DNA of 64,000 nt from Nitrospirota bacterium (GTDB taxonomy: Bacteria; Nitrospirota; Thermodesulfovibrionia; Thermodesulfovibrionales; Dissulfurispiraceae). The stretch spans positions 46,823 to 110,822 of the forward strand of contig CAWAQG010000005.1 of the NCBI GenBank assembly GCA_963784135.1, given 5' to 3'. The translations under genes and the position numbers were made by a program. Below the pieces are notes generated by a model. That model made no database searches and was not told the origin of the DNA. It saw only the letters and a program-made list of their open reading frames with translations. This document shows, piece by piece, positions 1 through 64,000 of the stretch. Positions within the stretch are counted from its first letter, which is position 1. Each line of letters starts with the position of its first letter.

Positions 1-2157
1 GAGCCCAGGCTGTCTGATTCAATAGAGCTGGCATGGAAAGAAGGCAGAGAAAATATCAAGGTGCTCGTCTTAAGGGCACATGATACCGCAAGCGAAATAA
101 CGCTGCGGTTCTCTTCCAACAATACCTGCGACGATTGTGCTGTTTCCCTTCCCGAACCGACACCTATACTGTTTTCATTCAATCACCCGGTCTGCGCATG
201 TCCCGAGTGCAAGGGGTTCGGCAACATCCTGATTTACGACGAAGACTTGATTATACCGGACAATACGCTTTCACTCTCCGGGGGAGCAATAGCCCTATGG
301 GAGAAACCCGGATACAAATGGTGGAGAGACCAGATGATCAAGGGCGCAAAGAAGACCGGCATCCATACAACCAGGCCTTTCAATGACCTGTCAAAGCAGG
401 AGAAAAGCATTATCTTCAAGGGCAATGAGCATTTTTATGGTTTAAACAGTTTCTTTGAGGAGATGGAAGGCAAGCGCTACAAACTCCATGTAAGAGTGCT
501 GTTAAGCAGGTACAGAAGTCCCGTCACCTGTCCGAAATGCGGCGGCCGGCGGCTTTGCGAACTTGCCCTGGCATACAAGATAGAGGGCATGGACATTGCC
601 GGTCTGTCCGATATGCCGGTATCAAAAGCGCTGCGCTGGTTTGAATCGCTCCATCTTTCACCGATGCAGCAGGACATTGCGAAAGAGGCGGTACGGCAGA
701 TACTCATGAAGCTCAGGTTCCTCGCGCGGGTAGGGCTTGAATATCTGACCTTGAACAGGCAGGCAAAAACACTTTCAGGCGGCGAGTACCAGCGGGTAAA
801 CCTGTCCAATCAATTAGCGTCGGCGCTTACCGGTACTCTGTATGTCCTCGATGAGCCGACTATCGGCCTGCACCCGAGGGACACGAGGAGAATTGCTGAA
901 ATAATGAAAGAACTCGCCTCGCTCGGCAATACCATTATCGTTGTCGAGCATGACAAAGATATAATTTCGTCAAGTGACTGGGTGGTGGAACTCGGCCCTT
1001 ACGGGGGCCATATGGGCGGCGAGGTAATGTTTTCAGGCCCTATGAGTGAATTTTTAAAGTCGGACACACTGACTTCACGGTATATAAGAAATCTGGAGGC
1101 GCCTTACATTGCAGCACCGCGCAAGAAAGAAAAAGACTACCAGTTGCTCAACAGGGATTATTCCCTCACGCTTTACGGAGCTTCGGGCAACAATCTCAAG
1201 AACGTGACACTCAGGGTTCCGCTGGAATCGCTGACTGTCGTTTCCGGGGTTTCAGGGTCGGGCAAGAGCAGCCTCATCGTTGAAACGCTGCACCATGCTT
1301 TGACGCGCCATTTCAGGGTCGGACCCGAACAGCCGCTTCCGCATAAAAAAATTAAAGGCATCGAGAACATAAAAGGAGTGCGGCTTATTGATCAAAGCCC
1401 CATCGGGAAAACACCGCGCTCAAATCCTTTGACATATCTCAAGATGTTCGACCCGGTGAGGAAGATATTTTCTCAGCAGCTTGAAGCCCGGGCACATGGA
1501 TATTCACCGGGGTTCTTCTCATTCAATGTGCCGGGAGGAAGATGTGAATCCTGCAAGGGGGAAGGCTACCAGAAGATGGAAATGTACTTCTTTGAGGATA
1601 TTTTCGTGACCTGCGAGGAGTGCAAGGGAAGGAGGTACAAGACCGAGGCTCTGCGCGTGTATTACAGGGGAAAAAACATCAATGACATTTTGAAGATGAC
1701 AGTGGACGATGCCATAGAGTTCTTTTCCGACACGCAGGAAATAAAATCCAAACTCGTTCTGATGAAAGATATCGGGCTCGGCTACCTACGGCTGGGCCAG
1801 TCAGCTACAACACTTTCGGGCGGAGAGGCACAACGCCTGAAAATATGCGCTGAACTATCGATCTCAAGACCACATTCAAGGGGAGTGCTCTATATCCTTG
1901 ATGAACCTACTGTGGGGCTCCACCACAGTGACGTCATGATGCTGATGAAAATAATCAGAAAACTGGTGGACAACGGCAACACAGTGGTTATAATAGAACA
2001 TAATCTGGACGTTATATCACAGGCCGACTGGGTCATCGACCTCGGACCCGAGGGCGGTGACAGAGGCGGCGCCATTCTTTTCGAGGGGACCCCGGAAGAG
2101 TTGAAAAACGTAGAGGGCTCCTATACCGGAAAGTATCTAAAGAAACATAGACAATAG
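1..2157 (+). CDS. UvrA-family excinuclease ABC subunit A-like ATPase (5' end lies outside window)
   Basis: The frame is open from base 1. Two ABC modules are present (LSGGEYQRV...VLDEPTIGLH; Walker A GVSGSGKSS; LSGGEAQRLK...ILDEPTVGLH), plus Cys4 zinc modules (CPECKGFG, CPKCGG, CESCKGEG...CEECKG), as in UvrA. Confidence 0.85.
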   Translation, partial: EPRLSDSIELAWKEGRENIKVLVLRAHDTASEITLRFSSNNTCDDCAVSLPEPTPILFSFNHPVCACPECKGFGNILIYDEDLIIPDNTLSLSGGAIALWEKPGYKWWRDQMIKGAKKTGIHTTRPFNDLSKQEKSIIFKGNEHFYGLNSFFEEMEGKRYKLHVRVLLSRYRSPVTCPKCGGRRLCELALAYKIEGMDIAGLSDMPVSKALRWFESLHLSPMQQDIAKEAVRQILMKLRFLARVGLEYLTLNRQAKTLSGGEYQRVNLSNQLASALTGTLYVLDEPTIGLHPRDTRRIAEIMKELASLGNTIIVVEHDKDIISSSDWVVELGPYGGHMGGEVMFSGPMSEFLKSDTLTSRYIRNLEAPYIAAPRKKEKDYQLLNRDYSLTLYGASGNNLKNVTLRVPLESLTVVSGVSGSGKSSLIVETLHHALTRHFRVGPEQPLPHKKIKGIENIKGVRLIDQSPIGKTPRSNPLTYLKMFDPVRKIFSQQLEARAHGYSPGFFSFNVPGGRCESCKGEGYQKMEMYFFEDIFVTCEECKGRRYKTEALRVYYRGKNINDILKMTVDDAIEFFSDTQEIKSKLVLMKDIGLGYLRLGQSATTLSGGEAQRLKICAELSISRPHSRGVLYILDEPTVGLHHSDVMMLMKIIRKLVDNGNTVVIIEHNLDVISQADWVIDLGPEGGDRGGAILFEGTPEELKNVEGSYTGKYLKKHRQ

Positions 2158-2258
2158 GCTATGGGCTATGGGCAATAGGCAAAAACAAAGACAAAGGCGG
2201 CTAAAGATTTACGAAGAGATTTCTTTCTTTGCCTATAGCCTATAGCCCATTGCCTATT
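2155..2258. repeat. Hexamer-repeat hairpin between convergent genes: G-rich arm taggctatgggctatgggcaataggcaaa, C-rich arm tttgcctatagcctatagcccattgcctatt
   Basis: The two arms are built of GGC(T/A)AT-type units and are imperfectly complementary around an A-rich loop. The hairpin lies between the stops of the uvrA-like gene and the PPIase gene, so it is probably a bidirectional terminator. Confidence 0.6.
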
Positions 2259-2847
2259 CTTTTATTATTTTTACTTTCATCTCAATGCGCTCATCAGGGT
2301 TGTCACTCATGTCCCGCGGCTTGCTCACGATCTTGTCTACAACATCCATCCCTGACACGACCTCACCAAAGACGGTATACTGCCTGTCGAGAAACGGCGC
2401 ATCAGCGACGCAGATAAAGAACTGCGAACCGGCGCTGTCCGGGCTTGCGGCCCTTGCCATTGAAAGAGTCCCTCTCTTATGAGGTTTGTTGTTGAATTCA
2501 GCTTTAAGCGTATATCCCGGCCCGCCCAAACCGTGTGTCGACTTATCGTGTTTTTTTGAATTGGGATCGCCGCCCTGTATCATAAAACCTGGTATGACGC
2601 GGTGAAAAGTGGTACCGTCATAAAAGCCTTTCCTGGCGAGCTCGATGAAGTTGTCGACGTGATTGGGTGCAACATCAGGGAAAAACCTGAGTTCAATGTT
2701 TCCGAATTTTGTTTCGATAATTGCTTTGGTATCGGCCATTTTTTTAATCTCCTCTTTCGTAAATATCTTATTTCTCATCCCGGCGAAGGCAGAAACAGCA
2801 ACGGCCAACACCAACAACAATATAAAGGGGACTTTCATTGATTTCAT
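2254..2847 (-). CDS. Cyclophilin-type peptidyl-prolyl cis-trans isomerase with N-terminal signal peptide
   Basis: FHRVIPGFMIQGGDP and SMARAASPDSAGSQFFI are cyclophilin signatures. The N-terminus is hydrophobic (MKSMKVPFILLLVLAVAVSAFA). Confidence 0.9.
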   Translation of the reverse strand: MKSMKVPFILLLVLAVAVSAFAGMRNKIFTKEEIKKMADTKAIIETKFGNIELRFFPDVAPNHVDNFIELARKGFYDGTTFHRVIPGFMIQGGDPNSKKHDKSTHGLGGPGYTLKAEFNNKPHKRGTLSMARAASPDSAGSQFFICVADAPFLDRQYTVFGEVVSGMDVVDKIVSKPRDMSDNPDERIEMKVKIIKE

Positions 2848-3027
2848 GAGGACCTCCTTAGGAATTTTTTATGAAGCCTTATTATTACATATTGGGAATG
2901 CTTTGACAACTTCCAAATCAGCAAAGCGGCACATGAAAGCATACCCGTGATTATGCTACAATTATGGGCATAGCAAACAAATATAAAAAATACTCGACAG
3001 AGGTTCAGAAATGGCAGTGCCAAAAAC

Positions 3028-3753
3028 ATGAAGGACCTATCTCTTAATCCCCAGCAACAGATACTCCTGCTCAGCAAGCTTCTTTCCAAAAGCGCCCCTG
3101 CTTCTGTAAGCAATTCTTTTGAGGCGTTGCTTGAGGCGTCGCTGGGCCAGATTGAGAATCAACCATCACCCCTGGACAAGGGGCCGGCAGTTCAATCCCT
3201 CCCGCCCATACCGGCGTCCGGTCCTGCGTTGGTCAAGGAAGGGGACAACAGCAGGTTCAAAGAGATACTTGCTACTGTTCTTAAACATGAGGGGAGCGCC
3301 TATGTGCATAGCGACGGCGGCGCCGAGTCGTCAAAGTTCGGCATACTTCAGTCCACAGCGAGAGAGTACGGGTACAAAGGCAGCATCAGGAATATCACGA
3401 AGGCAGATGCCGAAGCTATCTACAAGAAAATTTGGGACAAATCAGGGGCTGCATCATTGCCATATCCGCTGAGTCTCGTGCATTTTGATACCTATGTGAA
3501 CAGTCCTGCAGCCGCGATGAAACTCCTGAAGAAGTCGGCAGGCAGCATTGATGCATATCTGACAATGAGAGCACATCGTTATACGCGCCTTGCTGAACTC
3601 AGACCCGCACAATACGGCAAATACCTGAAGGGATGGATAAACAGGGTCGCCGATCTCAGGAATATCACTGCCGGTTACGCGCCTGCCGGAAATTTTGCGC
3701 TCAACAGTATTAGTCCTGCCGGCCAAACTAAAAATAAAACTATAAAAACGTAG
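3028..3753 (+). CDS. GH108-like (lysozyme-like) domain protein
   Basis: The central block ILATVLKHEGSAYVHSDGGAESSKFGILQSTAREYGY resembles the N-terminal domain of glycoside hydrolase family 108. The remainder is low complexity. Confidence 0.45.
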   Translation: MKDLSLNPQQQILLLSKLLSKSAPASVSNSFEALLEASLGQIENQPSPLDKGPAVQSLPPIPASGPALVKEGDNSRFKEILATVLKHEGSAYVHSDGGAESSKFGILQSTAREYGYKGSIRNITKADAEAIYKKIWDKSGAASLPYPLSLVHFDTYVNSPAAAMKLLKKSAGSIDAYLTMRAHRYTRLAELRPAQYGKYLKGWINRVADLRNITAGYAPAGNFALNSISPAGQTKNKTIKT

Positions 3754-3808
3754 TGTAGCGCGTCATAAATCCCTTTACTTTCACGAAGCTCATAAAAAAA
3801 CTTTCTTT

Positions 3809-3839
3809 GTCATTCCCGATTAAGAACTGCGGGAATGAC
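3809..3839. repeat. REP-like hairpin GTCATTCCC-N13-GGGAATGAC
   Basis: Perfect 9-bp stem. Related ATTCC(C)GC...GCGGGAAT hairpins occur at 34361-34379 and 61131-61158. Confidence 0.5.
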
Positions 3840-3921
3840 GGCTCAACACTCGAAAGATATGTAAAGAATCGTTGGAAACACTACATTAGTGTTTATTCTT
3901 GTTGCTTATATCCGCATATAT

Positions 3922-5288
3922 GTTGTCAACAAATAGAGTTGTCCGGTTTTAGAGCAAATAAACTGTCCGGTTCTGCAGGGTGGCTGCGCATGGAACATGG
4001 CAGTCCACCGATTTCAGTTTTATTAAGGCTTATGCCGCTGCATGTGAGCAAATTGCAATCTCCTTTCCTTTAGAGTTATAGGCAGCCAGTTTTCTCGGTC
4101 CATGAAAGATAGCAAGTCTACCGTCGGGATAACGATGAACGCTTACCTGGACCCTGACGTAATGGCAACGATATTGATTTGGCGGGATCTGAAGTTTTAG
4201 TCCATCGAACTTTACACAGTTGTCATTGCCGACGGTGCGGTCATACTGTTCGCATAGGATGTCTTCCAAGGCAGTGCCTGCCCAAGTCACGAACACGCTC
4301 TCTGGTTCTTGAGGGATAACGGCGAACTCGGCATTATGGGCCGGCATATATGTACTGGCAAGATAATCATTGGCCTGCTTCATCCCAGTGATGCCCGCCA
4401 TCGCAAGCTCCTTGACCAGCCGATCTTGATGGGTACTGAAGGCTCGCTCAGAACGGCCCCTGGCTTCAGGAGAATACGCAGGGATCATCTTAATCCCCAG
4501 TTGGCTCATTGCACGACCAAACTGGGTAAGACTTGATTTGTCCACTTTCCCTCCAGCCTCCGGTGTATGCCAATAGTGACTTCCGCGATCCGTATACAAC
4601 GAAGCAAACAACCCGTGTTGCTCTATAACCTCTTTTACACCCAGAAAGCTGCTTTGTGTGCCTTCTTCCTTAACAAAAAACATCGAGTAGTGTTCACTGC
4701 TGGCATCATCCATCGTCACGATCAAATCCCATAATTTGCCGGGAACCCACTGGTGCCGGGAACCATCCTGATGAAGCATCATGCCGATATAGGGAGCCCT
4801 GACCCTTCTTTTCCTGTGTGCCCCTTTCAGTGCCCCTTTCGGTACCAATCCCTTTTCCTGGAGGGTGTTTTTGACCCATGTGTAGCTCCTGTTTCCTTGA
4901 TGAACTCGGCGATACCAGCTAAAAAAATGCTTGACGTTGAAACCATAATAACGTCCTCTATAAAGATCCGATAGCGCCATCACTTCGTCAACTGGTGCTC
5001 GCAGATGCGATATTTGTCCTAAACGCTTATCTATAAGTCCCTCCATCCCTTTATCCGCATACCTCAGCAGATATCGCCGAAATGTCCTGTCACAGACACC
5101 AAGGAGCATCGCCGCTTCCTCCTGCGTTAGCCGTCCACTCTTCCAGCCCTCATAACCTTCTTCAAATCTCATTTTCCGTACCTCCTGCAACACCGCCGAA
5201 CGTTTCATGGATAGCCCCCCTTGCTATCCATATACCACCCGGACAGTTTATGTGCTACAGATACGGACAGTTTATCTGCTCGCCACAA
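3922..5288 (-). mobile_element. IS element (ISNCY/IS1202-group-like), copy 1, 1367 bp, flanked by a 17-bp direct repeat
   Basis: Ends are GTTGTCAACAAATAG... and ...CTGCTCGCCACAA, with about 50-bp imperfect terminal inverted repeats carrying the AAACTGTCCGG subrepeat. CTTATATCCGCATATAT is present at 3905-3921 and 5289-5305. Confidence 0.8.
4030..5208 (-). CDS. DDE (rve/integrase-core) transposase of the IS element
   Basis: 392 aa with an N-terminal HTH (LTQEEAAMLLGVCDRTFRRY) and a catalytic-core-like region (MLHQDGS...TMDDASS...YTDRGSHY...SPEARGRSER). A paralogue lies at 28369-29547. Confidence 0.8.
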   Translation of the reverse strand: MKRSAVLQEVRKMRFEEGYEGWKSGRLTQEEAAMLLGVCDRTFRRYLLRYADKGMEGLIDKRLGQISHLRAPVDEVMALSDLYRGRYYGFNVKHFFSWYRRVHQGNRSYTWVKNTLQEKGLVPKGALKGAHRKRRVRAPYIGMMLHQDGSRHQWVPGKLWDLIVTMDDASSEHYSMFFVKEEGTQSSFLGVKEVIEQHGLFASLYTDRGSHYWHTPEAGGKVDKSSLTQFGRAMSQLGIKMIPAYSPEARGRSERAFSTHQDRLVKELAMAGITGMKQANDYLASTYMPAHNAEFAVIPQEPESVFVTWAGTALEDILCEQYDRTVGNDNCVKFDGLKLQIPPNQYRCHYVRVQVSVHRYPDGRLAIFHGPRKLAAYNSKGKEIAICSHAAA

Positions 5289-5352
5289 CTTATATCCGCA
5301 TATATTGCTTTAACTTTAAAACGGTGGTACTATTGAATTACTAATATTATCT

Positions 5353-5637
5353 ATGGAGGAGATTATCATGAAACTTCATGACGAAATTGCCAAAACCGCA
5401 CATGAACTTTACGAGAAAAGTGGATGGATACCGGGCCGCGATATGGAGAACTGGATTGAGGCTGAGAAAATCGTAAAGAGTCGCTACAACGGGAGTGGCA
5501 GCCGGAAGGAGAAACCGGAGGGGTCTGCAGAGGAGTCGTCTAAAACGAAGAAAACAGCCCCGACAAGCATGCAGAAGGCCGCAAAGCCCGCCAAAACTCC
5601 TGCGAAGAGCGCTGTGAGGACCAAGAAAACAGAGTGA
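5353..5637 (+). CDS. DUF2934-like small protein with lysine-rich tail
   Basis: AHELYEKSGWIPGRDMENWIEAEKIV matches the DUF2934 pattern. The start may instead be the ATG at 5368. Confidence 0.5.
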   Translation: MEEIIMKLHDEIAKTAHELYEKSGWIPGRDMENWIEAEKIVKSRYNGSGSRKEKPEGSAEESSKTKKTAPTSMQKAAKPAKTPAKSAVRTKKTE

Positions 5638-5640
5638 TGC

Positions 5641-6651
5641 ATGCATGAGGCCAGGCTTTATGAAAAGCTTGACGAAGGCAAGGTAAAATGCTTCCTCTGC
5701 CCTCAGCACTGCAACATTTCACCGGGGAAGCGCGGCATTTGCGGGGTCAGGGAAAACAATGAGGGAACGCTTTATTCCCTTGTCTATGGCAAAGTTGCTG
5801 CAAAACATGTCGATCCGATAGAGAAAAAACCGTTTTTCCATTTTTACCCGGGGTCGCATTCTTTTTCGATTGCCACAGTAGGATGCAATTTCAGGTGCCT
5901 GCACTGCCAGAATTACGACATATCGCAATACCCCAAACAGAGCAAAGACATTCCAGGCGAAGAGATGTCCCCTGAAGATGTTGTCGAAGAGGCCGTGCTT
6001 GCGGGATGCGAAAGCATTGCGTACACCTATACAGAGCCCACCATATTTTTTGAGTTTGCCTATGACTGCGCTCGCCTTGCCCATAAGAAGGGGATACGGA
6101 ATGTTTTTGTGAGCAACGGCTATACAAGCCCTGATGCGATACGGCTCATTGCGCCTTACCTTGATGCCAACAATATTGATTTAAAAGGAGATGATCTCTT
6201 TTATAAGAAGGTTGCGGGCGCGAAGCTGCAGCCGGTGCTCGACACTATTAAGCTTATGAAGGAGTTGGGAGTCTGGATTGAAGTGACTACTCTTATAATC
6301 CCTGATTATAATGATTCAGATGCTTTTCTAACTTTTGCAGCTGAGTTCATAAAATCTGTCGATGCCTCTATCCCGTGGCACGTGAGCCAATTCTATCCGA
6401 CCTATAAACTGCTCGACAAGCCCAGGACGCCGCTGAGCACATTGAGGAGGGCACGCGAAATCGGGTTGAAAACCGGCCTGAAATACGTCTATGAGGGCAA
6501 CGTCCCCGGCGCCGGCGGCGAAAACACACTCTGTCCTTCCTGCGGAGCGCTGCTCATAGAGCGTATCGGTTACTCGCTGACTCATATCAGAATGAAAGAG
6601 TCGCAGTGTGAAAAATGCGGGGCAAGGATCGACGGCATAGGGATGCCGTAA
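5641..6651 (+). CDS. AmmeMemoRadiSam-system radical SAM enzyme (AmrS-like)
   Basis: An N-terminal Cys cluster (CFLCPQHCNISPGKRGICGVREN), the radical SAM motif CNFRCLHCQN, and a C-terminal zinc-ribbon-like CPSCG...CEKCG. Confidence 0.75.
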   Translation: MHEARLYEKLDEGKVKCFLCPQHCNISPGKRGICGVRENNEGTLYSLVYGKVAAKHVDPIEKKPFFHFYPGSHSFSIATVGCNFRCLHCQNYDISQYPKQSKDIPGEEMSPEDVVEEAVLAGCESIAYTYTEPTIFFEFAYDCARLAHKKGIRNVFVSNGYTSPDAIRLIAPYLDANNIDLKGDDLFYKKVAGAKLQPVLDTIKLMKELGVWIEVTTLIIPDYNDSDAFLTFAAEFIKSVDASIPWHVSQFYPTYKLLDKPRTPLSTLRRAREIGLKTGLKYVYEGNVPGAGGENTLCPSCGALLIERIGYSLTHIRMKESQCEKCGARIDGIGMP

Positions 6652-6669
6652 ATATGTTATGATGGCACT

Positions 6670-8088
6670 ATGTCTGAAAAGTATAGAATAGAACGGGACA
6701 GCATGGGGGAGATCAAGGTCCCTGCCGATGCATATTGGGGGGCACAGTCTCAGCGGGCCATAGAGAATTTTGCGGCAGACTGCCTGACCTTGCCTGAAGT
6801 ATTAATACGGTCCATCGCCATAATAAAGTATGCCTCTGCCGTTACCAATACAGGTCTTGGGTTGCTGAAGAGAGAACTCTCCGACGCCATAATCAGGTCT
6901 TGCAACGAGGTCATGGAAGGCAAACTTAAAGGTCAATTCCCCCTCGGTGTTTTCCAGACGGGGAGCGGCACTTCCACTAATATGAATGTGAATGAAGTGG
7001 TGGCTACGCGGGCAAATGAACTGCTTACCGGATATAAGCGCACGTCCTTGCCGGTTCATCCTAATGACCATGTAAACATGGGCCAATCCTCAAATGATGT
7101 TATTCCGTCTGCAATCCGGATAGCCGCTTATCTCGAAGTGAACAATAAACTGCTGCCCGCACTGAGGCATTTGTTTGATGTTATTTATAAAAAGCAACAG
7201 GAATATAATAATGTGGTAAAGACAGGGAGGACCCACCTCATGGATGCTGTGCCGGTTACTTTTGGGCAGGAAATATCCGGATGGGCCGCACAAATCCGGT
7301 TCGGCATCGCCAGAATAGAGAGCGTGCTGCCCAGACTGGCACAGTTGCCTCTGGGAGGCACTGCTGTGGGGACCGGGCTTAACGCCCACCACAGATTCAG
7401 CGATGGGGCCGTCAGTGTGATCAGAGAGCTGACAGGTATCCATTTTGAAAAGGCCGTAAATAATTTTGAGGCCCAGGCCTCAATGGATATAGCTTCAGAG
7501 CTTTCGGGGCAGTTAAAGACTATCGCGGCCGGCTTGATGAAGATCATTAACGATATAAGACTCATGAACAGCGGTCCTCATTCCGGGCTCGCTGAAATAC
7601 GGCTGCCTGCTTTGCAGCCGGGGTCCTCGATCATGCCGGGCAAGATAAATCCCGTAATCCCCGAGGCTGCCAGGATGGCCTGCGCCAAAGTGCTCGGCAA
7701 CGATGCCACCATAACAATTTCCTGCTCTCTCGGCGAATTCGAGCTGAATACTATGCTTCCGGTGATCGGATATGTCCTTATTGAATCCATCGAGATCATC
7801 TCGCACGCGATGCAACTGCTTGCCGACAAGGCGATAAGCGGAATGGCGGTCAACGTTGAGCATATCCGGAACTTGCTCGAAAAAAATCCGATAATAGCCA
7901 CCGCGCTTGTACCGGCCATCGGGTATGAAAAGACAGCCGGTATAATAAAGAAGGCCCTTAATGAAGACCGCAAGATCCGCGATGTCGTCCTGGAATCAGG
8001 TCTGCTGTCTGAAAAAGAGGTTGACGCCTGTCTTGATATAAAAGGGATGGTGCAGGCAAGAGGTAATGAAGAGGCTGATGCGATTTGA
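6670..8088 (+). CDS. fumC: Class II fumarate hydratase
   Basis: GSSIMPGKINP signature; QTGSGTSTNMNVNEVVA and LGGTAVGTGLN blocks favour fumarase over aspartase. Confidence 0.8.
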   Translation: MSEKYRIERDSMGEIKVPADAYWGAQSQRAIENFAADCLTLPEVLIRSIAIIKYASAVTNTGLGLLKRELSDAIIRSCNEVMEGKLKGQFPLGVFQTGSGTSTNMNVNEVVATRANELLTGYKRTSLPVHPNDHVNMGQSSNDVIPSAIRIAAYLEVNNKLLPALRHLFDVIYKKQQEYNNVVKTGRTHLMDAVPVTFGQEISGWAAQIRFGIARIESVLPRLAQLPLGGTAVGTGLNAHHRFSDGAVSVIRELTGIHFEKAVNNFEAQASMDIASELSGQLKTIAAGLMKIINDIRLMNSGPHSGLAEIRLPALQPGSSIMPGKINPVIPEAARMACAKVLGNDATITISCSLGEFELNTMLPVIGYVLIESIEIISHAMQLLADKAISGMAVNVEHIRNLLEKNPIIATALVPAIGYEKTAGIIKKALNEDRKIRDVVLESGLLSEKEVDACLDIKGMVQARGNEEADAI

Positions 8089-8198
8089 TAATTCTGCTAT
8101 AATATACCAAAATGAAGTGAAAGGATGAGCACATCGACAGCAAAACAAAAGCGATAAAGGCGGCGCAGGCATCTTTAGATAAAAAGGCAAAGGATGTC

Positions 8199-8540
8199 AT
8201 GGTTCTCGAATTAAAGGACCTTACGGTTATTGCAGATTATTTTGTCATCTGTTCCGGTGAAAGCACCACCCAGGTCAAGGCGGTTGCGGAACATATTAGA
8301 GAAAACCTGATAAAGGATGGTGTAACGCCCGCTCGCATCGAGGGTTTCCAATACGCCAGATGGATATTAATAGATTACGGGGATACGATAATCCATGTCT
8401 TTGAGGAAGAGACAAGGCAGTATTACGACCTCGAAAAGCTATGGCTTGATGCCCCGAGGATACCGTTTGCCGATAAGGATAATATGGGTAGGGAAAACAA
8501 AAGAGCAATATCTGAACGAAGGGATAGAGCGGTACCTTAG
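8199..8540 (+). CDS. rsfS: Ribosomal silencing factor RsfS
   Basis: VLELKDLTVIADYFVICSGESTTQVKAVAEHI...IEGFQYARWILIDYGDTIIHVF is typical RsfS. The N-terminus is uncertain (see findings). Confidence 0.8.
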   Translation: MVLELKDLTVIADYFVICSGESTTQVKAVAEHIRENLIKDGVTPARIEGFQYARWILIDYGDTIIHVFEEETRQYYDLEKLWLDAPRIPFADKDNMGRENKRAISERRDRAVP

Positions 8541-8904
8541 ACTGTTAAGCCCTATGGCCCAGGTTTCCATTATTGAAATAAAAGAGCAGAAGAGCAAAAC
8601 CACAACAGCTTCCCTTTCGGAAGAAGGGGCAAAGATATTGAAACAGACACAATCATACACGCTGCTTGACCAGACGGGGAGGGAGTTCACCTCGCCGGGG
8701 TTCGCCCGTTTTTTACAGGAAAGAGGCGGCGGAGACTTTCTCATCGGCGGTCCTTACGGCGTTTCAGATGCGATAAAGGACAAGGCAAAAGAGACCATTG
8801 CGCTGTCGAGGATGACCTTTACTCACGAGATGGCAAGGGTATTTTTCTTTGAGCAGCTCTTCAGGGCCATGACGATTATCCATAACAAGGAGTATCACCA
8901 TTAA
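8449..8904 (+). CDS. rlmH: 23S rRNA (pseudouridine1915-N3)-methyltransferase RlmH
   Basis: IRIIWVGKTKEQYLNEGIERY...LIGGPYGVSD...LSRMTFTHEMARV. I chose the internal ATG at 8449 (151 aa) rather than the long ORF-track start; a TTG at 8467 is also possible. Confidence 0.8.
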   Translation: MPRGYRLPIRIIWVGKTKEQYLNEGIERYLRLLSPMAQVSIIEIKEQKSKTTTASLSEEGAKILKQTQSYTLLDQTGREFTSPGFARFLQERGGGDFLIGGPYGVSDAIKDKAKETIALSRMTFTHEMARVFFFEQLFRAMTIIHNKEYHH

Positions 8905-10217
8905 TGAGTAAGATAGCAATGCTTTTGTTTCTGGCTTTCCTTGCGGCGCTCGGCTTTTTTGCGATAGAAAATAAGGACATGGTCGTGCTTAAGGTGCCTT
9001 TCGGAAGTCTGTATGAAATGCCCAAAGTAGCTCTTATACTCATGTCAACGATTACAGGGGCGCTCGTTGTGCTGGCTGCCTTTTTTGTACGCGATACGAA
9101 ACGCATTATCGATAATATGCAGTATCAGAAGAAGCAGAAAAGGGAGGCGCGGATACACACGCACTATTCCAAGGCCCTGAATGCAATATTGGGAGACAAA
9201 GAAGAGGAGGCCAAAGAGGCGCTGGGCGAGATATTGAAGGAGGACCCCGAACACATTGATGCGCTTTTAAGACTCGGCGACATTGCGCTGAACAATGAGG
9301 ACTTCAAGGCGGCCTTTGATTACTATAAAAAAGCCAGAGACATCAACCACTCAGACCTTCAGGCGCTGCTTTCAATTGAAACGGTCATGGAAAAAATGAA
9401 GCGGTTTGACGATTCAATGAAATATCTTGACGAGATTCTTGATATTGATCCCGGGAACCTGACCGCTCTCTGCCGGAAGCGGGCGCTGCTCGAAATGCAG
9501 GAGAAATGGGATGACCTTCTTCTGCTGCAGAAATCAATTGTCAAACTCGAGCAAAACGAGAAAGATAAAGAGCGAGAGGACCACAGGCTGCTGGGATATA
9601 AATACGAGTATGCGCGCTCAAGCCTTGAAAACGGAGAATTGGAAAAAGCTGATAAGGCATTCAGGACTCTTATGAGAATGGACAGCGGCTTTCTCCCCGC
9701 TTATCTTGGAACTGCCGAGGTCATTATGACAAAGGGCGAGACTGAGGAAGCGATAAACTTCCTCGAAAAAGGGTTTGAGCAGTTGAACTCGGTCATACTT
9801 CTTGCGCGTCTTGAAGACCTGCTTATCAGTGTCGGCGAGCCCGGCAGGCTCATACGGTTTTATAAAAACGCCCTGACGCGAAGCCCCCAGGACAACGGTC
9901 TGAAATTTCTGCTCGGCAAGCTCTACTACAGGCTGGAGATGGTAGATGACGCCCTTGAGATTCTGAATTCGATCGACACAAGCGCGTTTGCCCCCCATGA
10001 ACTATACGGTTTGAGGGGTGAGTTGTACATGAAGAGAAAACAGATATCCAAGGCGATAGATGAATTCAGACGCGCCTGCGGCATACAGAGTGTTGTGAAT
10101 GTCCCGTACTGCTGTTCCCGGTGCGGGTTTAAATCCGCAGACTGGTCAGGCAGATGCCTCTGCTGCAATGAGTGGAATACCTACAAACTTGATCTCTATG
10201 GTACCTGCAAGGCCTAA
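8904..10217 (+). CDS. LapB(YciM)-like TPR protein with LapA-like N-terminal membrane segment and C-terminal rubredoxin-type zinc site
   Basis: Two N-terminal TM helices, TPR repeats, and C-terminal CCSRCGFKSADWSGRCLCCNEW. Confidence 0.7.
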   Translation: MSKIAMLLFLAFLAALGFFAIENKDMVVLKVPFGSLYEMPKVALILMSTITGALVVLAAFFVRDTKRIIDNMQYQKKQKREARIHTHYSKALNAILGDKEEEAKEALGEILKEDPEHIDALLRLGDIALNNEDFKAAFDYYKKARDINHSDLQALLSIETVMEKMKRFDDSMKYLDEILDIDPGNLTALCRKRALLEMQEKWDDLLLLQKSIVKLEQNEKDKEREDHRLLGYKYEYARSSLENGELEKADKAFRTLMRMDSGFLPAYLGTAEVIMTKGETEEAINFLEKGFEQLNSVILLARLEDLLISVGEPGRLIRFYKNALTRSPQDNGLKFLLGKLYYRLEMVDDALEILNSIDTSAFAPHELYGLRGELYMKRKQISKAIDEFRRACGIQSVVNVPYCCSRCGFKSADWSGRCLCCNEWNTYKLDLYGTCKA

Positions 10218-10956
10218 AAATACCGACATCTCAGCGGAAGAATCCGGGACCGCAGATTCCGGTAACGATTCCGGAGCACTTTCAGCGTCTGCTGCGGCGC
10301 ACGAAAGTCTTAATGAGCAGTTTCTCAAAAAGGATCGGCGCCGTCTGAAGAAAGTAGTTCTTGATACGAGCCTGTTTGTAAATCCCGATGTCAGAGCAAG
10401 CCTCGGCGATACTCCTATAGAAGCCCTTGAGACTTTTCTTTATCTGGCGGCGCAGATAGGCAATCTCGAGTTTTACATGCCGCCGTCGATTTTCGACGAA
10501 CTGCTTCACTTTGTCGAAAGAGACAAGATTCCTGGCGATCTCCTGGTCATTCTTAATCAGAAGCCGCCCAAAAAGCACGAACTGAAATGCCCGGCTTTCC
10601 TCTTATATGAGCTTATTGAAGACATAAGGGAGCGGGTCAACAAAGGGCTCAGGCTTGCTGAAAAAGCAGTCAGAAGCGCCGAGCTTAAGAAACCGGATGA
10701 AATTGTGCAGGATTTGAGGAAGAAGTATCGGGAGGCTTTGAGAGAAGGAATTATTGACAGCAAGGAGGATGTCGACCTAATGCTCCTTGCGATGGAGCTT
10801 GACGCCCTCCTGATTACCGCAGATCAGGGGTTGATTAAATGGGCTGAAAAGCTTGGCGTGAAGTGGCTTTTCCCGGAAAGGTTCAAGGATTATCTTATTG
10901 CGGCAGTAAAAAGAACAAAGATGCTCGAAGAAAAGACAAAAAAGGCAATAAAGTAA
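10198..10956 (+). CDS. PIN-domain protein (NOB1 / RNA-ligase-partner-like)
   Basis: KKVVLDTSLFVNPD...DVDLMLLAMELDALLITADQGLIKWAEKLGV gives the acidic PIN residues. The start is set to the ATG at 10198 to avoid a long overlap with the lapB-like gene. Confidence 0.55.
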   Translation: MVPARPKNTDISAEESGTADSGNDSGALSASAAAHESLNEQFLKKDRRRLKKVVLDTSLFVNPDVRASLGDTPIEALETFLYLAAQIGNLEFYMPPSIFDELLHFVERDKIPGDLLVILNQKPPKKHELKCPAFLLYELIEDIRERVNKGLRLAEKAVRSAELKKPDEIVQDLRKKYREALREGIIDSKEDVDLMLLAMELDALLITADQGLIKWAEKLGVKWLFPERFKDYLIAAVKRTKMLEEKTKKAIK

Positions 10957-11030
10957 GGTGTTGGCAGTAGGTCAGTCGGAGACGTTCTGCCTGCCTCGAA
11001 ACCTTACAAGCATGTTATAATTGTGTACAA

Positions 11031-11288
11031 ATGGAAATGAATGCTGCTTTGGTTCTCATAAGCATCCTTGGCTTTACGATCGCATCTTACTTTCTATTCA
11101 TAAATAAAAAAATCTTTTTATTTATGAGCCTCGGCCTGGTGCTTTCGCTGATCGGCAGCGGCATTTTTGTCTTTCCTTGGAAGTCGTATGCCCGAATTGC
11201 AAGAATATTGTATCCCATATTTATATTGATGGCACTTGTTTTTTTTATTATAGCAATTACTAAAATGAGCAAAGAATTTACTCGATAG
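11031..11288 (+). CDS. Small hypothetical membrane protein
   Basis: 85 aa with three hydrophobic segments; no recognisable motif. Confidence 0.4.
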   Translation: MEMNAALVLISILGFTIASYFLFINKKIFLFMSLGLVLSLIGSGIFVFPWKSYARIARILYPIFILMALVFFIIAITKMSKEFTR

Positions 11289-11321
11289 GGTTGGAGACTT
11301 TCACATGGCGCAAGCTTGATG

Positions 11322-11870
11322 TCAAAGGGTGGGAAAGGCAGATACATCTATTACATATCCGAAGCTCATTTTCACCTTCCATATGAACCGTTTGATTTCA
11401 TCGACATCCGCCGACTTTCCGAAAGACATCTTGCGAGTGCCCTTTTTGGTCTCAATCATAAAAAAATATCTTACCCTGAATATGCCGGCCAGAATCCAGA
11501 AACCTATTCCTGCTATAAACAAGAGTGCGAGAGGGGTCAGGGGCAGCATAATTACTCCGGGTCCGGACTGAACAAGGCAGCCCTGTCCGATAACTTCAAG
11601 TAAAGACACTGCCAATCCCAGCAGGCCGATCGAGAACAGGGCGAGGCCAAGGACATATTGGCAGAATGGGTACTTCACATCTGTGCCGCTGCATAGCGTT
11701 ATCTGGCTAATTTGATCTCTCGGTATAATATTCGAAATCCTGTTACTGCTCCATTCACGGACTCCAGCTGCTGACACTTCCACTCTTAAGCATCTGATAT
11801 AATCATTAATGCCGTCAGCCAAAAGGGCTCTTTCCGATAAATTTTCGTTTAGTGAAAAACCGGAATGCAT
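11322..11870 (-). CDS. Hypothetical membrane protein
   Basis: Two central TM helices. The start is moved to the ATG at 11870, 5 nt after the stop of the upstream regulator. Confidence 0.45.
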   Translation of the reverse strand: MHSGFSLNENLSERALLADGINDYIRCLRVEVSAAGVREWSSNRISNIIPRDQISQITLCSGTDVKYPFCQYVLGLALFSIGLLGLAVSLLEVIGQGCLVQSGPGVIMLPLTPLALLFIAGIGFWILAGIFRVRYFFMIETKKGTRKMSFGKSADVDEIKRFIWKVKMSFGYVIDVSAFPTL

Positions 11871-11874
11871 GCAG

Positions 11875-13272
11875 CTATCCTTTCCCCCGAAATTCACCTG
11901 AAGAGATCCCATTCTTTCTCATGAGCTGCTGGAGGTACTGCCGCTCTATGCCGGAGGTCCGTGCCGCCAGGGAAACATTCCCACCTGTATGTTGCAGCAG
12001 GTCCGTTATATACCTTTTATTGAATGTCTCGAGGATCTTTTTACGCGCCTCGTTGTAAGCGAAAGTGTGTGTTTCGGAGTTGTTTGCAGCGGACGTGACC
12101 GGAGATTTGTTATACCCGAAATCTTCCGCCGAAAGAAAGTCGTTTTTTGAGAAAATCACCGCCCGTTTTATCCGGTTACGAAGTTCACGGGCGTTGCCTT
12201 CCCATTCCCGGGTCATAAGCATCTGCATCGCATCCTCCGTCAGTCTTTTCTGATCAAGCCCCATCTCCGTACAGCATGAGGACAGAAAGTGGAAAGCTAT
12301 AAGGGGAATGTCTTCCCGTATCTCCCTGAGAGGCGGGGTATGGACAGGAACCACGTTGAGGCGGTAATAAAGATCTGATCTGAAAAGCCCCGCGGTGGTG
12401 CCGCTTCCGAGGTCCCTGTTGGTTGCAGCTATTATGCGCACGTCGATACTATGCGTATCCGTAGCACCGAGAGGTTTCAGTTCTCCTTCCTGCAACACCC
12501 GAAGGAGCTTTGCCTGCAATGAGAAAGATATGTCACCGATCTCGTCCAGGAACAGGGTGCCTCCATGCGCCGCCTGGAAAAGTCCCTCCCTGTCCGAGTT
12601 GGCCCCGGTGAACGCGCCTTTGCGATAACCGAAAAGCTCGCTCTCCAGTGTGTTTTCAGGTATTGCCGGGCAGTTTATTACCACAAAGGGCTTGCCGGTC
12701 CTGCTGCTGAGGCTGTGGATCATGTGGGCCGCCAATTCCTTTCCGGTGCCTGTTTCGCCGGTAATAAGCACAGGCAAGTTGGTTTTTGCAACACGCCTCA
12801 AGGTGGCGGCAAGCTCTCTTATCGCGGGGGATTCGCCAACAAAAAAAATTTCTTTTTCTTTTTCCAGGATTTTTTCTTCGATGTCAGGTTTAATACGCAA
12901 ATGCTCCTGGCGCGCCAGCGCCCGCCGCACAGTATGCAACAGCAACTCCTCCTCAAAAGGCTTGGTAATAAAGTCATAGGCCCCTTCTTTTATGGACCTC
13001 ACAGCGGTATCCACGGTGCCATGGCCGGTCATCATTATTACAGGCAGGAGACTGTCTTTCTTTTTTATGTTTTTCAAAAGTTCCATGCCGTCCATGCCCG
13101 GCATTTTCATATCGGCAAGAACACAGTGGACCGTGTTTTTTTCAATAATACTCAAGGCTGATTCCCCTCCGTGGGCGCTCCGGGTCTCGGTATGCAGCTC
13201 ACTTCTTAAGATGCCTTCAAGAAAACGGGTCGTATCCCGGTTATCGTCGACAATCAGAACTGTCTGTTTCAC
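11875..13272 (-). CDS. Sigma54-dependent response regulator (REC + AAA+ + Fis-type HTH), paralogue 1
   Basis: Receiver LADMKMPGMDG; Walker A GETGTGKE; GAFTGA loop; ESELFGY; C-terminal HTH. GTG start with GGAG 8 nt upstream. Confidence 0.9.
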   Translation of the reverse strand: MKQTVLIVDDNRDTTRFLEGILRSELHTETRSAHGGESALSIIEKNTVHCVLADMKMPGMDGMELLKNIKKKDSLLPVIMMTGHGTVDTAVRSIKEGAYDFITKPFEEELLLHTVRRALARQEHLRIKPDIEEKILEKEKEIFFVGESPAIRELAATLRRVAKTNLPVLITGETGTGKELAAHMIHSLSSRTGKPFVVINCPAIPENTLESELFGYRKGAFTGANSDREGLFQAAHGGTLFLDEIGDISFSLQAKLLRVLQEGELKPLGATDTHSIDVRIIAATNRDLGSGTTAGLFRSDLYYRLNVVPVHTPPLREIREDIPLIAFHFLSSCCTEMGLDQKRLTEDAMQMLMTREWEGNARELRNRIKRAVIFSKNDFLSAEDFGYNKSPVTSAANNSETHTFAYNEARKKILETFNKRYITDLLQHTGGNVSLAARTSGIERQYLQQLMRKNGISSGEFRGKG

Positions 13273-13284
13273 GCGGGTAACTCC

Positions 13285-14904
13285 TTAATTAACGGGTTTC
13301 TCTTCACCGGCCAACTCCTCTATGCAGGAATGCACACGGGAAAGCACCGCTGTCCCGGACATAACAATCAAATAGTCCCCGGGATAAATAATTGTGTCCC
13401 GGGCCGGGATCAACTCTGTGTCCCCCCGTCTGATGCCCACCAAAAGACTGTTCTTAGGCCAATCAATATCACATATTTGTCTGTCACAAACCGGCGCCCC
13501 CAGGCTGACCACTTTTTCTAAAATATGCTTTCCCTCATCATGTTCCTGGGGGTCTGGCTCCTGAAGCGGTCTTCCTTGAGCCAAAATTCGATTTAACAAA
13601 ACATCATAAATAGGCTTGCCTTCCAACAAATCACTGGCAATATAAGCGGACATGCAAACCGTAATTAAAGCTAAAAGCTGCTCCATGTTGCCGGTCATTT
13701 CCAGGATTAAGATACTGCCGGTAATAGGCGCCTTGACAATGGCGCTAAAGTATGCGGCCATGGCCAGGATGATGAAGTTGTTAACGTAAATGGGTTCGAG
13801 ATGCAGATATTGGGCCAAAATGCTGCCGTACAAATTACCGCTTAAAGCGCCAATGGCTAAAAGTGGCATAAAAATGCCGCCCTGGACACCTGTGCCGTAG
13901 CTCAACATGGTAAATAAAAATTTACCCGCAATAATGATAAGCAGTATTGTTAGTGCGTAATGCGCTTGAGGCAACGAATTTATTAACCCAGCGCCTCCAC
14001 CCAGCGCCTGGGGCAGGACAAATCCGAGGAATCCGGCCGCAACCAAAGGAACTGCCGGCTTTAATTGCGATGGCAGCAAGTGTAGTTTCTCGTAAAAAAT
14101 CTGAAACTTAACCAGGCTCGAGTTGAACAATACCCCAAAGGCGCCTACTAAAAGACCCAGGATCACAACAAACAGGTAATAAGGAAAGGGCATCAGGGGA
14201 ATATTGTGAAAGTTAAACACCGGCCCTTGCCCGAAAACATAGCGGGTGACAACGTCTGCCGTAACTGAGGCGGCTACAGCAGAGGCCAGCACCACAGGAG
14301 AAAAATTTTTATGCAGTTCCTCCAGAGCAAAGATCACCCCGGCCAAGGGTGCGTTAAATGCTGCAGCCAGCCCGGCGCTGGCCCCACTGGTGAGTAAATA
14401 TTTTTCTTCCATACTGGAGCATCTCAAAATCCGGCTGACCCCCTGGCCTGCCGCCGCGCCCAACTGCACCGAGGGGCCTTCCCGGCCCATAGAAAGGCCG
14501 GCACCAAGTCCCAACAGACCTCCGGCAAACTTTGCGCCGATTATTTTAAACCAGCTACCTGCTTGCAATAGGCCAGCCAGAATGCCCTTAACCTGGGGGA
14601 TGCCGCTGCCGGTTGACATAGGTACCATCTTAATCAGCCAGGACAAAATCAAGGCAATCCCTATAAGGCAAACAAACAATAAGGCGGTCCAGCCAAAGGC
14701 ACTTGAACCCAGGAAAGCAAACAGCTTAGGCCTTTCCATGCTCGTCCAGGCAAGCACAAGTCTAAAACAGACCACGACCACGCCTGCAAAAGCCCCTGTT
14801 AAAATGCCTTCAAAAATAAGCTTCAGGCGGAAATCATGCCAGTGCTCCAGTAAGTTTTTTATGTAGCTCTCAGGTTTTGTTACATTCCTTCTCTTCATAA
14901 ACAT
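13285..14904 (-). CDS. ClC-family chloride channel/antiporter with C-terminal TrkA-C (RCK_C)-like domain
   Basis: GSGIPQ, GREGPSVQLG and GIFMP selectivity motifs. The C-terminal beta-rich domain carries IYPGDYLIV. Confidence 0.85.
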   Translation of the reverse strand: MFMKRRNVTKPESYIKNLLEHWHDFRLKLIFEGILTGAFAGVVVVCFRLVLAWTSMERPKLFAFLGSSAFGWTALLFVCLIGIALILSWLIKMVPMSTGSGIPQVKGILAGLLQAGSWFKIIGAKFAGGLLGLGAGLSMGREGPSVQLGAAAGQGVSRILRCSSMEEKYLLTSGASAGLAAAFNAPLAGVIFALEELHKNFSPVVLASAVAASVTADVVTRYVFGQGPVFNFHNIPLMPFPYYLFVVILGLLVGAFGVLFNSSLVKFQIFYEKLHLLPSQLKPAVPLVAAGFLGFVLPQALGGGAGLINSLPQAHYALTILLIIIAGKFLFTMLSYGTGVQGGIFMPLLAIGALSGNLYGSILAQYLHLEPIYVNNFIILAMAAYFSAIVKAPITGSILILEMTGNMEQLLALITVCMSAYIASDLLEGKPIYDVLLNRILAQGRPLQEPDPQEHDEGKHILEKVVSLGAPVCDRQICDIDWPKNSLLVGIRRGDTELIPARDTIIYPGDYLIVMSGTAVLSRVHSCIEELAGEEKPVN

Positions 14905-14929
14905 TTTTCAAATAGCTCCTGAGGAATTA

Positions 14930-15712
14930 TTAAACAATACTTATGACTTGCTGGACCGCCAGCGCCAGAATCACCATGGCAAAGCTCTTGCGTAAAACGG
15001 CTGTGGGCATCCGGTGGCTGGTATAGGTCCCCAGCAAACTGCCCGGCAGTATGCCAAGCACTAAAGGTATGCCTAAAGTCCAGGGGACAGCCGAAGCATT
15101 AGTCAGCCGGCCCATTAAGCCAAAAAATCCGGCCAGCATAACCAGGGCCAGACCGGTAGCTATGGCAGATCGTGTAGGGATTTTAAGAAAAACGATCATA
15201 AAGGGCACAAGTATCGTACCTCCCCCTATGCCTACCATGCCCGCCAGAAAACCTCCTGTAAAGCAACCAATCATGGCTTTATTTATCGAGTATTCAGGCA
15301 TCTCTTTATACTCGCCCTTAATGGGCCAAAGCATTAAAGTAGCGATAAGGAACAACAGTCCAATAAATAGCATTAAAATAACATTATGCGGCAGATGGAA
15401 TTGTACTATCCCTCCTGCCAGCGCCCCAACGGATGCACAAGTACCGGTTATGACTATCAGCCGTTTTTCTATCTTCATGTGCCGGCCATGGGCCCAAAAA
15501 CCGATGACCCCTGCTACAAAGACGAAAAGGGTGGAAAGAGCGGTTATTTGATGCAGCCCCAGATTCAGATGGGCACTCCCTTGAAAAAACAAAATAATAG
15601 GAATAATGAGTATAGCGCCCCCTATTCCCAAAAGACTGGATGAAAATGAGCCGATTAAGCTGCAACCAAGTAAAAATAGCCAACTTGCCATCATAACACC
15701 ACCTCCATACAA
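14930..15712 (-). CDS. TauE/SafE (TSUP) family anion permease
   Basis: Eight hydrophobic helices with duplicated GIGGG motifs (LLGIGGAILIIP, MVGIGGGTILVP). Confidence 0.75.
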   Translation of the reverse strand: MYGGGVMMASWLFLLGCSLIGSFSSSLLGIGGAILIIPIILFFQGSAHLNLGLHQITALSTLFVFVAGVIGFWAHGRHMKIEKRLIVITGTCASVGALAGGIVQFHLPHNVILMLFIGLLFLIATLMLWPIKGEYKEMPEYSINKAMIGCFTGGFLAGMVGIGGGTILVPFMIVFLKIPTRSAIATGLALVMLAGFFGLMGRLTNASAVPWTLGIPLVLGILPGSLLGTYTSHRMPTAVLRKSFAMVILALAVQQVISIV

Positions 15713-15825
15713 TAATTTAGAAAGGTCTTAAGGATTAGCCATTTGCGGCTCGACTTCAATCTGCCCATTTTCAGATAACTCCTTGCTATAAATTTAATTT
15801 TAGGAATCTTAAAGATCCTGTTTCG

Positions 15826-17745
15826 CTAATTGACATTGGTTAAAAGGTCAAAGGCCCAGTCACGCATACCGGTATGGTCCTCCGTGACAGTATTGCCGTT
15901 AATAGAAAGCTTTTCTACGAGATCGCCATTTTTTCTGATATTGGCCTCCATATAGTCCCCATGAGGTATTACATCAATATCGACATCGGAATCATTGTAT
16001 TTTTTCGCATAGTATGCCAGGGCCAGCTTTTGGACCTCTGAATCTCTTTGTCCTTGCCGGTTAGAGCAATGGCTCGAATCCACAGGTAAGCTTTGCACTG
16101 TCGTCTGAGCAGGCATACTCTCACTACTCAACCGGGAAGAGGCTAAAGCACCTGTTACCCCGGTAAATAGAAGGAGCATTATAAATAAAGCAATCCCTTT
16201 GCTCTCCTGGCTGAAGCCGTGAAAGAACCCTGAAGAAACAACTGCTGTTCTCGTTGCTTCATGATCTGCGATACCGAGTGTTTTGACTTTCCTGACAGAT
16301 GAAAGGAAAGCCGATAAAATAGTGACTGCCATAAGGACCATAATTACCATCATAAACCCATGCATGAAAGCGGCGGCTTTAACCTGCAGTGGAATGGCGG
16401 CGTTGCTGAATACGTGCCGGATATTAGGATACCCATTGTCAGACAGGTAGCGGTGTTCCAAACTCGTGAATATTACTCCGGATATGTTCACTCCCAGGAT
16501 AAGTCCGAGAGACCGCATCATGTTCAGGACGCCTCCGGCTACGCCCAGTTTATCCCTGGGTGCTGAGCCCATGATGGCGCTGTTGTTAGGCGTAGTAAAC
16601 AGTCCCATACCGACCCCAAGGAGCATCAACACGGCCACCATCAGGGGCAGATGCACAGAAACTCCCATAAACATGAGGGCGAAACATGTCAGGGCGGAAA
16701 TAAGCATTCCGGAAGTGGTCATTATCCTCGGACCGTATTTGTCCGAGATATGGCCTGAAAATGGGGCCACTACCGCCATCGCAAGAAGAATGGGCGTCAG
16801 CAGGGCGCCGGTAAGCGCAACGCTGTAACCCAATACATTTTGCAGATAGAAGGGCATCAGGAACATTAGTGCAAACAGCACATAATAAGACAACAAGCTT
16901 GTCACGTTTCCGATAAGGAAGGTGGCATTCCTGAATAGCCTTAGGTCTATCAGGGGGTACTCTACCCTCAGTTCCGTTATGATAAATAGGGTAAGAAGCA
17001 CTATGCCGGCAAGGAAATACATAATAATAGTTTGCGAGCCCCAGCCAAGATTAACTCCCTGGTTGAAAGCAAGCACTATAAAACCAAGCCCTGAGGCGAA
17101 AAATACTGTCCCGAGATAATCAATCTTCTCCTTCTTCTCCACCTTCCGGTTGGGGGGAAGGATGAAAATGGCGGCCAGCGTGCCCAGTATCCCGATAGGG
17201 ATATTCACATAAAAGATGGCCCTCCAGCCTATCGTGGCTATCAGAATACCCCCGACAAACGGACCTGCCGACATCGCCAGCGCCTGGACTGCACCCTGAA
17301 TGCCGATGGCACTGCCCCTCTCTTTCGCTGGAAAAGCCTGAGTAATAAGCGCAACGGAATTCGCCTGTAAAAGCCCTGCACCTAATGCTTGTATCACGCG
17401 CGAAACTATCATAAACGTGGCTGTCGTCGACATTCCGGATAACAGCGACCCGACGGAGAAAATCACAAAACCGATTTTATAGAGTTTTGGCCTGCCGTAT
17501 ATATCCGCCAGCCTTCCAAACAGCGGAAGGAAAATGGTCAGCGCAAGCATATATGCCATCGCTATCCATTCTATGACCGCCATTGAAACGCCGAACGTGC
17601 TTTTGAGCGTGGGCATCGCCACATTGACGATGCTCACATCCAGCGCCGACATTGTAGCTCCAATCAGGACCGTGGACAGAATGAACCACTTCAAGCTCGG
17701 GTGAGCAGAAATATTCGACCGTAAGGTTGCCAGTTTACCGTTCAT
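15826..17745 (-). CDS. DHA2-type (14-TMS) MFS transporter with an extra C-terminal TM helix and a roughly 110-aa soluble domain
   Basis: GRLADIYGRPKLY motif and EmrB/QacA-like topology. The C-terminal extension after residue ~500 has no obvious family. Confidence 0.8.
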   Translation of the reverse strand: MNGKLATLRSNISAHPSLKWFILSTVLIGATMSALDVSIVNVAMPTLKSTFGVSMAVIEWIAMAYMLALTIFLPLFGRLADIYGRPKLYKIGFVIFSVGSLLSGMSTTATFMIVSRVIQALGAGLLQANSVALITQAFPAKERGSAIGIQGAVQALAMSAGPFVGGILIATIGWRAIFYVNIPIGILGTLAAIFILPPNRKVEKKEKIDYLGTVFFASGLGFIVLAFNQGVNLGWGSQTIIMYFLAGIVLLTLFIITELRVEYPLIDLRLFRNATFLIGNVTSLLSYYVLFALMFLMPFYLQNVLGYSVALTGALLTPILLAMAVVAPFSGHISDKYGPRIMTTSGMLISALTCFALMFMGVSVHLPLMVAVLMLLGVGMGLFTTPNNSAIMGSAPRDKLGVAGGVLNMMRSLGLILGVNISGVIFTSLEHRYLSDNGYPNIRHVFSNAAIPLQVKAAAFMHGFMMVIMVLMAVTILSAFLSSVRKVKTLGIADHEATRTAVVSSGFFHGFSQESKGIALFIMLLLFTGVTGALASSRLSSESMPAQTTVQSLPVDSSHCSNRQGQRDSEVQKLALAYYAKKYNDSDVDIDVIPHGDYMEANIRKNGDLVEKLSINGNTVTEDHTGMRDWAFDLLTNVN

Positions 17746-17756
17746 ATTTACCTATA

Positions 17757-17774
17757 TGGCAAATACCATGCCAA
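17757..17774 (-). promoter_or_regulatory. Sigma54 -24/-12 promoter TTGGCATGGTATTTGCCA upstream of the MFS gene
   Basis: On the minus strand this reads TGGCAT-N5-TTGC, against the consensus TGGCAC-N5-TTGC. The GC lies 13 nt before the ATG at 17745, which predicts a nearly leaderless transcript. Confidence 0.65.
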
Positions 17775-18043
17775 TCAAATTGTCTATTGCAACTCTTTGA
17801 AAAGCTTAATAATTGGATGGGGAAGCCAAACTTTCAAATTAATTTCGAAACGAATTTTTTTTTACAGTGCCATTATTTTTTTTGGAAATATAACTTCAGT
17901 GATTCATTCGATCAGGAGTCCCCCCAATAATTAAGGCTTGAACGAGATAAGCCTTTAAAATGCAGGAGGAATCAGTTTTCATGAAGTGGTCGTGATTTGT
18001 TTTGGAAAATCGGATATGTAATTATATTTCAAAAAAGGGGGAG

Positions 18044-19438
18044 CTAATCTGTTCGAAACTCACTTGATGTGATGCCATATTTCCTCATGAGGTGCTGTAG
18101 GTACTGCCGCTCTATGCCGGAGGTTTGGGCGGCCAGGGAAACATTCCCACCCATATCGCGCAGCAGGTCTGTTATGTACTCTTTATTGAATGTCTCAAGG
18201 ATCTTTTTGCGCGCTTCTTTGTAAGCGATAGTATGTATTCCGGGGCGGTTTGCAGCGGACGTGACCGGAGATTTGTTATACCCGAAATCTTCCGCCGAAA
18301 GAAAGTCGTTTTTTGAGAAAATCACCGCCCGTTTTATCCAGTTGCGAAGTTCACGGGCGTTGCCTTCCCATTCCCGGGTCATAAGCAGCTGTATCGCATC
18401 CTCCGTCAGTCTTTTCTGATCAAGCCCCATCTCCGTACAGCATGAGGACAGAAAGTGGAAAGCTATAAGGGGAATGTCTTCCCGTATCTCCCTGAGAGGC
18501 GGGGTATGGACGGGAACCACGTTGAGGCGGTAATAAAGATCTGATCTGAAAAGCCCCGCGGTGATGCCGCTTTCGAGGTCCCTGTTGGTTGCAGCTATTA
18601 TGCGCACGTCGATACTATGCGTGTCCGTAGCACCGAGAGGTTTCAGTTCTCCTTCCTGCAACACCCGAAGGAGTTTTGCCTGCAATGAGAAAGATATGTC
18701 ACCGATCTCGTCCAGGAACAGGGTGCCTCCATGCGCCGCCTGGAAAAGTCCCTCCCTGTCCGAGTTGGCCCCGGTGAACGCGCCTTTGCGATAACCGAAA
18801 AGCTCGCTCTCCAGTATGTTTTCAGGTATTGCCGGGCAGTTTACCACCACGAAGGGCTTGCCGGTCCTGCTGCTGAGGCTGTGGATCATGTGGGCCGCCA
18901 ACTCCTTTCCGGTGCCTGTCTCTCCGGTAATCAGCACAGGCACATTAGCCTTTGCAATCAACCGCAGGGTATCTATGAGTTTTTTCATCAGCAGGGATTC
19001 CCCCACGAAAAAGGCCTCTTTCTCCTTTTCCCGCAATCTCTTTTCAAGGTCCATGTTCCTAAGGAGAAGGCGCCGATACTCCAGCGCCCGCCGCACTGTA
19101 TGCAACAGCAATTCCTCCTCAAAAGGCTTGGTAATAAAGTCATAGGCCCCTTCTTTCATGGACTTAACAGCGGTATCTATGGTGCCATGAGCGGTTATCA
19201 TTATTACAGGCAGGAGGCTGTCCTTCTTTTTTATATTTTTCAAAAGTTCCATTCCGTCCATGCCCGGCATTTTCATATCGGAAAGAACACAATCGACCGT
19301 GTTTTTCTCGATAATACTCAACGCTGATTCTCCCCTGTGGGCGCTCCGGGTCTTCATATCCAGCTTACTTTCTATAAGTCCTTCAAGAAAACGCGTCGTA
19401 TCCTGATCGTCGTCGACAATCAGAACTGTCTGTTTCAC
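18044..19438 (-). CDS. Sigma54-dependent response regulator, paralogue 2
   Basis: Same architecture as 11875-13272. The AAA+ core is nearly nucleotide-identical. The likely GTG start at 19438 overlaps the kinase stop (GTGA). Confidence 0.9.
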   Translation of the reverse strand: MKQTVLIVDDDQDTTRFLEGLIESKLDMKTRSAHRGESALSIIEKNTVDCVLSDMKMPGMDGMELLKNIKKKDSLLPVIMITAHGTIDTAVKSMKEGAYDFITKPFEEELLLHTVRRALEYRRLLLRNMDLEKRLREKEKEAFFVGESLLMKKLIDTLRLIAKANVPVLITGETGTGKELAAHMIHSLSSRTGKPFVVVNCPAIPENILESELFGYRKGAFTGANSDREGLFQAAHGGTLFLDEIGDISFSLQAKLLRVLQEGELKPLGATDTHSIDVRIIAATNRDLESGITAGLFRSDLYYRLNVVPVHTPPLREIREDIPLIAFHFLSSCCTEMGLDQKRLTEDAIQLLMTREWEGNARELRNWIKRAVIFSKNDFLSAEDFGYNKSPVTSAANRPGIHTIAYKEARKKILETFNKEYITDLLRDMGGNVSLAAQTSGIERQYLQHLMRKYGITSSEFRTD

Positions 19439-21093
19439 GTCTTTTCTCCTTCGACGGGGAACCAAAGCGTAAATTGAGCGCCCGCGCCTGCTTCGCTTTG
19501 CACCGAAATCTCTCCGTTATGATCTTTTACAATGCCATGGCTCACCGCTAATCCGAGGCCGGAACCCTCTCCAAATGGCTTTGTTGTGAAGAAAGGCTCA
19601 AATATCTTATCTCTGATATCTTCGGGGATGCCGCATCCGGTATCCGAGAAAGTGATTCTTATTCCATGGCCTTTTCTGTCAAATTCAGTCCTGACCGTGA
19701 TGCTGCCGCCTGATTTCATAGCATGAAAGGAGTTCATCAGCAGATTGCTGAAAACCAGTTTTATCTTGGTTTCATCCGCAAATAAATGAGGCAGTGAGGA
19801 AGAATAGTTCCTGACTATGTTGATCCCGTTCTTCCGGAAGTTTTCCTCGAACAGGGTCACTATTGTGTCGATAACAACATTGACGTCAACAGGCGTGTAT
19901 TTGACCTTTGCCTGTCGGGAAAAACTCAGGAGATCCTCGATGAATTTCTTGCAGAGAAGCGCGTTGTTATAGGCAACGTCCAGATTTTCACGCAGCTGAC
20001 CCCCTGGAGGGCATTCCTTGCGCGCCGCTTTCGTATACCCGAGAATAAGATTGAGCGGATTGTTAATTTCATGAGCAACACCTGCGGCCATTTGCCCTAT
20101 GGAAGAAAGTTTATCTGCCCGCAGCACCTGTTCCTCCATCATTCTTCTTTTTTCCTCGGATTCCTTCAGATACCCCATCATACTGTTGAATGATTCTGCC
20201 AGATCAGCCACCTCTTCATAATCACGGCTTTCGAAATGAACGTCAAGGCCCCGATGTCCGCTGATTACTTCTTTGAAGAATGAACTCATTCGTTTGAGTG
20301 GAACAACAGCCACTTTGTAATGAAAAAAATTGAGCGCGACGAAAAGCCCCGCCATGGCTGCAACCCCAAGCAGGAAAGAGTAAAAGACCACTTGCCGGAG
20401 CTGATGGAATGTCTCGGTTACCGGCACCGAGATGGACTCCAGACCCACAACATCTCCAACTTCCCAGTGGCGACCGTGAACTTTCCCGTATTTACTTGTG
20501 ATAGACAGCGGCGAAGAATCCGGATCACCATGACAAAGCAGACACGGTCCCTCCATGACAACCGCCTTGAGATTAAGGAAGTAATCCTGACCGTTTCTGG
20601 TGACCAGACCCTTCCACTGTTGCTTTGCAGCCGGGGTATTGCGGAATCGTTTTATAAAGGCATCTTCAAAAATATCCGCCTTGTTGGCCTGGTTCATGGG
20701 ATCAATGGCGACTCTTCGGTATATGTAGCGCGGAAATTTTTGTTTGAACCTATTCATTATTCCCTTATTTATGAAAGAATTAGACATGACTTGCTGAATA
20801 AAGACATTCCCGGGAAGTAAATGGAATATCTGGGGCCGAAGCTCATCGCGGGCATAATCCATAGTGGCGTCGATATGCCCAAGCACGATATCTGTTTTTT
20901 CGTAGGCTTCCTTGATATATATTTTCTTCAAATAATCATAGGCAACAAAGGAAAGGAGTGTTATAACACACAAGAGAATAGAGCCAAACCCAAATATGAA
21001 TTTAGCCGTAAGTGTTGAGCTGCCCTGTTTTTTTAAACTGCCCAAATTTATCTGATGAGACAATTTTTTAAGATTTCTACTTGTAACATGCAA
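19435..21093 (-). CDS. Sensor histidine kinase with DUF3365/Tll0287-like periplasmic domain carrying a CxxCH haem-c motif
   Basis: N-terminal TM; GPCLLCHGDPDSSP (CXXCH); second TM plus HAMP-like linker; H-box AHEINNPL; HATPase N/G boxes (NLLMNSFHAM, DTGCGI, GSGLGL). Confidence 0.85.
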   Translation of the reverse strand: MHVTSRNLKKLSHQINLGSLKKQGSSTLTAKFIFGFGSILLCVITLLSFVAYDYLKKIYIKEAYEKTDIVLGHIDATMDYARDELRPQIFHLLPGNVFIQQVMSNSFINKGIMNRFKQKFPRYIYRRVAIDPMNQANKADIFEDAFIKRFRNTPAAKQQWKGLVTRNGQDYFLNLKAVVMEGPCLLCHGDPDSSPLSITSKYGKVHGRHWEVGDVVGLESISVPVTETFHQLRQVVFYSFLLGVAAMAGLFVALNFFHYKVAVVPLKRMSSFFKEVISGHRGLDVHFESRDYEEVADLAESFNSMMGYLKESEEKRRMMEEQVLRADKLSSIGQMAAGVAHEINNPLNLILGYTKAARKECPPGGQLRENLDVAYNNALLCKKFIEDLLSFSRQAKVKYTPVDVNVVIDTIVTLFEENFRKNGINIVRNYSSSLPHLFADETKIKLVFSNLLMNSFHAMKSGGSITVRTEFDRKGHGIRITFSDTGCGIPEDIRDKIFEPFFTTKPFGEGSGLGLAVSHGIVKDHNGEISVQSEAGAGAQFTLWFPVEGEKT

Positions 21094-21339
21094 TATTATA
21101 ACAAAACCACAGGTGAGCGGTATAGCGGGCGCAACTTGAGGCCGGAAGGGAAACCACGATTGTGCGGATAAAAAGGCGTGTTCTACAAGAATAAAAACTG
21201 TGCCTCTCGCGAAGACTTGTGGGAAATGGTACCAATCGCCGAAAATGCCGGGTCACTTCCTTTGAGGCAGCTGCCTATGATTGGAACTTTTTATTTTCGT
21301 TGTTTGTGAGTTTTGATAGTTGGCAGGGTGCAATATCAA

Positions 21340-22857
21340 TTAGGATTTCAGTATCATCTGGTTTGCCGAGGAACGCGTTTCTCCTATGGAAGTTACGCGC
21401 ACTGCGGGATGATCATGGATCGGGCACTTGTTCTCGCATATTCCGCAACCGATGCAAAGATTTGGATCTACGCGGGGCCGCTTCAATACTTTCTTTGCTC
21501 CGTCTCTAAGCTGCACCTCAACGCTTTCAAACCAGATCGCCTTTGGAGATGTGGGACAGACCTCTTCGCAAACGATGCAGTCTATGTTCATTGCCCAGGG
21601 AAGACACCTCCCCCGGTCGTAGAATGCAGTGCCGATTTTGACCGGTTTCTGTCCGGCGGCCTTTCCCAATTTTTTCTCAACCGTCAGCGGGGTGATGGCA
21701 CCCGTAGGGCATGCATGGCCGCAGAGCACACAGTTATATTCACAATACCCTATATTGTTAATCAATACCGGCGTCCATAGTCCCTCAAATCCCGCCTCCA
21801 GCAGCGCCGGCTGGATTGCATTGGTGGGACATACCTTCATACACTCGCCGCACTTAATGCATCTTCGCAGAAAATCCCCTTCCCGAATAGAACCGGGCGG
21901 CCTTATCACATGGTACTGGGCCGAAGTTTTTGAAGTTATGGTGCTCCGCATTACAGGGAAAACGAGCGCTCCTGCGACAGCACTTTCGATCAGTCTGCGC
22001 CGGCCCACGTCGAGGGGCATGTGCACGGAACTTGAGAGGTTGGAAAGACCGTAATGGATTGCGTCTTCGGGACAGTCCTCAATACAGTTCATGCATAGAT
22101 GACATTCGGTGGTGCGTACAGCCCTGTCCGGATCACACCCGCCATGGCAGTGTGCAAGGCACTTCCTGCAATCGGTGCAGCGGTCCACATCGCGCCATAT
22201 ACTGAAAAGCGGCCTGAAGGAGAGCAGCCCTAAAAGCGCACCCAGAGGGCATACCGCGCGGCACCAGAAACGGGGCAGGAACCTGTTTGCAAAGAGCACC
22301 GCAAGAAAGATCATTCCAAGAAATGTCCCGCCATGGAAAAGAGGCTGTTTGAGATAGAGCAGGCCGCTGTTGTAATTAAATCCGGGGAATACAGCTATAG
22401 CAAAAGACCTTGTGATGAGCGGAATGGGATCAAGCAGCCCTATCTGGAGGGACCCGAGGGCCGCAAGAGCGACCAGGAAAGCAAGAATATAATATTTGAG
22501 CCGGTAAAGGGGGCGGTAGGAATTCATCGCCACAGTATCCACCGCCCTTAATTTATTGAAAATACTTCCCGTAATCTGGTTGATAATCCCGAGAGGGCAT
22601 ATCCAGGAACAGAAGAAACGTCCGAAAAAGAGTGTGCCGATGATAATAAATAACGAAAGGGCAAGTCCCTTGTAGATGGTCCAGCTCGTCAAAAAAGATG
22701 CGACTGCAACAAGCGGGTCCAGCTCAAGAAACAGCGGTGTCTCATAGCCTTTCATGCGTCTGAAGCCGGTAAGCCAGAGCAGGAGCACAAAGAGCAGAAT
22801 GAAAAAAACTGCGTAGGTCCTTCTGATATTCCTGAGAGTAAGAAGTCCGGCAATCAT
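21340..22857 (-). CDS. Membrane polyferredoxin (NapH/MauN-like N-terminal membrane domain + six [4Fe-4S]-type motifs)
   Basis: CSWICPLG and CRAVCPLG in the membrane part. The C-terminal part carries CTDCRKC, CHLCMNCIEDCP, CIKCGECMKVCP, CVLCGHACP, CIVCEEVCP and CIGCGICENKCP. Confidence 0.8.
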   Translation of the reverse strand: MIAGLLTLRNIRRTYAVFFILLFVLLLWLTGFRRMKGYETPLFLELDPLVAVASFLTSWTIYKGLALSLFIIIGTLFFGRFFCSWICPLGIINQITGSIFNKLRAVDTVAMNSYRPLYRLKYYILAFLVALAALGSLQIGLLDPIPLITRSFAIAVFPGFNYNSGLLYLKQPLFHGGTFLGMIFLAVLFANRFLPRFWCRAVCPLGALLGLLSFRPLFSIWRDVDRCTDCRKCLAHCHGGCDPDRAVRTTECHLCMNCIEDCPEDAIHYGLSNLSSSVHMPLDVGRRRLIESAVAGALVFPVMRSTITSKTSAQYHVIRPPGSIREGDFLRRCIKCGECMKVCPTNAIQPALLEAGFEGLWTPVLINNIGYCEYNCVLCGHACPTGAITPLTVEKKLGKAAGQKPVKIGTAFYDRGRCLPWAMNIDCIVCEEVCPTSPKAIWFESVEVQLRDGAKKVLKRPRVDPNLCIGCGICENKCPIHDHPAVRVTSIGETRSSANQMILKS

Positions 22858-23843
22858 ACGTTTATTTCAGCAACATTGAGGGATTTCCAGTCAGAAATAC
22901 CTATGCCTCTTTTCTCCGCCATCCCGATAAAAGGTATGTCCTCGACCCTCAGATCGAGAAATCTGAGACCGTAAGCTTCTACTGCCACAATATCAGTACC
23001 TGCGATGACCGTATTCTGGATGGATACGTCCGAGAGGTTACCGCCGGTGGGACCGTTTCTAAAGAGTACCCGCGTGGCATCCATAACAATGAGCGTTGGT
23101 CTGATAGCTGAGGCAAGATCGGCGATTGCGGTGTTTATGTCCTGGTGCAGGCGGTTCCTCTGGCCGCCGAGAGAACCGTAAAGGTTTTTCATCGCCATCG
23201 TACATTTGCTCAAAGAGTGATGTTTCACTATCGGCAGGTTGATGAGTTTGTCTGCCTGGTGATAGAAGCGGCTCACAGGCCATACTTTCAGGGATTCGCC
23301 TTTCAGATCGGTCGGCACAAAGTCGTTCTCGGCCGCCAGCCTGATCTTTCCTCCGGCTCTTTTCACGGCAGCCTCTATCCCGGAGCGGGCAAAACACCGG
23401 TAAGGATCGTTCACCGATGCATCAGTTACCCAGACCTCGGAGGCCCGGGCCTCAAGGCATAGCTTCACCACAGAAGCCACAACATCCGGATTGGTGTTTG
23501 CGGCCTGTTCAGGCTGTCTGTCCCAGGCAGCGTTCGGCTTCAGCAAAACCCTTTCTCCCGGGCTTACAAAACGGCCCATGCCGCCGATTCTCTCTATTGC
23601 GGCCCTCACCATCTTGTCGGCATCTTTGCCCCGTGCCACCGCCAACTGAGGATATATTTTTTTATCTTCAACGCGGTAGTCCCTGAAGGTATATATTTTT
23701 GAATCGCTCCTTCGCACCGGCTCTTTACTATAAAAAACATACCCCCATACTCCGGAAACTGCCGCGAGTCCGCAGGCGGCAGCGGTCCTCAACAGAAACT
23801 GCCTTCTGGTCCCCTCTTCTTTCTTGTTATGCTTCGACGACAT
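22854..23843 (-). CDS. DUF362-like protein with twin-arginine signal
   Basis: TRRQFLLRTAAACGLAAV Tat motif; VLLKPNAAW block typical of DUF362. A 4-nt overlap links it to the downstream polyferredoxin. Confidence 0.6.
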   Translation of the reverse strand: MSSKHNKKEEGTRRQFLLRTAAACGLAAVSGVWGYVFYSKEPVRRSDSKIYTFRDYRVEDKKIYPQLAVARGKDADKMVRAAIERIGGMGRFVSPGERVLLKPNAAWDRQPEQAANTNPDVVASVVKLCLEARASEVWVTDASVNDPYRCFARSGIEAAVKRAGGKIRLAAENDFVPTDLKGESLKVWPVSRFYHQADKLINLPIVKHHSLSKCTMAMKNLYGSLGGQRNRLHQDINTAIADLASAIRPTLIVMDATRVLFRNGPTGGNLSDVSIQNTVIAGTDIVAVEAYGLRFLDLRVEDIPFIGMAEKRGIGISDWKSLNVAEINV

Positions 23844-23864
23844 AGTACCAACTCAAAGGTTTCT

Positions 23865-24881
23865 TTATCGCTTCCCTTTTGCAAAGAACTTCAATAATCC
23901 TTCATCATCGGTCCCAAACAGACCGAAAATCGCGGTCTTGCCCGGAATCAGAAACCAGTTGCCCTCATATTTGTCTATTACCTTATACGCTTCACTTCCA
24001 TTACTTTCGGTCTTCTCATATTTTATGCCGGATTTCCTGAAATAGTCCATAAAAGACGCCAAAAGCGATTTCATTTCCTCTTCGCTGCCTGTCATGAGCG
24101 CAACCGTGATCTTTTTCCCTCCTGTGGAGTACCCGCGTTCTATCACGTTATGGAGGAAATCGAGCCCCCGGTAGCCCTCCTTCACAAACCTCGTTTTTTC
24201 AACTTTCCCGAGGTCCGGGAATCTGGAGAATATCTTGTTAAAGGAATCCTGTCCGGGTGAGAGCGTGTCGCTGAATTCCTTCGCAAATTTAAGCGCAGGG
24301 GCCTTTGGATTGTAAGCGTTGATCTTCACGTAATAGCGGCCCTTAATGAAGTTCACGCCTCCCGATGTCCTGAATCCCATTGTACCCACAGAAACCGCCT
24401 GAGGATTTTCTCCGGATTCATCCACCAGAACGCCAAAAGCCTGTATGCCCTTCCCCATATCATATGTCTCAACCTGGATATCCGGCTGTGCAGTCCTGGA
24501 TTCCATAGCTACATACTCCGTTACTGTAAGCCCCGTAAATCCTGCTCCGATAAAATACTCCGCATGGCCGTCAACGTGCTCGTAGAGATTTTCCTTGGTG
24601 TAGCGGTGCTCCTCACCCAATAGCCGGAAACCAGTAATCCCGGCACCCCCGGAATGTCGCAGCCTTTCCGGGGTGGGAATCTCATTCACAACTTCAGTAG
24701 AGATGGTCTTGTCCACGGGCTGAGGCAGTGCGTTTACCGCCTGCGGCAGCGTACCCTCAGCCGTCTTAAAATCGATCAGGGCAGGATCATAGCTTTGGCC
24801 TCTGACGTAGAGGACTGCTGCTATGCACGGAAGCAGCCCCAGCAGGACAACGCGATATATGAGTGGAACGGAACGCATCAC
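23865..24881 (-). CDS. Hypothetical exported/anchored protein
   Basis: An N-terminal TM/signal anchor and no motif I recognise. It is tightly packed between the AKR and DUF362 genes. Confidence 0.5.
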   Translation of the reverse strand: MMRSVPLIYRVVLLGLLPCIAAVLYVRGQSYDPALIDFKTAEGTLPQAVNALPQPVDKTISTEVVNEIPTPERLRHSGGAGITGFRLLGEEHRYTKENLYEHVDGHAEYFIGAGFTGLTVTEYVAMESRTAQPDIQVETYDMGKGIQAFGVLVDESGENPQAVSVGTMGFRTSGGVNFIKGRYYVKINAYNPKAPALKFAKEFSDTLSPGQDSFNKIFSRFPDLGKVEKTRFVKEGYRGLDFLHNVIERGYSTGGKKITVALMTGSEEEMKSLLASFMDYFRKSGIKYEKTESNGSEAYKVIDKYEGNWFLIPGKTAIFGLFGTDDEGLLKFFAKGKR

Positions 24882-26068
24882 GACATAAGCGACATGGACT
24901 CATGCGCATCGCAGAGCATTTCCTTTACAGGTAGTCCGTAAGGACATTTCCCGGCGCAGGCCGCTCCATCGCATTCTGCACAGGCTGCCGAGTTTCTTGT
25001 CAGAGCTGCATAAGACTGTATCGCCCTTTTCTCCATTCCATAGTCTTTGAAATACATGTGGTATCTCATGACCGAGGCAATCTCCACGCCTGCGGGGCAC
25101 GATACTTCGCACTCGCCGCAGCCTGTTCTGCAGTATTCTTTGCTGTACAGTCCGGCATAACGATCAAGGACCCTTTGGTCAGCAGATGTGAATTCTGCGC
25201 CGGAGGCCTTCAGATAAAGTTCGATGTCGGCAACCGTTTTCATCGTTATAATAAGACCGCTCACCTCCGCGTGCTTCAGCACCCACTTGAAGGCCGCCTG
25301 GGGAAAATCCTCTTCCCCGGCCTCCATCTTCATGTCTTTAGCCCCTGCAAGGGTCTTCATGGCGATTACTCCTACCCCCTGCTTGTGGGCCTCTTTCATC
25401 ACCTCGGGCAACTGCGGAAATTTCATGAAGTTGAAGGACGGCTGGATCACATCAAAACGGCCCGACTTGACAGCAGTCATCAGGAGTTCTTCCATGTTAT
25501 TGGGGCCATGAGACGACGTGCCCAGAAAACGGATTTTCCCGGCCTGCTTAAGCTCGGCCACCGCCCCGAACATCTCGTCGGACAAAAGCCTTTTCTTCTC
25601 TATTTCCATGTCCTTGTTCATCTCCCCGATAGCATGTACAAAAACGAAATCGAGGTAATCGGTCTTCATCCTCGACAGGCTGCCCTCGACAGCGGCTATG
25701 TAATCCTTCTTCATTGAGTCCACGGGAAGATGTCCCGGGTAAGGCATGGAATTGCAGAATTTAGACGTAATGATGATCTTGTCCCTATGGATTTTTCCCA
25801 TAGCTTCGCCGATGGTTTTCTCTGACAGGCCGTAATCCGGAGCAGTGTCAAAATAATTAATACCGCTGTCCACCGCCCTGAGCACCATCGATGCAGCCGA
25901 GAGTTTTCCGGCGCCGAATGATATATCACTCATCTTCAGACCGGTTTTACCGATTTCACGATAGCTTTTGACCGACGGGGTGTTCTGAACTGTTTCCGCG
26001 CGGAGAGGCTGTGCTGCCGCACCGGCAGTCGCGATGGCCGCCACCTTGAGAAAATCCCTTCTGTTCAT
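24878..26068 (-). CDS. Tat-signal aldo/keto reductase fused to a C-terminal Cys-rich (Fe-S) domain
   Basis: The start is set at MNRRDFLKVAAIATAGAAA (RRxFLK). AKR core FDTAPDYG...; C-terminal CRTGCGECEVSCP ... CAECDGAACAGKCP. Confidence 0.75.
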   Translation of the reverse strand: MNRRDFLKVAAIATAGAAAQPLRAETVQNTPSVKSYREIGKTGLKMSDISFGAGKLSAASMVLRAVDSGINYFDTAPDYGLSEKTIGEAMGKIHRDKIIITSKFCNSMPYPGHLPVDSMKKDYIAAVEGSLSRMKTDYLDFVFVHAIGEMNKDMEIEKKRLLSDEMFGAVAELKQAGKIRFLGTSSHGPNNMEELLMTAVKSGRFDVIQPSFNFMKFPQLPEVMKEAHKQGVGVIAMKTLAGAKDMKMEAGEEDFPQAAFKWVLKHAEVSGLIITMKTVADIELYLKASGAEFTSADQRVLDRYAGLYSKEYCRTGCGECEVSCPAGVEIASVMRYHMYFKDYGMEKRAIQSYAALTRNSAACAECDGAACAGKCPYGLPVKEMLCDAHESMSLMS

Positions 26069-26224
26069 AATGAAACCTCCTCTGCTGTTTAAAGGAATAT
26101 ATTTAATTATATTCGTTCGCTGACCTCCGTGCAAGACCGCGGGGGATGCGTTCTTTAACCACTCGTCTATTAATCGCCCATTTTATGCTAAAATGCATAT
26201 AAATATCATGAACGGTGATCATAT

Positions 26225-26476
26225 ATGCCTCTGCCGGTAAAAATATATACCCTCAGCACTTGCAGCCACTGCAATGCTGTAAAAAAGTTCTTGTCGGATT
26301 GTGCAGTAAAATATGAGTTTACAGATGTGGATTTACTGTCCGGAGAGGAGCGGCATGCAATACTTGAGGACATAAAAAAAATCAACCCCTTATGTAGTTT
26401 TCCCACCATAATAATCGGAGATAGAATCATCATCGGATTCAGGGAAAATGACATCCGGGAGGCACTCGGGTTGTGA
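26225..26476 (+). CDS. Glutaredoxin/NrdH-like small thiol-disulfide protein
   Basis: 83 aa with active site CSHC (KIYTLSTCSHCNAVKKFL) and a Grx fold end, FPTIIIGDRIIIG. Confidence 0.75.
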   Translation: MPLPVKIYTLSTCSHCNAVKKFLSDCAVKYEFTDVDLLSGEERHAILEDIKKINPLCSFPTIIIGDRIIIGFRENDIREALGL

Positions 26477-26808
26477 ACAACATTGAACAACTGTATGAAC
26501 TGCTGAAAAAATCTCAGGAAGCCAGGGGCTATCATTTCAATAGTGCTGAAACTATGGTCTTTGATCTGCTGAAAGGGCTCCTGATGAACAAGGAGCGATA
26601 TGGATACATGTCATGCCCTTGCAGGCTTGCTTCCGGTAATTATGAGCAGGACAGAGACATAATCTGTCCATGTATGTACCGTGGGCCTGATTTGGAGGAA
26701 TTCGGCAGTTGTTACTGTGGTCTCTACGTTTCACAGGACTGGTCTGAGGAGAAGATCGAACACGTCTATGTTCCCGAAAGGAGACCTCCGGAAAAAATAC
26801 CTCGATAG
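26473..26808 (+). CDS. Ferredoxin-thioredoxin reductase catalytic-subunit-like protein
   Basis: CPCR...CPC...CYC cysteine pattern (YMSCPCRLASG, IICPCMY, GSCYCGLY). The GTG start overlaps the Grx stop (GTGA). Confidence 0.7.
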   Translation: MNNIEQLYELLKKSQEARGYHFNSAETMVFDLLKGLLMNKERYGYMSCPCRLASGNYEQDRDIICPCMYRGPDLEEFGSCYCGLYVSQDWSEEKIEHVYVPERRPPEKIPR

Positions 26809-26910
26809 TATGTTATCAAAAAAACAACTTACGCAACATCCCATTCCCCCGGTTTTAAGTGTATTAAAATATCTCTGCTTCCATGTATTACCGCAACCAC
26901 ATAAGGCTGT

Positions 26911-27117
26911 CTAATGCAGGTTCTGTCCATGTGACGCGAGCCATGTTCTCACCCTTTTCTCTGCCTCGTCCTGTGATACAATCTTCTCTTCGTCAACTGC
27001 TTTGATTCCCTTCTCGACCTTTTCAAGCACATAGAGATGATACTGAATATCTTCATACGTGCAATCCTCAGACAATGTTTTAATAAGGTTTATTGCTTGT
27101 TCCTTGACAATAGGCAT
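26911..27117 (-). CDS. Small acidic protein, possibly an orphan antitoxin-like component
   Basis: 68 aa; the pattern LSEDCTYEDIQYHLYVLEKVEKG resembles small TA-associated proteins. No toxin partner is visible. Confidence 0.3.
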   Translation of the reverse strand: MPIVKEQAINLIKTLSEDCTYEDIQYHLYVLEKVEKGIKAVDEEKIVSQDEAEKRVRTWLASHGQNLH

Positions 27118-27274
27118 TTCGTCCTCCTCTCAAAACAATAGTTTATTCCCTTGATTCTATTCGTTTCTGAAGCTCATCGAGGGATAGGAGTTTTCCTGGA
27201 TTAGATTTTTGTATAAACAATCTTCTGTCCAACTCAGTCATATGGCTCTGCGGGACAGTAATGTCATGTGGAAG

Positions 27275-28288
27275 GGGGTCAGCCCTCGAACAGTGACAGA
27301 ATATCTTTTTTTTCTTTCTCAAACTGGCGAATTGACTTTCTGTTTCCTTCTATCTTCCCCATCACCCTTCGATATTGATGCGCTATAGCAGAAGCGCCCT
27401 TTCCTCCTATCTTTTCAGCAATCTCCCGGTTATTGGAATGGCTTTTTTCTTTTGCTACACAGACGAACATATCCTGTGCTCCTGAATCACTAAGTCCGTC
27501 AATCCCATAATAATCACACACGGCACGATAAATCTCATTCACTCCAGGCCGGCCGGAAAAGTGACGTTTAGCCGATATATCTCCGAGATTCCCTTTCCTT
27601 TTTAAATTACTTACCACCTTTTGCACAAATGTCTTATTCCCCAGTACCGCCTGTCCAATAATCTTTTCTGCAGGATACTCAGGTGGATTTTCAATTCCAG
27701 CTTCAACAAACTCCCTGTATTTTTTCCAGGCGGTCTTATAGTTAGCGCCATATTCAGACAACAGCCACTCCGTCTGAAGCCACGGGGTTGATTTCTCTTT
27801 TCCAATATACTGTCGGTAGCTGCTCCATTGATATTCCTCCGGAGTTTTGACCATCGCTGCTCTAACTGGGTTAAGGTGTATATACCTGCTCAGCTCAAGC
27901 AGATATCTCTCCTTCTCTACACATAATGATTTGTATCTGCCGGCAAAGACGTGTCCTATGACGCCGCACGACCTCCTCAGATAACTTCCGTACCCTGATC
28001 CTATGTAATGCATTGCCTTTGATAAATTGCCATGAGGCATGGAAATGAGAAGGTGATAATGATTGCTCATGATGCACCAGACATGGATACCTATACCGTA
28101 TCTATCAACTGACCGGCCAAGAATATCCAGGAAGACTTCCTTATCCTCACCCTCACGAAAAATGTAGTCACCACGATTCCCTTTGGAAATAATGTGGTAC
28201 GCTGCACCTTCATATTCAATTCTTAACGGCCTCGCCATAAAAAATGTTACCAGAAAAGATTTGTTCCGTCAAGATTCGAGGGCTGACC
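27275..28288. repeat. Perfect 16-bp inverted repeats GGGGTCAGCCCTCGAA / TTCGAGGGCTGACC(CC) flanking the Y1 transposase gene
   Basis: The left copy is at 27275-27290 and overlaps the gene's stop. The right copy is at 28275-28288 and is completed by CC at 29673-29674 once the IS insertion is removed. Confidence 0.75.
27279..28238 (-). CDS. Y1 HUH transposase (IS200-like / RAYT-like) with C-terminal DnaA-C-like HTH
   Basis: HUH motif SNHYHLLI and catalytic Tyr region LSRYIHLNPVRA. The C-terminal SNNREIAEKIGGKGASAIAHQYRRV resembles the DnaA domain IV HTH. Confidence 0.8.
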   Translation of the reverse strand: MARPLRIEYEGAAYHIISKGNRGDYIFREGEDKEVFLDILGRSVDRYGIGIHVWCIMSNHYHLLISMPHGNLSKAMHYIGSGYGSYLRRSCGVIGHVFAGRYKSLCVEKERYLLELSRYIHLNPVRAAMVKTPEEYQWSSYRQYIGKEKSTPWLQTEWLLSEYGANYKTAWKKYREFVEAGIENPPEYPAEKIIGQAVLGNKTFVQKVVSNLKRKGNLGDISAKRHFSGRPGVNEIYRAVCDYYGIDGLSDSGAQDMFVCVAKEKSHSNNREIAEKIGGKGASAIAHQYRRVMGKIEGNRKSIRQFEKEKKDILSLFEG

Positions 28289-29655
28289 TGTGGCGAGCAG
28301 ATAAACTGTCCGTATCTGTAGCACATAAACTGTCCGGATAAAATATATGGATAGCAAGGGGGCTATCCATGAAACGTTCGGCAGTGTTGCAGGAGGTACG
28401 GAAGATGAGATTTGAAGAAAGCTATGAGGGTTGGATACGAGGTCGATTAACGCAGGAAGAAGCAGCAACGCTTCTGGGTGTGTGCGATAGGACATTTAGA
28501 AGATATATGTTGAGGTATGAAGATACGGGCCTGGAGGGCCTTATAGATAAGCGTTTAGGGCAAATATCTCATAAACGTGCGCCTGTTGATGAAGTAGTCG
28601 CACTATCGGATCTTTATAGCAATCGCTTTTGTGGTTTCAATGTCAAACATTTTTATAGCTGGTACCGGCGTGCTTATCAAGGGACCAGAAGCTACACATG
28701 GGTCAAGAACACCCTCCAGGAAAAGGGATTGGTACCGAAGGCAGCACAGAAAGGTACACACAGGAAAAAGCGTACAAGGGCACCTTATACCGGTATGATG
28801 CTGCACCAGGATGGTTCCAAACATCAGTGGGTTGAAGGAAAATACTGGGATCTAATCGTAACTATGGATGATGCCACGAGTGAACACTACTCGATGTTTT
28901 TTGTGCAGGAGGAAGGCACTCAAAGCAGCTTTCAAGGGGTAAAAGAAGTTATTGAGCAACACGGATTGTTTGCTTCGTTGTATACGGATCGTGGAAGTCA
29001 CTACTGGCATACACCTGAGGCCGGAGGGAAAGTGGACAAATCAAATCTTACCCAGTTCGGTCGTGCAATGAGCCAACTTGGAATTAAGATGATTGCTGCG
29101 TATTCTCCTGAGGCCAGGGGTCGTTCTGAGCGAGCCTTCGAAACTCATCAAGACCGCCTCGTCAAGGAGCTTGCAATGGCGGGCATTACTGAGATGAAGC
29201 AGGCCAATGATTATCTTGCCAGTACTTATATGCCAGCCCATAATGCCGAGTTCACTGTTGTCCCGCAGGAACCACAGAGCGTATTCGTGACTTGGGCAGG
29301 CACTGCCTTGGAAGACATCCTATGCGAACAGTATGACCGCACCGTAGGCAACGACAACTGTGTAAAGTTCGATGGGCTAAAACTTCAGATCCCGCCAAAT
29401 CAATATCGCTGCCACTACGTTAAGGTCGAAGTTCGCGTCCATCGTTATCCGGATGGTGGCCTTGCTATATTCCATGGACCGAGAAAACTGGCGGTCTTTG
29501 ACCCTAAAGGAAAGGAGATTGCAAAGTGCTCACATGCAGCGGCATGAGACTCAATAAAACTGACATCGGTGGCCTGCCATGTTCCATGCGCAGCCACCCT
29601 GCAGAACCGGACAGTTTATTTGCTCTAAAACCGGACAACTCTATTTGTTGACAAC
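28289..29655 (+). mobile_element. IS element (ISNCY/IS1202-group-like), copy 2, 1367 bp, flanked by a 17-bp direct repeat
   Basis: Same ends as copy 1 (TGTGGCGAGCAG... / ...CTATTTGTTGACAAC). AGATTCGAGGGCTGACC is present at 28272-28288 and 29656-29672. Confidence 0.85.
28369..29547 (+). CDS. DDE (rve) transposase, paralogue of 4030-5208
   Basis: 392 aa, colinear with copy 1 and roughly 85-90 percent identical by eye. Confidence 0.85.
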   Translation: MKRSAVLQEVRKMRFEESYEGWIRGRLTQEEAATLLGVCDRTFRRYMLRYEDTGLEGLIDKRLGQISHKRAPVDEVVALSDLYSNRFCGFNVKHFYSWYRRAYQGTRSYTWVKNTLQEKGLVPKAAQKGTHRKKRTRAPYTGMMLHQDGSKHQWVEGKYWDLIVTMDDATSEHYSMFFVQEEGTQSSFQGVKEVIEQHGLFASLYTDRGSHYWHTPEAGGKVDKSNLTQFGRAMSQLGIKMIAAYSPEARGRSERAFETHQDRLVKELAMAGITEMKQANDYLASTYMPAHNAEFTVVPQEPQSVFVTWAGTALEDILCEQYDRTVGNDNCVKFDGLKLQIPPNQYRCHYVKVEVRVHRYPDGGLAIFHGPRKLAVFDPKGKEIAKCSHAAA

Positions 29656-29810
29656 AGATTCGAGGGCTGACCCCATTAATCCTGGCTTGCTCGATAGTCT
29701 TATAAACGACCAGGCACGGCATGCTTTTTTTTGGAGCAAATGATAATATTAACGACGGACTCCATTACTGGGACGGGACAGATGAACCAATCAATATAAA
29801 GGAGATATGT

Positions 29811-30065
29811 ATGACCAAAGAAACAGGCGTGATTGATCCAGAGAAGAGCCCATTTGCTCGACAATATTGGATTGACCAGGGACACAGCTTCACGGAGCAT
29901 CGAAAGGCGCAGTTAAAAAACGGAAGGCTAATTGGGAAGACCGTTTCTTATATTATGAAACTACCCAATAAGAACACAGGTCAATATGTTGCGTTTGTTG
30001 CCGTGCGATGGGGGTTTGCCAAGGTGTTGGAAGGCCGTTTAGTAGCAAAGAACCCAAATGCTTAA
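29811..30065 (+). CDS. Hypothetical protein
   Basis: 84 aa from the ATG preceded by AAGGAG. No recognisable motif. Confidence 0.35.
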   Translation: MTKETGVIDPEKSPFARQYWIDQGHSFTEHRKAQLKNGRLIGKTVSYIMKLPNKNTGQYVAFVAVRWGFAKVLEGRLVAKNPNA

Positions 30066-30494
30066 AAAATACTGAAAAATATAAAAAAGAAAGAGGAAGA
30101 CATCTAACTGTTCGTCTTAAAACCTGCCTACAATAATGGAAGGCTATGGAGATATTGATATGAACAAGTCAATAGTTGGTTTCCTGATTGTTTTAATCAG
30201 TGTGGGTATTCTAACTTGCCTAATTTCTTGCGATGTTAACAATAAAAGTAGTAACCAACCGTCATCTCAAACAGACACGCCTCCAGCACAAACCGATAAT
30301 GAGGTAAAGCAACAGTCAAGTTGTACTGAAATTGATAAGCAGTTATTTGATGCATTAGATAAGGGACAAATGACAAGGATTAGGGAATTGCTTGAAGCTG
30401 GTGCAAATGTTAATGCACATTGTTCTGAACTTCCCCCGGAATAGCGGACACACCGAAAGGTTAGGTTAAAATAAATAACCTACGGAGGTGTGAG

Positions 30495-30803
30495 ATGCAA
30501 GACAGCAATGGTAGTGGCCGGAAGAAGTATGACAAGGAGTTCAAAGCAGAGGCAGTACGAATGATAACCGAGGGAGGCAGGACAGTAGCAGATGTTGCCC
30601 GCAGCCTTGGGATTCACGAGAATCAGTTGCACAGGTGGAAACGTGAGTATGAGGACGATCCTGGCAGCAGCTTTCCGGGAAAAGGTCGCCTAAAGCCTCA
30701 GGATGAAGAGATGAGGCGGCTTCAAAAGGAAAACGCAAACCTTAAAGAGGAGCGTGACATACTAAAAAAAGCGTTGGCCATCTTCTCAAGACACCCGAAA
30801 TGA
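30495..30803 (+). CDS. IS3 OrfA (HTH + leucine zipper)
   Basis: KKYDKEFKAEAVRMITEGGRTVADVARSLGIHENQLHRWKRE is typical IS3 InsN/OrfA. Confidence 0.9.
   Translation: MQDSNGSGRKKYDKEFKAEAVRMITEGGRTVADVARSLGIHENQLHRWKREYEDDPGSSFPGKGRLKPQDEEMRRLQKENANLKEERDILKKALAIFSRHPK
30764..30771 (+). promoter_or_regulatory. Programmed -1 frameshift slippery site A7G in the IS3 orfA/orfB overlap
   Basis: ctAAAAAAAGcg lies just upstream of the orfA stop, the standard IS3 position. Confidence 0.7.
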
Positions 30804-31663
30804 AATATTGCTTTATGGACCGGTATCGCTCCGAATTCAGGGTGATGAAGATGTGCCGAGCATTGGGAGTATCACGGAGCGGCTATTACGGGTGGAAGAA
30901 GCAGCCACAAGGAAAGAGACGAAAGGATGAGGAAAGATTGCTTATGGAGATAAAGGAATCATACCGGAAGAGCAAAGGCAGTTATGGAAGCCCAAGGATT
31001 GCCGATGCTCTCCGTGATAAGGGATTGTGTTGTGGCAAGAACCGGGTCGCCAGGATAATGAAAGTTAATGGTATCAAGGCAAAGGCAGCGAAGAAGTTCA
31101 AGGCCACAACGAATTCCAAACACAATCTGCCGGTGGCGGAGAACCTGTTGAAACAGGACTTCACAGCAGCGAGTCCCAATGCAGTATGGGTGTCAGACAT
31201 AACGTATGTTTCAACCAATGAGGGATGGCTGTACCTGGCGGTGATTATTGATTTGTATTCAAGGAAGGTAGTAGGCTGGGCCATGAGCAACCGACTGACA
31301 GCAGACTTTGTAATCAGGGCACTGTATCAGGCCATAGGCAGGCGTAGACCTCCTGCTGGCTGCATCTTTCATTCAGACAGGGGAGTGCAGTATGCCTGTA
31401 AAGATTTCCGGAAAGTCCTGGAGCATTATAAGTTCCGCCAGAGCATGAGCAAGAAAGGCGATTGCTATGATAATGCTGTAGCAGAGAGTTTCTTTCACAC
31501 ATTAAAAGTGGAGCATGTGTATCAGCACAGGTATGCAACAAGGGCAGAGGCACGGCAGAGTATTTTTGAATATGTCGAAATGTTTTATAATCGTCAGAGG
31601 AAGCATTCAGCACTGGGCTATCGTTCTCCGGTATCCTTTGAGCTGGATGCAGTAGCAGCCTAA
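30800..31663 (+). CDS. IS3 OrfB (DDE integrase core), expressed as an OrfAB fusion by -1 frameshift
   Basis: WVSDITYV, HSDRGVQY and the DNAVAESFF...E DDE(35)E pattern. Confidence 0.9.
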   Translation: MKYCFMDRYRSEFRVMKMCRALGVSRSGYYGWKKQPQGKRRKDEERLLMEIKESYRKSKGSYGSPRIADALRDKGLCCGKNRVARIMKVNGIKAKAAKKFKATTNSKHNLPVAENLLKQDFTAASPNAVWVSDITYVSTNEGWLYLAVIIDLYSRKVVGWAMSNRLTADFVIRALYQAIGRRRPPAGCIFHSDRGVQYACKDFRKVLEHYKFRQSMSKKGDCYDNAVAESFFHTLKVEHVYQHRYATRAEARQSIFEYVEMFYNRQRKHSALGYRSPVSFELDAVAA

Positions 31664-32347
31664 CCTAACTCGGTGTCCACTGAACCGGGGGAAGATCAGT
31701 TCTTATGGTTTCGAAGAAACACCTATTTCTCCTTTGATGTATGCATCATTGAATCCTCCTTATCGGTCGGATTCGTCTGTAGATATCGTAAAACTACTTC
31801 TGGCTAAAGGAGCCAATCTTAACGAAAGAGATGAAGATGGCGCAACCCCATTAATTAGGGCATCACACCACCGACAACTGTTTGGGGCCGATGTTATGAC
31901 GACATTAATAAAGGCTGGGGCTGATGTAAATGCGAGTGAGCGTGATGGGACGACAGCGTTAATGAGAGCAGCAACCGGTTTGAAAGGTCCGTCATCCGAA
32001 GCGGTTAAAGTCCTTTTAGATAATAGAGCTAATGTAAACGCTCAAGATGCTAAGGGAAACACGGCATTAATCTTGTCTTTGAAGCAATGCCAGGATTTCG
32101 ATGCTATTAACGAACTAATAAGTCACGGTGCTGATGTTACCATAAAAAACAAATATGGCGAGAGTGCTTTTGGTTTTGCTTCAGATGAAAAAATTATTAA
32201 ACTAATGCAAACAAGGAAATAGTGACTTTCCAATAGATAGCATGCCGGGATAATCTTTTGTCAGTAATCAAATCTACTGATACTTTACTGACACGGTTTT
32301 GGAAGGCTTGCGATGAGAAAAGGCTTATATTTCAAGGAAATAAAAAA

Positions 32348-32431
32348 TGCCGAAGGCGGGACTCGAACCCGCACGGCCTTGCGACCACTAGACCCTGAAC
32401 CTAGCGCGTCTGCCAGTTCCGCCACTTCGGC
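32348..32431 (-). tRNA. tRNA-Leu (anticodon CAG), class II with long variable arm, no encoded CCA
   Basis: Reverse complement is GCCGAAGTGGCGGAACTGGCAGACGCGCTAGGTTCAGGGTCTAGTGGTCGCAAGGCCGTGCGGGTTCGAGTCCCGCCTTCGGCA. It has a 7-bp acceptor stem, the T arm GCGGG-TTCGAGT-CCCGC, and the anticodon loop TTCAGGG. Confidence 0.9.
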
Positions 32432-32628
32432 AACTTTAAAAACCATGAGGCGTGAAGAGTAATGCGTGATGTGTAAACGCATAACGGTTACGCATTATGA
32501 TTTTTTATTATAGCAGGAGTAACACTGTACGCACAATGGTGTTGACCCACTAACCACGCATTACGCTTCACGGCATTATGATATGTTAAAATAAAATTGC
32601 TTAAAACTATTATAAAGGAAAGGGAGTT

Positions 32629-34314
32629 ATGGAAACACCGGCAGCGGCATCTAATTTCATCCGCACCATTGCAGCTGAAGATATGAAGACCGGAAAGTTC
32701 GGCGGACGGCTTATGACACGCTTTCCGCCGGAGCCGAACGGATACCTGCATATTGGGCATGCCAAATCAATCTGCCTCAATTTCGGCCTTGCCCAGGAGT
32801 TCGGCGGCATTTGCAATTTTCGTTTTGATGATACGAACCCGAGCAAGGAGGAGGTCGAGTATGTTGATTCGATCCAGGAGGATGTCCGCTGGCTCGGGTT
32901 CGACTGGGGAGACCGTCTCTACTATGCATCCGACTATTTCGATAAGCTCTATGATTATGCGGTACAGCTAATAAGAAAGGGCAAGGCGTACGTTTGTGAC
33001 TTGAGCGCCGAGCAAATACGGGAATTCCGCGGTACCCTGACGGCCCCCGGCAAGGATAGCCCCTACCGTAACCGCTCTATAGATGAAAACCTGGATCTTT
33101 TCGGGCGTATGAGGGCAGGTGAGTTTGAGGACGGAGCCCGCGTATTAAGGGCAAAGATCGACATGGCTTCCGGCAACATCAATATGAGAGACCCTGTAAT
33201 GTACAGGATAAAGAAAGAGTCTCACCACCGGACGGGCGACAAATGGTGCATCTATCCCATGTACGACTATGCCCACGGCATTTCCGACTCCATCGAAGGG
33301 GTGACCCACTCCATCTGCACCATGGAATACGAAGACCATAGGCCGCTTTACGACTGGTTTATAGATGAACTGAATATCTACCACCCGCAGCAGATCGAAT
33401 TCGCCCGTCTCAACCTGAGCTACACGGTACTGAGCAAGCGCAGACTCCTGAAATTGGTGAACGGAGGGTTTGTGGCGGGATGGAACGATCCGCGTATGCC
33501 GACCCTTGCAGGCATCCGCAGACGCGGATACACACCCGAGTCCATAAGGAATTTCTGCGAGCGTATCGGTGTCGGCAAAAGGGAGAGCACGGCTGCCCTC
33601 GAGCTGTTGGAATTCTGCGTCAGGGAAGACCTGAACAAGCGCGCTCCCAGGGTAATGGCGGTGCTGCGTCCTTTAAAAGTGGTCATCGATAACTATAACG
33701 CAGGAGAGGTGGAATACCTGGACGCGGTAAACAACCCGGAAGACCCCAACGCGGGTGCGCGTAAAGTGCCTTTCGCACGGGAACTCTACATTGAGCGGGA
33801 GGATTTTATGGAAGACCCGCCCAAACAATTTTTCCGTCTTGCGCCCGGCCGTGAAGTGCGGCTGCGGTATGCCTATTTTGTGAAGTGCGTTGATGTGAAG
33901 AAGGATGCCGGGGGCGAGCTCACGGAAATTCATTGCACATACGACCCGGCCACCCGCGGCGGCGATGCCCCGGACGGGCGCAAAGTCAAGGCAACGCTGC
34001 ACTGGGTTTCCGCTTCGCACTCATTGGAGGCTGAGGTACGCCTCTACAATACGCTCTTCACAAAAGAAGACCCGAATGACGTTGAAGAGGGCAAGGAATT
34101 TACCGATTACTTAAATCCGAAGTCGCTGGAGGTGCTCTCGTCGTGCCGGGTGGAGCCGGGACTGAAAAATGCAGCGCCGGGAAGCAGACACCAGTTTGAG
34201 AGAATGGGCTATTTCTGCGTTGATTCCGCGGATTCCACTCCTGAAAAGCTGGTCTTTAACCGGACCGTTACCCTGAAGGATGAATGGGCAAAGATACAAA
34301 AAGCCAGGCAATAG
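32629..34314 (+). CDS. glnS: Glutaminyl-tRNA synthetase
   Basis: HIGHAKS (HIGH) and VLSKRRL (KMSKS-type) motifs; RFDDTNP block; 561 aa. Confidence 0.9.
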
Positions 34315-34385
34315 GCAATGGGCTATAGGAAAAACAAAAAAGTCTGAGCACGTAATGGTCATTCCCGCGAAGCTGGAATTGATGC

Positions 34386-35798
34386 CTATTGTCTATCGTC
34401 TATGACCTGCATCAATCTCTTTAACACTTTTTCTTTTCCGACAAGTTCCATAACTTCAAATATACCGGGGCTTGCAGTGGTGCCGGTGATCGCAACGCGG
34501 GCAGGCTGGGCAATGGCGCCGAGTTTCAACTCATGCCGTTCAGCCAGGGACATGAATGCTTTTTCAATTTCCGGTGCAGTGAAGTCAGCAACACCGGAAA
34601 GCAGTTCATGCAACTCTGAAAGCAGCTGAATATTTTCGGGCTTGAGGAATTTTTCCCGTGCTTTCGGATCGATCTCGATGGAGTCAAGAATATAATAACG
34701 CAGAGAATGGGCGAGCTCGACCAGCGTGCGTGACCTCTCTTTCAGAGATAGCACTGCTTTTGAAAGCCATTGCATGTCAAGCTGCCCGCCCCCGGGAACA
34801 ATGCCTTCACTTATCAGGAACGGCATTACCGCCTCTGCAAGAGCTTCCGGCGTCGAGCTGCTTATATACTGGCTGTTGAGCCAGAGCAGTTTTTCAGGAT
34901 TGAAGACCGCCGCAGATTTACCCACGCTCTCAAGCGAGAAGCAGTTGACCAGTTCTTCCCGTGTAAATACTTCCTGGTCGCCGTAAGCCCAGCCCAGCCT
35001 GACCAGATAATTTACCAGTGCATCAGGAAGATAGCCCATGTCCCGATAAGCCATCACCGATGTCGCGCCGTGACGCTTGCTTAATCTGGCCTTGTCTGCG
35101 CCGAGAATCATCGGCAAGTGGGCAAACTCCGGGGCCTCCCATCCGAACGCTTTGTATATGTGTATCTGTTTCGGAGTATTGTTCACATGATCATCGCCCC
35201 TGATGACGTGAGTTATTTGCATATCAATATCATCGACAACCACCACAAAATTATACGTCGGGGTCCCATCCGAGCGCAGAATAACCATGTCTTCCAGTAT
35301 ATTATTTTCAAATTCGATCGGCCCTTTTATCAGATCATTTACTATAGTCCTTCCCTCCTGGGGCATCATGAACCTCACAGCGGCAGCCCTGCCGGGGACC
35401 GGCTCTTTAAGACAGCGGCATCTATTGTCGTATTTGGGTGTCCTGCCCTGTGCAAGTGCTTCCTTCCGTCTCTGTTCGAGTTCTTCGGGGGTACAGTAGC
35501 AATAATATGCCTTCCCCGCTTTCAGCAGCTTGTCGACATAGTTACGGTAGGTGTCGAATCTGGTGGTCTGGCGGTAGGGCCCCTCATCCCAATCGAGTCC
35601 CAGCCACTTCATACCTTCTATAATGGCCTCTATATACTCATCGGTGGAGCGGCTTGTGTCGGTATCCTCGATCCTCAGGACAAACGTGCCCTTGTGGCTC
35701 CTGGCGAACAGCCAGTTAAAAAGAGCTGTCCTGGCGCCGCCGATGTGCAGATGCCCTGTCGGACTCGGCGCAAATCGTACCTTTACTGGTCTGTCCAA
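34386..35798 (-). CDS. gltX: Glutamyl-tRNA synthetase
   Basis: RFAPSPTGHLHIGGARTALFNW and KLSKRHG motifs; 470 aa. Confidence 0.9.
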   Translation of the reverse strand: MDRPVKVRFAPSPTGHLHIGGARTALFNWLFARSHKGTFVLRIEDTDTSRSTDEYIEAIIEGMKWLGLDWDEGPYRQTTRFDTYRNYVDKLLKAGKAYYCYCTPEELEQRRKEALAQGRTPKYDNRCRCLKEPVPGRAAAVRFMMPQEGRTIVNDLIKGPIEFENNILEDMVILRSDGTPTYNFVVVVDDIDMQITHVIRGDDHVNNTPKQIHIYKAFGWEAPEFAHLPMILGADKARLSKRHGATSVMAYRDMGYLPDALVNYLVRLGWAYGDQEVFTREELVNCFSLESVGKSAAVFNPEKLLWLNSQYISSSTPEALAEAVMPFLISEGIVPGGGQLDMQWLSKAVLSLKERSRTLVELAHSLRYYILDSIEIDPKAREKFLKPENIQLLSELHELLSGVADFTAPEIEKAFMSLAERHELKLGAIAQPARVAITGTTASPGIFEVMELVGKEKVLKRLMQVIDDRQ

Positions 35799-35957
35799 TC
35801 AAACCTCCAGAAATGAATACAGTAAGATTTTAATAATACGTTATACAGAGCATATGATTCAAGGGCGCCCGGGCCAAATAATGACAAATAATTTCTTATC
35901 CTGTAAAATTCTGTAGGCGCCTTATCAATTTTTACAAGCCGCGATGGGAAGGTTCTT

Positions 35958-38180
35958 GTGCAAAATTATGATGAATTGATTAATCAGTTATCGGACATCT
36001 GCGGTATCGTCCCCGAGTACTGGGACATTTTCGGCAACCGGCATATTGCCGCCATTGATACAAAAAAGGCCATCCTCAAGGCAATGAAGATAGACGTCGG
36101 CTCTGCCGAAAGCCTGGCGGCAGCGCTTGGCAAGGAGCAATGCAAGCCGTGGAGCAGTTTTATCGAACCTGTGAAGGTGCTGTCCGTCAATGCACAGCCT
36201 TTTACTATTGCCGCTTATGTCCCCGTAAATGAGGGCGAAGAACTCCGGCTGACTTTTTCATGTTCTCTGGAAAATGAGCACGGGCAGGTGGAAGAGCTGA
36301 CATTTGCCGGCGACGGCCTGGCGGTCAAAGACGAGCAGTGGATTGGCGGCGCCAGGTACGTCAAAGTCGATTTGACCGACAAGGGATCCAGAGATATCGG
36401 TTACTACCGGGCAACGGTCGTATGCAGGCATCCCGAAAATATTTTCCCGGGTGGAAGCACTGTGCTGGAGAAGACCTGCCGAATCATTATCACTCCCGAT
36501 GCCTGTTATATCCCTCCGGAGCTTGAAAGCGGCAGGACCTGGGGGCTCTCACTTAATCTCTATTCACTCCGCTCTTCCAGGAACTGGGGTGTCGGAGACT
36601 TTGCCGACCTTAAGACAATCATCAGGTTTACTGCTGCGCTTAAAAGCGGTTTTGTAGGTATAAACCCGCTGCATGCCATTCCCAATATAATGCCTTCCGG
36701 CATCAGCCCTTACTCACCCATCAGCAGATTTTATAAAAATTTCATATATCTCGATATGGATGCCCTCCCTGAAGTGAATACGTCCGAACGTGTAAAGGAA
36801 ACGATGAATTCCGATGCCTTCAAAAAAGAGCTGAGCGCCGCAATAAATGGAGACCTGGTCGAATACGAAAAGATCGCCATCCTGAAAAAGAGCGTACTCA
36901 GGCTTGCGTTTGATTTTTTCTATCACGGCGAATATGAAAGTGAGTCGCCCCGCAGTTGTGCGTTCAGGGAGTACATTGCAGAAGAGGGAGGGGCCCTTGA
37001 TTCATTTGCCCTGTTTTCGGCTCTATGGGAGCATATGAACAACATGCATAACGCCCCTGTATGGCAGAACTGGCCGGAGAAATTTCTCAATCCGATCAGC
37101 GAGGCGGTCCGGGAATTCAGGGCATCACATGAAAAAGAGCTGCTTTTCCATAAGTATGTGCAATGGCTTATAGATGAGCAGCACAGGGAGACGGCGGAAC
37201 TGGCTTTTAGTCTTGGAATGCCGATAGGTATATACCATGACCTCGCCATCGGCTCAATAGGCGGCGGCTGCAATTCGTGGAACCACCAGTGCATTACTGC
37301 GTGTGACATCGACGTCGGAGCACCGCCCGATGATTTCAACCCCAACGGACAAAACTGGAATTTTCCGCCTCTGATTTCCGGAAAACTTAAAGAGACCGGT
37401 TATGACTTTTTCATCCGGCTCATTGCAAAGAACATGAAATATAACGGCGCATTGAGAATTGACCATGCGCTCGGATTGTTCAGGCTTTTCTGGATACCGG
37501 GAGAGATGCCTGCTGAAAAGGGCGCTTATGTGACCTGTCCCGAAGAAGACCTTCTCAGAATAATTGCGCTTGAAAGCGTGAGGAACAAGACGATGGTGAT
37601 AGCAGAAGACCTCGGCACCGTGGGAGAAAACGTTCGTGAAGCTCTCCAGAGGTTCAGGATGCTTTCTTACCGGCTTTTCTATTTTGAAAGAAACTATCCT
37701 GATCCTTCATTCAGAAATCCTGAACAGTACCCTCCCATGGCGCTCTGCTCAATAACAACCCACGACCTGCCGACAGTGTACGGTTACTGGTCCGGCAGGG
37801 ACATCCGGGTCAAAAAGCAGTTGAACATGTACAACGGCAGCGAACTGATGCAGCGGAGCCTCAAAGACAGGGAGCGTGACAGGATGCTTATGCTCGACGC
37901 CCTTAAATCCCAGGGCATCGTTCCCGATAATTTTCGACTCGCGCCCGATATGTCGCCGGAATTATGTCTCGCCATCTATGAATACCTGGCACGCACCTCC
38001 TGCAAGCTTGTGGCAGTCAGTCTCGATGATGTCATAGGCACGGTCGACCAGCAGAATATACCGGGCATTACCGGATCATATCCCAACTGGATGCAGAAAA
38101 CTCCGGCAAGCCTTGAACAAATTGTCACTGATTGGCGGTTTTATGCGCTCTCTGATATGTTCCGCAAAAACAGCAGGTAA
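35958..38180 (+). CDS. malQ: 4-alpha-glucanotransferase (amylomaltase, GH77) with N-terminal extension
   Basis: GINPLH, SPYSP, LRIDHALGL and AEDLG catalytic-region blocks. Confidence 0.85.
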   Translation: MQNYDELINQLSDICGIVPEYWDIFGNRHIAAIDTKKAILKAMKIDVGSAESLAAALGKEQCKPWSSFIEPVKVLSVNAQPFTIAAYVPVNEGEELRLTFSCSLENEHGQVEELTFAGDGLAVKDEQWIGGARYVKVDLTDKGSRDIGYYRATVVCRHPENIFPGGSTVLEKTCRIIITPDACYIPPELESGRTWGLSLNLYSLRSSRNWGVGDFADLKTIIRFTAALKSGFVGINPLHAIPNIMPSGISPYSPISRFYKNFIYLDMDALPEVNTSERVKETMNSDAFKKELSAAINGDLVEYEKIAILKKSVLRLAFDFFYHGEYESESPRSCAFREYIAEEGGALDSFALFSALWEHMNNMHNAPVWQNWPEKFLNPISEAVREFRASHEKELLFHKYVQWLIDEQHRETAELAFSLGMPIGIYHDLAIGSIGGGCNSWNHQCITACDIDVGAPPDDFNPNGQNWNFPPLISGKLKETGYDFFIRLIAKNMKYNGALRIDHALGLFRLFWIPGEMPAEKGAYVTCPEEDLLRIIALESVRNKTMVIAEDLGTVGENVREALQRFRMLSYRLFYFERNYPDPSFRNPEQYPPMALCSITTHDLPTVYGYWSGRDIRVKKQLNMYNGSELMQRSLKDRERDRMLMLDALKSQGIVPDNFRLAPDMSPELCLAIYEYLARTSCKLVAVSLDDVIGTVDQQNIPGITGSYPNWMQKTPASLEQIVTDWRFYALSDMFRKNSR

Positions 38181-38207
38181 TGCTTAATTCATAATTCTTC
38201 ATACTGT

Positions 38208-38247
38208 TGTCATAATCCTGTAACGTTCGCTTTTGTAAACTTAACCT
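38208..38247 (+). promoter_or_regulatory. Pho-box-like array (11-bp phased): TGTCATA-atcc-TGTAACG-ttcg-CTTTTGT-aaac-TTAACCT
   Basis: The first two units match the E. coli Pho box CTGTCATAAAACTGTCAT at 13 of 18 positions. The array lies about 40 bp upstream of the 38288 gene. Confidence 0.55.
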
Positions 38248-38287
38248 CCGGGACAAAGCCATCCAATAAAAATTAAGGAGGAGCCAT

Positions 38288-38503
38288 ATGAAATGCAAGT
38301 ATTTGAATTTATTCAGGCTGTCCATGCTTGATTGGTCGATCACCTCATGCATGGCCAATGACAGGCCGTACACACCAAGCCTTTCCGAATTACATAATTA
38401 TTGTAAAGGCAAAGAATATACGAAGTGCCCTGTACTGCTGAAGATGGGTTGCGCAGAGAGTGATACCATCTGCACCGAAGTTGCTTTGGCCGAGCAGTGT
38501 TAA
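38288..38503 (+). CDS. Small Cys4-motif protein, family member A
   Basis: Strong SD (AAGGAGGAG). Cys at 3, 21, 39 and 47 gives the pattern C-K-Y-L ... C-x17-C-x7-C-P shared with four other ORFs in the window. Confidence 0.65.
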   Translation: MKCKYLNLFRLSMLDWSITSCMANDRPYTPSLSELHNYCKGKEYTKCPVLLKMGCAESDTICTEVALAEQC

Positions 38504-38545
38504 TAACAATCAGCGTTTTGTGAGCGCACCAGACGAAAAGGGGAG

Positions 38546-40396
38546 ATGTTAATTATGGCTATCCGGTTAAAATGGCAATTGAGTGGTAATGAGGAAAATT
38601 TTTACGTTGCTAACAATACCAACAAGGCATGCAGGCAGACTATTTTGGATTTGCTCGATCGTAATGCCCTCACTGTACATTTCCAGCCGATCTTTTCTTC
38701 AATTGAAGGAAAGGTTTTTGGATATGAAGCATTAACGAGGATCAAAGGAGAGCATCCTTTCGCTGATATCAGCGAACTGTTCCACAAAGCGGTCCTGACC
38801 AATACGATATCGACACTGGACATCCACTGCAGGGAAAATGCCATTAACCAGGCATCAGCTTTGGGATTAAACACAAAAGAATCTCATTTATTTATAAATG
38901 TATGCCCCGATACAATGATGGACACGGCCTACAGGGCAAGCATAACCGATGAACTGCTGGAGAGATCAGGCATACCGAAAGACCGTATAATTCTTGAAAT
39001 TACCGAAGAAAGCGCCATACATAACTATAATCTTTTCAAGGAATCCATTGAGTATTATCGGGGAAGAGGGTATAAGATAGCCATTGATGATTTTGGCGCG
39101 GGACACGGCGGCCTCAAGATGCTCTCAATTATCGAGCCCGATTTTGTCAAGATTGACCGGCATTTCATATCAAATATAGACAAGGCAATTGTAAAATTCA
39201 ACCTTGTTGATTCAATAGCTACTGCGTGCCATAGAATGGGCATAAAAGTAATTGCTGAGGGCATTGAACAGCAGGAAGAACTTGAGTCTATTCTCAATAT
39301 GGGCATTGAACTGCTTCAGGGATACTTGCTGCATAAGCCGTCTCCCATGTTCAACGGTGATCATGCCTGTATACCTAATTTACATAACAGGAAAAAAAAT
39401 AATATATCGGGCAGGGAGGAACAAAGTTTAATCGGCGAAGTAGCCAATTATGTGGAACCGATACACCCCGATTCATCTGTCATGACCGCATTCAACCGTT
39501 TCATCAAGGACCCGATACTCAGAGGGCTGCCTGCAGTGGATAATGAACAGGTGCTTGGGATGCTCCACAGGAACTGGTTTCTCGAGAACCAGATACTCGG
39601 CAGATGCGGCTACGGCTTTGCGCTGAATTCTTACAAGAACGTATCGAAGCTTATGGACCGCCAGTTCATGGTGGTTGAGTCGAACACGACGCTGGAAGAA
39701 GTGGCGCGCAGAATAAATGCCAGGAAGTCGGAATTCCTTTATGATGATATATGCATTACAAAAAACGGCAAATATTTCGGGACTGTGGCTATCAGCGCCC
39801 TTCTGGATGCGATGACAGAGAGGAGTCTTATTCTTGCAAAAGGGGCAAACCCGCTCTCCGGACTTCCCGGAAATGAATTTATACAGAGGGACATAGAGAA
39901 GAAATTGTCTCAAAACATGCATTTCGATGTTTGTTATGTGGATATCAACAATTTTAAACCGTATAATGACCATTACGGATTTGAAAGAGGTGATATTGTA
40001 ATTAAAAAACTTGCCCAGGTGCTGCAGGAAACTGTACAATCATTCGATACGGGAAGTTTTAATTTTGTCGGTCATATCGGTGGAGATGATTTTATTATCG
40101 TTACCCGGTCGCAGATTTCGATTCCGGTTTGTGAAAAGGTCATTTATCAATTTGAAGCAGAGTTGCCGGAACTGCATGGAGCTGAAGATTACAATAAGGG
40201 AGAATATCTTTCCAAGAACCGCAAAGGCGAGGAGGAAACATTCGGCCTTCTTTCCCTTTCAATAGGAATAGTCAGCACAGAGGTCTACAAGCTCGAGTCA
40301 TATGCCCAACTCGCCTCTATTGCAACAGAAGTCAAGAAGGCCGCAAAATTGCAGAGCGGTTCCTGGATAGAACGCGACAGGCGCAAGATGGGGTAA
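38546..40396 (+). CDS. EAL phosphodiesterase - CBS pair - degenerate GGDEF (GGDDF) signalling protein
   Basis: YEALTR, ILEITEE, DDFGAGHGG, KIDRHF and EGIEQQEE (intact EAL set); a central CBS-like region; a C-terminal cyclase fold with HIGGDDFIIV. Confidence 0.8.
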   Translation: MLIMAIRLKWQLSGNEENFYVANNTNKACRQTILDLLDRNALTVHFQPIFSSIEGKVFGYEALTRIKGEHPFADISELFHKAVLTNTISTLDIHCRENAINQASALGLNTKESHLFINVCPDTMMDTAYRASITDELLERSGIPKDRIILEITEESAIHNYNLFKESIEYYRGRGYKIAIDDFGAGHGGLKMLSIIEPDFVKIDRHFISNIDKAIVKFNLVDSIATACHRMGIKVIAEGIEQQEELESILNMGIELLQGYLLHKPSPMFNGDHACIPNLHNRKKNNISGREEQSLIGEVANYVEPIHPDSSVMTAFNRFIKDPILRGLPAVDNEQVLGMLHRNWFLENQILGRCGYGFALNSYKNVSKLMDRQFMVVESNTTLEEVARRINARKSEFLYDDICITKNGKYFGTVAISALLDAMTERSLILAKGANPLSGLPGNEFIQRDIEKKLSQNMHFDVCYVDINNFKPYNDHYGFERGDIVIKKLAQVLQETVQSFDTGSFNFVGHIGGDDFIIVTRSQISIPVCEKVIYQFEAELPELHGAEDYNKGEYLSKNRKGEEETFGLLSLSIGIVSTEVYKLESYAQLASIATEVKKAAKLQSGSWIERDRRKMG

Positions 40397-40417
40397 TAAA
40401 GGACTGAAACGGATTTC

Positions 40418-41659
40418 ATGAATAAAGGATTTCTTTGGGGTGTTGCTACATCCGCCTTTCAGCTTGAGGGCTCTCCGTATGCGGACTGGACCTCATGGGA
40501 CTCCATACTCAATGAAAAGCCAAATGTGACCAATCATTATGCGCTTTACAAAGAAGACTTGCTTCTGCTTAAAGACCTCGGCGTCAACTCCTATCGTTTT
40601 TCCATAGAGTGGAGCAGGATCCAGCCGAGAGAAAACACCTGGGACACCGCATCGCTGGCGCACTACCAGGAGATAGTCGATATCCTTATACAGAACAATA
40701 TCGAACCGATGGTCACACTAAACCATTTTACACACCCCCTGTGGTTTATCAAAAAATATCCCTGGCATGAGGACGCTTCGGTAGATAAGTTCTTAAAATT
40801 TATCGAGAGAGTGGTGGCAACTCTCAAGGGGGTCCGCTACTGGATAACATTCAATGAGCCCTATGTGCTCTTGTTGGGCGGTTATCTTGAAGGCTGCATG
40901 CCGCCCGGTATCCGCAATCCCTCGCTTGCCGTAAAAGCGCTGCAAAACATTCTTGTCTGCCACGGAAAGGCGTATGACCTTATTCATGAGCAGGCAAAAA
41001 AACACGGTATTACTCCGATGGTCAGCGTGGCGCATAATATGGCGGCCCTGGCGCCATGGAACCGGTTCAACCCGCTGGACAGGCTTCTCTCAAGAATAGC
41101 CAAGTACTTTTACAACCATTCTCTGCTCGATGCTTTTTTGACCGGCGTTCTGAAGATAAAGTTCCCCTTTAAAAACGAAATAAACATTCCGGTCCCCATT
41201 AAAAACAAGCTGGACTTCTTTGGGGTCAACTATTATACGCGTGTGCATATACGGTTTAACCCGTTTAAAAAGATGGGGATCGAACTGAGGAACAGGGACA
41301 TTGACGGTTATGGACTGACTGATATGGGATGGGAAATACATCCGCGCGGCCTTGAAAAGGTCCTGAGATATGCTTCAAAGCTTAATGTGCCTCTGATCAT
41401 CACCGAGAACGGTATCGCAACCCGTGACGGACAAAAAAAAATAAAATATATGAAAAGACACGTTGACGCGGTTGAAAAAAGCATCCAGGACGGTATCGAT
41501 GTCAGGGGCTATTTCTACTGGTCTCTGATCGATAACTACGAATGGCTGCAGGGACTCGATGCCAGGTTCGGCCTGTACCGGGTCGACTTCAACACAATGG
41601 AACGTAAACCGACTAATGCCGCGGCATATTACGCGTATATAATTAAAAGCCGGTCATAG
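40418..41659 (+). CDS. GH1 beta-glucosidase
   Basis: Acid/base ITFNEPY and nucleophile ITENG; YRFSIEWSRIQP block. Confidence 0.85.
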   Translation: MNKGFLWGVATSAFQLEGSPYADWTSWDSILNEKPNVTNHYALYKEDLLLLKDLGVNSYRFSIEWSRIQPRENTWDTASLAHYQEIVDILIQNNIEPMVTLNHFTHPLWFIKKYPWHEDASVDKFLKFIERVVATLKGVRYWITFNEPYVLLLGGYLEGCMPPGIRNPSLAVKALQNILVCHGKAYDLIHEQAKKHGITPMVSVAHNMAALAPWNRFNPLDRLLSRIAKYFYNHSLLDAFLTGVLKIKFPFKNEINIPVPIKNKLDFFGVNYYTRVHIRFNPFKKMGIELRNRDIDGYGLTDMGWEIHPRGLEKVLRYASKLNVPLIITENGIATRDGQKKIKYMKRHVDAVEKSIQDGIDVRGYFYWSLIDNYEWLQGLDARFGLYRVDFNTMERKPTNAAAYYAYIIKSRS

Positions 41660-41735
41660 GCCATAAGCTATGGCCTATAGGCAAAGAATTTTCTGTTTTT
41701 TTTGCCCATTGCCCATCGCCTATCGCCTATTGCCA
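41656..41735 (+). terminator. Compound hairpin/terminator made of GGC(C/T)AT-type units
   Basis: ATAGGCCATA-agc-TATGGCCTAT (10-bp perfect stem), then GGCAAA...TTTTTTTTGCC with a T run, then the C-rich repeats cattgcccatcgcctatcgcctattgcc. Confidence 0.65.
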
Positions 41736-41743
41736 TTGATTTT

Positions 41744-41794
41744 CGTAACATAATCTTAATCCGCCCTTAATAATGCTGTAACCAAAGTAATACT
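41744..41794 (+). promoter_or_regulatory. Pho-box-like array: CGTAACA-taat-CTTAATC-cgcc-CTTAATA-atgc-TGTAACC-aaag-TAATACT
   Basis: Five units at exact 11-bp phase, followed by TATTAT/TATATA. The ATG at 41807 follows 5-8 nt later with no SD. Confidence 0.55.
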
Positions 41795-41806
41795 ATTATA
41801 TACCTG

Positions 41807-42496
41807 ATGCTCTTGTGCGATTTTCATATCCACACCACCTACTCCGACGGTTCCGTGGAGTTGAGACGTACCATCGACCTTTTTGGACAAGCAGGATTTG
41901 ATGTTATTGCAATTACTGACCATGTGGTGAACGGCGACAACTCCATTGGAAAGTTTGCCCATCGCTTCAACCTGTCGGTAAGAGAAGACAATTTCGAGGA
42001 GTATATGGAACATATCAGGAAAGAGGCGGCAAGAGCATGGGACAAGTACGGGATGCTGGTGATCCCCGGAGTTGAAATCAGCAAAAATCATCTGTCTTCC
42101 GACAAATCCGCTCACTTGCTCCTTATTGATATAAAGGATTTTATTCCCGCATGCTGGAACTATGAGAAGATCTTTCTTGAGGCAAAGGAACAGGACGCAT
42201 TGATAGTGGCCTGCCACCCTCATTATATGTCGGACATGAGCCGCGACACGCTTTTCCTCTGGAACAACAGGGAGAAATATGCCAAATACATCGATGCATG
42301 GGAAGTAGCAAACAGAGACGACGTCTTCAATGTTATAAGCCTGAAGAAGTATCCCTATGTCGCTAATAGTGACTTCCATAAGGCACGCCACCTGTATTCG
42401 TGGAAAACGCTGCTTAATTGCGAGAAAGATACTGCAGCGGTAAAACAATGTATTAAACACAACAAAGGGGTCGCAATTACCCTTTTCAGAAACTGA
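41807..42496 (+). CDS. PHP-domain metal-dependent phosphoesterase
   Basis: N-terminal CDFHIHTTYSDG and later HP/H motifs (ACHPHY). Confidence 0.75.
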   Translation: MLLCDFHIHTTYSDGSVELRRTIDLFGQAGFDVIAITDHVVNGDNSIGKFAHRFNLSVREDNFEEYMEHIRKEAARAWDKYGMLVIPGVEISKNHLSSDKSAHLLLIDIKDFIPACWNYEKIFLEAKEQDALIVACHPHYMSDMSRDTLFLWNNREKYAKYIDAWEVANRDDVFNVISLKKYPYVANSDFHKARHLYSWKTLLNCEKDTAAVKQCIKHNKGVAITLFRN

Positions 42497-42517
42497 AGCA
42501 CTAATGGAGGGAGGGGT

Positions 42518-43744
42518 ATGGGAATATTCTGGATATTTGCTTCTCTTACTTTTTTAGGTCTTATTGCTTATGGCTTTCAAATATGGGCTGTACGCTCATA
42601 TCTTTCCACTCCCTGTAACTGCGGGGAAGGGCATGCCCTTCCCCGACTTTTTCCCCCAGTTTCGATTCTTAAACCGCTTAAGGGACTGGATGACAATCTG
42701 TACGACAACCTTCTCAGCTTCTGCAATCAGGACTATCCTGAATATGAGATTATATTCTCGCTCCAGAGTCATAATGATCCTGCCTATAAAGTTGCAAGGA
42801 AAATAAGAGAAAAATGCCCTGGCAGAAACATCACCATTATAGTTGAGGCATCCAATGCAGGTCTTAATCCGAAAGTCAATAATCTTCTGCCGGCATATAA
42901 AGCTTCAAGATATGAGTATATCCTTATCAGCGACAGCAATGTAATGGTTGATGAAAAGTATCTCAGGGAAATAACCTGTCAGATAGCGGACCCTGCTGCA
43001 GGCCATGAAATAGGATTAGTAAGCAATATTATAAAAGGTGTCGGCGGCCGTTCACTCGGGGCCGTATTTGAAAATCTGCACCTTAACTCCTTTGTTATGG
43101 GCAGCGTATGTTTTCTCGACAAGTTCCTGAAAATGCCCTGCGTGGTCGGGAAATCCATGCTGATGGGCAAAAAGGATTTGGAGGCAATCGGCGGGCTAAA
43201 AGCGGTAAAAAACATTCTTGCCGAGGATTATGTGCTTGGTGAAAGAATGCGCAAAAGCGGCAAAAAAGTAGTGCTGTCCAGCTATATGGTGCAGAATGTG
43301 AATGAATACTGGGGGATCAGGCGGTTCCTTAACCGTCATACGAGATGGGGCAAGCTCAGGTGGAAGCTCGGCGGCGGGAAATATATATTCGAATTGATCG
43401 GCAACCCCGTATTCATGTCGGCGCTTCCTATTGTATGCTGGCAATGCTCTAAATTGACCGTGACCTTTGCAATTCTCACCGCCCTTCTTAAGGTTGCCGG
43501 CGACTTCTATCTGGGCAGGAAGACGGGAACAGAACTGGACAATCCATTCCTTTACTTGCTTGCTCCGTTTAAAGACCTTCTTATCGGGCTCATATGGCCG
43601 GTGCCGCTTGTCAGCAATACTGTTGTTTGGAGAGGCAACCGGTATAGTATCGGCAAAAATTCTATACTCTCCCCCTGCCCTGAAACCGGTTTCTGGTCCC
43701 TGCGCTACAGGATTATAGATGCAATAAGGGAGAGATTTGCATAA
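42518..43744 (+). CDS. GT2/GT21 glycosyltransferase (ceramide glucosyltransferase / HpnI-like)
   Basis: N-terminal TM; SILKPLKGLD; ISDSN (D2); AEDY (D3); (Q/R)xxRW as RHTRWGKLRW; C-terminal TM helices. Confidence 0.7.
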   Translation: MGIFWIFASLTFLGLIAYGFQIWAVRSYLSTPCNCGEGHALPRLFPPVSILKPLKGLDDNLYDNLLSFCNQDYPEYEIIFSLQSHNDPAYKVARKIREKCPGRNITIIVEASNAGLNPKVNNLLPAYKASRYEYILISDSNVMVDEKYLREITCQIADPAAGHEIGLVSNIIKGVGGRSLGAVFENLHLNSFVMGSVCFLDKFLKMPCVVGKSMLMGKKDLEAIGGLKAVKNILAEDYVLGERMRKSGKKVVLSSYMVQNVNEYWGIRRFLNRHTRWGKLRWKLGGGKYIFELIGNPVFMSALPIVCWQCSKLTVTFAILTALLKVAGDFYLGRKTGTELDNPFLYLLAPFKDLLIGLIWPVPLVSNTVVWRGNRYSIGKNSILSPCPETGFWSLRYRIIDAIRERFA

Positions 43745-43759
43745 GGGAAGCGTGCAAAC

Positions 43760-43993
43760 ATGAATACATATATAACGCAGAGCGAAAGATGCCATACGGT
43801 TGTCGGCTGCGAGCATAGTTGTCCCTATTGTAATAACGAGAGCGGCATCTGTGCAGCCTCTTTGTCACAACTGGCAATCGATACCAGAAGAAGGTCCGGC
43901 TATTGCAATAATGAAAATTACGACAGTTGTCCGATGTTTTTGGCAAGGACCCTGCGAGGGGTCCCCAAAAAATCAAGGACTTTGGGGGAATAG
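43760..43993 (+). CDS. Small Cys4-motif protein, family member C
   Basis: The core pattern Cys are at residues 21, 31, 49 and 57 (C-P-Y-C...C-x17-C-x7-C-P); there are further Cys at 11, 17 and 24. It starts 13 nt after the GT21 stop. Confidence 0.6.
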   Translation: MNTYITQSERCHTVVGCEHSCPYCNNESGICAASLSQLAIDTRRRSGYCNNENYDSCPMFLARTLRGVPKKSRTLGE

Positions 43994-44008
43994 AAGGAGG
44001 TGGAAACT

Positions 44009-44176
44009 ATGTGTCCGGAGTTAAAAGAGGGTTCATGTGTGATAGCGGGTATTGAACCTGAAAAAGTAGCTTGTGCGGACACTCATTGCTGCAACAGCAA
44101 TGAGTGGGACAGGTGCAGAGTCTACATTTCACAATTTTTCCTGACCGGCGCCGGGGCATTCAGAGAGGTTGCATAA
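44009..44176 (+). CDS. Small Cys4-motif protein, family member D (55 aa; below the ORF-track cutoff)
   Basis: ATG at 44009 with AGGAGG 8 nt upstream. Translation: MCPELKEGSCVIAGIEPEKVACADTHCCNSNEWDRCRVYISQFFLTGAGAFREVA. Cys 2, 10, 28 and 36 give the same x17/x7 spacing. Confidence 0.55.
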   Translation: MCPELKEGSCVIAGIEPEKVACADTHCCNSNEWDRCRVYISQFFLTGAGAFREVA

Positions 44177-44181
44177 GACTT

Positions 44182-44221
44182 TGTTACAGTAATGTAACAT
44201 TCTTTTCATATTGCTGTAACA
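44182..44221 (+). promoter_or_regulatory. Pho-box-like array: TGTTACA-gtaa-TGTAACA-ttct-TTTCATA-ttgc-TGTAACA
   Basis: Four units at exact 11-bp phase, immediately upstream of the SD and start of member E. Confidence 0.55.
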
Positions 44222-44257
44222 TTGAGTTGTTATCATACAAAGGAGATGGAAAACAAA

Positions 44258-44479
44258 ATGTATATGGAAAGACTTACAATCTGTCCGCATCTTAAAGGAA
44301 GCCCGGTAGGCGCGGAGTGCCTTGTAGTGAACAAACTTGTCAAGGATATGCAGGATGTGGACATAAGAATATGCATGAGCAGGCGTCATGAAGCGTGTTC
44401 GGTCTATTTCTGCTCTCTGCAAATGGTCGAGGATGGCGGCGCCTATAAGCTTAAGTCGGTCCAGTGTTCCGGGATTTAA
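44258..44479 (+). CDS. Small Cys4-motif protein, family member E
   Basis: AAGGAG at 44240-44245 with in-frame ATGs at 44246, 44258 and 44264; I chose 44258. Cys 9 (C-P-H-L), 21, 39 and 47 relative to that start. Confidence 0.55.
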   Translation: MYMERLTICPHLKGSPVGAECLVVNKLVKDMQDVDIRICMSRRHEACSVYFCSLQMVEDGGAYKLKSVQCSGI

Positions 44480-44485
44480 CACGAA

Positions 44486-44514
44486 AGTAACAAAGCTGTC
44501 ATATTAGTGTAATA
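44486..44514 (+). promoter_or_regulatory. Pho-box-like array: AGTAACA-aagc-TGTCATA-ttag-TGTAATA
   Basis: Three phased units, then TAAAAT at 44524-44529. The GTG start at 44536 lies 7 nt downstream, giving a leaderless-type arrangement. Confidence 0.5.
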
Positions 44515-44535
44515 TTATTTGCTTAAAATGTACTT

Positions 44536-44847
44536 GTGACGGCAGATGCGGTTAAAGAAAAAATTGAAGTAAAGTGTCCGCATTGCAATTTGGATGCTGT
44601 ATATAAATATGGCAAAACGTGGCAGGGGAAGCAGCGGTTTCTATGTCTTATATGCGGCAGGCAATTTACCCAGAGTACAGGGAGATTTGAAGTCAAGGAC
44701 AGACCGGATTGTCCGGCGTGCGGCAAGATAATGCATTTATATAAAAGGGACGATAAAATATTGCGATTCAGGTGTTCGGGATATCCGGTTTGCAAGACAT
44801 TCTGGAAAACTTATATGGAGGGAGCTAATGAGCTACTACATTCATAA
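44536..44847 (+). CDS. Double zinc-ribbon protein (IS1 InsA-like CxxC...CxxC + topoisomerase-type C4 finger)
   Basis: CPHCN...CLICGRQF, then CPACG...FRCSGYPVCK. The GTG start is uncertain. Confidence 0.5.
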   Translation: MTADAVKEKIEVKCPHCNLDAVYKYGKTWQGKQRFLCLICGRQFTQSTGRFEVKDRPDCPACGKIMHLYKRDDKILRFRCSGYPVCKTFWKTYMEGANELLHS

Positions 44848-45199
44848 TGTGCCTGGAAGACTCAGAATTAAAAGCCCGGCAATAAAAAAGAACGAAAACG
44901 TGGCTAACGAACTCAAAATGGCATTGAGTACGATGAACGGGATTGCCACAGTCGACATTAACCTTACTACCGGCAGTCTGCTGGTGAACTATAATCCAAA
45001 GATGGCCAGCCATAAGGACATCATAAGCATACTGCAGCGGAAAGGTTATTTCGATACGACAAAGGCAGCTACCAATGAGCAGTATATTCATAGCGCCGCC
45101 ACTAAAGCCGGCCACCTGGTGGGCAAGGCGGTTTTGGGGGCTTTTGTCCAGGAAGCATTGGAAGGTTCGGCCCTGTCGTTATTAGCTGTATTACTGTAG
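44828..45199 (+). CDS. HMA2/CoBaHMA-like 'PGRxR' domain protein with C-terminal hydrophobic/amphipathic tail
   Basis: HNVPGRLRIKSP...NLTTGSLLVNYNP...ILQRKGY; contains no Cys; tail GKAVLGAFVQEALEGSALSLLAVLL; SD GGAGGGAG. Confidence 0.65.
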   Translation: MSYYIHNVPGRLRIKSPAIKKNENVANELKMALSTMNGIATVDINLTTGSLLVNYNPKMASHKDIISILQRKGYFDTTKAATNEQYIHSAATKAGHLVGKAVLGAFVQEALEGSALSLLAVLL

Positions 45200-45247
45200 T
45201 AAATCAGCCGCAGCAGTTCTCCCTGTTGTACCCTTAATGGACACCTT

Positions 45248-46033
45248 TCACTCCAATTCCAGACGCAAAAGGCTGTAGCCGTCCCTGACTTTCCCAAACA
45301 CAAAGGAAGAGAGTCTTTTTCTGTCCTCCGTAAAATGGTACAGCGTATGATTGAAGTGAATACGTGCATCAATCCGGCTTAAACCCAGAAGGTTCCAAAA
45401 ATGAGGGACGAACTGCATATCTGAATGCCAGGCAACAGCATCAATTGTTCCGGGCGTCACAGGCATACGATCTATGTGCGAGTATACAATGCTCAAGGGC
45501 AAAATAGGCACCTTGCTGTCTATCGGCGCTTTGAAAAAAACGCTCTTGAAATCTCTGATGGTGAGTCCGTCATTGGTAGTTCCCTCAGGGAAAACCACAA
45601 CACTGATACCGCTCTCGAGGCGCTCCTTAATGGCCTCCAATACTCTGACCGCAGCTGTTTTGGATTCCCTGTTGACAAAAACAGTCCCTGCAAGCTTTAC
45701 CATCCTGCCCAGGAAAACCCAGGAGGCCACCTCCCTTTTTGAGACGAAGACCGAAGGCATTATTGTGCCTATAATGAGTATATCCAGATAGCTGCAATGA
45801 TTACTAACGATGAAGAAGACATCGTTTTGTTTATATGAGCCGGACGGAGTAACATAAATCCCAAGGATAAAACAGTTGGCCCGCGCCCACCACCGCATAC
45901 TATGAGCACGGAGGTGCATTTTCTTTTCAGGCGCAAGAAAAAAAGCTGCTGTTATCAGAATACCGCAGACAAGGAAGACGGGATTGAGTATAAGAAGCAG
46001 AAATAATCTTAATAATTTTATTACGCCCGGCAT
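45248..46033 (-). CDS. Lysophospholipid/lyso-aminolipid acyltransferase (PlsC family; OlsA-like)
   Basis: NHCSYLD (HX4D) and FPEGTT motifs. It overlaps the upstream GNAT gene by 13 nt. Confidence 0.75.
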   Translation of the reverse strand: MPGVIKLLRLFLLLILNPVFLVCGILITAAFFLAPEKKMHLRAHSMRWWARANCFILGIYVTPSGSYKQNDVFFIVSNHCSYLDILIIGTIMPSVFVSKREVASWVFLGRMVKLAGTVFVNRESKTAAVRVLEAIKERLESGISVVVFPEGTTNDGLTIRDFKSVFFKAPIDSKVPILPLSIVYSHIDRMPVTPGTIDAVAWHSDMQFVPHFWNLLGLSRIDARIHFNHTLYHFTEDRKRLSSFVFGKVRDGYSLLRLELE

Positions 46034-46818
46034 AACGTCTCGTCCGACTCCTGGAAAAACCTCCTTTTATAGCGGCTGATGAGCTTTTCTGTTTCGAGGA
46101 GCAAAAAGAGATCGGTTGTACCGAAGATGTCGTCATAAGCCGGCTCTCCGCAGATAAGCGCTCCGAGCCGCAGATATCCCTTGATAAGCGGCGGAAGCTT
46201 CTCGAATGCGGTTTTCTGGTCCACAATGCGGGCCAGGCGTAACCCGAGCAGCTTTTTCATAGGATACACCGTAAATTCGTCGCCCGCCCGGTGAAACGTG
46301 TTCATATAAGAGTATACCATGCTTACTTCATCAGGATCACTGGTATGCAGGCTGCCGCAGCCGAACAAATGGCGCACACTGTATATTTCCATGTACCGGG
46401 CAATGCCGGCCCAAAGCAGGTTGATGACACCCGCATTCCTGTAATCCTTGTGGACACAGGAACGGCCGAGTTCCAGCTTATCGCCACTGATGGCCCTGAT
46501 GGCGGTCATATCGAATTCGCCCTCCGAATAGTAGCCGATATTGTTTTCCGCGACAAAACTCAGGAGCAGGCGATAAGTGCCGACCACCTTGTTACAACGG
46601 GTATCGACAACAATGAGGTGGTCACAATAGTCATCGTAACTGTCCCTGTCCATGCCGGTGATATAAGATCTGTTGAGTCCCTCATTCAATTCCCTGTTAA
46701 ATACATCAAAACGCAGTTTGAGCGCATTTTCCAGTTCTTCGTAATATTCAGCCAGTTTAACAATAAAGTGACCGTTGCGCATGCTCAGAACCGTGCTTTG
46801 ATTCTTTCCCATTATCAC
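46021..46818 (-). CDS. GNAT-type N-acyl amino acid synthase (OlsB/hemolysin-like)
   Basis: Its size, the N-terminal LRFDVFNRELNEGL block and the pairing with a PlsC-family gene resemble olsB-olsA aminolipid loci. Confidence 0.6.
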   Translation of the reverse strand: MIMGKNQSTVLSMRNGHFIVKLAEYYEELENALKLRFDVFNRELNEGLNRSYITGMDRDSYDDYCDHLIVVDTRCNKVVGTYRLLLSFVAENNIGYYSEGEFDMTAIRAISGDKLELGRSCVHKDYRNAGVINLLWAGIARYMEIYSVRHLFGCGSLHTSDPDEVSMVYSYMNTFHRAGDEFTVYPMKKLLGLRLARIVDQKTAFEKLPPLIKGYLRLGALICGEPAYDDIFGTTDLFLLLETEKLISRYKRRFFQESDETLCRA

Positions 46819-46861
46819 CCCTCCTGCGACACTGCAAATTTGTATACTTTACAGGAAAAAG

Positions 46862-46901
46862 GGTTAAAGCAGTTTTACAGGAATATTAATTTTAAGTTAC
46901 A
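46862..46901 (-). promoter_or_regulatory. Pho-box-like array (minus strand): TGTAACT-taaa-ATTAATA-ttcc-TGTAAAA-ctgc-TTTAACC
   Basis: Four units at exact 11-bp phase, 45-85 bp upstream of the olsB-like start. Confidence 0.5.
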
Positions 46902-46917
46902 GACAGGCAAGGGCAAA

Positions 46918-46970
46918 GGTAGAGGTGGAGGCAAAGGCAGAGTTTTCTTTATCTATACCTCTACCTCTAC
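46918..46970. repeat. Hexamer-repeat hairpin GGTAGAGGTGGAGG ... CCTCTACCTCTAC directly after the metK-like stop
   Basis: The arms are complementary (12/14 plus wobble) and are embedded in ggcaagggcaaagg-type repeats. It is a likely terminator separating metK-like from olsB-like. Confidence 0.55.
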
Positions 46971-46973
46971 TTG

Positions 46974-48161
46974 CTATTTCAGCAGTTGGGCTTTATCAGT
47001 GATTTCCCAGGGCAACCCTATATCCATCCTGCCGACGTGTCCGTAGACAGCGAGCTTCCGATAGAAACCGCCTTTAATGGTAGCAGGCAGGCGCCTCAGG
47101 CTAAATTGTTTTACAATTCCGGCAAGCCTGAAATCGAAATTTTTCTCTACCAGATCGGCAATAATTGTGTCCGGCAGTTTGCCGGTGCCGAACGTCTCTA
47201 CCTGGATGCTCACGGGACGGGAAAGACCTATGGAATAGCTGAGCTGGATTTCGCACTCCTCGGCAAGCCCGGCCGCAACCACATTCTTCGCCGCGTAACG
47301 CGCGGCATACGCGCCGACCCGGTCAATTCTCATGGGGTCCTTGCCGCTGAGTGCTGCACCGCTGTGGCGCGAATACTCCCCATAGGTATCAATGGCATTT
47401 TTTCTGCCGGTAAGCCCTGAATGGATTGACGGGCCGCCGGTTATAAACGGGCCGTCCGGATTAACGAATATTCTCGTATTTTTATCCGGCTTGACAACTT
47501 CATCATGGAAGACATTATCGATAATCGCTTCCCGTATATCGTCTCTCAGCTGTTGCAGCTCAGGGCCGCCGTGCTTATTCTGGCTTGCAATGACCGTTAT
47601 GCTGTGTATCCTGGACGGAATACGGTTTCTGAATTCAACTCCCACCTGTGTTTTCCCGTCCTGGGAAAGATAGGGCAGTATCTTCTGAAGCCTTGCCGAA
47701 GTGAGCCGTCTGGCGAGCTTATGCGCCAGCCATATGGGAAGCGGCATAAATGCGGGGGTCTGATTACAGGCGAAACCAAAAACCGTGACCTGGTTTTTCA
47801 CCGGGATGCTGTCGATTTCACTCTCGGTCAGCTCCCGTTCATCAAAATTGAAGTCCGCATCACGGGGCGATTCTTTGAGGCTTGTCAGGATACTGCATGT
47901 TTTGCCGTTAAACTCATGCTGTTCATAGCCGATCTGGGATATTACCTGGCGCGCTATATAGGGGAAGTCAACCCGTGCCTCAGAGGCAAACCTTGCAGCG
48001 ATGAAGAGAATCGATGTCGAAACAGCGCATTCCGCGATAACACGCGAGTAAGGGTCCTGCTGAAGAAAGTGGTCTACTATGGCATCGCTTATCTGGTCGC
48101 AGAGTTTGTCGGGATGTCCCTCTGTTACCGATTCGGACGTAAACATGAAATCCTTTTTCAT
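46974..48161 (-). CDS. Divergent methionine adenosyltransferase (MetK-like)
   Basis: TSESVTEGHPDKLCDQISDA, GLTGRK, SGKDP..IDR and AYAARY match MetK. The GAGDQG block reads PVKNQV and GGPxGD reads GGPSIH. The start overlaps the ATPase stop. Confidence 0.7.
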   Translation of the reverse strand: MKKDFMFTSESVTEGHPDKLCDQISDAIVDHFLQQDPYSRVIAECAVSTSILFIAARFASEARVDFPYIARQVISQIGYEQHEFNGKTCSILTSLKESPRDADFNFDERELTESEIDSIPVKNQVTVFGFACNQTPAFMPLPIWLAHKLARRLTSARLQKILPYLSQDGKTQVGVEFRNRIPSRIHSITVIASQNKHGGPELQQLRDDIREAIIDNVFHDEVVKPDKNTRIFVNPDGPFITGGPSIHSGLTGRKNAIDTYGEYSRHSGAALSGKDPMRIDRVGAYAARYAAKNVVAAGLAEECEIQLSYSIGLSRPVSIQVETFGTGKLPDTIIADLVEKNFDFRLAGIVKQFSLRRLPATIKGGFYRKLAVYGHVGRMDIGLPWEITDKAQLLK

Positions 48162-51100
48162 ATGGCTTCACCTCGCATAGTTTTCTTGGTGGCTTCATTG
48201 ACAACCAGAGGGAGCAGCGAACTTCCGCCGATTACCAGCGCATCTGTAAGATTTATCGTTGTTGTTCCGAGCAGACCTCTAAGTCCGGGCAATGCTATTG
48301 TCAATGCCTGCAGCGCAAATGAACCTCCGAGGGCCGCATTAAGGTACCTGTTGGAAGGGAGACGCTCTTTGTCAAAGATGCTGAGTTTTTCAGAACGGCA
48401 GCTGATGGCATGCAGAAGCTGACTCGTTGTGAGAGTCATAAAGGCCATTGTCCCTGCCTGTGCTCCGCGGCCGTATCGCGCAAGGCCGTACCCGTAAGCT
48501 CCGAGCGTGGCCGCGCTCATCATTGCCGATTCGAAACCTATCCTTTTAAAGTCGCTGCTCATAATAATAGGATGCTCAGGGTTGCGCGGCGGCTTGCTGA
48601 GGACATCGGGTTCAGGCTGTTCAAGTGCCAATGCCAGTCCCGGGAATATATCGGATATAAGGTTGATCCAAAGCAATTGCATGGCATTGACCGGCTGACC
48701 GAGGCCTCCGGCAATCGCCGTAAACATGACCATAATTTCACTGAGATTGGTCGACAGGAGAAAGTGTACTGATTTCCGGATATTGTTATAAATTGTGCGT
48801 CCGTGGCTTACAGCTATGATCATGGTCTCGAGATTGTCGTCCTCCAGCACAATATCGGCCACCTCGCGGGCGACATCCGTGCCGGTATGTCCCATTGCGA
48901 TGCCTATGTCGGCGGCCTTAAGCGCGGGGCCGTCATTAATGCCGTCGCCGGTCATAGCGACAACTTTCCCGGCGCTCTGAAGAGCTTGCACTATTTGAAG
49001 CTTATGGGCGGGACTTACGCGGGCAAAAACATGGACACGCTCGGCAAGCGCTTTCATGACATCCGGTTCTATATCCGTAAGGTGGGTCGAATCAAGGATC
49101 TCGAGCTGTTCTCCATTGCTCAAATCCAGCTCGTTTCCGATGGCATAGGCTGTAGGGGTCTGGTCTCCGGTTATCATAACTGTTTCTATGCCGGCCTGGT
49201 GGAAGACGCCGATCAGCTCCCTGACTCCCTTTCTGGTGGGGTCTGCCATCCCCACAAGGCCGAGCCAGACGAAACCGCTGCTGATATCGGACCCCGTGCC
49301 GTTGCCGTTTTCAATATGGTGATAAGCGAAGCCGAGGACGCGCAGTGCTTCACCGGCCATTCGCTCATTCTCTGTTTCCATTGCAAGCTTGTCATCATCC
49401 GAGATCAAAATCTTTTCGCCGTCCTTTATATACCAATCGCACATTGCCAGCACTTCCGTAGGACTGCCTTTCAGCGCGACGATCTTGCCCTCCGCGCCGT
49501 AGTCATGGTAGGTAGCCATATAATTGCGGTTTTCAGCGCGGTAGCCTATTTTGAGAAGCGGGTATTTATTTCTGAGCTGCATGATGTCAACCCCTGCGCA
49601 AATAGCCATATGCATAAGGGCATTCTCGGTGGGCGAGCCGCGCAGCACATATTTACCCTCTCCGTTATCATTGTAAGAGCTTCCCCCGGCCGGTTCACCC
49701 GCATGCTCTTTTACAATGATTTCAGATTCATTGCAGAGCACAGCTATATGGATGAGCCTGAGGAACTCGTCCATTGCATAAGGGTTAACCGTCTCCCTGC
49801 CTGCCATAAATTTTCCGTCCGCAACTTTTATCCTCTTCATCCCCGAATGCACAGCAACAACCGTCATCCTGTTCAGAGTTATGGTGCCGGTCTTGTCCAT
49901 GCATATGGTCTGCACCGAGCCGAGCGTCTCGACCGCATTGAGATGGCGTATGAGGACTTTATGCCTCCTCATATTCCTGATTCCCAGAGCGAGGGTCGTA
50001 GTTGCAACGGTCGGCAGCCCCTCGGGCACAGCGGCTACAGCAAGAGAGATCGAGCTTTTGAGCATCTGCAGGAAACCATATCCCCTGAGCAGACCTATGA
50101 CGAAAACAATACCACAGACTGCTCCGCTGATAAGAACAAGCTGTGTGCCCATTTTTTTAAGCTGGCGCTCCATAGGAGTATCGGGCGACTCCGCCGCTCC
50201 CACGAGTTCCTGTATCTTCCCTATCTCCGTGAATTTCCCGGTAGCTACAACTACAGCAAAGCCCTGTCCCCCTGTCACCAGGGTGCCCATATAGGCCATA
50301 TTGACCCTGTCGGCAAGCGGAATATTGTGGCCTGCTATGCTTGCCGTATTCTTTATGACCGGCATGCTCTCGCCGGTAAGGGCGGATTCATCAACGCTCA
50401 GGTGGGCTGTTTCAATCATTCTGCTGTCGGCAGCGATATAGCTGCCGGGCCTTAGTACCAGGATGTCCCCGATTACCACATCCTCGGCAGGGACCTCTTT
50501 ATAAATACTATCTCTTATGACAAGCGCGGAGGGCCTGACAAGGCTTTTGAGCGAATGAATGGTTTTCTCCGCCTGGCTCTCGGTTACATAGCCTATAACA
50601 GCATTGATGCCGACTACTCCTGCAATAACCACTGCATCAGCTATTCCCCCGGTCAGTACCGAAAGACCGGCAGCAACACCGAGCAAAGCATTAGGTATAG
50701 AGTTGAACTGTTCGAGCAGGATGCTCAGTCCGGAACGCGGGACCGATTCAGGCAGGAGATTGGGACCGAATTTCTTTAGCCTGGCTTGTGCGCTTTCACT
50801 TGAAAGTCCCGCAAGTGCCGCGGAATCCAGCCGCTCAAGGATTGCCGATAGTTCGGCGGTATGCCATGCCTCAACCGTCTGGTCCTCGGCGTGGCTGACA
50901 AGTCTTCTTACTTTCCCCCTGCTTTTTATCTCTTTAGCCGGAGCAGAAGACAGCCCGGACTCAGGCCCGGGGCCTGATGGAGGAGCAGTATCTTCCGTCT
51001 GCCTGAAGCTCTCGCCTTTATATTCGAGGACGATATTTTGAATAATCAGGGCAACAGCTTGGGAGGTATTGACGGAATTGAAATAGACGAGAATGCTTCC

Positions 51101-51247
51101 GGTCAATGTGTTTACAGAGACAAGATTAATCCCTTCTCTGCCTGAAAGACCCGATTCAAGATGCTCTCTCAGTGGTTCCGAACGATAAAGTCCGGGCACC
51201 TTGTATCGGGCCCTTCCGGGGATGGCCGCGTGTACTGTCTGTACCAC
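48158..51247 (-). CDS. P2-type (SERCA/PMCA-like) cation-translocating P-type ATPase with N-terminal HMA2/CoBaHMA-like domain
   Basis: DKTGTIT; TM4 VPEGLP; TGDGINDGPALKAADIGIAMG; TM5/6 NLSEIM and WINLISD; N-terminal AAIPGRARYKVP...NTLTGSILVYFNS. Confidence 0.85.
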   Translation of the reverse strand: MVQTVHAAIPGRARYKVPGLYRSEPLREHLESGLSGREGINLVSVNTLTGSILVYFNSVNTSQAVALIIQNIVLEYKGESFRQTEDTAPPSGPGPESGLSSAPAKEIKSRGKVRRLVSHAEDQTVEAWHTAELSAILERLDSAALAGLSSESAQARLKKFGPNLLPESVPRSGLSILLEQFNSIPNALLGVAAGLSVLTGGIADAVVIAGVVGINAVIGYVTESQAEKTIHSLKSLVRPSALVIRDSIYKEVPAEDVVIGDILVLRPGSYIAADSRMIETAHLSVDESALTGESMPVIKNTASIAGHNIPLADRVNMAYMGTLVTGGQGFAVVVATGKFTEIGKIQELVGAAESPDTPMERQLKKMGTQLVLISGAVCGIVFVIGLLRGYGFLQMLKSSISLAVAAVPEGLPTVATTTLALGIRNMRRHKVLIRHLNAVETLGSVQTICMDKTGTITLNRMTVVAVHSGMKRIKVADGKFMAGRETVNPYAMDEFLRLIHIAVLCNESEIIVKEHAGEPAGGSSYNDNGEGKYVLRGSPTENALMHMAICAGVDIMQLRNKYPLLKIGYRAENRNYMATYHDYGAEGKIVALKGSPTEVLAMCDWYIKDGEKILISDDDKLAMETENERMAGEALRVLGFAYHHIENGNGTGSDISSGFVWLGLVGMADPTRKGVRELIGVFHQAGIETVMITGDQTPTAYAIGNELDLSNGEQLEILDSTHLTDIEPDVMKALAERVHVFARVSPAHKLQIVQALQSAGKVVAMTGDGINDGPALKAADIGIAMGHTGTDVAREVADIVLEDDNLETMIIAVSHGRTIYNNIRKSVHFLLSTNLSEIMVMFTAIAGGLGQPVNAMQLLWINLISDIFPGLALALEQPEPDVLSKPPRNPEHPIIMSSDFKRIGFESAMMSAATLGAYGYGLARYGRGAQAGTMAFMTLTTSQLLHAISCRSEKLSIFDKERLPSNRYLNAALGGSFALQALTIALPGLRGLLGTTTINLTDALVIGGSSLLPLVVNEATKKTMRGEAI

Positions 51248-51253
51248 GTACCG

Positions 51254-51919
51254 CTATGCTTCCCTTTTTGTTCTGTGCCTGGTCGAAATCTCAGGTGCAG
51301 AATGAGTCGCCTCCGGCGCTGACGAACGCGGCAGTGCGGAGCCGGCAACTTCCTTCACTCCGGCAACGACGCCGACGAGCATGTCCTTCACAGCGCGCAC
51401 AGCAGTATTGCCGATAGCTCCCGCTGCCTCTATTGCGCCTCCGACAGCAACTGTGGCAGCTTCTTCCACATTACCGCCGACTTCTTTTGTGGCTTCAATT
51501 ACACCGTCCACAGCCCTTCTCGCTACGAGTGCCACATCAGCGCCGACTTCGGCAGCACCCTTGACCGCACCTTTGACAGTCTGCCCCGTAACACTCAGTA
51601 CATCGCCTCCTACATCGCTGACCCCCATTATAATGCCTTTTGCAACACTTTTAGTGCTCAGAATCAGGCCGGTACCAACCTCTTCCGTGGCCTGAATTGC
51701 ACCCTTTACTACATCTTTTGTTACGACCACACCCTCGCTGGTTACAGATGCCGTCGCCTTCAGCGCATTAGAAACAATGTTTCTCACTAAACTCACTATT
51801 TCAGCCTCGATTTCGTTGATTCCTTTCAGACTGCTTACAATGCCCTCTTTCACCTTTGTTCCAGCTGCTCCAATGTTGGCAGCCCTGCCCGGATTGGTCT
51901 TAGCCTCGCCCTTAGTCAT
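51254..51919 (-). CDS. Ala/Val/Gly-rich protein built of about eight tandem 22-residue repeats
   Basis: Repeats align as VVKGAIQATEEVGTGLILSTKS / VAKGIIMGVSDVGGDVLSVTGQ / TVKGAVKGAAEVGADVALVARR / AVDGVIEATKEVGGNVEEAATV / AVGGAIEAAGAIGNTAVRAVKD. Confidence 0.6.
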   Translation of the reverse strand: MTKGEAKTNPGRAANIGAAGTKVKEGIVSSLKGINEIEAEIVSLVRNIVSNALKATASVTSEGVVVTKDVVKGAIQATEEVGTGLILSTKSVAKGIIMGVSDVGGDVLSVTGQTVKGAVKGAAEVGADVALVARRAVDGVIEATKEVGGNVEEAATVAVGGAIEAAGAIGNTAVRAVKDMLVGVVAGVKEVAGSALPRSSAPEATHSAPEISTRHRTKREA

Positions 51920-51997
51920 AATAGCAACCCCCTTTTAGATTGTTATTAATTGTGTTTTTTTGATGTGCCATGCGACGGTTTGACTACACGGCTGCCG

Positions 51998-52486
51998 CTA
52001 CTTGTTCTCCTCACCAGTGGCATGAGGCACTGATTTCAGAAATATATTCAATGAATACCAAAAAGCTGTATACCATGCGGGGGCCGCAAAGTTCCCCCTG
52101 CTGATTTCGTATATACCGAACCCCAGCAGCGTCAGGAAAGCAACTCCGGGGACATCCAGTTCGTTGCCGGTAAGTCTTTTTACTCCCTTATCAAAATCTT
52201 TGAAGGTTTTTACTACATTTCGGGACAGAGCAGGCGTCCCGTTATCTAATTTAATGAGCCTGAAGAGTGAGTTCTCCTCGGCAAAAACAGAAATTGCCTT
52301 TAAATCAGCAGCATGAATGAACACAACACTGCCGGTAAGGGCATTTGCTTCTACTTCCCTTACTCCCTCAAGATGAGTAAAATGGTCTTTCAGATTAGAG
52401 AAATAAGCGGCATTTCCTTTTCTGGAGGGCACTTTTACCCTCGATCTTCCAGGTGTAGAGTGGCATACAATCGCTTCCGGTATCAT
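51998..52486 (-). CDS. HMA2/CoBaHMA-like 'PGRxR' domain protein with C-terminal TM hairpin
   Basis: HSTPGRSRVKVP...NALTGSVVFIH; C-terminal VAFLTLLGFGIYEI...AWYTAFWYSLNIFL. Confidence 0.65.
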   Translation of the reverse strand: MIPEAIVCHSTPGRSRVKVPSRKGNAAYFSNLKDHFTHLEGVREVEANALTGSVVFIHAADLKAISVFAEENSLFRLIKLDNGTPALSRNVVKTFKDFDKGVKRLTGNELDVPGVAFLTLLGFGIYEISRGNFAAPAWYTAFWYSLNIFLKSVPHATGEENK

Positions 52487-52773
52487 TAAGCGCCTGTTTT
52501 ATCCTCGGGGCTGGTCCCGGCTGCCTGATTATGTGACTCCGCCATTTCAGCCTTTACTTCTGCAACGATATCTTCCATCATCTCACCTGCTTCTGCAACA
52601 GCCTCTTTGCTTTTTTCATATAGAATAAGGCTGCCTTTGATAGCGGCTTTTGCAATCGGCTTTATCACTCCCGCCAGTGCCGGAATCACCTGGGGGGCAA
52701 ATAGAGCCGTACCAACACCGATAGCGAGCCCTGTAACTATATTACCCTTTAATCCATTATCAAAAAGTGCCAT
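52486..52773 (-). CDS. DUF5132-like small membrane/amphipathic protein
   Basis: 95 aa; a Gly/Ala-rich hydrophobic N-terminal half (GLAIGVGTALFAPQVIPALAGV), then an acidic helix. The family assignment is from memory of this sequence pattern. Confidence 0.5.
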   Translation of the reverse strand: MALFDNGLKGNIVTGLAIGVGTALFAPQVIPALAGVIKPIAKAAIKGSLILYEKSKEAVAEAGEMMEDIVAEVKAEMAESHNQAAGTSPEDKTGA

Positions 52774-52890
52774 ACTGTCCTCCCGCTTGTTAGTACGTGT
52801 CTAATCAAAGTGTATAATAGAACGACTCAAATGTAAATGTAAAAGCTTTATACATAAAGTTTTCATTACATACCTACATAGCATAAAGAC

Positions 52891-52968
52891 AGGGGCAAGG
52901 GGCAAGGAGCATGGGGTTAGCATCTTTATACCTGTAACCTAAACCTCTTGACCCTTGCCTCTTGCCTT
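52891..52968. repeat. Hexamer-repeat hairpin AGGGGCAAGGGGCAAGGAG ... CTCTTGACCCTTGCCTCTT in the divergent intergenic region
   Basis: G-rich and C-rich arms built of GGGCAAG units, about 16/19 complementary with one bulge. Confidence 0.55.
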
Positions 52969-52974
52969 TTGAAA

Positions 52975-53014
52975 TGTCACAAAGTTGTAACAAACCGTTC
53001 ATCATATTGTAAGA
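52975..53014 (+). promoter_or_regulatory. Pho-box-like array: TGTCACA-aagt-TGTAACA-aacc-GTTCATC-atat-TGTAAGA
   Basis: Four units at exact 11-bp phase, about 45 bp upstream of the 53060 start. Confidence 0.55.
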
Positions 53015-53059
53015 ATAGTTATGATTTAATTAATAAAACCTGAAAGGCGGGTGGATTGA

Positions 53060-53314
53060 ATGATCAACTACAGGGTGGTTCACCATGTTCCGGGACGCAT
53101 CAGAGTGCAGGTGCCGATAATCAAAAAGCTTTCTGTTGCAACATTAGAAAAATTAGCCGGGATACCATTACCGGAGGGGATTAAAGATATCCGCGCCAAT
53201 CCGATTACCGGAAGTCTTGTCATAACATATGATCCTGATCATGTTGACATAGAGAAATACCTGGAAAAAATGACGACAGACAGTGAGATAACCTCAACAA
53301 TCGGCATGAGGTGA
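53060..53314 (+). CDS. Stand-alone HMA2/CoBaHMA-like 'PGRxR' domain protein
   Basis: 84 aa: HHVPGRIRVQVP...NPITGSLVITYDP; contains no Cys. Confidence 0.65.
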   Translation: MINYRVVHHVPGRIRVQVPIIKKLSVATLEKLAGIPLPEGIKDIRANPITGSLVITYDPDHVDIEKYLEKMTTDSEITSTIGMR

Positions 53315-53321
53315 TACTGTA

Positions 53322-53510
53322 ATGCCAACCGGTACGGCAAGAAGGGAAAGTCCGCTTCCAAAAGTTGAGAGCAGGCGCCTGAAATGCCCTTACCTTACTA
53401 AATACATCATATTTACCTGTCAGGCAGGAGCTGTCCCTTACGTTCCAAGTTTGTTCCAGCTTGAAGAGTACTGTAAAAGTAAGCAGCATAAGAAATGCCC
53501 TTTGCTGTAA
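53322..53510 (+). CDS. Small Cys4-motif protein, family member B
   Basis: Starts 8 nt after the HMA2-like stop. Cys 22 (C-P-Y-L), 33, 51 and 59. PYVPSLFQLEEYCKSKQHKKCP closely parallels member A (PYTPSLSELHNYCKGKEYTKCP). Confidence 0.65.
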   Translation: MPTGTARRESPLPKVESRRLKCPYLTKYIIFTCQAGAVPYVPSLFQLEEYCKSKQHKKCPLL

Positions 53511-53560
53511 TTAATTAAGATGTTAATTTAATTGACATTGACCGAAAAATCTCCCCTAAC

Positions 53561-53606
53561 CCCTCTTTGCTGAAGAGGGAAAATGCCTCCCTTTTACAAA
53601 GGGAGG
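53561..53606 (+). terminator. Two tandem hairpins CCCTCTT-tgctg-AAGAGGG and CCTCCCTT-ttac-AAGGGAGG
   Basis: Perfect 7- and 8-bp stems downstream of the HMA2/Cys4-B pair and upstream of the pstS promoter. Confidence 0.55.
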
Positions 53607-53648
53607 TCAGGAGGGATTTCATAAGAGGGAGGTGATATGTAATATAGA

Positions 53649-53677
53649 TTTAACATTGGCGTAACATTTATGTAACA
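53649..53677 (+). promoter_or_regulatory. Pho box array upstream of pstS: TTTAACA-ttgg-CGTAACA-ttta-TGTAACA
   Basis: Three 7-bp direct repeats at 11-bp phase, 50-80 bp upstream of pstS, the canonical Pho regulon gene. Confidence 0.65.
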
Positions 53678-53728
53678 GTTATTCGTTTATCCTTAAATTA
53701 GTAAGAAATTGTTCCAACAGGAGGAAGT

Positions 53729-54739
53729 ATGAAAGTATTAGTTAGTTTGCTTGTATCTGTAGCTTGCGTTTTGACGTTCTCAGTAGTACATGCGGAAGAT
53801 ATGCTGACAGGCGCGGGAGCAACCTTCCCTGCCCCGATATATCAGGCATGGGCGTATGATTATAATAAGACAACCGGCATTAAGCTCAATTACCAGTCTA
53901 TAGGCTCAGGAGGAGGCATCCAGCAGATTAAGAGCAGAACAGTGGAATTCGGCGCATCTGATGCACCCCTGACACCTGAGGAACTTAACAAAGATGGACT
54001 GATCCAGTTCCCTGCCGTTATGGGGGGGGTTGTTCTTGTTGTTAACATGCCCGGCGTAAAGGCAGGCGAGTTAAAACTGGATCCTGATGCTGTATGTAAA
54101 GTATATCTTGGCGACATCAAATACTGGGATGATGCAAAGCTTAAGACCCTGAATCCAAAAGCAAACTTGCCCCATACTGAAATTACCGTTGTCCATAGGT
54201 CTGACGGCTCCGGTACCACCGCAATATTTACCACTTATCTTTCCGAAGTATGTTCTGACTGGAAAACAAAAGTTGGGGCCGGAACTTCTGTAAAATGGCC
54301 TGTCGGCATCGGCGGCAAGGGAAATGAGGGAGTGTCCAACTATGTACATCAGGCCCCTGCTGCTATCGGCTACGTCGAATTTGCCTATGCAAAACTGAAC
54401 AATCTACCCTACACAGCGTTAAAAAACTCGGCAGGCAAGTTTATAGAGCCGAGCTTCGAAGCTTTTGAAGATGCCGCTGCCTCAGCGAACTTTGATCCGA
54501 AAAAACACTTCGATCTCTGGCTCGTTAATGCCCCCGGCAAGAATGCATGGCCTATCGCAGGCGCCACCTTTATTCTGCTTGCAAAAGACAACAAGGCAGC
54601 CGATATGAAAACCGTCAAGTTTTATAACTGGGCTTTCAAAAACGGCGATGCAAAAGCCAAGGAACTGATCTATGTGCCGCTGCCGAAGAGTTTAAAAGAC
54701 AAGATCCGCGCATACTGGAAGGAGTACGGCATCTATTAG
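53729..54739 (+). CDS. pstS: Phosphate ABC transporter substrate-binding protein
   Basis: Signal peptide; GAGATFPAPIYQAW; SGGGIQQI; HRSDGSGTT. Confidence 0.9.
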   Translation: MKVLVSLLVSVACVLTFSVVHAEDMLTGAGATFPAPIYQAWAYDYNKTTGIKLNYQSIGSGGGIQQIKSRTVEFGASDAPLTPEELNKDGLIQFPAVMGGVVLVVNMPGVKAGELKLDPDAVCKVYLGDIKYWDDAKLKTLNPKANLPHTEITVVHRSDGSGTTAIFTTYLSEVCSDWKTKVGAGTSVKWPVGIGGKGNEGVSNYVHQAPAAIGYVEFAYAKLNNLPYTALKNSAGKFIEPSFEAFEDAAASANFDPKKHFDLWLVNAPGKNAWPIAGATFILLAKDNKAADMKTVKFYNWAFKNGDAKAKELIYVPLPKSLKDKIRAYWKEYGIY

Positions 54740-54818
54740 AAGTTAGATTGAATTAAGAGGGTCAGGTATGTATTATATATCCTGACCCTTTTATTTACCT
54801 TTTAAAGGAGCTTGCAGC

Positions 54819-55760
54819 TTGCCTATTCTTGACAAAAAGAACCCTATTGACTTCGCATTCTCTCTTATAACGGCGTTTGCCTCAACACTTGTAATTATAA
54901 TGGTCATAGGCATTCTAATAGTGCTTATACGGGAGTCATCGCTTGCCATCAGTCGTTTCGGCGTGATCGACTTTTTAAAATCCACTGACTGGAACCCTGT
55001 AACAAAATCCTTCGGGGCTGCGACAACCATATTCGGGACCGTTGTTACGACCGTACTCTCTCTCGCAATTGCGGTGCCGGTCGCCATCGGCATTGCCATC
55101 TTTGTAACCGAAATATCTCCTAATTTTTTGAAAGGTCCTATAGGGATCGCCATTGAACTCCTGGCAGCGATACCCAGTATTATTTATGGCATGTGGGGGC
55201 TGTTCACCCTCGCTCCTATCATGTCGAGATATATAGAACCGGCGCTTCAGAAAAGCGTAGGCTTACTGCCTGTGGTTGGGATGTTGTTCAAAGGCACGCC
55301 CATGGGTATAGACATGCTGACGGCAGGTGTTATTTTGAGCATCATGATTATACCGTTCACCGCAAGCATTTCGAGGGACGCCTTTAACTTGACGCCTGCC
55401 GTGGTCAAGGAGTCTGCATATGCAATCGGGGCCACGAAATGGGAAGTTGTAAAGAACGTTGTGCTCCCTTATTCAAAGCTTGCCGTTTTCGGAGGCGTTA
55501 CGCTCTCCCTGGGCAGGGCGCTGGGCGAGACCATGGCAGTAGCTTTCGTCCTTGGAAACAACCATCAGATTACCGCCTCGCTATTTGATGCTGCTGCAAC
55601 CATCACCGTATCTCTTGCCAATGAATTTACCGAGGCCGACACAGACATCTACCTGTCGTCTCTTTTTTATCTGGCCCTTGTTCTTTTCATAATGAGCTTT
55701 GTAGTCCTTGCAGTTGCAAGGGTCTTTCTGCTCAAGGCCGAGAGGAAATATTCACGATGA
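54819..55760 (+). CDS. pstC: Phosphate ABC transporter permease PstC
   Basis: Six TM helices and the EAA-like loop ESAYAIGATKWEV. The TTG start from the ORF track is uncertain. Confidence 0.85.
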   Translation: MPILDKKNPIDFAFSLITAFASTLVIIMVIGILIVLIRESSLAISRFGVIDFLKSTDWNPVTKSFGAATTIFGTVVTTVLSLAIAVPVAIGIAIFVTEISPNFLKGPIGIAIELLAAIPSIIYGMWGLFTLAPIMSRYIEPALQKSVGLLPVVGMLFKGTPMGIDMLTAGVILSIMIIPFTASISRDAFNLTPAVVKESAYAIGATKWEVVKNVVLPYSKLAVFGGVTLSLGRALGETMAVAFVLGNNHQITASLFDAAATITVSLANEFTEADTDIYLSSLFYLALVLFIMSFVVLAVARVFLLKAERKYSR

Positions 55761-56596
55761 ACATCGAACAAAAGAGAAAATTCGAAAGCATTGCGGCCCT
55801 CACTCTGAGCACTCTTGCCGCCCTTTCGGGAATGTTCTGGCTCGTTTTCATTATCGGCGATGTCCTTGTGCGCGGTATTGGGGCCCTTACGCCGAGTCTC
55901 TTCCTTAACGATCCGACACCGCCCGGTGTTCTTGGCGGCGGGTTGCGCAATGCATTTATAGGGCAGTTGATGATAGTCGGGGCTGCCACGCTGATAGGCG
56001 TCCCATTAGGAGTTCTGGGAGGTACGTTTCTTGCCGAATACGCAAGGGGGACCAAGGTGGCGCAGTTCATAAGCATACTTGCTGATATTATGGTCAGCGT
56101 GCCTGCCATAGTGGTGGGGACTTTTGTCTATGCCATAATGGTCAAGCCTGTCGGACATTTCAACGGCTGGTCCGGAGCTGCTGCGTTGGCGGTCATCATG
56201 CTCCCGGTTGTGCTTCGAACAACAGAAGACATGCTTGCTCTTGTGCCATGGACCCTGAGGGAAGCGGCCTTTGCCCTCGGCGCGCCCTACTACAAAGTTA
56301 TCGTCCAGGTGGTGTACAGGGGCGCAGCAACAGGCATCCTTACCGGAATACTGCTTTCTATTGCACGGGTCGCAGGCGAGGCCGCTCCGCTGCTGTTTAC
56401 GTCATTTAATAATTCCTTCATGTCCACTGACATGCGACAACCGATTGCGTCATTAACTACTACCATATTCCAATACGCTATGGGCCCCTATGAAGAATGG
56501 CACATCCAGGCCTGGGGCGCATCATTTGTAATAACTCTTTTCATTCTCCTGATTACCATAGCGGGCAGACTTATCATTAAATGGAGGTACAAATAG
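55757..56596 (+). CDS. pstA: Phosphate ABC transporter permease PstA
   Basis: [15 protein letters not shown] loop; 4-nt overlap with pstC. Confidence 0.85.
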
Positions 56597-57360
56597 TGGC
56601 CGATATAGTAGAGATACAAGCTAAAGACCTGAATTTTTTTTATGCGGGCAACGTCCATTCGCTGAAACAGGTCAATGTGCCGGCCCATAAAAATGCGGTG
56701 ACTGCGCTAATCGGACCCTCCGGCTGCGGGAAGACCACATTGCTTAGATGTTTTAACCGTATGCATGACCTTTATCCAAAAAACAGATACGAGGGCGAGA
56801 TAATCTTCGAAGGCAGGAATATTCTTTCAGGTGATGTCGATGTTATCAAACTAAGGAGCGACATCGGCATGGTCTTCCAGAAGCCCACTCCTTTCCCGAT
56901 GACTATTTTCGACAATATCGCATACGGGCTTAAATTAAAAGGCGTTACCAGGCGTTCAGACCTCTCCGAACGGGTCGAAAAGGCCCTTAAAAACGCTGCC
57001 CTGTGGGATGAAGCCAAGGACAAGCTTAATGTCAGCGCTTATGATCTCTCCGGCGGACAACAGCAACGGCTTGTCATTGCCAGGGCGCTGGCGGTTGAGC
57101 CTCACGTCCTTCTTTTCGATGAGCCGACTTCCGCCCTTGACCCTATCTCAACCGGCAAGATAGAAGAGCTTCTCGTTCAATTAAAGAATAGTGTTAGTAT
57201 AATAATTGTAACGCACAATATGCAGCAGGCGGCCCGGATATCCGACTGGACGGGATTTATGATGCTTGGGGAGTTGATTGAATTTGACAAGACCGACAAA
57301 ATGTTTACAGCTCCGTCTGAAAAGCTCACGGAAGACTATATTACTGGGAGGTTTGGATAA
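56581..57360 (+). CDS. pstB: Phosphate ABC transporter ATP-binding protein
   Basis: [18 protein letters not shown] and [12 protein letters not shown], plus the PstB-specific NRMHDLYP block. Confidence 0.9.
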
Positions 57361-58031
57361 TGTCCATTTTCGATGAGGAATTGATGCGGCTTAAAGAGAA
57401 AGTCCTTAAAATGGGATCTATGGTTGAAAATGCCATAAAGGATTCGGTTAGAGCGCTCGTCGACAGGGACAACCAGCTCGCCAGGACTATTATCGAGAAC
57501 GATCACCAGATAAACACCCTTGACAGTGAAATTGATGAGGAGTGCATAAAGCTCATTGCACTTATGCAGCCCAAGGCCGGTGACCTGAGATTTATAACAA
57601 CGGCAATGAAGATTACGACCGACCTCGAAAGGATGGGAGATATGGCGGCCAATATTGCCGAGAGGGCGCTTGAACTGAATGAAGAACCCCTGCTGAAGCC
57701 GTATATCGATATCCCGAGGATGAGAGAAATTGCCCAGGGCATGACAAGAGACGTTCTTGACGCCTTTGTAAAAGGGGACAAAAAATTGGCAATGGATGTC
57801 ATCATGAGAGATGATGAAGTTGATGACCTGAGAAATGAAATCCTTAAAGAACTGGTCTTCTTTATGGTACAGGACCCCTCAACAGTAACAAGGGCCATGA
57901 AAATAATCTTTGTGGCCCATTATCTCGAGCGCATTGCCGACCATGCCACTAATATTGCCGAGATGGTGATTTACCTGGTGGTGGGTAAACTTATACGGCA
58001 TATGGCACTGCCTCAGGAAGAAAATAAATAA
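57360..58031 (+). CDS. phoU: Phosphate signalling complex protein PhoU
   Basis: Two PhoU repeats with DLERMGDMAANIAE and YLERIADHATNIAE. Confidence 0.9.
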   Translation: MSIFDEELMRLKEKVLKMGSMVENAIKDSVRALVDRDNQLARTIIENDHQINTLDSEIDEECIKLIALMQPKAGDLRFITTAMKITTDLERMGDMAANIAERALELNEEPLLKPYIDIPRMREIAQGMTRDVLDAFVKGDKKLAMDVIMRDDEVDDLRNEILKELVFFMVQDPSTVTRAMKIIFVAHYLERIADHATNIAEMVIYLVVGKLIRHMALPQEENK

Positions 58032-58061
58032 AGCAATTTTGAATTCGGCATTAAAAATTTC

Positions 58062-58397
58062 TTACGGCATCGTGATAGCAATATCATAGGTGCCCACACC
58101 CACTCTATCAGCAATGCCCTTCTGCCATAACATCTCCATGACCTTTACACGGGCACTTTTGGGCACCATGACAATAAGCTTGGCGCCGGGCTGGGCCAGG
58201 CTTTTCCACTGCTCGGCCTTTTCAGGAGTTATACTGCTTTCAGTTTCAACTTCAACAGCGGCAAGAACAAGACCGTGATTTAACAGGGTCATATCAGGCC
58301 CTCCCCCTGTATTGACCTTTATTTCACTATATTCCCTTCTGAACCTGTGCCTTAAACGGTCGACAATTAAATCGTGTACAAGGCGCTCGTTATCCAT
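58062..58397 (-). CDS. Hypothetical protein (possible PD-(D/E)xK-like fold)
   Basis: The start is set at the MDNERL... ATG, which overlaps the upstream stop. GPDMTLL...AAVEVETES hints weakly at a nuclease-like motif. Confidence 0.35.
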   Translation of the reverse strand: MDNERLVHDLIVDRLRHRFRREYSEIKVNTGGGPDMTLLNHGLVLAAVEVETESSITPEKAEQWKSLAQPGAKLIVMVPKSARVKVMEMLWQKGIADRVGVGTYDIAITMP

Positions 58398-58857
58398 CTC
58401 CGTCCTTTCCCTCTGCGGGGTTGTGTTTCTTTTGTCTCTTTGTAAAATCGACTTTAATGACATTACCCGCCAATAGAGAAGCGCCTTCAGCCTTGACAGT
58501 GCTCCCCGCCTGGAAGTCCCGCATTTGCCCGGACACGGGCAATACAATAAATTGCGCATTGAGTTCGGAAGAATAGACAGCTGCTATGTCATCCACCGGG
58601 ATGAAACATTTCTGGGGTGAACTGCCGAAAACAAGCGTGGCGGTAATCCCGTAGTCATCCCACTGGAAGTTCATCCCCGGGTTAAATACGAGGACAATGC
58701 CGTTCTCCCTTTCATCCGCGGAAAGGGCGCGATTTCCCAGTACAACATGCTCGGAATACCTGACGAGTATAAATACCCTGCCGCCGATGTTCAGCAACTC
58801 GTAGAAAATATGTTTTTTCAGGCTGTTCAAACCGGCTGCCGTCTCCACGTCCACCAA
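58390..58857 (-). CDS. SspB-like ClpXP adaptor (stringent starvation protein B family)
   Basis: The pattern IVLVFNPG...QWDDYGITATLVFGSSPQKCFIPVDDIAAVY, followed by a disordered basic/acidic tail, resembles SspB. Confidence 0.45.
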   Translation of the reverse strand: MVDVETAAGLNSLKKHIFYELLNIGGRVFILVRYSEHVVLGNRALSADERENGIVLVFNPGMNFQWDDYGITATLVFGSSPQKCFIPVDDIAAVYSSELNAQFIVLPVSGQMRDFQAGSTVKAEGASLLAGNVIKVDFTKRQKKHNPAEGKDGDG

Positions 58858-58879
58858 ACGCCTCCTCTAAGGGCGGGCC

Positions 58880-59593
58880 CTAAAACAGCCCCTGCTTCAA
58901 GGTCCCGTCTTCCATTACATATGTCGGAACACCGGTAATTTCAGCTTTCCTGCCTTCCGCAATGTCCTCTTCGACCATTTGTTCGGCTTCCTTGAAAATG
59001 TCTGCCTCTTTTCCAAGGTCTTTTCTGTTATTCTTAAGCCACTCCGCCTGCTCGCCAATTGCTTTTTTTGTTGCGCCCGGATGGATCTGCTCTAACGGGA
59101 AATATTTGACTACTACCCTGTATTCCCCCTTATAGTTCCTGAGCTTCTCCCTGGCCTGCTTGCAAAATGGGCAGTCAGGATCACTAAACATGTAAACCGT
59201 TTTATTTCCAGAGGGATTGTAAACCGGCCGGTCCTTTCCAGAGATTTCAAAATCTATCTTGCCAAGTTCCGGCTCAAGATGTTTCGTAAAAATCGGCTTA
59301 TTGTTCACAAAGACCATTGAATTCGGCACGACGGACAAACCATCGCTTGATACAAATAATACAGCCGGCATATTCGTCCTGCCCTGTTTTATGTAGACAA
59401 TAACAGCCTTCCACCTCGTAGAACTCGTAGCCTCCACTGCCCTGATCGTATAATCCTTAATAGGGGTTGAAGCCGTTATAAAGTCATTTACAGCCTTCTT
59501 GTAATCCGGCCTGGAACACGATATATTGGCACACGCAACTATTCCTGCTAAAACACATAATATAATATTTTTCACGTCTTCTCTCCTTGGCAA
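58880..59593 (-). CDS. DsbC/DsbG-like thiol:disulfide interchange lipoprotein
   Basis: Lipobox (ACANISC) and a thioredoxin-fold active site DPDCPFCKQ. Confidence 0.7.
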   Translation of the reverse strand: MPRREDVKNIILCVLAGIVACANISCSRPDYKKAVNDFITASTPIKDYTIRAVEATSSTRWKAVIVYIKQGRTNMPAVLFVSSDGLSVVPNSMVFVNNKPIFTKHLEPELGKIDFEISGKDRPVYNPSGNKTVYMFSDPDCPFCKQAREKLRNYKGEYRVVVKYFPLEQIHPGATKKAIGEQAEWLKNNRKDLGKEADIFKEAEQMVEEDIAEGRKAEITGVPTYVMEDGTLKQGLF

Positions 59594-59649
59594 ATTATTA
59601 TTTCATATATTTTATCTTATTTTATCAAAAAACTGCTTATTGACATACT

Positions 59650-61285
59650 CCTATATTCCCGGTTAACAGAATGAAGAAGGCACCTGAAGGGTTATAATAT
59701 CTGAGTTTCGGGCAGAAACGATATTTCACCCAGGAGGTGCCAATGAGTATTATAGCAAGGAAGATAGAGATAGAGTTCACAGACGAGCAGATTTCAGCCT
59801 CGGCAGGATCAGTGTTTCTTTCAGCGATGGCAGCGAGGATGGGCCTTACTGATGAGATAAGATCGGCAATCAAGCTTAAGAAGCGTGCACGTGGCGCATC
59901 AGATGTCGAGATGCTTCTGAGCCTTATATACAGTCTGGCACAGGGGGATGGAGCAATTCTGGACGTTGATCGTCTTGGGACAGACGCTGCGAGATGCGCA
60001 CTGCTCGGACTTGGGAGAGTTCCCAATCATCGTCGTTTGGGAGAATATCTCAGCCGATTTGACGACAGTGCATGTGAGAGATTATTGGCAGTGGCCCGGT
60101 TGCAGGCATCTAATATAGTTGGTTCTGTGATAGAGCATGAGACGGTTACCAAGGGCTACGTACCGGTGTTTGTGGACGGTACAGGCATAGAAGTGAGCGG
60201 AGAATATTTTGAAGGAGCTGGGAAGCTCTATGACGGAAGTCTTGGATATTGGCTGCATGCAGCATTTGTAGGTGGTTTGTGGGTGACACAGCGCCTACAA
60301 AAAGGCGGTGTGCATGTAGCTCACGGCGTTAAAGAGCTTCTTGAAGAGACAGCGGCAATGCTGGGTGAAGGATGTCCGGTGTGGGCGAGATTTGATAATG
60401 CATATTATCGGAAAGAGGTTGTGCATTTCTGTAAAGAGCATGGATGGGATTACTCAATCAGCGTGACGAGCAATACTTACAAACGTCCATTGAGGGAATC
60501 CATGGAGGACTTTATCGAGTCTGATTGGGAGGCGATAAACGACGACGGCACCGAGCACGCAGCGTTTCTGTATCATAAGCCCGGAGGATGGAAAGAGGAG
60601 CAGACATATGTAGTCGTTCGTACCATGCAGGAAGAAAAACAGAAACTGCTTTTTCCTCGTTACACGTTCATCCTGGTCAGCAGGAGTGATATATCTCTTG
60701 CAGAGATTGTAAAAAGGCATCGGGAAAAGCAGGGACAGGAGAATGCTTTAAAAGGACCTCTTATCCATCTGGACCTGCACCATCCTCCATGCAGTCAATT
60801 CAATGCAAATAGAGCCTTCTACGCAGCGGGGCAGATAGCTCAGATACTATTGGTAGCTTTAAAGATGAAGCTTTTGCCAAAAGAAGCTCGGAGTCACAAC
60901 ATACGGACCATCATCCGTGATCTTATTCGGGTAGCTGGAAAACTGGTCTATCATGCCCGGAAATGGAAGCTGCTGTTTGCAAAGTCGGCCCTGCGTCTGC
61001 ATTGGCTGTCTTATGCCGCAGATTGCCTTGCATCCTCTGGATGACCTCAGCTGACATTGCCAAAAAATTTCGTTTCATTGGTTACAAGGGACAACTGCGT
61101 CTGAAGATCACTGAAATGCTTTAAAGTCGTCATTCCCGCAGTGTTTTGAGCGGGAATCCAGATTCCGGACAAGCCGTAATGACAAAAAAATGGATGCCCG
61201 CTTACAATCCGCGGGCATGACGGACACATTTAAGTGCGCAGGTCAATAAAATTTAGAATCTTTCACGCTTATCAGGGAATCAAGG
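59650..61285 (+). mobile_element. IS1380-family-like insertion sequence, 1636 bp, flanked by an 11-bp direct repeat
   Basis: IRL CCTATATTCCCGGTTAAC versus IRR (reverse complement) CCTTGATTCCCTGATAAG (13/18, CC start). ATTGACATACT is present at 59639-59649 and 61286-61296. Confidence 0.65.
59737..61044 (+). CDS. IS1380-family-like DDE transposase
   Basis: 435 aa. The N-terminal FTDEQISASAGSVFL...DVDRL pattern and the size fit IS1380-type transposases. The family call is from memory. Confidence 0.6.
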   Translation: MPMSIIARKIEIEFTDEQISASAGSVFLSAMAARMGLTDEIRSAIKLKKRARGASDVEMLLSLIYSLAQGDGAILDVDRLGTDAARCALLGLGRVPNHRRLGEYLSRFDDSACERLLAVARLQASNIVGSVIEHETVTKGYVPVFVDGTGIEVSGEYFEGAGKLYDGSLGYWLHAAFVGGLWVTQRLQKGGVHVAHGVKELLEETAAMLGEGCPVWARFDNAYYRKEVVHFCKEHGWDYSISVTSNTYKRPLRESMEDFIESDWEAINDDGTEHAAFLYHKPGGWKEEQTYVVVRTMQEEKQKLLFPRYTFILVSRSDISLAEIVKRHREKQGQENALKGPLIHLDLHHPPCSQFNANRAFYAAGQIAQILLVALKMKLLPKEARSHNIRTIIRDLIRVAGKLVYHARKWKLLFAKSALRLHWLSYAADCLASSG

Positions 61286-61358
61286 ATTGACATACTGACA
61301 CCGGGAAATGTGTATAATATAATACTTTTTGTTTCCGAATGCTAAGGAGGGGAAATAA

Positions 61359-61928
61359 GTGATTAGAACTTTTCGTGACGCAGCCATTGCAATAGTCGTT
61401 GCCGGACTTGTTATGACAGCAGGATGCAAAAAAACAGAGCCGCAGCCCGCATCAACTCAGCTCCCTCCCCAAGCCGGCAAGGGGGAAACTGGACCGACGG
61501 CCCAGGCAGGTGTTCCAATCGAGGCACAACAGCTCTTGCAGCAGGGGATAAAGCACGTGAAGTCGCATAACTACAACAGTGCTCTAAAAGAATTTACCCT
61601 GGCAATCGAGAAATATCCGAAGTTCGATTTCGCATATACATGCAGGGCAGTGGCATACATCGAGCAGAAAAAGTTCAAACAGGCGGAAGAGGACTTCAAT
61701 AAGGCCCTTGAGATTAATCCCAATAACTCCATTACATACTATAATCTTGCAGCACTGTATTCACTTCAGGACCAACCGGACCGTGCACTTGATTCCCTTG
61801 ACCATGCTTTGTCACTCGGCTTCAACAACTATAATTTCCTGCTTAATGATCCTGATTTGAAAAAGGTGCGCAAGCACCCGAAGTTCAACAAGTTATTGGA
61901 AAAATATAAAGCACCCACTTCAAAATAG
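61359..61928 (+). CDS. TPR-repeat lipoprotein
   Basis: Lipobox (MTAGC) and three TPR units (YNSALKEF..., AEEDFNKALEINPNN...). GTG start. Confidence 0.65.
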   Translation: MIRTFRDAAIAIVVAGLVMTAGCKKTEPQPASTQLPPQAGKGETGPTAQAGVPIEAQQLLQQGIKHVKSHNYNSALKEFTLAIEKYPKFDFAYTCRAVAYIEQKKFKQAEEDFNKALEINPNNSITYYNLAALYSLQDQPDRALDSLDHALSLGFNNYNFLLNDPDLKKVRKHPKFNKLLEKYKAPTSK

Positions 61929-61967
61929 AGGGGCGTTTAAACAAGCACGCATCTTGAACAAATGGAG

Positions 61968-62738
61968 CTAAGCCTTCTTGCGCAGATACAACATTATTAT
62001 GCCTGCCGACAGCATGGACAGACACAATACCTGTCCCATAGTCAACATGCCGAGGACATAACCGAGCTGCTCATCAGGCTCTCTGAAAAACTCTGCAAAA
62101 AACCTGAACGCCCCGTACAAAATCAGGAACAGCGAGGTCAGTATCCCGGGCTTATAATGTTTTCTTCTCAATATCCAGAGCACAACAAACAGGACCACTC
62201 CTTCAAGAAAGAATTCGTAAAGCTGCGACGGGTGACGCGGCGCAGGCCCCCCTGTGGGGAAGACCATGGCCCACGCCACATCGGTCACCCTGCCGTACAA
62301 CTCTCCGTTTATAAAATTGCCCAGCCTTCCGAGACCGAGCCCGACTGGAGCGGTAACAATGATGAGATCCGCTGTATGCCAGAAATCGAGCTTGAATTTT
62401 TTACAGAACAGGAACCCTGCAATGACGCTCCCGATAAGTCCGCCATGAAAAGACATGCCGCCGTGCCAGACTGCAAACAGCTCCAGGGGATGGCCGAGGT
62501 AAAAGGAAAGATTGTAAAACACGACGTAACCCAGCCTTGCACCTGCCAGAAGACCGAGTATGAGATATGAATAAAGGGAGTCTACATCCACCCTATTCCG
62601 GCTTCCGGACTTTTTAAGCTGATACCGCACGAGAAGATATGATGATGCAAATCCGATCAGGTACATCATCCCGTACCACCTGACCGCCAATGGCCCGAAC
62701 CTGACAATTTCAGGATTAATATTTGGATACCGCAGCAC
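61968..62738 (-). CDS. lgt: Prolipoprotein diacylglyceryl transferase
   Basis: VRWYGMMYLIGF, GGMSFHGGLIG and GRLGNFINGELYGR signatures. Confidence 0.9.
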   Translation of the reverse strand: MLRYPNINPEIVRFGPLAVRWYGMMYLIGFASSYLLVRYQLKKSGSRNRVDVDSLYSYLILGLLAGARLGYVVFYNLSFYLGHPLELFAVWHGGMSFHGGLIGSVIAGFLFCKKFKLDFWHTADLIIVTAPVGLGLGRLGNFINGELYGRVTDVAWAMVFPTGGPAPRHPSQLYEFFLEGVVLFVVLWILRRKHYKPGILTSLFLILYGAFRFFAEFFREPDEQLGYVLGMLTMGQVLCLSMLSAGIIMLYLRKKA

Positions 62739-62851
62739 CTCATGCCTCCTAAAGTTGAATGTATCCGATATTATACTATGAATCCGGTCCTTAATTGAGC
62801 TATCGCAGGCAAGGGTAGCGGGTCACTTGTCCCACTTCCCCCATTAACTTT

Positions 62852-63193
62852 TTACTTCTTCTTTTTTGCCAATTTATAAATAAGGTAAACAACGCCTGCC
62901 AGGACAACGCCGGGAAGTAAAAGGAAAGCGATGGGCAGCAAAGGGAAGAACACCACAATAAAGATGCCGAAAACTATTAAAAGCCCTGCAATAAGAATAA
63001 GGGTCGAAGGTATTACAATGACTAACACCGCGGCAAGGATTACCAGCGCTAAATACGCCGCTATGTAACCCCCTACGCCCGTCACTTTGTTGCCGTTTAT
63101 GAGGATAGTTGTTCCCGTGAAATAGTTGATTACCGTTGCCAGCAGCAATATTACAAATATAACAACCATTATTTTTTTAATATTCATATTCAT
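62852..63193 (-). CDS. Small hypothetical membrane protein
   Basis: Three hydrophobic helices and a KKKK tail. The start is set at the internal Met. Confidence 0.4.
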   Translation of the reverse strand: MNMNIKKIMVVIFVILLLATVINYFTGTTILINGNKVTGVGGYIAAYLALVILAAVLVIVIPSTLILIAGLLIVFGIFIVVFFPLLPIAFLLLPGVVLAGVVYLIYKLAKKKK

Positions 63194-63241
63194 TCCCCAT
63201 ACTTCTATAATACTACAACTTCCCATTCGCTATGGAAGGGA

Positions 63242-63407
63242 GCGGCAGGGGCAGGCTGTTTATCGGAGCGCTGAAACTACTCTCATTGCCAGAGACAATT
63301 CGTTATAGTGGCCCTGTCCGTACACATTCTCGGTTGGGGCTCGGCGTTACTCGCCCCTGCTGGAGCAGACCCGTGCATCGCCCCGATAAACAGCCTGCCC
63401 CTGCCGC
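63242..63407 (+). repeat. Structured repeat element, copy 1: 25-bp perfect closing stem around conserved core blocks
   Basis: GCGGCAGGGGCAGGCTGTTTATCGG (63242-63266) pairs perfectly with 63383-63407. Core blocks are GCGCTGAAACTAC, TGGGGCTCGGCG, TTACTCGCCCCT and AGACCCGTGCATCGC. Confidence 0.7.
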
Positions 63408-63426
63408 ACCAATATAAATTAATAGC

Positions 63427-63639
63427 AGGAGAAGGGGAGCACTTGTTTTCCGACGCGATGCACGGGTCTATTGTAAAAGGGGCGAGTAACCTGCACCCCA
63501 AAAAGTCTTTGACTTTTTGGGGACCCCGTGCGCCGAGCCCCATCTGAGAAATGATCAGGATGTCGCTGCCATGAAAGAATTGGGAATTGCCGACGAAAGT
63601 AGTTTCAGCGCGTCGAAAAACAAGTGCTCCCCTTCTCCT
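63427..63639 (-). repeat. Structured repeat element, copy 2 (inverted): 30-bp closing stem of different sequence around the same core blocks
   Basis: AGGAGAAGGGGAGCACTTGTTTTCCGACGC pairs 29/30 with 63610-63639. The four core blocks are present in reverse orientation, with an extra hairpin CCCCAAAAAGTC-ttt-GACTTTTTGGGG inserted between two of them. Confidence 0.7.
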
Positions 63640-63649
63640 GTCTTCCCTA

Positions 63650-64000
63650 CTATTTGGCCTTCAAATTTACATATTTCGCATTATAAATGCCGTCTATTTT
63701 CTGTAATTGCTCAAGTATGCCGCCGGTTACAGGCTCATCTATGTTCAAAATCATCATGGATTCGCCTCCTGCCAGTGCGCGGACTTTTCTTCCTACCTGC
63801 ATCATGGATATATTAATGTTCTCTTTGCTTAACAGCGTTGCCACCTGGGCCACCATGCCAGGCTTGTCTTTATGAGGCAGCACCAGCATATGCTCGGCAG
63901 GCTCAATACTTGTGTGATAACCATTAATTCCAAGAATTCTCGGGATATCATTGCCTATAATGGTACCTGTCGTCTTATTTGTTTCTCTGTCCGTAGTCAG
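63650..64000 (-). CDS. serA: D-3-phosphoglycerate dehydrogenase, C-terminal (ACT domain) part; 5' end outside window
   Basis: The frame is open to the window end. HMLVLPHKDKPGMVAQVATLLSKENINISMMQVGR is the typical SerA ACT domain. Confidence 0.7.
   Translation of the reverse strand: MTTDRETNKTTGTIIGNDIPRILGINGYHTSIEPAEHMLVLPHKDKPGMVAQVATLLSKENINISMMQVGRKVRALAGGESMMILNIDEPVTGGILEQLQKIDGIYNAKYVNLKAK

Follow-up and report, generated by a model that had tools for sequence, protein, structure and literature searches.

Seven 11-bp phased repeat arrays as probable Pho boxes of a conserved regulon cluster in Nitrospirota

The window (the whole 64-kb stretch of DNA analysed here) contains seven arrays of phased heptamers, A1-A7, which, judging from sequence comparisons, are very probably Pho boxes, i.e. 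operators of a winged-helix response regulator of the PhoB/PhoP type. We base this reading on the findings that the arrays are non-random, specific to an 11-bp period, placed at promoters, conserved, and tied to pst, psiE, porin and phoBR genes. The switch would be of an ordinary, known type; more interesting is the regulon, which includes CoBaHMA (HMA_2) proteins that stand alone and a four-cysteine family confined to Nitrospirota. If the arrays are Pho boxes, the phosphate switch would extend to these two functionally uncharacterized families. All seven arrays were found in the intergenic regions where the original prediction had placed them, each directly upstream of a transcription unit, as claimed there. 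The arrays and genes of the block are listed below (scores in bits refer to the pstS matrix described further on; supporting databases are in parentheses).

38187..38241, plus: array A1, upstream of Cys4A / EAL-CBS-GGDEF / GH1; units at 38187 ATTCATA, 38197 CTTCATA, 38208 TGTCATA, 38219 TGTAACG; -10-like TAAACT at 38236-38241, 10 nt past the last unit
38288-38503, plus: Cys4A, transcription unit 1 (38288..41659)
38546-40396, plus: EAL-CBS-GGDEF protein, transcription unit 1 (Pfam, NCBIfam)
40418-41659, plus: GH1 beta-glucosidase-like protein, transcription unit 1 (Pfam, NCBIfam)
41744..41799, plus: array A2, upstream of PHP / GT21 / Cys4C / Cys4D; units at 41744 CGTAACA, 41755 CTTAATC, 41766 CTTAATA, 41777 TGTAACC; -10 TATTAT at 41794-41799, 10 nt past the last unit
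41807-42496, plus: PHP-domain phosphoesterase, transcription unit 2 (41807..44176) (Pfam, NCBIfam)
42518-43744, plus: GT21 glycosyltransferase, transcription unit 2 (Pfam, NCBIfam)
43760-43993, plus: Cys4C, transcription unit 2
44009-44176, plus: Cys4D, transcription unit 2
44182..44236, plus: array A3, upstream of Cys4E, 27.3 bits; units at 44182 TGTTACA, 44193 TGTAACA, 44204 TTTCATA, 44215 TGTAACA; -10 TATCAT at 44231-44236, 9 nt past the last unit
44258-44479 (or start at 44246), plus: Cys4E, behind A3
44475..44529, plus: array A4, upstream of the Zn-ribbon gene / HMA2_a, 21.7 bits; units at 44475 TTTAACA, 44486 AGTAACA, 44497 TGTCATA, 44508 TGTAATA; -10 TAAAAT at 44524-44529, 9 nt past the last unit
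44536-44847, plus: Zn-ribbon protein (ZnRib), behind A4 (Pfam)
44828-45199, plus: HMA2_a, CoBaHMA protein, behind A4 (Pfam)
46033->45248, minus: olsA-like, behind A5 (NCBIfam)
46818->46021, minus: olsB-like, behind A5 (NCBIfam)
46846..46901, minus: array A5, upstream of olsB-like / olsA-like, 18.8 bits; units, 46901->46862, TGTAACT, ATTAATA, TGTAAAA, TTTAACC; -10-like TAAAGT at 46851->46846, 10 nt past the last unit
52975..53025, plus: array A6, upstream of HMA2_b / Cys4B, 10.3 bits; units at 52975 TGTCACA, 52986 TGTAACA, 52997 GTTCATC, 53008 TGTAAGA
53060-53314, plus: HMA2_b, CoBaHMA protein, behind A6
53322-53510, plus: Cys4B, behind A6
53638..53693, plus: array A7, upstream of pstS, 29.5 bits; units at 53638 TGTAATA, 53649 TTTAACA, 53660 CGTAACA, 53671 TGTAACA; -10 TATCCT at 53688-53693, 10 nt past the last unit
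53729..58031, plus: pstS-pstC-pstA-pstB-phoU operon, behind A7 (Pfam)

The arrays consist of about four units each (two or three had been described earlier), are oriented toward the gene and end 9–10 nt ahead of a TAnnnT -10 box, which is ambiguous only in A6 (TGtAAGAAT at 53008-53016 or TATGAT at 53020-53025). The dominant unit is indeed TGTAACA, together with TTTAACA, but TGTCATA, originally named beside it, is a minority variant. Likewise, the spacing reported as exactly 11 bp holds except for one 10-bp step in A1, the weakest array, whose strong units are the last two only. In the classic promoter layout the Pho box takes the place of the -35 element, and the array promoters have none. The first unit of A4 overlaps the stop codon of Cys4E. 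The ATG of the PHP gene lies only 7 nt downstream of the A2 -10 box, and therefore the mRNA from this promoter is probably leaderless; 15–21 nt separate the genes of transcription unit 2. Long imperfect hairpins of short tandem repeats adjoin three arrays.

Among the encoded proteins, PstS is above the NCBIfam equivalog cut-off (405 bits vs 339), and the best NCBIfam match of the GT21 protein is HpnI, under the cut-off of that model. Cys4A-E are five four-cysteine paralogs. The CoBaHMA proteins (Pfam HMA_2) bear the signature H-x2-3-PGR-x-R-x-K and lack the CxxC motif. Neither phoB nor phoR is found within the 64-kb window.

Searches of both strands of the window with the core pattern [GT]T[ACT]A[CT] repeated over three consecutive 11-bp steps revealed six clusters, all at the predicted arrays, vs a mean of 0.3 (maximum 3) in dinucleotide shuffles; with four steps, there were four clusters vs 0.0. 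A position matrix derived from A7 only was scanned over the window at periods 7–15 and reached at least 12 bits at 21 positions for period 11, vs 2–5 at periods 7–15. Its top matches are all predicted arrays, including A5 on the minus strand; the other arrays are thus recovered from the pstS array, at period 11 only, with low scores for A1 (13.2 bits) and A6, both below the best match outside the arrays (14.0 bits at 11030, minus strand). As a putative operator, A6 is rescued by conservation, and A1 in part only.

Conservation was analyzed in ~1.75 Mb of loci from Thermodesulfovibrionia, which were collected around pstS and GT21 and are not a neutral genome sample; the pattern scanned came from the arrays of the window itself, a limitation for which the matrix built on pstS alone, the shuffles and the control loci of other phyla compensate in part. 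These relatives contain 172 arrays, only four of them inside ORFs. Per 100 kb, Nitrospirota loci have 12.9–22.1 arrays, compared with 0.7 for proteobacterial pstS loci and 0.0 for distant GT21 loci. Arrays precede operon-first genes (PHP 20/21, HMA2_b 14/15, Cys4E 12/14, ZnRib 14/17, PstS 30/58), and internal genes are essentially array-free (GT21 0/37, HMA2_a 0/16, Cys4B 0/14, pstC 0/51, pstB 0/49), with pstA (1/50) as the sole exception. The consensus of the 167 distinct arrays of window and relatives is TTTAACA TTTAACA TGTAATA TGTAACA; its fourth upstream unit carries information content though the search did not demand it, and TAnnnT follows 9–10 nt past the last heptamer in 107 of the 167.

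At pstS, the four-unit footprint and the -10 box are kept in ~25 Nitrospirota genomes with diverged flanks, down to ~65% PstS identity. Orthologs of PHP-GT21, Cys4E, ZnRib-HMA2_a, HMA2_b-Cys4B and olsB are preceded by a matching operator even where gene order has changed. All four units of A5 are kept in five loci (L003, L004, L005, L012, L059) with unrelated upstream flanks, and olsB in L010 is preceded by an independent array. HMA2_b array orthologs always lie just upstream of pstS or phoB. Thus, six of the seven putative operators are conserved. A1 has a single orthologous locus (L070), in which its two proximal units and TAAACT only are kept; in L101, a more distant relative, an EAL gene is preceded by an array of four units, and GH1 adjoins PHP or phoB in relatives. 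Further arrays of the relatives precede psiE and the phosphate porin Porin_O_P, and olsF is also among their array-bearing genes. Between the array-bearing genes and pstS, relatives encode a phoB-phoR-like pair; in NCBIfam, the regulator is matched best by PhoB and the kinase by PnpS/PhoR. The regulator scores 266.9, just under the PhoB equivalog cut-off (296.2), and nearly as high for YycF/WalR (254.8). In some relatives, the neighbor of pstS is a gene for a fused REC-histidine kinase, which is preceded by a separate array. The original assignment of the arrays as putative PhoB/PhoP-type operators has held up in all available computational tests.

One stretch inside the block is array-less:

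46974..52773, minus: DUF5132 to metK (Pfam, NCBIfam)
52773->52486, minus: DUF5132 protein
52486->51998, minus: CoBaHMA protein, 162 aa
51919->51254, minus: Ala/Val/Gly-rich protein, 221 aa
51247->48158, minus: Ca-type P2 ATPase with an N-terminal CoBaHMA domain
48161->46974, minus: metK

We found no Pho array at metK or at the DUF5132-ATPase operon in this clade, as had been noted for the latter. Unlike the array promoters, this operon has a conventional promoter (TTTACA-18-TATTAT at 52843-52814), with a different conserved motif upstream. What had been named a "Pho regulon island" represents a regulon cluster that is conserved, but it is neither compositionally distinct nor mobile.

It is hardly credible that the repeats are no operators at all, having arisen by chance or being promoter or curvature elements of a generic AT-rich kind or leftovers of a small repetitive element. 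The regions are AT-rich intergenic DNA and some have hairpins nearby, but the hairpins are not conserved along with the arrays, which keep a strict gene-ward orientation and a fixed distance to the -10 box and persist at orthologous promoters while flanks diverge; the shuffles, the restriction to period 11, the pstS footprint and the other-phylum loci (0–0.7 arrays per 100 kb) effectively refute this explanation. A more serious possibility, though still an unlikely one, is that only pstS, PHP-GT21, Cys4E, ZnRib-HMA2_a, HMA2_b-Cys4B and olsBA have functional arrays, A1 being fortuitous or decayed and the block not uniformly co-regulated. The claim that the whole block shares the operator indeed stands for the six conserved arrays, but not for metK and the ATPase operon, and is weak for A1, which is outscored by an unrelated site of the window, has an irregular step and does not keep its distal units in L070. 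However, what L070 retains is two units at the canonical 10 nt from TAAACT, and two units, with room for one dimer, are sufficient in many Pho boxes. The full array at the EAL-domain gene in L101, the position of GH1 within the phoB/PHP cluster of relatives and the EAL/HD genes among PhoB targets in D. vulgaris (PMC3333781) also argue for A1.

It is quite improbable that the arrays bind another OmpR/PhoB-family regulator, sensing envelope stress, Ca2+/Mg2+ or another metal, with pst merely one target. The TGTAAC unit agrees with the WalR/YycF consensus TGTWAH-N5-TGTWAH and is compatible with other OmpR-family operators; a published list of WalR/YycF-type sites includes staphylococcal pstS (PMC5405149). 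The closeness of the relatives' regulator to YycF, the array-bearing kinase beside pstS, the abundance of CoBaHMA proteins and the bordering Ca-type ATPase point the same way. Yet in every relative it is pstSCAB-phoU that has the strongest and best-conserved array, the further array-bearing genes are a textbook phosphate-starvation set (psiE, the porin, the olsB/olsF/GT21 lipid genes), the adjacent two-component pair is best matched by PhoB and PnpS/PhoR, and the ATPase operon, array-less in this clade, has a different conserved operator.

For the preferred reading as Pho boxes, we infer the binding protein, activation, phosphate signal and enzyme roles as follows. Each array would present about four head-to-tail 11-bp units (a 7-bp core TGTAACA, with variants TTTAACA, CTTAATA and TGTCATA, and a 4-bp spacer) on one helix face, pointing toward the gene, with the last core ending 9–10 bp ahead of the -10 hexamer, at the usual place of the -35 element. 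When phosphate is limiting, PhoR would phosphorylate PhoB, after which two PhoB dimers would bind across the four units and, standing in for the -35, bring in RNA polymerase in the manner of a class II activator. The co-induced output would comprise high-affinity phosphate uptake via pstSCAB-phoU; a swap of membrane phospholipids for phosphorus-free lipids, in which olsBA would yield ornithine lipid and the GT21 enzyme glycolipid, diacylglycerol possibly being supplied by the PHP phosphoesterase; a c-di-GMP phosphodiesterase/cyclase protein; and small proteins, i.e. the five four-cysteine paralogs, the Zn-ribbon protein and the two stand-alone CoBaHMA proteins.

PhoP boxes of B. subtilis consist of four TT(A/T/C)ACA repeats with 11-bp periodicity. 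The arrays share with them the number of units, the period and a TTAACA-type core, and the relatives' kinase is closest by score to Firmicute-type PnpS; they differ in favoring G over T at core position 2 of promoter-proximal units, in the Gram-negative-type host and in regulon content. The E. coli Pho box is CTGTCAT-N4-CTGTCAT, 10 bp upstream of the -10 box. It is alike in its direct repeats of a 7-bp core and 4-bp spacer, the replaced -35, the ~10 bp to the -10 box and pstS as archetypal target, and TGTCATA units of its type occur in A1 and A4, but here TGTAACA and not TGTCAT predominates, and there are four units instead of two. Proteobacterial control loci have the TGTCATA type only (L053). 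For PhoB (DVU1083) of Desulfovibrio vulgaris, DAP-chip defined a box of (C/T)GTnAC direct repeats, with pst, phoU and HD/EAL phosphodiesterase genes among the targets (PMC3333781); the core is the same as TGTAAC, TGTCAC and TGTTAC here, and the EAL/HD targets parallel the EAL-GGDEF gene behind A1. That box, from a different phylum, is described with two repeats instead of about four, and its reported targets comprise no lipid-remodelling, CoBaHMA or Cys4 genes (PMC3333781), unlike in the regulon proposed here.

Among lipid-remodelling genes of other bacteria, predicted Pho boxes lie ahead of the GT21 gene pgt and of olsB in Agrobacterium (PMC3972451) and ahead of plcP-glycosyltransferase (plcP-agt) operons in marine bacteria (PMC4796936), and olsF was linked to PhoB elsewhere (PMC12971839). 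Here too, a putative Pho box is followed by the gene for a phosphoesterase and then that for a glycosyltransferase, and GT21 and olsB/olsF would belong to one regulon, but the phosphoesterase is a PHP-domain protein and not of the PlcP type. The ccyA (calcyanin) neighborhood of iACC-forming cyanobacteria encodes CoBaHMA, DUF5132 and a Ca2+ transporter together (PMC8890360; bioRxiv 10.1101/2024.07.07.602159), and so does the block described here. The CoBaHMA signature given above and the missing CxxC motif are further points in common. Unlike in the ccyA system, no calcyanin GlyZip domain was identified here, and the transporter is a P-type ATPase rather than a CAX exchanger. A link of CoBaHMA genes to Pho boxes or pstS is not described in the ccyA literature cited above, whereas the stand-alone CoBaHMA genes found here carry putative Pho boxes and adjoin pstS or phoB.

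The earlier gene calls for the block are borne out by Pfam and NCBIfam, and PstS scores above the NCBIfam equivalog cut-off. The seven Pho-box-like arrays of 11-bp-phased heptamers (A1–A7; A5 on the minus strand, the others on the plus strand) precede the genes indicated below.

Genes of the block (Pfam and NCBIfam assignments) and the arrays that precede them
Plus strand, left part: GH77; Cys4A, EAL-CBS-GGDEF and GH1 (array A1); PHP, GT21, Cys4C and Cys4D (A2); Cys4E (A3); Zn-ribbon protein ZnRib and HMA_2 protein HMA2_a (A4)
Minus strand: olsB-like and olsA-like genes (A5)
Minus strand, then: metK; PMR1/SERCA-like P-type ATPase with an N-terminal HMA_2 domain
Minus strand, then: 221-aa Ala/Val/Gly-rich protein; 162-aa HMA_2 protein; DUF5132 protein
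Plus strand, right part: HMA_2 protein HMA2_b and Cys4B (A6), then pstSCAB-phoU (A7)

The five small four-cysteine proteins (Cys4A–E), the 221-aa protein and a 165-aa protein matched no Pfam or NCBIfam family.

Direct reading of the seven regions places phased heptamers where they had been predicted. The spacing, claimed to be exactly 11 bp, is so everywhere apart from one 10-bp step in A1, and each site has about four units, not two or three. The common unit is TGTAACA or TTTAACA, and TGTCATA is a variant that occurs only in A1 and A4; CTTAATA and TTTCATA are further variants. On the minus strand A5 reads TGTAACT, ATTAATA, TGTAAAA and TTTAACC, and A6 has GTTCATC as its third unit. The core [GT]T[ACT]A[CT], repeated over three consecutive 11-bp steps and counted on both strands, has 6 occurrences in the 64-kb window, each at a claimed array, versus a mean of 0.3 in dinucleotide-preserving shuffles; over four steps it occurs 4 times, versus 0.0 in the shuffles. 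A matrix derived from the four pstS units alone, a choice made to lessen circularity, gives 21 positions of at least 12 bits at period 11 and 2–5 at each other period from 7 to 15; scanning the window with it recovers the remaining claimed arrays, with a signal specific to period 11. A7, A3, A4, A5 (18.8 bits, minus strand) and A2 rank on top, followed by A1 (13.2 bits) and A6 (10.3 bits); the top unrelated match in the window reaches 14.0 bits, and A1 and A6 are therefore marginal on sequence alone. The best further candidate for an array in the window (11030, minus strand, 14.0 bits) was treated as chance, because no gene lies downstream on that strand.

Related loci were collected by a PstS scan (68 loci, the nearest from Nitrospirota/Thermodesulfovibrionia MAGs with 88–91% identity) and by a GT21 scan (80 metagenome loci). 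Upstream of pstS, the footprint GTAAY-N6-TTAAC-N6-GTAAC-N6-GTAAC is conserved together with a TATCCT or TATGCT -10 box in ~25 Nitrospirota loci, and is kept down to ~65% PstS identity although the flanks diverge. Only one of the 88 arrays in 1.10 Mb of loci lies within an ORF, and a second scan placed three of 84 arrays (0.65 Mb) within ORFs. Arrays precede the operon-first genes PHP (20/21), HMA2_b (14/15), Cys4E (12/14) and ZnRib (14/17), as well as PstS in 30 of 58 cases, a number that includes other phyla. Genes internal to operons have none upstream (GT21 0/37, HMA2_a 0/16, Cys4B 0/14, pstC 0/51, pstB 0/49), the sole exception being pstA (1/50). The four units of A5 are kept in five relatives despite unrelated upstream flanks, and locus L010 has an independent array ahead of olsB. 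For A1 there is one orthologous locus (L070), where conservation is limited to the -10 box and the two proximal units, and an EAL gene with a full array was found in L101; the realistic residual doubt about the predicted operators concerns A1. Nitrospirota-type loci have 12.9–22.1 arrays per 100 kb; the figure is 5.3 for Aquificota, 0.7 for Proteobacteria and 0.0 for distant GT21 loci (285 kb).

Alignment of 167 distinct arrays on their last unit yields the consensus TTTAACAaaaa TTTAACAttgc TGTAATAttcc TGTAACA, in which the distal (fourth) unit is informative, though the search did not demand it. A TAnnnT hexamer follows 9–10 nt past the last heptamer in 107 of the 167 arrays. The window has -10 boxes at the same distance beyond A1 (TAAACT), A2 (TATTAT), A3 (TATCAT), A4 (TAAAAT), A5 (TAAAGT) and A7 (TATCCT), while that of A6 is ambiguous. 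The arrays share the orientation of their genes, and no consensus -35 is seen at their promoters; a sigma-70 consensus scan leaves these promoters uncalled, as expected of promoters without a -35. This geometry is that of a predicted Pho box standing in place of the -35. For the array-less DUF5132 operon the scan calls a conventional promoter, TTTACA-18-TATTAT (52843-52814). At PHP the -10 box ends 7 nt 5' of the ATG (41807), a distance from which its mRNA is probably leaderless, and the distance from array to start is constant (21–24 nt) across all orthologues. Several array promoters have just 6–9 nt between the -10 box and the start codon (41794-41809, 44524-44538 and 44231-44260, with PHP ATG at 41807, ZnRib GTG at 44536 and possibly Cys4E ATG at 44246), and the mRNAs of PHP, ZnRib and possibly Cys4E are probably leaderless.

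The unit phasing, the position in the promoter and the conservation at pstS and other phosphate-starvation genes support the reading of the arrays as Pho operators. They are direct repeats with a 6–7-bp core, 11-bp periodicity and four units per site, conserved upstream of pstS, psiE, Porin_O_P, olsB and PHP-GT21; in relatives they precede genes for PsiE, a phosphate-selective porin, other porins and a REC-histidine kinase adjoining pstS. Neither phoB nor phoR was detected in the window by tblastn with an E. coli PhoB sequence as the query. In eight loci (L007, L008, L015, L020, L023, L024, L075, L090) a PhoB-like regulator is encoded within the cluster (at 7186-7932 in L008), and the relatives' regulator is 42–46% identical to E. 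coli PhoB; a PnpS/PhoR-like kinase gene comes next after it in L008 and L075. Regulator and kinase both score just under the NCBIfam equivalog cut-offs (266.9 vs 296.2, and 372 vs 400, respectively). The gene order is [array] HMA2_b-Cys4B-phoB-phoR-[array] pstS in L008 and phoBR-GH1-[array] PHP-GT21-olsF-like-phoH-like-[array] psiE-...-[array] Cys4E-[array] ZnRib-HMA2_a in L075; thus, rearrangements have not separated the gene set from phoBR and pst. Published work on PhoB targets agrees with the phosphate reading: the Desulfovibrio vulgaris PhoB box consists of (C/T)GTnAC repeats, and pst, phoU and HD/EAL genes are among the targets (PMC3333781); in Agrobacterium, Pho boxes were predicted ahead of olsB and of pgt, a GT21 gene (PMC3972451); Pho boxes occur on plcP-glycosyltransferase operons of marine bacteria (PMC4796936); and ornithine-lipid formation is under PhoB control in several species (PMC12971839).

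A chance or structural origin of the arrays is excluded by the shuffles, the specificity for 11 bp, the pstS footprint and the scarcity in other phyla. The consensus TTTAACA/TTTAACA/TGTAATA/TGTAACA differs from the E. coli-type CTGTCAT-N4-CTGTCAT. The unit matches the Firmicutes WalR/YycF box TGTWAH-N5-TGTWAH; it is possible that the arrays bind a non-Pho regulator of the OmpR family, since a WalR box has the same unit and the relatives' regulator scores nearly as high against YycF. The content of the regulon speaks against this: a WalR regulon is one of cell-wall metabolism, but downstream of the arrays lie pst, psiE, porin genes and genes of lipid remodelling, with no cell-wall hydrolases, and we rejected the WalR/YycF class on these grounds. 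The predicted operator itself is of the Pho-box type, which is already well known. The block had also been called an island. Horizontal acquisition was rejected because of its composition, with a GC content of 0.42–0.54 within versus 0.43–0.56 outside, and of its synteny, the gene set being kept, with rearrangements, across Thermodesulfovibrionia; a single DDE transposase lies past phoU (59737-61044). The block is better called a regulon cluster.

Pfam HMA_2 (PF19991) is the CoBaHMA domain of calcyanin, which has been hypothesised to bind anionic lipids, and in Microcystis ccyA and a Ca2+/H+ exchanger gene are flanked by CoBaHMA and DUF5132 genes (PMC8890360; bioRxiv 10.1101/2024.07.07.602159; 10.64898/2025.12.07.689555). 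The four matches in the window score 51.4, 53.8, 37.6 and 38.4 bits (cut-off 30). All four domains carry H-x2-3-PGR-x-R-x-K, with the conserved His before beta1 and the basic residues of the CoBaHMA family, and none has CxxC. The Cys4 proteins form a single family with the invariant pattern CP...C-x17-C-x7-CP (more fully CP-x8-15-C-x17-C-x7-CP). A profile search gave at least 312 members, none with a Pfam domain and all annotated as hypothetical, and every named source is a member of Nitrospirota. An AlphaFold2 model of Cys4B from a 73-sequence alignment was too poor for use (mean pLDDT 52, pTM 0.28). The HMA2_b-Cys4B pair always lies directly upstream of pstS, and in L008 it immediately precedes phoB-phoR, on the same strand and 17 nt from phoB. 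What is new is that CoBaHMA and Cys4 genes, with a fixed position beside pstS/phoB, would be under Pho-box control, as judged from the operators only. On this positional pattern we tentatively propose, with considerable doubt, that the stand-alone CoBaHMA, Cys4 and Zn-ribbon proteins are core members of the Pho regulon working directly with PhoBR/Pst. In an accessory role, they might sense or regulate the anionic-lipid status of the membrane while phospholipids are being replaced; alternatively, they might modulate the CoBaHMA-tagged Ca-ATPase. If the proposal is true, phosphate starvation would be the first physiological condition for studying CoBaHMA function.

Thermodesulfovibrionia are a largely uncultured lineage of sulfate-reducing and magnetotactic bacteria. 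In the literature searched, nothing relevant was found on a Pho box in Nitrospirae or Thermodesulfovibrio. The arrays define a predicted Pho operator for Thermodesulfovibrionia, in which a -10 box comes after four TGTAACA-type units, and with it Pho regulons could be read straight from MAGs. The interest lies in the content of the regulon, not in the operator. The content predicts that at low phosphate these bacteria would swap phospholipids for ornithine lipids and glycolipids, with a PHP-type phosphoesterase taking the place of the PlcP of other bacteria. It would also place the CoBaHMA and Cys4 families under a defined, testable signal, phosphate limitation; the role of CoBaHMA is a question of interest in the intracellular-carbonate field.

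The original prediction reported no convincing array at the DUF5132-ATPase operon; likewise, we found none for the DUF5132/CoBaHMA/221-aa/ATPase/metK unit in the window and close relatives, an internal array before the 221-aa gene occurring only in L008, L010, L014 and L042. Ahead of the promoter of this operon, and close to it, nearly all relatives share another conserved motif, TAGGYAWGTAATGAAAG (window 52858-52874, minus strand; also L001-L014, L021, L042, L090 and L091). It lies 70–150 nt upstream of DUF5132, directly 5' of the conventional promoter, and is kept to ~58% protein identity; a different regulator of the DUF5132/CoBaHMA/Ca-ATPase operon probably uses it as its operator. The four CoBaHMA domains, the DUF5132 protein and the Ca-type P2 ATPase are clustered (46974-52773 on the minus strand, 44828-45199 and 53060-53314), and a like association is reported around calcyanin (ccyA) in cyanobacteria with intracellular amorphous CaCO3. 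The 221-aa protein (51254-51919) consists of 45% Ala/Val/Gly, with repeat-like KG/EVG motifs and no family match.

Several arrays in relatives precede other genes. Aquificota (L029-L036, L062) have CTTAACA-N4-TTTAATA-N4-CTTAACA ahead of a phosphate-selective porin gene ~1.4 kb upstream of pstS, so that a similar, putative TTAAC-type Pho operator seems to be present in this phylum. In L002, L003, L004 and L059 (minus strand) TTTAACC-AATTAAT-GTTAACA-TGTAATA stands ahead of serA (D-3-phosphoglycerate dehydrogenase), ~9 kb downstream of pstS, which makes serA an unexpected candidate Pho target in these four relatives. A fused receiver/HisKA/HATPase protein of 364–390 aa with its own array is encoded just upstream of pstS in L085, L086 and L094, and an unannotated protein of ~95 aa (IIIKIESGVV...DYDMIEGGETFE) has arrays in several relatives (L086, L088, L091, L094).

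The pstS array is immediately preceded by the perfect extended Shine-Dalgarno-like sequence GGGAGGTGAT (53628-53645), which falls outside the predicted transcript. Most Nitrospirota pstS loci have it at the corresponding site, often followed by ATG-TAA, made with the first heptamer. Three copies of GGGAGG lie in 53596-53633, one copy being part of a CCTCCC/GGGAGG hairpin. Long imperfect hairpins made of tandem 6–7-nt GGCAAR / TYGCCYA-like units stand directly 5' of A2 (41656-41733), A5 (46905-46970) and A6 (52876-52977); they are kept in the closest relatives only and may act as terminators or insulators, or represent a REP-like element. At 12548 and 18714 of the window (minus strand), the same 33-nt string occurs within two similar ORFs of ~470 aa, which are probably IS copies.

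Follow-up and report, generated by a model that had tools for sequence, protein, structure and literature searches.

A family of small four-cysteine proteins at phosphate-starvation loci of Nitrospirota and its possible role as a metal-stabilised adaptor module

In the Wbl proteins of Actinobacteria the Cys motif is C-x(14-22)-C-x2-C-x5-C, accompanied by a G[VI]WGG turn. In two-component systems, PmrD and IraP act as small connectors or anti-adaptors: they are free-standing proteins of fewer than 100 aa that are known or proposed to bind receiver-domain proteins, and IraP is induced by phosphate starvation. The CoBaHMA domain, described recently, is presented in the papers as a domain with conserved basic residues that probably binds anionic lipids and not as a metal-binding domain, and it probably has a regulatory role. 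The window examined here (the whole stretch of 64,000 nucleotides that was analysed) encodes five small proteins with four isolated Cys each, and CoBaHMA, EAL-CBS-GGDEF, GT21 and Pst genes were observed beside them. We describe these five proteins (A to E), the family to which they point (the Cys4 family), and what their surroundings suggest about function.

Five small genes and their family

All five ORFs proposed in the original prediction were found on the + strand with the Cys positions given there, and after alignment the four Cys of all five share columns. Members A (38288..38503, 71 aa) and B (53322..53510, 62 aa) are of type 1, with B the most typical of the Cys4 family and A heading the EAL-CBS-GGDEF / GH1 operon. 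Member C (43760..43993, 77 aa) is of type 2, a subfamily with the motif CP[YF]...C.ASLS.M.ID...YC..E[ND]YD.CPIFLAK.LR., and is followed by D (44009..44176), a probable divergent member, and by E (44258..44479, 73 aa), a divergent member by its sequence, with a putative Pho-box promoter of its own. At 55 aa, D lies under the 60-aa ORF cut-off, as had been noted. Good Shine-Dalgarno sequences had been claimed for four of the five; in our reading of the sequence A (AAGGAGG), B (GAGGTGA) and D (GAAGGAGGTG) have strong sites, while the site of E (AAGGAG) is acceptable and that of C is weak. A six-frame regular-expression scan of the window found only four further C-x17-C-x7-C strings, none of which begins with CP-x-L or ends with C-P, and a profile HMM of the family matched exactly A to E within the window (E-values of 3e-18 for A, 3e-22 for B and 1e-17 for C).

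The five are real, conserved coding genes. Purifying selection was evident against orthologues in every case, with dN/dS of 0.13-0.40 overall (A 0.18-0.25, B 0.17, C 0.13-0.40, D 0.16-0.34, E 0.19-0.31); the GT21 gene next to them gave 0.09-0.12. Two opposite-strand ORFs (43713-43976 and 44129-44482) were rejected as genes because conservation tracks the + frames. Among the closest related loci (L001 and L003-L012), we found the orthologue of B in L001, that of C in seven loci and that of E in eight, while A was observed in L003, L005 and L006 and D solely in L003, L005 and L012; L007 and L011 gave no match to any of the five. Nine orthologues of E were found, and tblastn matched C in 15 related loci, from L003 to L025.

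Word-indexed searches for homologues were shallow, with nine matches for B (P0001-9) and five for C (P0010-14), and the family was revealed by exhaustive profile search, which yielded at least 665 representative clusters at 50% identity (E-value <= 1e-3). Nearly all members stand alone at 50-90 aa, and wherever one had been called its annotation was "hypothetical". The family consensus is C-P-x-L-x9/10-C-x17-C-x7-C-P, or C-P-x-L-x(7-17)-C-x17-C-x7-C-P in its broader form, over a domain of about 45 residues. The x17/x7 spacing is indeed conserved in other genomes, being exact in 157 of 161 homologues, with Pro following Cys1 in 133 of 156 and Cys4 in 150 of 157. Fifty-eight of the 161 start with M-x-C, so that the domain runs from residue 2-3. 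The homologues have a basic median pI of 8.7; K/R residues are conserved near Cys2 and within H-K-K-C-P, and several conserved aromatics (Y, F, Y, F/Y) lie around the Cys. Each of the seven homologues with an organism name came from Nitrospirae, Nitrospirota or Thermodesulfovibrionales; the hosts are anaerobes, and the loci derive from peat, wetland and sediment metagenomes.

The proposal of an unnamed family expanded in this locus proved genuine, with A, B and C as clear members. Member E, although left outside the seed, aligned to the main family by hhalign with a probability of 91.6% (E-value 8e-7) and all four Cys aligned, and with an HMM seeded without D and E its orthologues ranked just under the true members (E-values 0.003-0.4), which identifies E, at the level of sequence, as a divergent member. 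Against the same HMM D fell in the noise (E-value about 9), and hhalign gave it a probability of 26% (P 7e-4) whether it was compared with the family or with the E group; tandem position, spacing and an MCP-x-LK start are what weakly suggest its membership. Searches of A to E against Pfam-A (2025) and NCBIfam 20.0 gave a best E-value of 0.09, with all matches far under the cut-offs, and ten typical homologues had no match except Response_reg in one fusion protein (P0091). No relevant publication emerged from a literature search on small Cys-rich proteins near pstS, and a paper on phosphate limitation in Desulfovibrio G20 mentions no such proteins, with zero occurrences of "cysteine". The Cys4 family is sizeable and absent from every curated resource, and at 55-77 aa the five proteins are a concrete example of functional small proteins missed by routine annotation.

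Gene neighbourhoods and Pho-box sites

The neighbours claimed for the five genes agreed with Pfam, and all lie on the + strand. Downstream of A is the EAL-CBS-GGDEF protein (38546..40396). A block of a PHP phosphoesterase (41807..42496) and a GT21 glycosyltransferase (42518..43744), spanning 41807..43744, precedes C and D, which follow with 15-nt gaps. Beyond E lies an InsA-like Zn-ribbon gene (44536..44847) that overlaps a CoBaHMA/HMA_2 gene (44828..45199). An 84-aa CoBaHMA (HMA_2) protein (53060..53314) ends 7 nt before B, and the pstS-pstC-pstA-pstB-phoU operon (53729..58031), identified from ORFs and the Pfam labels of orthologues in L001, lies downstream of B.

A Pho-box scan of the window gave 12 matches against 0.37 expected, using the consensus of E. 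coli, which may differ in Nitrospirota. Three-unit arrays in 11-bp phase were observed at only four places in the window, all on the + strand: before E (44182..44221, TGTTACA/TGTAACA units), before the Zn-ribbon / CoBaHMA pair (44475..44514), before the CoBaHMA-B operon (52975..53014, TGTCACA-TGTAACA-GTTCATC-TGTAAGA, with three units scanned at 52975-53003 and the fourth read by eye) and before pstS (53638..53677). Upstream of A we found a single 18-bp Pho-box-like site on the + strand (TTGTCATAATCCTGTAAC, 38207..38224), 64 bp before the gene. Its two TGTNA units are 11 bp apart and it falls under the three-unit threshold, scoring 14/18 against the E. coli consensus. Of the arrays that had been placed upstream of the members, those before E and at 52975 (for B) therefore hold, while A has a single weak box and the site at 41744, ahead of PHP-GT21 and of C and D, is weak. 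Read from the DNA, every copy from A to E appears to sit in an operon with Pho-box-like sites upstream, including these two weak ones. In other loci, Pho-box arrays were observed beside members in Pst-type loci and were absent from NarL-type loci.

The neighbour that accompanies the Cys4 family most consistently is pstSCAB-phoU. Of 29 dereplicated contexts, 12 had PstS encoded <= 500 bp downstream and 9 had a receiver-only gene immediately downstream; among 28 dereplicated metagenome contexts, a free-standing CoBaHMA gene was the immediate upstream neighbour in 11. These counts come from a sample drawn with a B-type alignment and hence biased towards type 1. A member stands directly upstream of pstS in five loci (L046, L050, L052, L135, L136), and the C-type homologue P0198 directly precedes pstSCAB-phoU in L135. 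Other arrangements of the window recur as well: the A-type homologue P0135 lies before EAL-CBS-GGDEF in L133/L134, the GH1-PHP-GT21 block is found in L046, L100, L102 and L105, the CoBaHMA and B-type Cys4 gene pair is kept in many loci, and in L065 and L105 the Zn-ribbon, CoBaHMA and B-type Cys4 genes are consecutive. A second large class of contexts has a NarL-type regulator, a Cys4 gene and a receiver-only protein, without HMA2. In P0091, whose neighbours are histidine kinases and a sigma-54 regulator, the Cys4 domain is fused to the N-terminal side of a receiver. Overall, the neighbour types comprise CoBaHMA, receiver, PHP, HD-GYP, EAL-GGDEF, large secreted proteins and PstS alone.

These contexts bear on the partners suggested previously. 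The link to HMA2 stands for the B type, but the family is not specific to the HMA2/ATPase module: pstSCAB-phoU is its steadiest neighbour, and the NarL-receiver contexts lack HMA2. The idea of a partner-switching regulator comes closer to what we observed, but the likely partners are the receiver and CoBaHMA rather than an ATPase. Because the neighbours are heterogeneous, a single partner common to all Cys4 members is unlikely, and the neighbourhood may also reflect co-regulation by phosphate alone, without physical contact.

The cysteine site and possible functions

An AlphaFold2 model of the 43-residue core of B, built from a 148-sequence alignment, reached a pLDDT of 91.7, compared with 49 for full-length B with a 19-sequence alignment. 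The predicted core is a beta-hairpin with two short helices and no obvious hydrophobic core. Foldseek with this model gave best E-values of 7 in the PDB and 5 in BFVD, in a comparison that is weak for 43-residue queries, and when PDB sequences were searched with a profile the top match was a RING finger at an E-value of 0.55, with no stretch significant alone; the predicted fold is thus without structural relatives in these searches. Since the Cys are invariant and the fold is confident without an obvious hydrophobic core, we infer that the four Cys hold one metal centre, either Zn(Cys)4 or Fe-S. All four are isolated in the family consensus, without CxxC knuckles. Neither the two CxxC or CPxCG knuckles of zinc ribbons and rubredoxin nor the CxxCxxCxxxCP pattern of 4Fe-4S ferredoxins or a HiPIP profile was found, and no fold match to the latter two was obtained; the only ferredoxin-like match (Fer4_12, E-value 0.88) fell in the non-conserved N-terminus of C. 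The spacing x(7-17), x17, x7 is not that of WhiB-like proteins, and no Pfam WhiB match was seen. A ZAS anti-sigma domain was rejected, as there is no HxxxCxxC.

Our preferred reading, to which we assign a probability of roughly one half, is that the Cys4 proteins form a module, stabilised by Zn or Fe-S, that serves as a partner or adaptor when phosphate starvation is signalled. Members A to E would be paralogues of an undescribed family of small cytoplasmic proteins with one domain of about 45 residues each. A Zn(Cys)4 or Fe-S centre on the four Cys would fold the domain, and the folded domain would bind the signalling protein encoded beside it, whether a receiver, CoBaHMA or an EAL-GGDEF enzyme. 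Such binding would tune the phosphate-starvation response, possibly by metal or redox state. The family marks phosphate-starvation loci in anaerobic Nitrospirota, and it offers a recurrent small candidate partner for CoBaHMA, a domain that is poorly understood, and a candidate interactor for single-domain receiver proteins.

Several other explanations can be set against this adaptor reading. The Cys4 proteins could be Fe-S sensors of redox or iron that act on transcription in the manner of WhiB, with a [4Fe-4S] or [2Fe-2S] cluster reporting redox, NO or iron; the holo or apo form would bind a response regulator, a sigma factor or RNA polymerase and so reshape expression of the Pho regulon. Small size, restriction to a lineage, several paralogues per genome, anaerobic hosts and association with regulators would all suit such a sensor, as would four invariant, dispersed single Cys in place of CxxC knuckles, Pro after Cys1 and Cys4, and the conserved aromatics round the Cys. 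However, neither sequence, fold nor Cys spacing resembles Wbl, HiPIP, ferredoxin or any Fe-S family, and the present data fit Zn equally, which leaves this an unlikely account. We rate as less probable still that the proteins are metallochaperones or metal buffers supplying Zn or Fe to phosphate-starvation metalloenzymes such as the PHP phosphoesterase, an idea raised in the original prediction that found little backing in the gene contexts. C and D do follow PHP-GT21 in the window, HMA-superfamily neighbours are common, and in five raw metagenome loci (L066, L072, L116, L118, L126) a member directly precedes a protein of 700-800 aa with a PHP-like N-terminus, but this large PHP neighbour occurs in only 1 of 29 dereplicated contexts and CoBaHMA is described as basic and probably lipid-binding, not metal-binding. 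For a chaperone, neither the receiver fusion nor the NarL-receiver contexts would make sense, and four Cys buried in a site that keeps the fold together would be a poor metal donor.

A mini zinc finger that binds DNA or RNA, serving as an output domain that is free-standing or attached to a receiver as in P0091, would account for the high pI and the K/R around Cys2 and in H-K-K-C-P. The one member joined to a receiver, as in a response regulator, and the receiver-only paralogue of the NarL contexts, which ends soon after the receiver with no room for a C-terminal output domain, would also fit. We nevertheless consider this improbable, as there is no similarity to a known nucleic-acid-binding finger, the domain is very small for sequence-specific binding and its position N-terminal to the receiver in the fusion is an unusual order. 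Chance ORFs, or secreted or RiPP-type Cys-rich peptides, might be suspected from ORFs so short and without a curated family match, and can scarcely be credited: purifying selection and hundreds of homologues reject the former, while for the latter the start of the domain at residue 2-3 in the M-x-C homologues indicates no leader or signal peptide, and genes for maturases, radical-SAM proteins or exporters do not recur near members.

The adaptor reading also has a more specific and more speculative form, which we hold only tentatively. The proteins would be Nitrospirota-specific Fe-S (or Zn) switches that dock on receiver and CoBaHMA proteins and make the phosphate response dependent on iron or redox state. 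In function they would parallel Wbl proteins or two-component connectors, with an unrelated fold. The outputs under such control would be Pst uptake, a switch to phosphorus-free lipids and c-di-GMP turnover. In peat, wetland and sediment, the availability of phosphorus is tied to the chemistry of iron and redox. If the Cys4 site is an Fe-S cluster or redox-labile Zn, it would provide a direct route from iron or redox state into Pho signalling.

Comparison with known systems

The Wbl proteins resemble the Cys4 family in being small and lineage-restricted, in occurring as several paralogues within a genome and in their four invariant Cys, around which the metal centre here is a putative one. Wbl proteins are tied to the regulation of stress responses by protein-protein contacts, and such contacts are predicted for the Cys4 family. 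They differ in that the Cys4 family has C-x(7-17)-C-x17-C-x7-C, belongs to another phylum and gives no Pfam WhiB match. PmrD and IraP are alike in being free-standing and < 100 aa, and receiver binding by Cys4 proteins is suggested by one fusion and the order of genes. The two groups are unrelated in sequence and fold, and PmrD and IraP lack a Cys4 site. Zinc ribbons, rubredoxin-type proteins and ferredoxin/HiPIP proteins are likewise four-Cys domains of 40-80 residues with Pro after a ligand Cys, the metal being a presumed feature in the Cys4 family, but those proteins use CxxC or CxxCxxC knuckles whereas all Cys of the Cys4 family are isolated. CoBaHMA has only operons in common with the Cys4 family and, with its ferredoxin-like HMA fold and conserved basic residues unlike the Cys4 fold, is a neighbour and not a relative.

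Four-cysteine ORFs and their family

Five plus-strand ORFs in the window encode small four-cysteine (Cys4) proteins: A (38288-38503, 71 aa), B (53322-53510, 62 aa), C (43760-43993, 77 aa), D (44009-44176, 55 aa counted from ATG) and E (44258-44479, 73 aa). The original prediction had the placement and cysteine positions of all five right, and Cys1-Cys4 of each protein shared alignment columns with those of homologues. A six-frame scan found four additional C-x17-C-x7-C strings in the window, all lacking the C-P-x-L start and C-P end and none matched by the family HMM. From the sequence, Shine-Dalgarno motifs were read for A (AAGGAGG), E (AAGGAG), D (GAAGGAGGTG) and B (GAGGTGA, within the 3' end of the preceding gene), with a weak one for C (AAGGGAAG).

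Using loci related to the neighboring GT21 gene from 43 genomes, tblastn found orthologues of all five ORFs, four cysteines retained, in the closest Nitrospirota genomes. The closest loci belonged to MAGs labelled Nitrospirota, Dissulfurispiraceae or Thermodesulfovibrionales, and all organism-named homologues were from Nitrospirae, Nitrospirota or Thermodesulfovibrionales. By the Nei-Gojobori method, dN/dS relative to these orthologues, a check on coding status proposed in the original prediction, was 0.18-0.25 for A, 0.17 for B, 0.13-0.40 for C, 0.16-0.34 for D and 0.19-0.31 for E (0.13-0.40 overall), identifying them as genes; the GT21 gene gave 0.09-0.12 for comparison. Additional cysteines were observed in the C-terminal tails of A (38450-38503; C55, C62, C71) and E (44408-44479; C51, C70) and are kept in close orthologues; P0135 and P0147, A-type homologues that are less closely related, lack those of A.

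Word-indexed searches returned nine homologues of B and five of C. We then searched 1.84 billion representative proteins exhaustively with a profile from a 19-sequence alignment (A3). Matches at E <= 1e-3 numbered 665 representatives, nearly all of them 50-90 aa long, and 56 reached E <= 1e-10. The predicted conservation of the four cysteines and their spacing beyond the window was borne out, with C-x17-C-x7-C exact in 157 of 161 homologues examined. Among these 161, the median pI was 8.7 and the Cys1-Cys2 spacing was x10 in 114 and x9 in 20; proline followed Cys1 in 133 of 156 and Cys4 in 150 of 157. Type 1 members (A, B) follow MKCP[HY]L-x7-C[KR]A-x4-Y.PS.F[QE]L.EYC-x4-H.KCPF[YF] and type 2 (C) follows CP[YF]-x5-7-C.ASLS.M.ID-x6-YC..E[ND]YD.CPIFLAK.LR.

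The family is, we are nearly certain, real. The proposed membership held for A, B, C and E, the last recovered though left out of the seed (HMM E 0.003-0.4, above all noise; hhalign of the E group against the family, probability 91.6%, E 8e-7, all four cysteines aligned). The family profile did not recover D (hhalign probability 26%, HMM E about 9), which is a putative member by virtue of its spacing, its place in the tandem and its MCP-x-LK start; tblastn found it only in the window and in three related loci (L003, L005, L012). A sixth paralogue type (…MACTFFKESYVGYCSACDFPYTPSIVEMEELCFKNNSESC…), with no counterpart in the window, was observed in a close relative next to an rve-family transposase (L001 2763-2954, minus strand, equal to L005 15563-15754, minus strand).

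Predicted fold and candidate metal center

Pfam and NCBIfam gave no match for A-E or ten typical members, except for the receiver domain of P0091 (residues 72-183; Response_reg, E 5e-26), and a profile search of PDB sequences returned nothing significant. Where members had any database name, it was 'hypothetical protein'. AlphaFold2 gave a pLDDT of 49 for full-length B with a shallow alignment and 91.7 for its 43-residue core with 148 sequences. In the core model, residues 6-8 and 12-14 formed strands and residues 25-32 and 35-39 formed helices. Cys1 precedes the hairpin, Cys2 sits where it ends, Cys3 ends helix 1 and Cys4 is immediately past helix 2. Foldseek searches with this model came up empty against the PDB, where the best E was 7, and against BFVD, where it was 5; this is weak negative evidence because Foldseek handles short queries poorly. 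By membership tests the family fell outside zinc ribbons/rubredoxins, Wbl proteins, ferredoxins/HiPIPs and every Pfam or NCBIfam model.

Because a 43-residue chain has both a confident predicted fold and four invariant cysteines, the domain quite likely binds metal. Zn(Cys)4 and an Fe-S cluster fit alike as the candidate center; the isolated cysteines, two C-P motifs, conserved aromatic residues and anaerobic hosts lean slightly, and not decisively, to Fe-S.

Pho boxes and gene neighborhoods

We scanned the window for triplets of TGTNA-type units phased at 11 bp and obtained 12 hits, all within four intergenic regions, compared with 0.37 in shuffles. The arrays lie before E (44182-44221), the Zn-ribbon/CoBaHMA genes (44475-44514), the CoBaHMA-B pair (52975-53003) and pstS (53638-53677). 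Of the previously proposed arrays, those at 44182 and 52975 were recovered; A was preceded by one 18-bp box (38207-38224; by our count 14/18 versus the E. coli consensus) and the site at 41744 before PHP was periodic and weak. The window copies are probably under Pho control.

Pfam confirmed the neighbors first read from the sequence: HMA2-like genes by B and E, EAL-GGDEF after A and GT21 before C and D. Downstream of A are EAL-CBS-GGDEF and then GH1; PHP and GT21 lie upstream of C and D with 15-nt gaps; an InsA-like Zn-ribbon gene overlapping a CoBaHMA (HMA_2) gene is downstream of E; and an 84-aa CoBaHMA gene ends 7 nt before B, which is followed by pstSCAB-phoU. In between are OlsB-like and PlsC-like acyltransferases, MetK, a P-type ATPase with N-terminal HMA_2, a further CoBaHMA protein and DUF5132. 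The locus resembles a phosphate-starvation island of Pst uptake, glycolipid and ornithine-lipid synthesis enzymes and c-di-GMP turnover, with GT21 and OlsB/PlsC assigned the roles usual for their families. The OlsB-like Acetyltransf_5 and PlsC-like genes (45248-46818, minus strand) are likely an ornithine-lipid pair and the nearby GH1-PHP-GT21 (40418-43744, plus strand) likely a glycolipid module; together they would form, within the Pho locus, an island for phosphorus-free lipids.

Several further features were observed. Between the B stop and the Pho boxes of pstS, at 53550-53625, are two inverted repeats rich in G+C, cccctctttgctgaagagggg and cctcccttttacaaagggagg, which could be a terminator or repeat element separating the two transcripts. 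The Zn-ribbon (103 aa) and overlapping CoBaHMA genes (44536-45199) have their own Pho-box array, and Zn-ribbon, CoBaHMA and B-type Cys4 genes form an uninterrupted row in L065 (948-1641) and L105 (5273-6126), which suggests a recurring three-gene unit. Divergent from the 52975 array is an operon-like minus-strand row (46974-52773) of DUF5132 (52486-52773), a 162-aa CoBaHMA protein (51998-52486), a 221-aa Gly/Ala/Val-rich repeat protein with no Pfam match (51254-51919), the 1029-aa ATPase (48158-51247) and MetK (46974-48161), largely conserved in L056, L059 and L132, with only the ATPase and MetK part retained in L052. The calcyanin gene ccyA of Microcystis is also flanked by DUF5132, CoBaHMA and a cation transporter, and intracellular carbonate formation has been reported in bacteria including Nitrospirota.

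Exact-protein look-ups placed a member immediately 5' of pstS in L046, L050 and L052, the C-type P0198 immediately 5' of pstSCAB-phoU-phoU with phoB/phoR-like genes alongside (L135), and the A-type P0135 before EAL-CBS-GGDEF and GH1, with pstSCAB-phoU running divergently (L133, L134). The metagenome sample (80 loci; 34 members after dereplication at 80% core identity) is skewed to type 1 because it was fetched with a B-type alignment. In 12 of 29 dereplicated contexts PstS followed at a distance of <= 500 bp, a small transmembrane ORF intervening in seven, and a C-type member lay upstream in 8 of 28. A receiver-only gene was immediately downstream in 9 of 29; upstream of these members, where testable, was often a NarL-type regulator whose N-terminal half the receiver-only protein resembles. 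HD-GYP was downstream in two. The proposed HMA2 link held in part: 11 of the 28 testable contexts had CoBaHMA immediately upstream, and NarL/receiver two-component loci formed a second class. Pho-like arrays occur beside members in Pst-type loci and are absent from NarL-type loci, which together with the neighbors separates phosphate-starvation from two-component contexts. Between the B-type gene and pstS, several genomes have a conserved 51-63 aa ORF with one predicted membrane helix (MLVSLICLLLLAIAVYFLIKSKPNLF…; L077 4618-4809, L078 1785-1952, L082 1547-1702, L101 827-1018, L050 1353-1505), often just downstream of a Pho-like array and absent from the window.

Proposed role and alternatives

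The Cys4 mini-domain is cytoplasmic, is encoded by conserved genes, keeps its four cysteines invariant and occurs in Pho-box operons and beside signalling proteins. We propose, at a probability of roughly 0.5, that these proteins serve phosphate-starvation signalling as a partner or adaptor module that depends on metal. The domain would need the predicted metal center on its four cysteines and would bind the protein encoded beside it (receiver, CoBaHMA or EAL-GGDEF). In the fusion P0091/P0166 (L048 6001-6567), which has histidine kinases and a sigma-54 regulator around it, Cys4 is N-terminal and the receiver C-terminal to it, the order of the Cys4/receiver gene pair. The Cys4-CoBaHMA and Cys4-EAL-GGDEF pairs are tight, probably with translational coupling; these pairs and the fusion order together suggest binding to the adjacent gene's product, and action through partner binding is a tentative reading of gene order and fusion. 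Unannotated ORFs of 95 aa and 94 aa flank the fusion, with a hybrid kinase and the sigma-54 regulator preceding.

An Fe-S transcription cofactor resembling Wbl proteins is unlikely. We give still less weight to a metallochaperone for PHP-type enzymes, a large PHP protein lying downstream of a member in one dereplicated context, and equally little to a nucleic-acid-binding mini-finger. An artefact or secreted peptide is highly improbable; 58 of the 161 homologues begin M-x-C, which leaves no room for a leader, and the dN/dS values are those of genes. The finding is real, sizeable and testable, with the adaptor module as the preferred reading of its function.

The Cys4 family, its fold and its Pho-regulon and CoBaHMA ties are undescribed in the resources searched, and small, metal-stabilised Cys4 proteins with regulatory roles are a familiar kind. 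The nearest functional analogies are the Wbl proteins and small two-component connectors or anti-adaptors such as PmrD and IraP.

Follow-up and report, generated by a model that had tools for sequence, protein, structure and literature searches.

A gene set similar to that of the locus studied here has been described in cyanobacteria. In Microcystis, genes for a CoBaHMA-TM protein, a DUF5132 protein, a small CoBaHMA protein and a Ca2+/H+ exchanger are located around ccyA and are co-expressed with it (bioRxiv 10.1101/2024.07.07.602159). CoBaHMA domains have also been reported in lipid-metabolism proteins; that they bind anionic lipids has been published as a hypothesis and not as a finding. The parts of our operon are thus already known, since a similar gene set has been reported around cyanobacterial ccyA; for the operon itself, we found no functional description in the literature. 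The earlier statement that the module is not characterised holds for its function, but finding CoBaHMA and DUF5132 together with a Ca2+ transporter is not wholly new, as this had been noted by ccyA in the same Microcystis study.

Our analysis of the window, the whole stretch of 64,000 nucleotides of Nitrospirota DNA, confirmed that the locus is a genuine, conserved and uncharacterised gene cluster, and not a chance neighbourhood. The core is an operon of five genes on the minus strand, encoding a DUF5132 protein (95 aa, 52486..52773), a CoBaHMA-TM protein (162 aa, 51998..52486), an alpha-solenoid protein built of 22-mer repeats (221 aa, 51254..51919), a P2-type cation ATPase fused to a CoBaHMA domain (1029 aa, 48158..51247) and a MetK-like enzyme (395 aa, 46974..48161). 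All open reading frames listed in the first-pass annotation exist, and its spacings were correct: a 1-nt overlap at 52486, gaps of 78 and 6 nt, and a 4-nt overlap between the ATPase stop and the MetK-like start. A consensus scan placed a sigma-70-like promoter of the operon (TTTACA-18-TATTAT) at 52814..52843 on the minus strand, in a block conserved in aligned orthologous intergenic regions. The satellites of the core are two small CoBaHMA proteins, a double zinc-ribbon protein and Cys4 mini-proteins.

About 60 genomes of anaerobic bacteria share the cluster with little change, and its core order recurs in Nitrospirota- and Desulfobacterota-labelled metagenome-assembled genomes (MAGs). When only loci with enough flanking DNA are counted, DUF5132 directly precedes the CoBaHMA-TM gene in 77/78 loci, and the repeat protein, the fused ATPase and MetK are present in 61/74, 65/68 and 57/60, respectively. 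The order is maintained even at 32-34% CoBaHMA-TM identity, and also holds in loci L001-L004 and L088. Gene order and translational coupling are retained in two phyla, down to 32% CoBaHMA-TM identity, where it should be noted that all related loci come from MAGs and that some taxonomic labels are doubtful. The gene set is thus strongly syntenic in many genomes.

The four HMA-like domains of the locus belong to one family, as first proposed. All match Pfam HMA_2 (PF19991), the CoBaHMA family, with 51.4, 38.4, 53.8 and 37.6 bits against a gathering threshold of 30 bits, and the other Pfam matches expected at the locus, DUF5132 and E1-E2_ATPase, were found as well. The PGRxR and TGS motifs align between the domains, with both Arg invariant in 15 sequences, and the His and the RxR motif of the CoBaHMA domain are invariant or nearly so. 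CxxC is absent from all four proteins; the description "cysteine-free" is nearly exact, except for one Cys at position 8 of the 162-aa protein. In this CoBaHMA-TM protein, which covers profile positions 10-153 of 154, three helices come after the HMA_2 domain with its extra beta0 strand, among them a C-terminal hairpin rich in aromatic residues (GNFAAPAWYTAFWY). The AF2 model (pLDDT 89.6) shows an HMA-like ferredoxin fold plus the additional N-terminal strand, with Foldseek matches to HMA domains such as MerP and CopZ at an rmsd of about 2 A, and an exhaustive search returned 1637 representative clusters. The two other CoBaHMA proteins are small and encoded on the plus strand. One is soluble (84 aa, 53060..53314, HMA_2 37.6 bits), and its orthologues are divergent from DUF5132 in many loci. 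The other (123 aa, 44828..45199, HMA_2 51.4 bits) has a net charge of +6 over its first 75 aa; the hydrophobic anchor ascribed to it is merely a short C-terminal tail (maximum KD19 1.51). The DUF5132 assignment was upheld with 62.6 bits; in this protein, a Gly-rich hydrophobic stretch at the N-terminus (residues 12-30 reach the KD19 maximum, 1.8) precedes a charged helix.

The small CoBaHMA genes each have a conserved partner. The 123-aa gene is paired with that of a 103-aa double zinc-ribbon protein (44536..44847, plus strand; InsA/IS1-type and Top1-type ribbons in Pfam and NCBIfam), which overlaps it by 20 nt and is found at 24/33 loci. The 84-aa gene is followed after 7 nt by a gene for a 62-aa Cys4 protein (53322..53510, plus strand), for which a Pfam search gave no match. 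By alignment, this protein belongs to a family with four invariant Cys and five paralogues in the window, which the first-pass annotation had not described. Three of the paralogues stand in tandem at 43760..44479 on the plus strand (43760-43993, 44000-44176 and 44222-44479), with orthologues at the same position in L004 and L008-L016; the true start of the last one is probably an internal Met.

The fused ATPase is a P2-type and not a P1B pump, as proposed from its PEGLP, NLSE and NLISD motifs, which are present and invariant in 65 orthologues. Its CoBaHMA domain occupies residues ~4-72, ahead of Cation_ATPase_N, E1-E2_ATPase and Cation_ATPase_C (Pfam, NCBIfam), and the same kind of fusion occurs in hundreds of homologues. 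The catalytic motifs DKTGT and TGDGIND are invariant in the 65 orthologues. In the ion site, 64/65 sequences have E in TM4, while N and E in TM5, N and D in TM6 and Q in TM8 each occur in 65/65. The best PDB matches are the Ca2+ pumps SPCA1, LMCA1 and SERCA, yet the scores stay under the NCBIfam equivalog cut-offs for both PMR1-type and SERCA-type pumps, and the TM8 Glu of SERCA site I is replaced by Gln. The transported ion is likely a divalent cation, probably Ca2+.

A 22-residue period in the repeat protein proved real, with BLOSUM autocorrelations of 1.23, 1.05 and 0.97 at lags 22, 44 and 66 over a baseline of about -0.6. The protein was previously described as an amphipathic scaffold; the AF2 model (pLDDT 81.6, pTM 0.71) instead predicts a compact alpha-solenoid of eight helices, not an extended lipid-binding coat, and its best fold matches are designed helical repeat proteins. 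In other contexts the repeat is fused to MucR or CheY domains, and one genome region without a visible pump has a repeat-MucR fusion gene with a DUF5132 gene next to it downstream.

The MetK-like enzyme was at first taken for a bystander. It is a core member, conserved like the pump, and its substrate pocket has been remodelled. It shares 41-47% identity with canonical MetKs, which share 59-63% among themselves, and appears from its sequence to represent a divergent, paralogue-like clade. Within this clade, E70->R, Q113->L/S, S114->P, D134->N, D258->H (65/65) and K289->R (65/65) are conserved replacements. Based on the residue roles in the MetK pocket (PMC6850014), methionine contacts are replaced and triphosphate-binding residues are kept, and mutation of the replaced positions lowers SAM synthesis in human MAT. 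GHPDK, DGK, TGRK, SGKD and the second Asp are retained, and the enzyme scores above the NCBIfam metK equivalog cut-off (381 vs 309 bits).

PhoB-type direct repeats (TGTAACA, 11-bp period), another feature absent from the first-pass annotation, lie upstream of pstS and of the small CoBaHMA, Zn-ribbon and Cys4-family genes. Motif scans located four half-sites (TGTCACA / TGTAACA / GTTCATC / TGTAAGA, 11-bp period) in the divergent intergenic region at 52975..53014 (given, like the sites below, on the plus strand). This array is conserved in 8 aligned genomes, and in 7 independent loci it precedes the small CoBaHMA gene by 49-66 bp. Further sites precede the Zn-ribbon gene (44475..44518; 11-43 bp upstream in 15 loci), the Cys4 paralogue 44222-44479 (44182..44225; present at 10/12 orthologous genes in other loci) and pstS (53638..53681, three overlapping 22-mers; 26-70 bp upstream in 12/14 independent loci). 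The motif gave 8 matches in the window vs 0.2 expected, and 117 sites in 79 independent loci vs 1.5 expected, with a PWM trained on sites of this window and three loci and with ambiguous orientation, the motif being nearly palindromic. Of these 117 sites, 83 precede a labelled gene by at most 120 bp, and for 74 that gene is pstS or a Zn-ribbon, small CoBaHMA (84-aa type) or Cys4 gene. Few core genes have a direct site upstream (DUF5132 1/85, repeat gene 4/69, ATPase 1/86); in genomes without a variable insertion, the divergent array comes near the -35 of the operon promoter.

The neighbourhood also contains phosphate-starvation genes. The pstS-pstC-pstA-pstB-phoU genes (53729..58031, plus strand; ORFs, with HMM labels for PstS and PhoU) are neighbours and not part of the core. 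Such pst operons are adjacent in several lineages, including L088 and L089, with PstS at 9/33 and PhoU at 13/32 loci. Given this limited adjacency of pstS and the scarcity of direct sites at core genes, the tie to phosphate is solid where the Nitrospirota satellite genes are concerned, but weaker for the core operon and in Desulfobacterota. On the other side, OlsB (46021-46818) and OlsA (45248-46033), for ornithine-lipid synthesis, span 45248..46818 on the minus strand (Pfam Acetyltransf_5; NCBIfam, where the lyso-ornithine lipid acyltransferase match stays below its cut-off). They had been counted into the module as lipid-remodelling genes, but with OlsB at 6/33 loci they fall outside the conserved unit, and their presence is better explained by a phosphate-starvation island with pstSCAB-phoU, GT21, PHP and GH1.

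Our preferred reading, on which belief and doubt are evenly balanced, is that of a phosphate-starvation-linked, CoBaHMA-regulated module that exports a divalent cation (probably Ca2+) and includes a partner enzyme derived from MetK. The ATPase would be the active pump, moving the cation out of the cytoplasm. Its N-terminal cytoplasmic CoBaHMA domain could serve as a regulatory or docking module in cis, a part that the other CoBaHMA proteins, membrane-anchored or soluble, would play in trans; in both cases a conserved basic face would recognise an anionic partner, possibly anionic phospholipid head groups or a polyanion. DUF5132 may be a small membrane subunit on which the alpha-solenoid docks as a cytosolic adaptor. 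Phosphate starvation would, in Nitrospirota, induce the satellite genes together with pstS, and probably the operon as well, at a time when anionic phospholipids may be in the process of being replaced and the cation balance shifting. The MetK-derived enzyme, keeping ATP and triphosphate chemistry without canonical methionine recognition, might supply an adenosyl- or triphosphate-dependent activity coupled to the pump.

Alternatively, the pump could load Ca2+ into or beside an intracellular inclusion of amorphous Ca-carbonate or Ca/Mg-polyphosphate, with the basic CoBaHMA proteins, DUF5132 and the repeat protein organising its envelope or nucleating the anionic phase. We regard this as unlikely. 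CoBaHMA is indeed the N-terminal domain of the commonest type of calcyanin, the marker of intracellular ACC, the Microcystis genes described above flank ccyA and are co-expressed, and some magnetotactic Nitrospirota are reported to contain iACC; a polyanion would be a fitting partner for a basic patch, and polyphosphate would agree with the phosphate link. However, the cluster has no evident calcyanin-like (GlyZip)3 protein, its sole repeat protein being an alpha-solenoid that is charged and looks soluble; among the window genes examined, we saw none for a carbonic anhydrase or a bicarbonate transporter and no ppk or ppx, and nothing indicates an internal-membrane location of the pump. To our knowledge, such inclusions have not been reported for the carrier lineages (Syntrophus, Syntrophobacter, Syntrophorhabdus, Geobacteraceae and Dissulfurispiraceae).

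Rather improbable is a module for sensing or remodelling membrane lipids, in which the CoBaHMA domains signal the depletion of anionic phospholipids in phosphate starvation, the MetK-like enzyme gives SAM or an analogue for phosphorus-free lipids, and the ATPase secondarily adjusts surface or counter-ion balance. OlsB/OlsA do follow MetK on the same strand in the window and its closest relatives, with GT21, PHP and GH1 genes nearby and weak Pho-box-like sites before olsB and the PHP gene. Gaschignard et al. are said to have described CoBaHMA domains in lipid-metabolism proteins in 2024 and to have proposed anionic-lipid binding. Yet OlsB is rare, whereas the pump and the MetK-like gene occur at nearly all loci; we saw neither a SAM-dependent lipid methyltransferase nor a BtaA/BtaB-like gene in the cluster, and the loss of canonical methionine ligands speaks against simple SAM supply. 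Finally, a housekeeping Ca2+ exporter next to a housekeeping SAM synthetase, with unrelated or spurious small ORFs and no joint function, is highly improbable. P2A pumps are common housekeeping genes in bacteria, the MetK score exceeds the equivalog cut-off, and several small ORFs lack a database family. Against this stand the coupled gene order held over two phyla, the small proteins as conserved families with confident structure models, the same domain fused to the pump in hundreds of homologues, and the conserved MetK replacements at positions important in human MAT.

The proposed export module has two parallels among known systems. Its CoBaHMA domains in cis and in trans would resemble in their role the HMA domain of CopA and the chaperone CopZ, but have no metal site. 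As a gene set, it resembles the cyanobacterial ccyA neighbourhood, which likewise combines CoBaHMA, DUF5132 and a Ca2+ transporter.

The core genes lie on the minus strand exactly as the first-pass annotation had described them, with every named open reading frame present at its position and all gene spacings exact. The DUF5132 gene (52486-52773) has one base in common with the gene of the 162-aa CoBaHMA-TM protein (51998-52486). A 78-nt gap separates the latter from the gene of the 221-aa repeat protein (51254-51919), which is followed after 6 nt by the gene of the 1029-aa ATPase (48158-51247). This in turn overlaps the MetK-like gene (46974-48161) by 4 nt. Rfam models run over all 64 kb matched a single tRNA; the MetK-like gene thus has no SAM riboswitch, or riboswitch of another kind, close to it.

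The arrangement is not particular to this genome. In three other contexts, with ATPase identities of 65-67%, DUF5132 is followed by an HMA_2 protein of ~160 aa, an unknown protein of ~225-240 aa, the ATPase and MetK; close by are a Zn-ribbon gene paired with an HMA_2 gene and, in divergent orientation, another small HMA_2 gene. A scan of one genome per species with a 13-sequence alignment of CoBaHMA-TM recovered 154 relatives, and the best 80 of these 154 loci were labelled with HMMs made from the window genes. The neighbourhood comparison suggested by the first-pass annotation revealed a gene order kept across many genomes. Counting loci with sufficient flanking DNA, DUF5132 was directly upstream of CoBaHMA-TM in 77 of 78, the repeat protein was present in 61/74, the ATPase in 65/68, and MetK followed the ATPase in 57/60. 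The surrounding genes were kept to varying degrees: small CoBaHMA gene, 29/33; Zn ribbon, 24/33; PhoU, 13/32; PstS, 9/33. The ornithine-lipid genes, previously counted as part of the module, do not belong to its core, with OlsB in 6 of 33 loci. The annotated loci come from MAGs throughout. By their record labels, about half are Nitrospirota (Thermodesulfovibrionales, Dissulfurispiraceae) and about half Desulfobacterota (Syntrophobacter, Syntrophus, Syntrophorhabdus, Geobacteraceae, Desulfobulbaceae, SEEP-SRB2). The core order is kept even at 32-34% CoBaHMA-TM identity, and in a MAG labelled as Limnocylindrales. Given this conserved order and these counts, the core is therefore a five-gene operon.

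Several variations on this theme were encountered. At locus L089 (7351-11088) the DUF5132/CoBaHMA-TM pair is tandemly duplicated upstream of the ATPase and MetK, again beside a pstSCAB operon, with a CoBaHMA-TM only 32% identical to that of the window. Divergent from DUF5132 at locus L001 (7477-8382), at a distance of 40 bp, lie two short genes whose matches to Cation_efflux (CDF) are weak or faint; they may be fragments of a second cation transporter tied to the cluster. The gene after MetK varies, being DUF3562 in some genomes, the low-molecular-weight phosphatase LMWPc in others, and OlsB/OlsA in the window (L001 14433-14753, L004 8798-9010, L002 14485-14925 in the related loci). The window also holds an IS200-like transposase, an rve-type integrase and a DDE transposase, with mobile-gene ORFs at 27279-28238 (-), 30800-31663 (+) and 59737-61044 (+), an ankyrin-repeat protein at 31734-32222 and a tRNA at 32348-32431. 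The cluster appears not to lie inside a mobile element.

The four 'PGRxR' domains form one family, as first proposed, and all match Pfam HMA_2 (PF19991) above its cut-off of 30 bits (162-aa protein, 53.8; 123-aa protein, 51.4; ATPase N-terminus, 38.4; 84-aa protein, 37.6). The PGRxR and TGS motifs can be aligned, and both arginines (R11, R13) are invariant in 15 sequences. In a larger set of 49 sequences H9, R14 and R16 are invariant or nearly so, and in the domain of the pump the His is kept in 61/65 and GRxR in 64/65 orthologues. The description as cysteine-free is very nearly right: none of the four domains has a CxxC, and one contains a single Cys. CoBaHMA was reportedly defined by Gaschignard et al. 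in 2024. The family is recognised by a beta0 strand additional to the HMA fold, which bears a His, and by basic residues in strands beta1 and beta2; the binding of an anionic partner is put forward in the literature as a hypothesis. That Pfam HMA_2 is the CoBaHMA family model is stated in a preprint on Microcystis (bioRxiv 10.1101/2024.07.07.602159).

For the 162-aa protein, the expected HMA-like fold is reproduced by an AlphaFold2 model (pLDDT 89.6), with beta0 preceding beta1-alpha1-beta2-beta3-alpha2 (strands 4-11, 14-18, 42-48, 53-58; helices 26-37, 62-71). Three helices come after the domain, the last two forming an aromatic-rich hairpin. Foldseek matched the modelled domain to MerP, CopZ, the ATP7B metal-binding domains and KipI-like YbgJK at an rmsd of ~2 A, with the weak E-values of a short domain. 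This protein type is common: an exhaustive search gave 1637 representative clusters, and nearly all of the best 150 matches are 150-180 aa long and align over almost their full length.

The fusion of HMA_2 with a P2 ATPase has hundreds of homologues. The ATPase carries the Pfam domains Cation_ATPase_N, E1-E2_ATPase and Cation_ATPase_C, and its assignment to the P2 type and not P1B stands, with PEGLP in place, no CPx, and heavy-metal P1B NCBIfam models far under their cut-offs. A ferrosome or P1B reading was dropped, the P2 pump with PEGLP being of another class. Its nearest relatives in the PDB are the Ca2+ pumps SPCA1, LMCA1 and SERCA. Among NCBIfam models it passes only the generic P-type one, and stays under both the PMR1-type (612 vs 798 bits cut-off) and the SERCA-type (528 vs 703). 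In 65 orthologues DKTGT and TGDGIND are invariant, and little or no variation is seen at Glu in TM4, at Asn and Glu in TM5, or at Asn and Asp in TM6. In a by-eye mapping to SERCA numbering, the apparent equivalents of SERCA E309, N768, E771, N796 and D800 are kept, T799 is S/T, and E908 (TM8, site I) is Q in 65/65. Conservation of catalytic motifs and transmembrane ligands in these orthologues argues for an intact pump, and its most likely substrate would be Ca2+.

The MetK-like enzyme of 395 aa has the N, M and C domains (Pfam) and passes the metK equivalog TIGR01034 (381 vs 309 bits), but scores no more than ~300-337 bits against solved MetKs. The 65 cluster-linked MetKs have 41-47% identity to three canonical ones, which share 59-63% among themselves. 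Compared with each other, these 65 are at least 59% identical (median 71%), across two phyla. HMMER and MAFFT alignments agree on a set of replacements. Canonical GE(I/V)T reads AR(F)A, with the Arg in 59/65; EQSPDI reads KE(L/S)PRD; GGPxGDxGLTGRK reads GGPS(V/I)HSGLTGRK, with the His in 65/65; and HGGGAFSGKDPSKVDR reads HSGAALSGKDPxRIDR, with the Arg in 65/65. Both in the window and in the consensus of the 65, the signature GAGDQG has become PVKNQV and GGGAFSGKD has become SGAALSGKD, departing from the canonical form. Near the C-terminus there is a 7-residue insertion with no canonical counterpart.

These changes coincide with the methionine pocket. In human MAT2A, Glu70, Gln113 and Asp258 hold the methionine main chain, and the Asp258Gly and Lys289Asn variants synthesise less SAM with unaffected tripolyphosphatase activity (PMC6850014). 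Exactly those MAT2A positions are replaced in the cluster MetKs, Glu70 by Arg (59/65), Gln113 by Leu, Ser or Met, and Asp258 by His (65/65), giving a more basic pocket; S114 is P and K289 is R in addition. Kept are the triphosphate and catalytic motifs GHPDK, DGK (55/65), TGRK, SGKD and DR. From this pattern we infer a probable neofunctionalised MetK paralogue. Members of this widespread set are bound to be annotated as 'methionine adenosyltransferase' despite their replaced methionine-binding residues; either this annotation is systematically wrong or the enzyme activity is a new one.

The 22-residue period noted at first sight in the repeat protein is clear by autocorrelation. Its AlphaFold2 model (pLDDT 81.6, pTM 0.71) has eight helices of 18-25 residues with Gly turns between them, and the protein is thus predicted to be a charged alpha-solenoid. 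The model is matched best by designed helical repeat proteins, and no natural PDB relative was among its structural matches. Only 72 homologues are detectable. In some of them, from other bacteria, the repeat domain is joined to a ROS/MucR zinc finger or to a CheY receiver (proteins P0122, P0124, P0182), and such fusions occur at loci L005 (10001-11659) and L006 (1747-3405). Two further 'fusions', P0180 with a PstS-like and P0184 with an OlsB-like part, have the appearance of truncations or chimeras and were left out. In one case the gene right after a MucR-repeat fusion encodes DUF5132 and the region shows no pump, which ties the repeat domain to DUF5132 independently of the ATPase. This suggests that the two form a pair connectable to transcription control. 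DUF5132 itself is securely assigned in the 95-aa protein (PF17195, 62.6 bits; cut-off 25). The repeat family is not exclusive to the operon: a homologue at locus L007 (39% identity) lies in an unrelated context.

A link to phosphate starvation emerges from the promoters. Direct-repeat heptamers at an 11-bp period are the architecture of PhoB/PhoP boxes, and TGTAACA-like heptamers with this spacing are present in the pstS promoter and in the divergent intergenic region. Scanned for two such repeats, the 64-kb window has them only at 44182-44225, 44475-44518, 52975-53014 and 53638-53681, and its 8 sites compare with 0.2 on average, and at most 1, in dinucleotide shuffles. Ten sites were used to train a PWM, which on 79 loci outside this training set gave 117 sites in 1.14 Mb vs 1.5 expected, 83 of the 117 lying at most 120 bp upstream of a labelled gene. 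Within this distance, sites precede pstS in 12/14 cases, Cys4 genes in 10/12, Zn-ribbon genes in 15/36 and small CoBaHMA genes in 7/27; the corresponding numbers are 4/69 for the repeat gene, 1/85 for DUF5132 and 1/86 for the ATPase. Footprinting of eight orthologous divergent regions revealed two conserved blocks, one comprising the Pho-box array and the small CoBaHMA promoter, the other a sigma-70-like promoter of the core operon (TTTACA-18-TATTAT, 52843-52814). In genomes without a variable insertion, only a few tens of bases separate the -35 element from the Pho array upstream of it. Taken together, the Pho-site counts leave the predicted phosphate control well supported for the satellite genes in Nitrospirota, and only plausible for the core operon, which has just the nearby common array and rare direct sites.

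An imperfect inverted repeat at 52894-52966 (GGCAAGGGGCAAGG... / ...CCTTGCCTCTTGCC; 25-nt arms, 80% complementary) may be a small repeat element. As an operator, this repeat (GGCAAGG.../...CCTTGCC) was rejected, since it lies inside the variable insertion, which is absent from 4/8 of the aligned orthologous regions.

The 103-aa protein contains zinc ribbons (Pfam). Five plus-strand paralogues of 58-85 aa (38288-38503, 43760-43993, 44000-44176, 44222-44479, 53322-53510) have four invariant cysteines in the pattern CP-x-L ... C ... YC-x-S-x-x-Y-x-x-CP-x-Y, and no Pfam family was found for them. Most of the five genes are at or near Pho-box-like repeats, and of the orthologues of one member in other genomes, 10 of 12 carry a Pho site. 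These Cys4 proteins may be an undescribed family of phosphate-starvation mini-proteins. One paralogue stands between weak Pho-box-like sites (38197-38229) and the gene of a 616-aa EAL-CBS-GGDEF protein (whole segment 38197-40396), a hint that c-di-GMP turnover may be tied to the phosphate status of the cell. The neighbours fit a phosphate-starvation island, with pstSCAB-phoU, OlsB/OlsA, GT21, a PHP phosphoesterase, GH1 and, at locus L004, PsiE.

The most economical model has five parts. The ATPase would be a P2 pump of the cytoplasmic membrane that exports a divalent cation, probably Ca2+, and would be gated by its cytoplasmic CoBaHMA domain. The trans-acting CoBaHMA proteins may assist the pump, their basic face recognising an anionic partner. 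DUF5132 would serve as a small membrane subunit, the alpha-solenoid as an adaptor, and the MetK-derived protein as a partner enzyme. We rate the operon as a putative regulated P2 cation pump with accessory proteins; owing to the MetK-like partner, it may well be more unusual than that. A more far-reaching proposal, which we regard as rather doubtful, is an unrecognised kind of membrane system in phosphate-starved anaerobes. Its MetK-derived enzyme, with a pocket that is basic and no longer made for methionine, would catalyse a new ATP-dependent reaction, either adenosyl transfer or one involving triphosphate, in functional coupling with a P2 pump gated by CoBaHMA. Such a system could, for example, sequester or otherwise handle a cation together with an anion, or build a structure containing Ca and P.

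Other explanations compete with the regulated pump. A biomineral or compartment module, close to what the first-pass annotation had in mind, would draw on the company that CoBaHMA keeps around ccyA in Microcystis. Compared with calcyanin as described in the literature, with three apolar Gly-zipper motifs of ~50 aa each, none of the cluster proteins corresponds to it, the 221-aa repeat protein being a predicted charged 22-mer alpha-solenoid. A lipid-sensing and remodelling module would instead give weight to the GH1 beta-glucosidase, PHP and GT21 triad conserved beside the cluster in several Nitrospirota (window 40418-43744; L004 13826-17165; L015 2831-6111). This triad and the weak Pho-box-like sites upstream of the PHP gene (41766) and olsB (46901) are consistent with glycolipid remodelling under phosphate limitation, and the scarcity of OlsB places the ornithine-lipid genes outside the core. 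An ordinary assemblage of unrelated genes is made unlikely by the conservation of the operon.

The CoBaHMA family is already in the bioinformatics literature, as are its transporter fusions and its occurrence beside DUF5132 and a Ca2+ transporter. Our literature searches found no description of the five-gene operon, its alpha-solenoid, the remodelled MetK, the Pho-box link or the Cys4 family. CoBaHMA, known from bioinformatics and from the unsolved question of intracellular calcium carbonate, thereby gains a second context, far more tightly conserved, in which its partners are clear and testable and phosphate starvation is a regulatory input that can be tried in culture. The operon also suggests that P2-type pumps of anaerobes can have dedicated accessory subunits, a subject little explored in bacteria.

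Several parts of the operon have better-known counterparts. Compared with canonical MetK/MAT, the enzyme keeps the three-domain architecture, the TIGR01034 match and the triphosphate residues, but differs by HSGAALSGKD in place of HGGGAFSGKD, by its replaced methionine ligands and by its insertion. The pump retains the catalytic motifs and the TM4, TM5 and TM6 cation ligands of SERCA, LMCA1 and SPCA, yet departs from SERCA and SPCA in its N-terminal CoBaHMA domain, the change of the TM8 Glu to Gln and scores under the equivalog cut-offs. SERCA has phospholamban or sarcolipin as small membrane regulators, and the gene of the pump here is accompanied by that of DUF5132, a small protein of single-pass-like character; DUF5132 is not homologous to these regulators, and its own regulatory role is putative. 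The fez operon of ferrosomes likewise combines a P-type ATPase with small membrane proteins in anaerobes. However, FezB is a P1B-6 and not a P2 pump, the accessory families here are HMA_2 and DUF5132, and the likeness is one of general theme.

Two further systems resemble the operon. In CopZ/CopA, a ferredoxin-fold domain also occurs both free and as the N-terminus of an ATPase, encoded by nearby genes. Here, in contrast, the domain has no CxxC and instead a His, the RxR basic signature and beta0, the pump is of P2 type (PEGLP, no CPx), and two of the free CoBaHMA domains appear to be membrane-anchored. In Microcystis aeruginosa PCC 7806, the ccyA neighbourhood shows co-expression of CoBaHMA-TM and DUF5132 with a CAX exchanger (Bruley et al., bioRxiv 10.1101/2024.07.07.602159). 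Like the operon and its satellites, that neighbourhood has a CoBaHMA with a C-terminal helical hairpin, DUF5132 (one or two proteins there), a stand-alone CoBaHMA and a Ca2+ transporter, a putative one in the operon. The transporter class differs, being a CAX Ca2+/H+ exchanger with unfused CoBaHMA in the former and a P-type ATPase fused to CoBaHMA in the latter. Calcyanin and GlyZip/DUF1269 are present in the ccyA neighbourhood and were not seen here, whereas MetK-like, 22-mer alpha-solenoid and Pho boxes, all present here, are not reported there. The host of ccyA is a cyanobacterium, while the carriers here are anaerobic Nitrospirota and Desulfobacterota. The co-location of CoBaHMA-TM and DUF5132 with a Ca2+ transporter, putative in the operon, is found in ccyA neighbourhood and operon alike, and the architecture of the operon echoes both CopZ/CopA, without its metal site, and the Microcystis ccyA neighbourhood.
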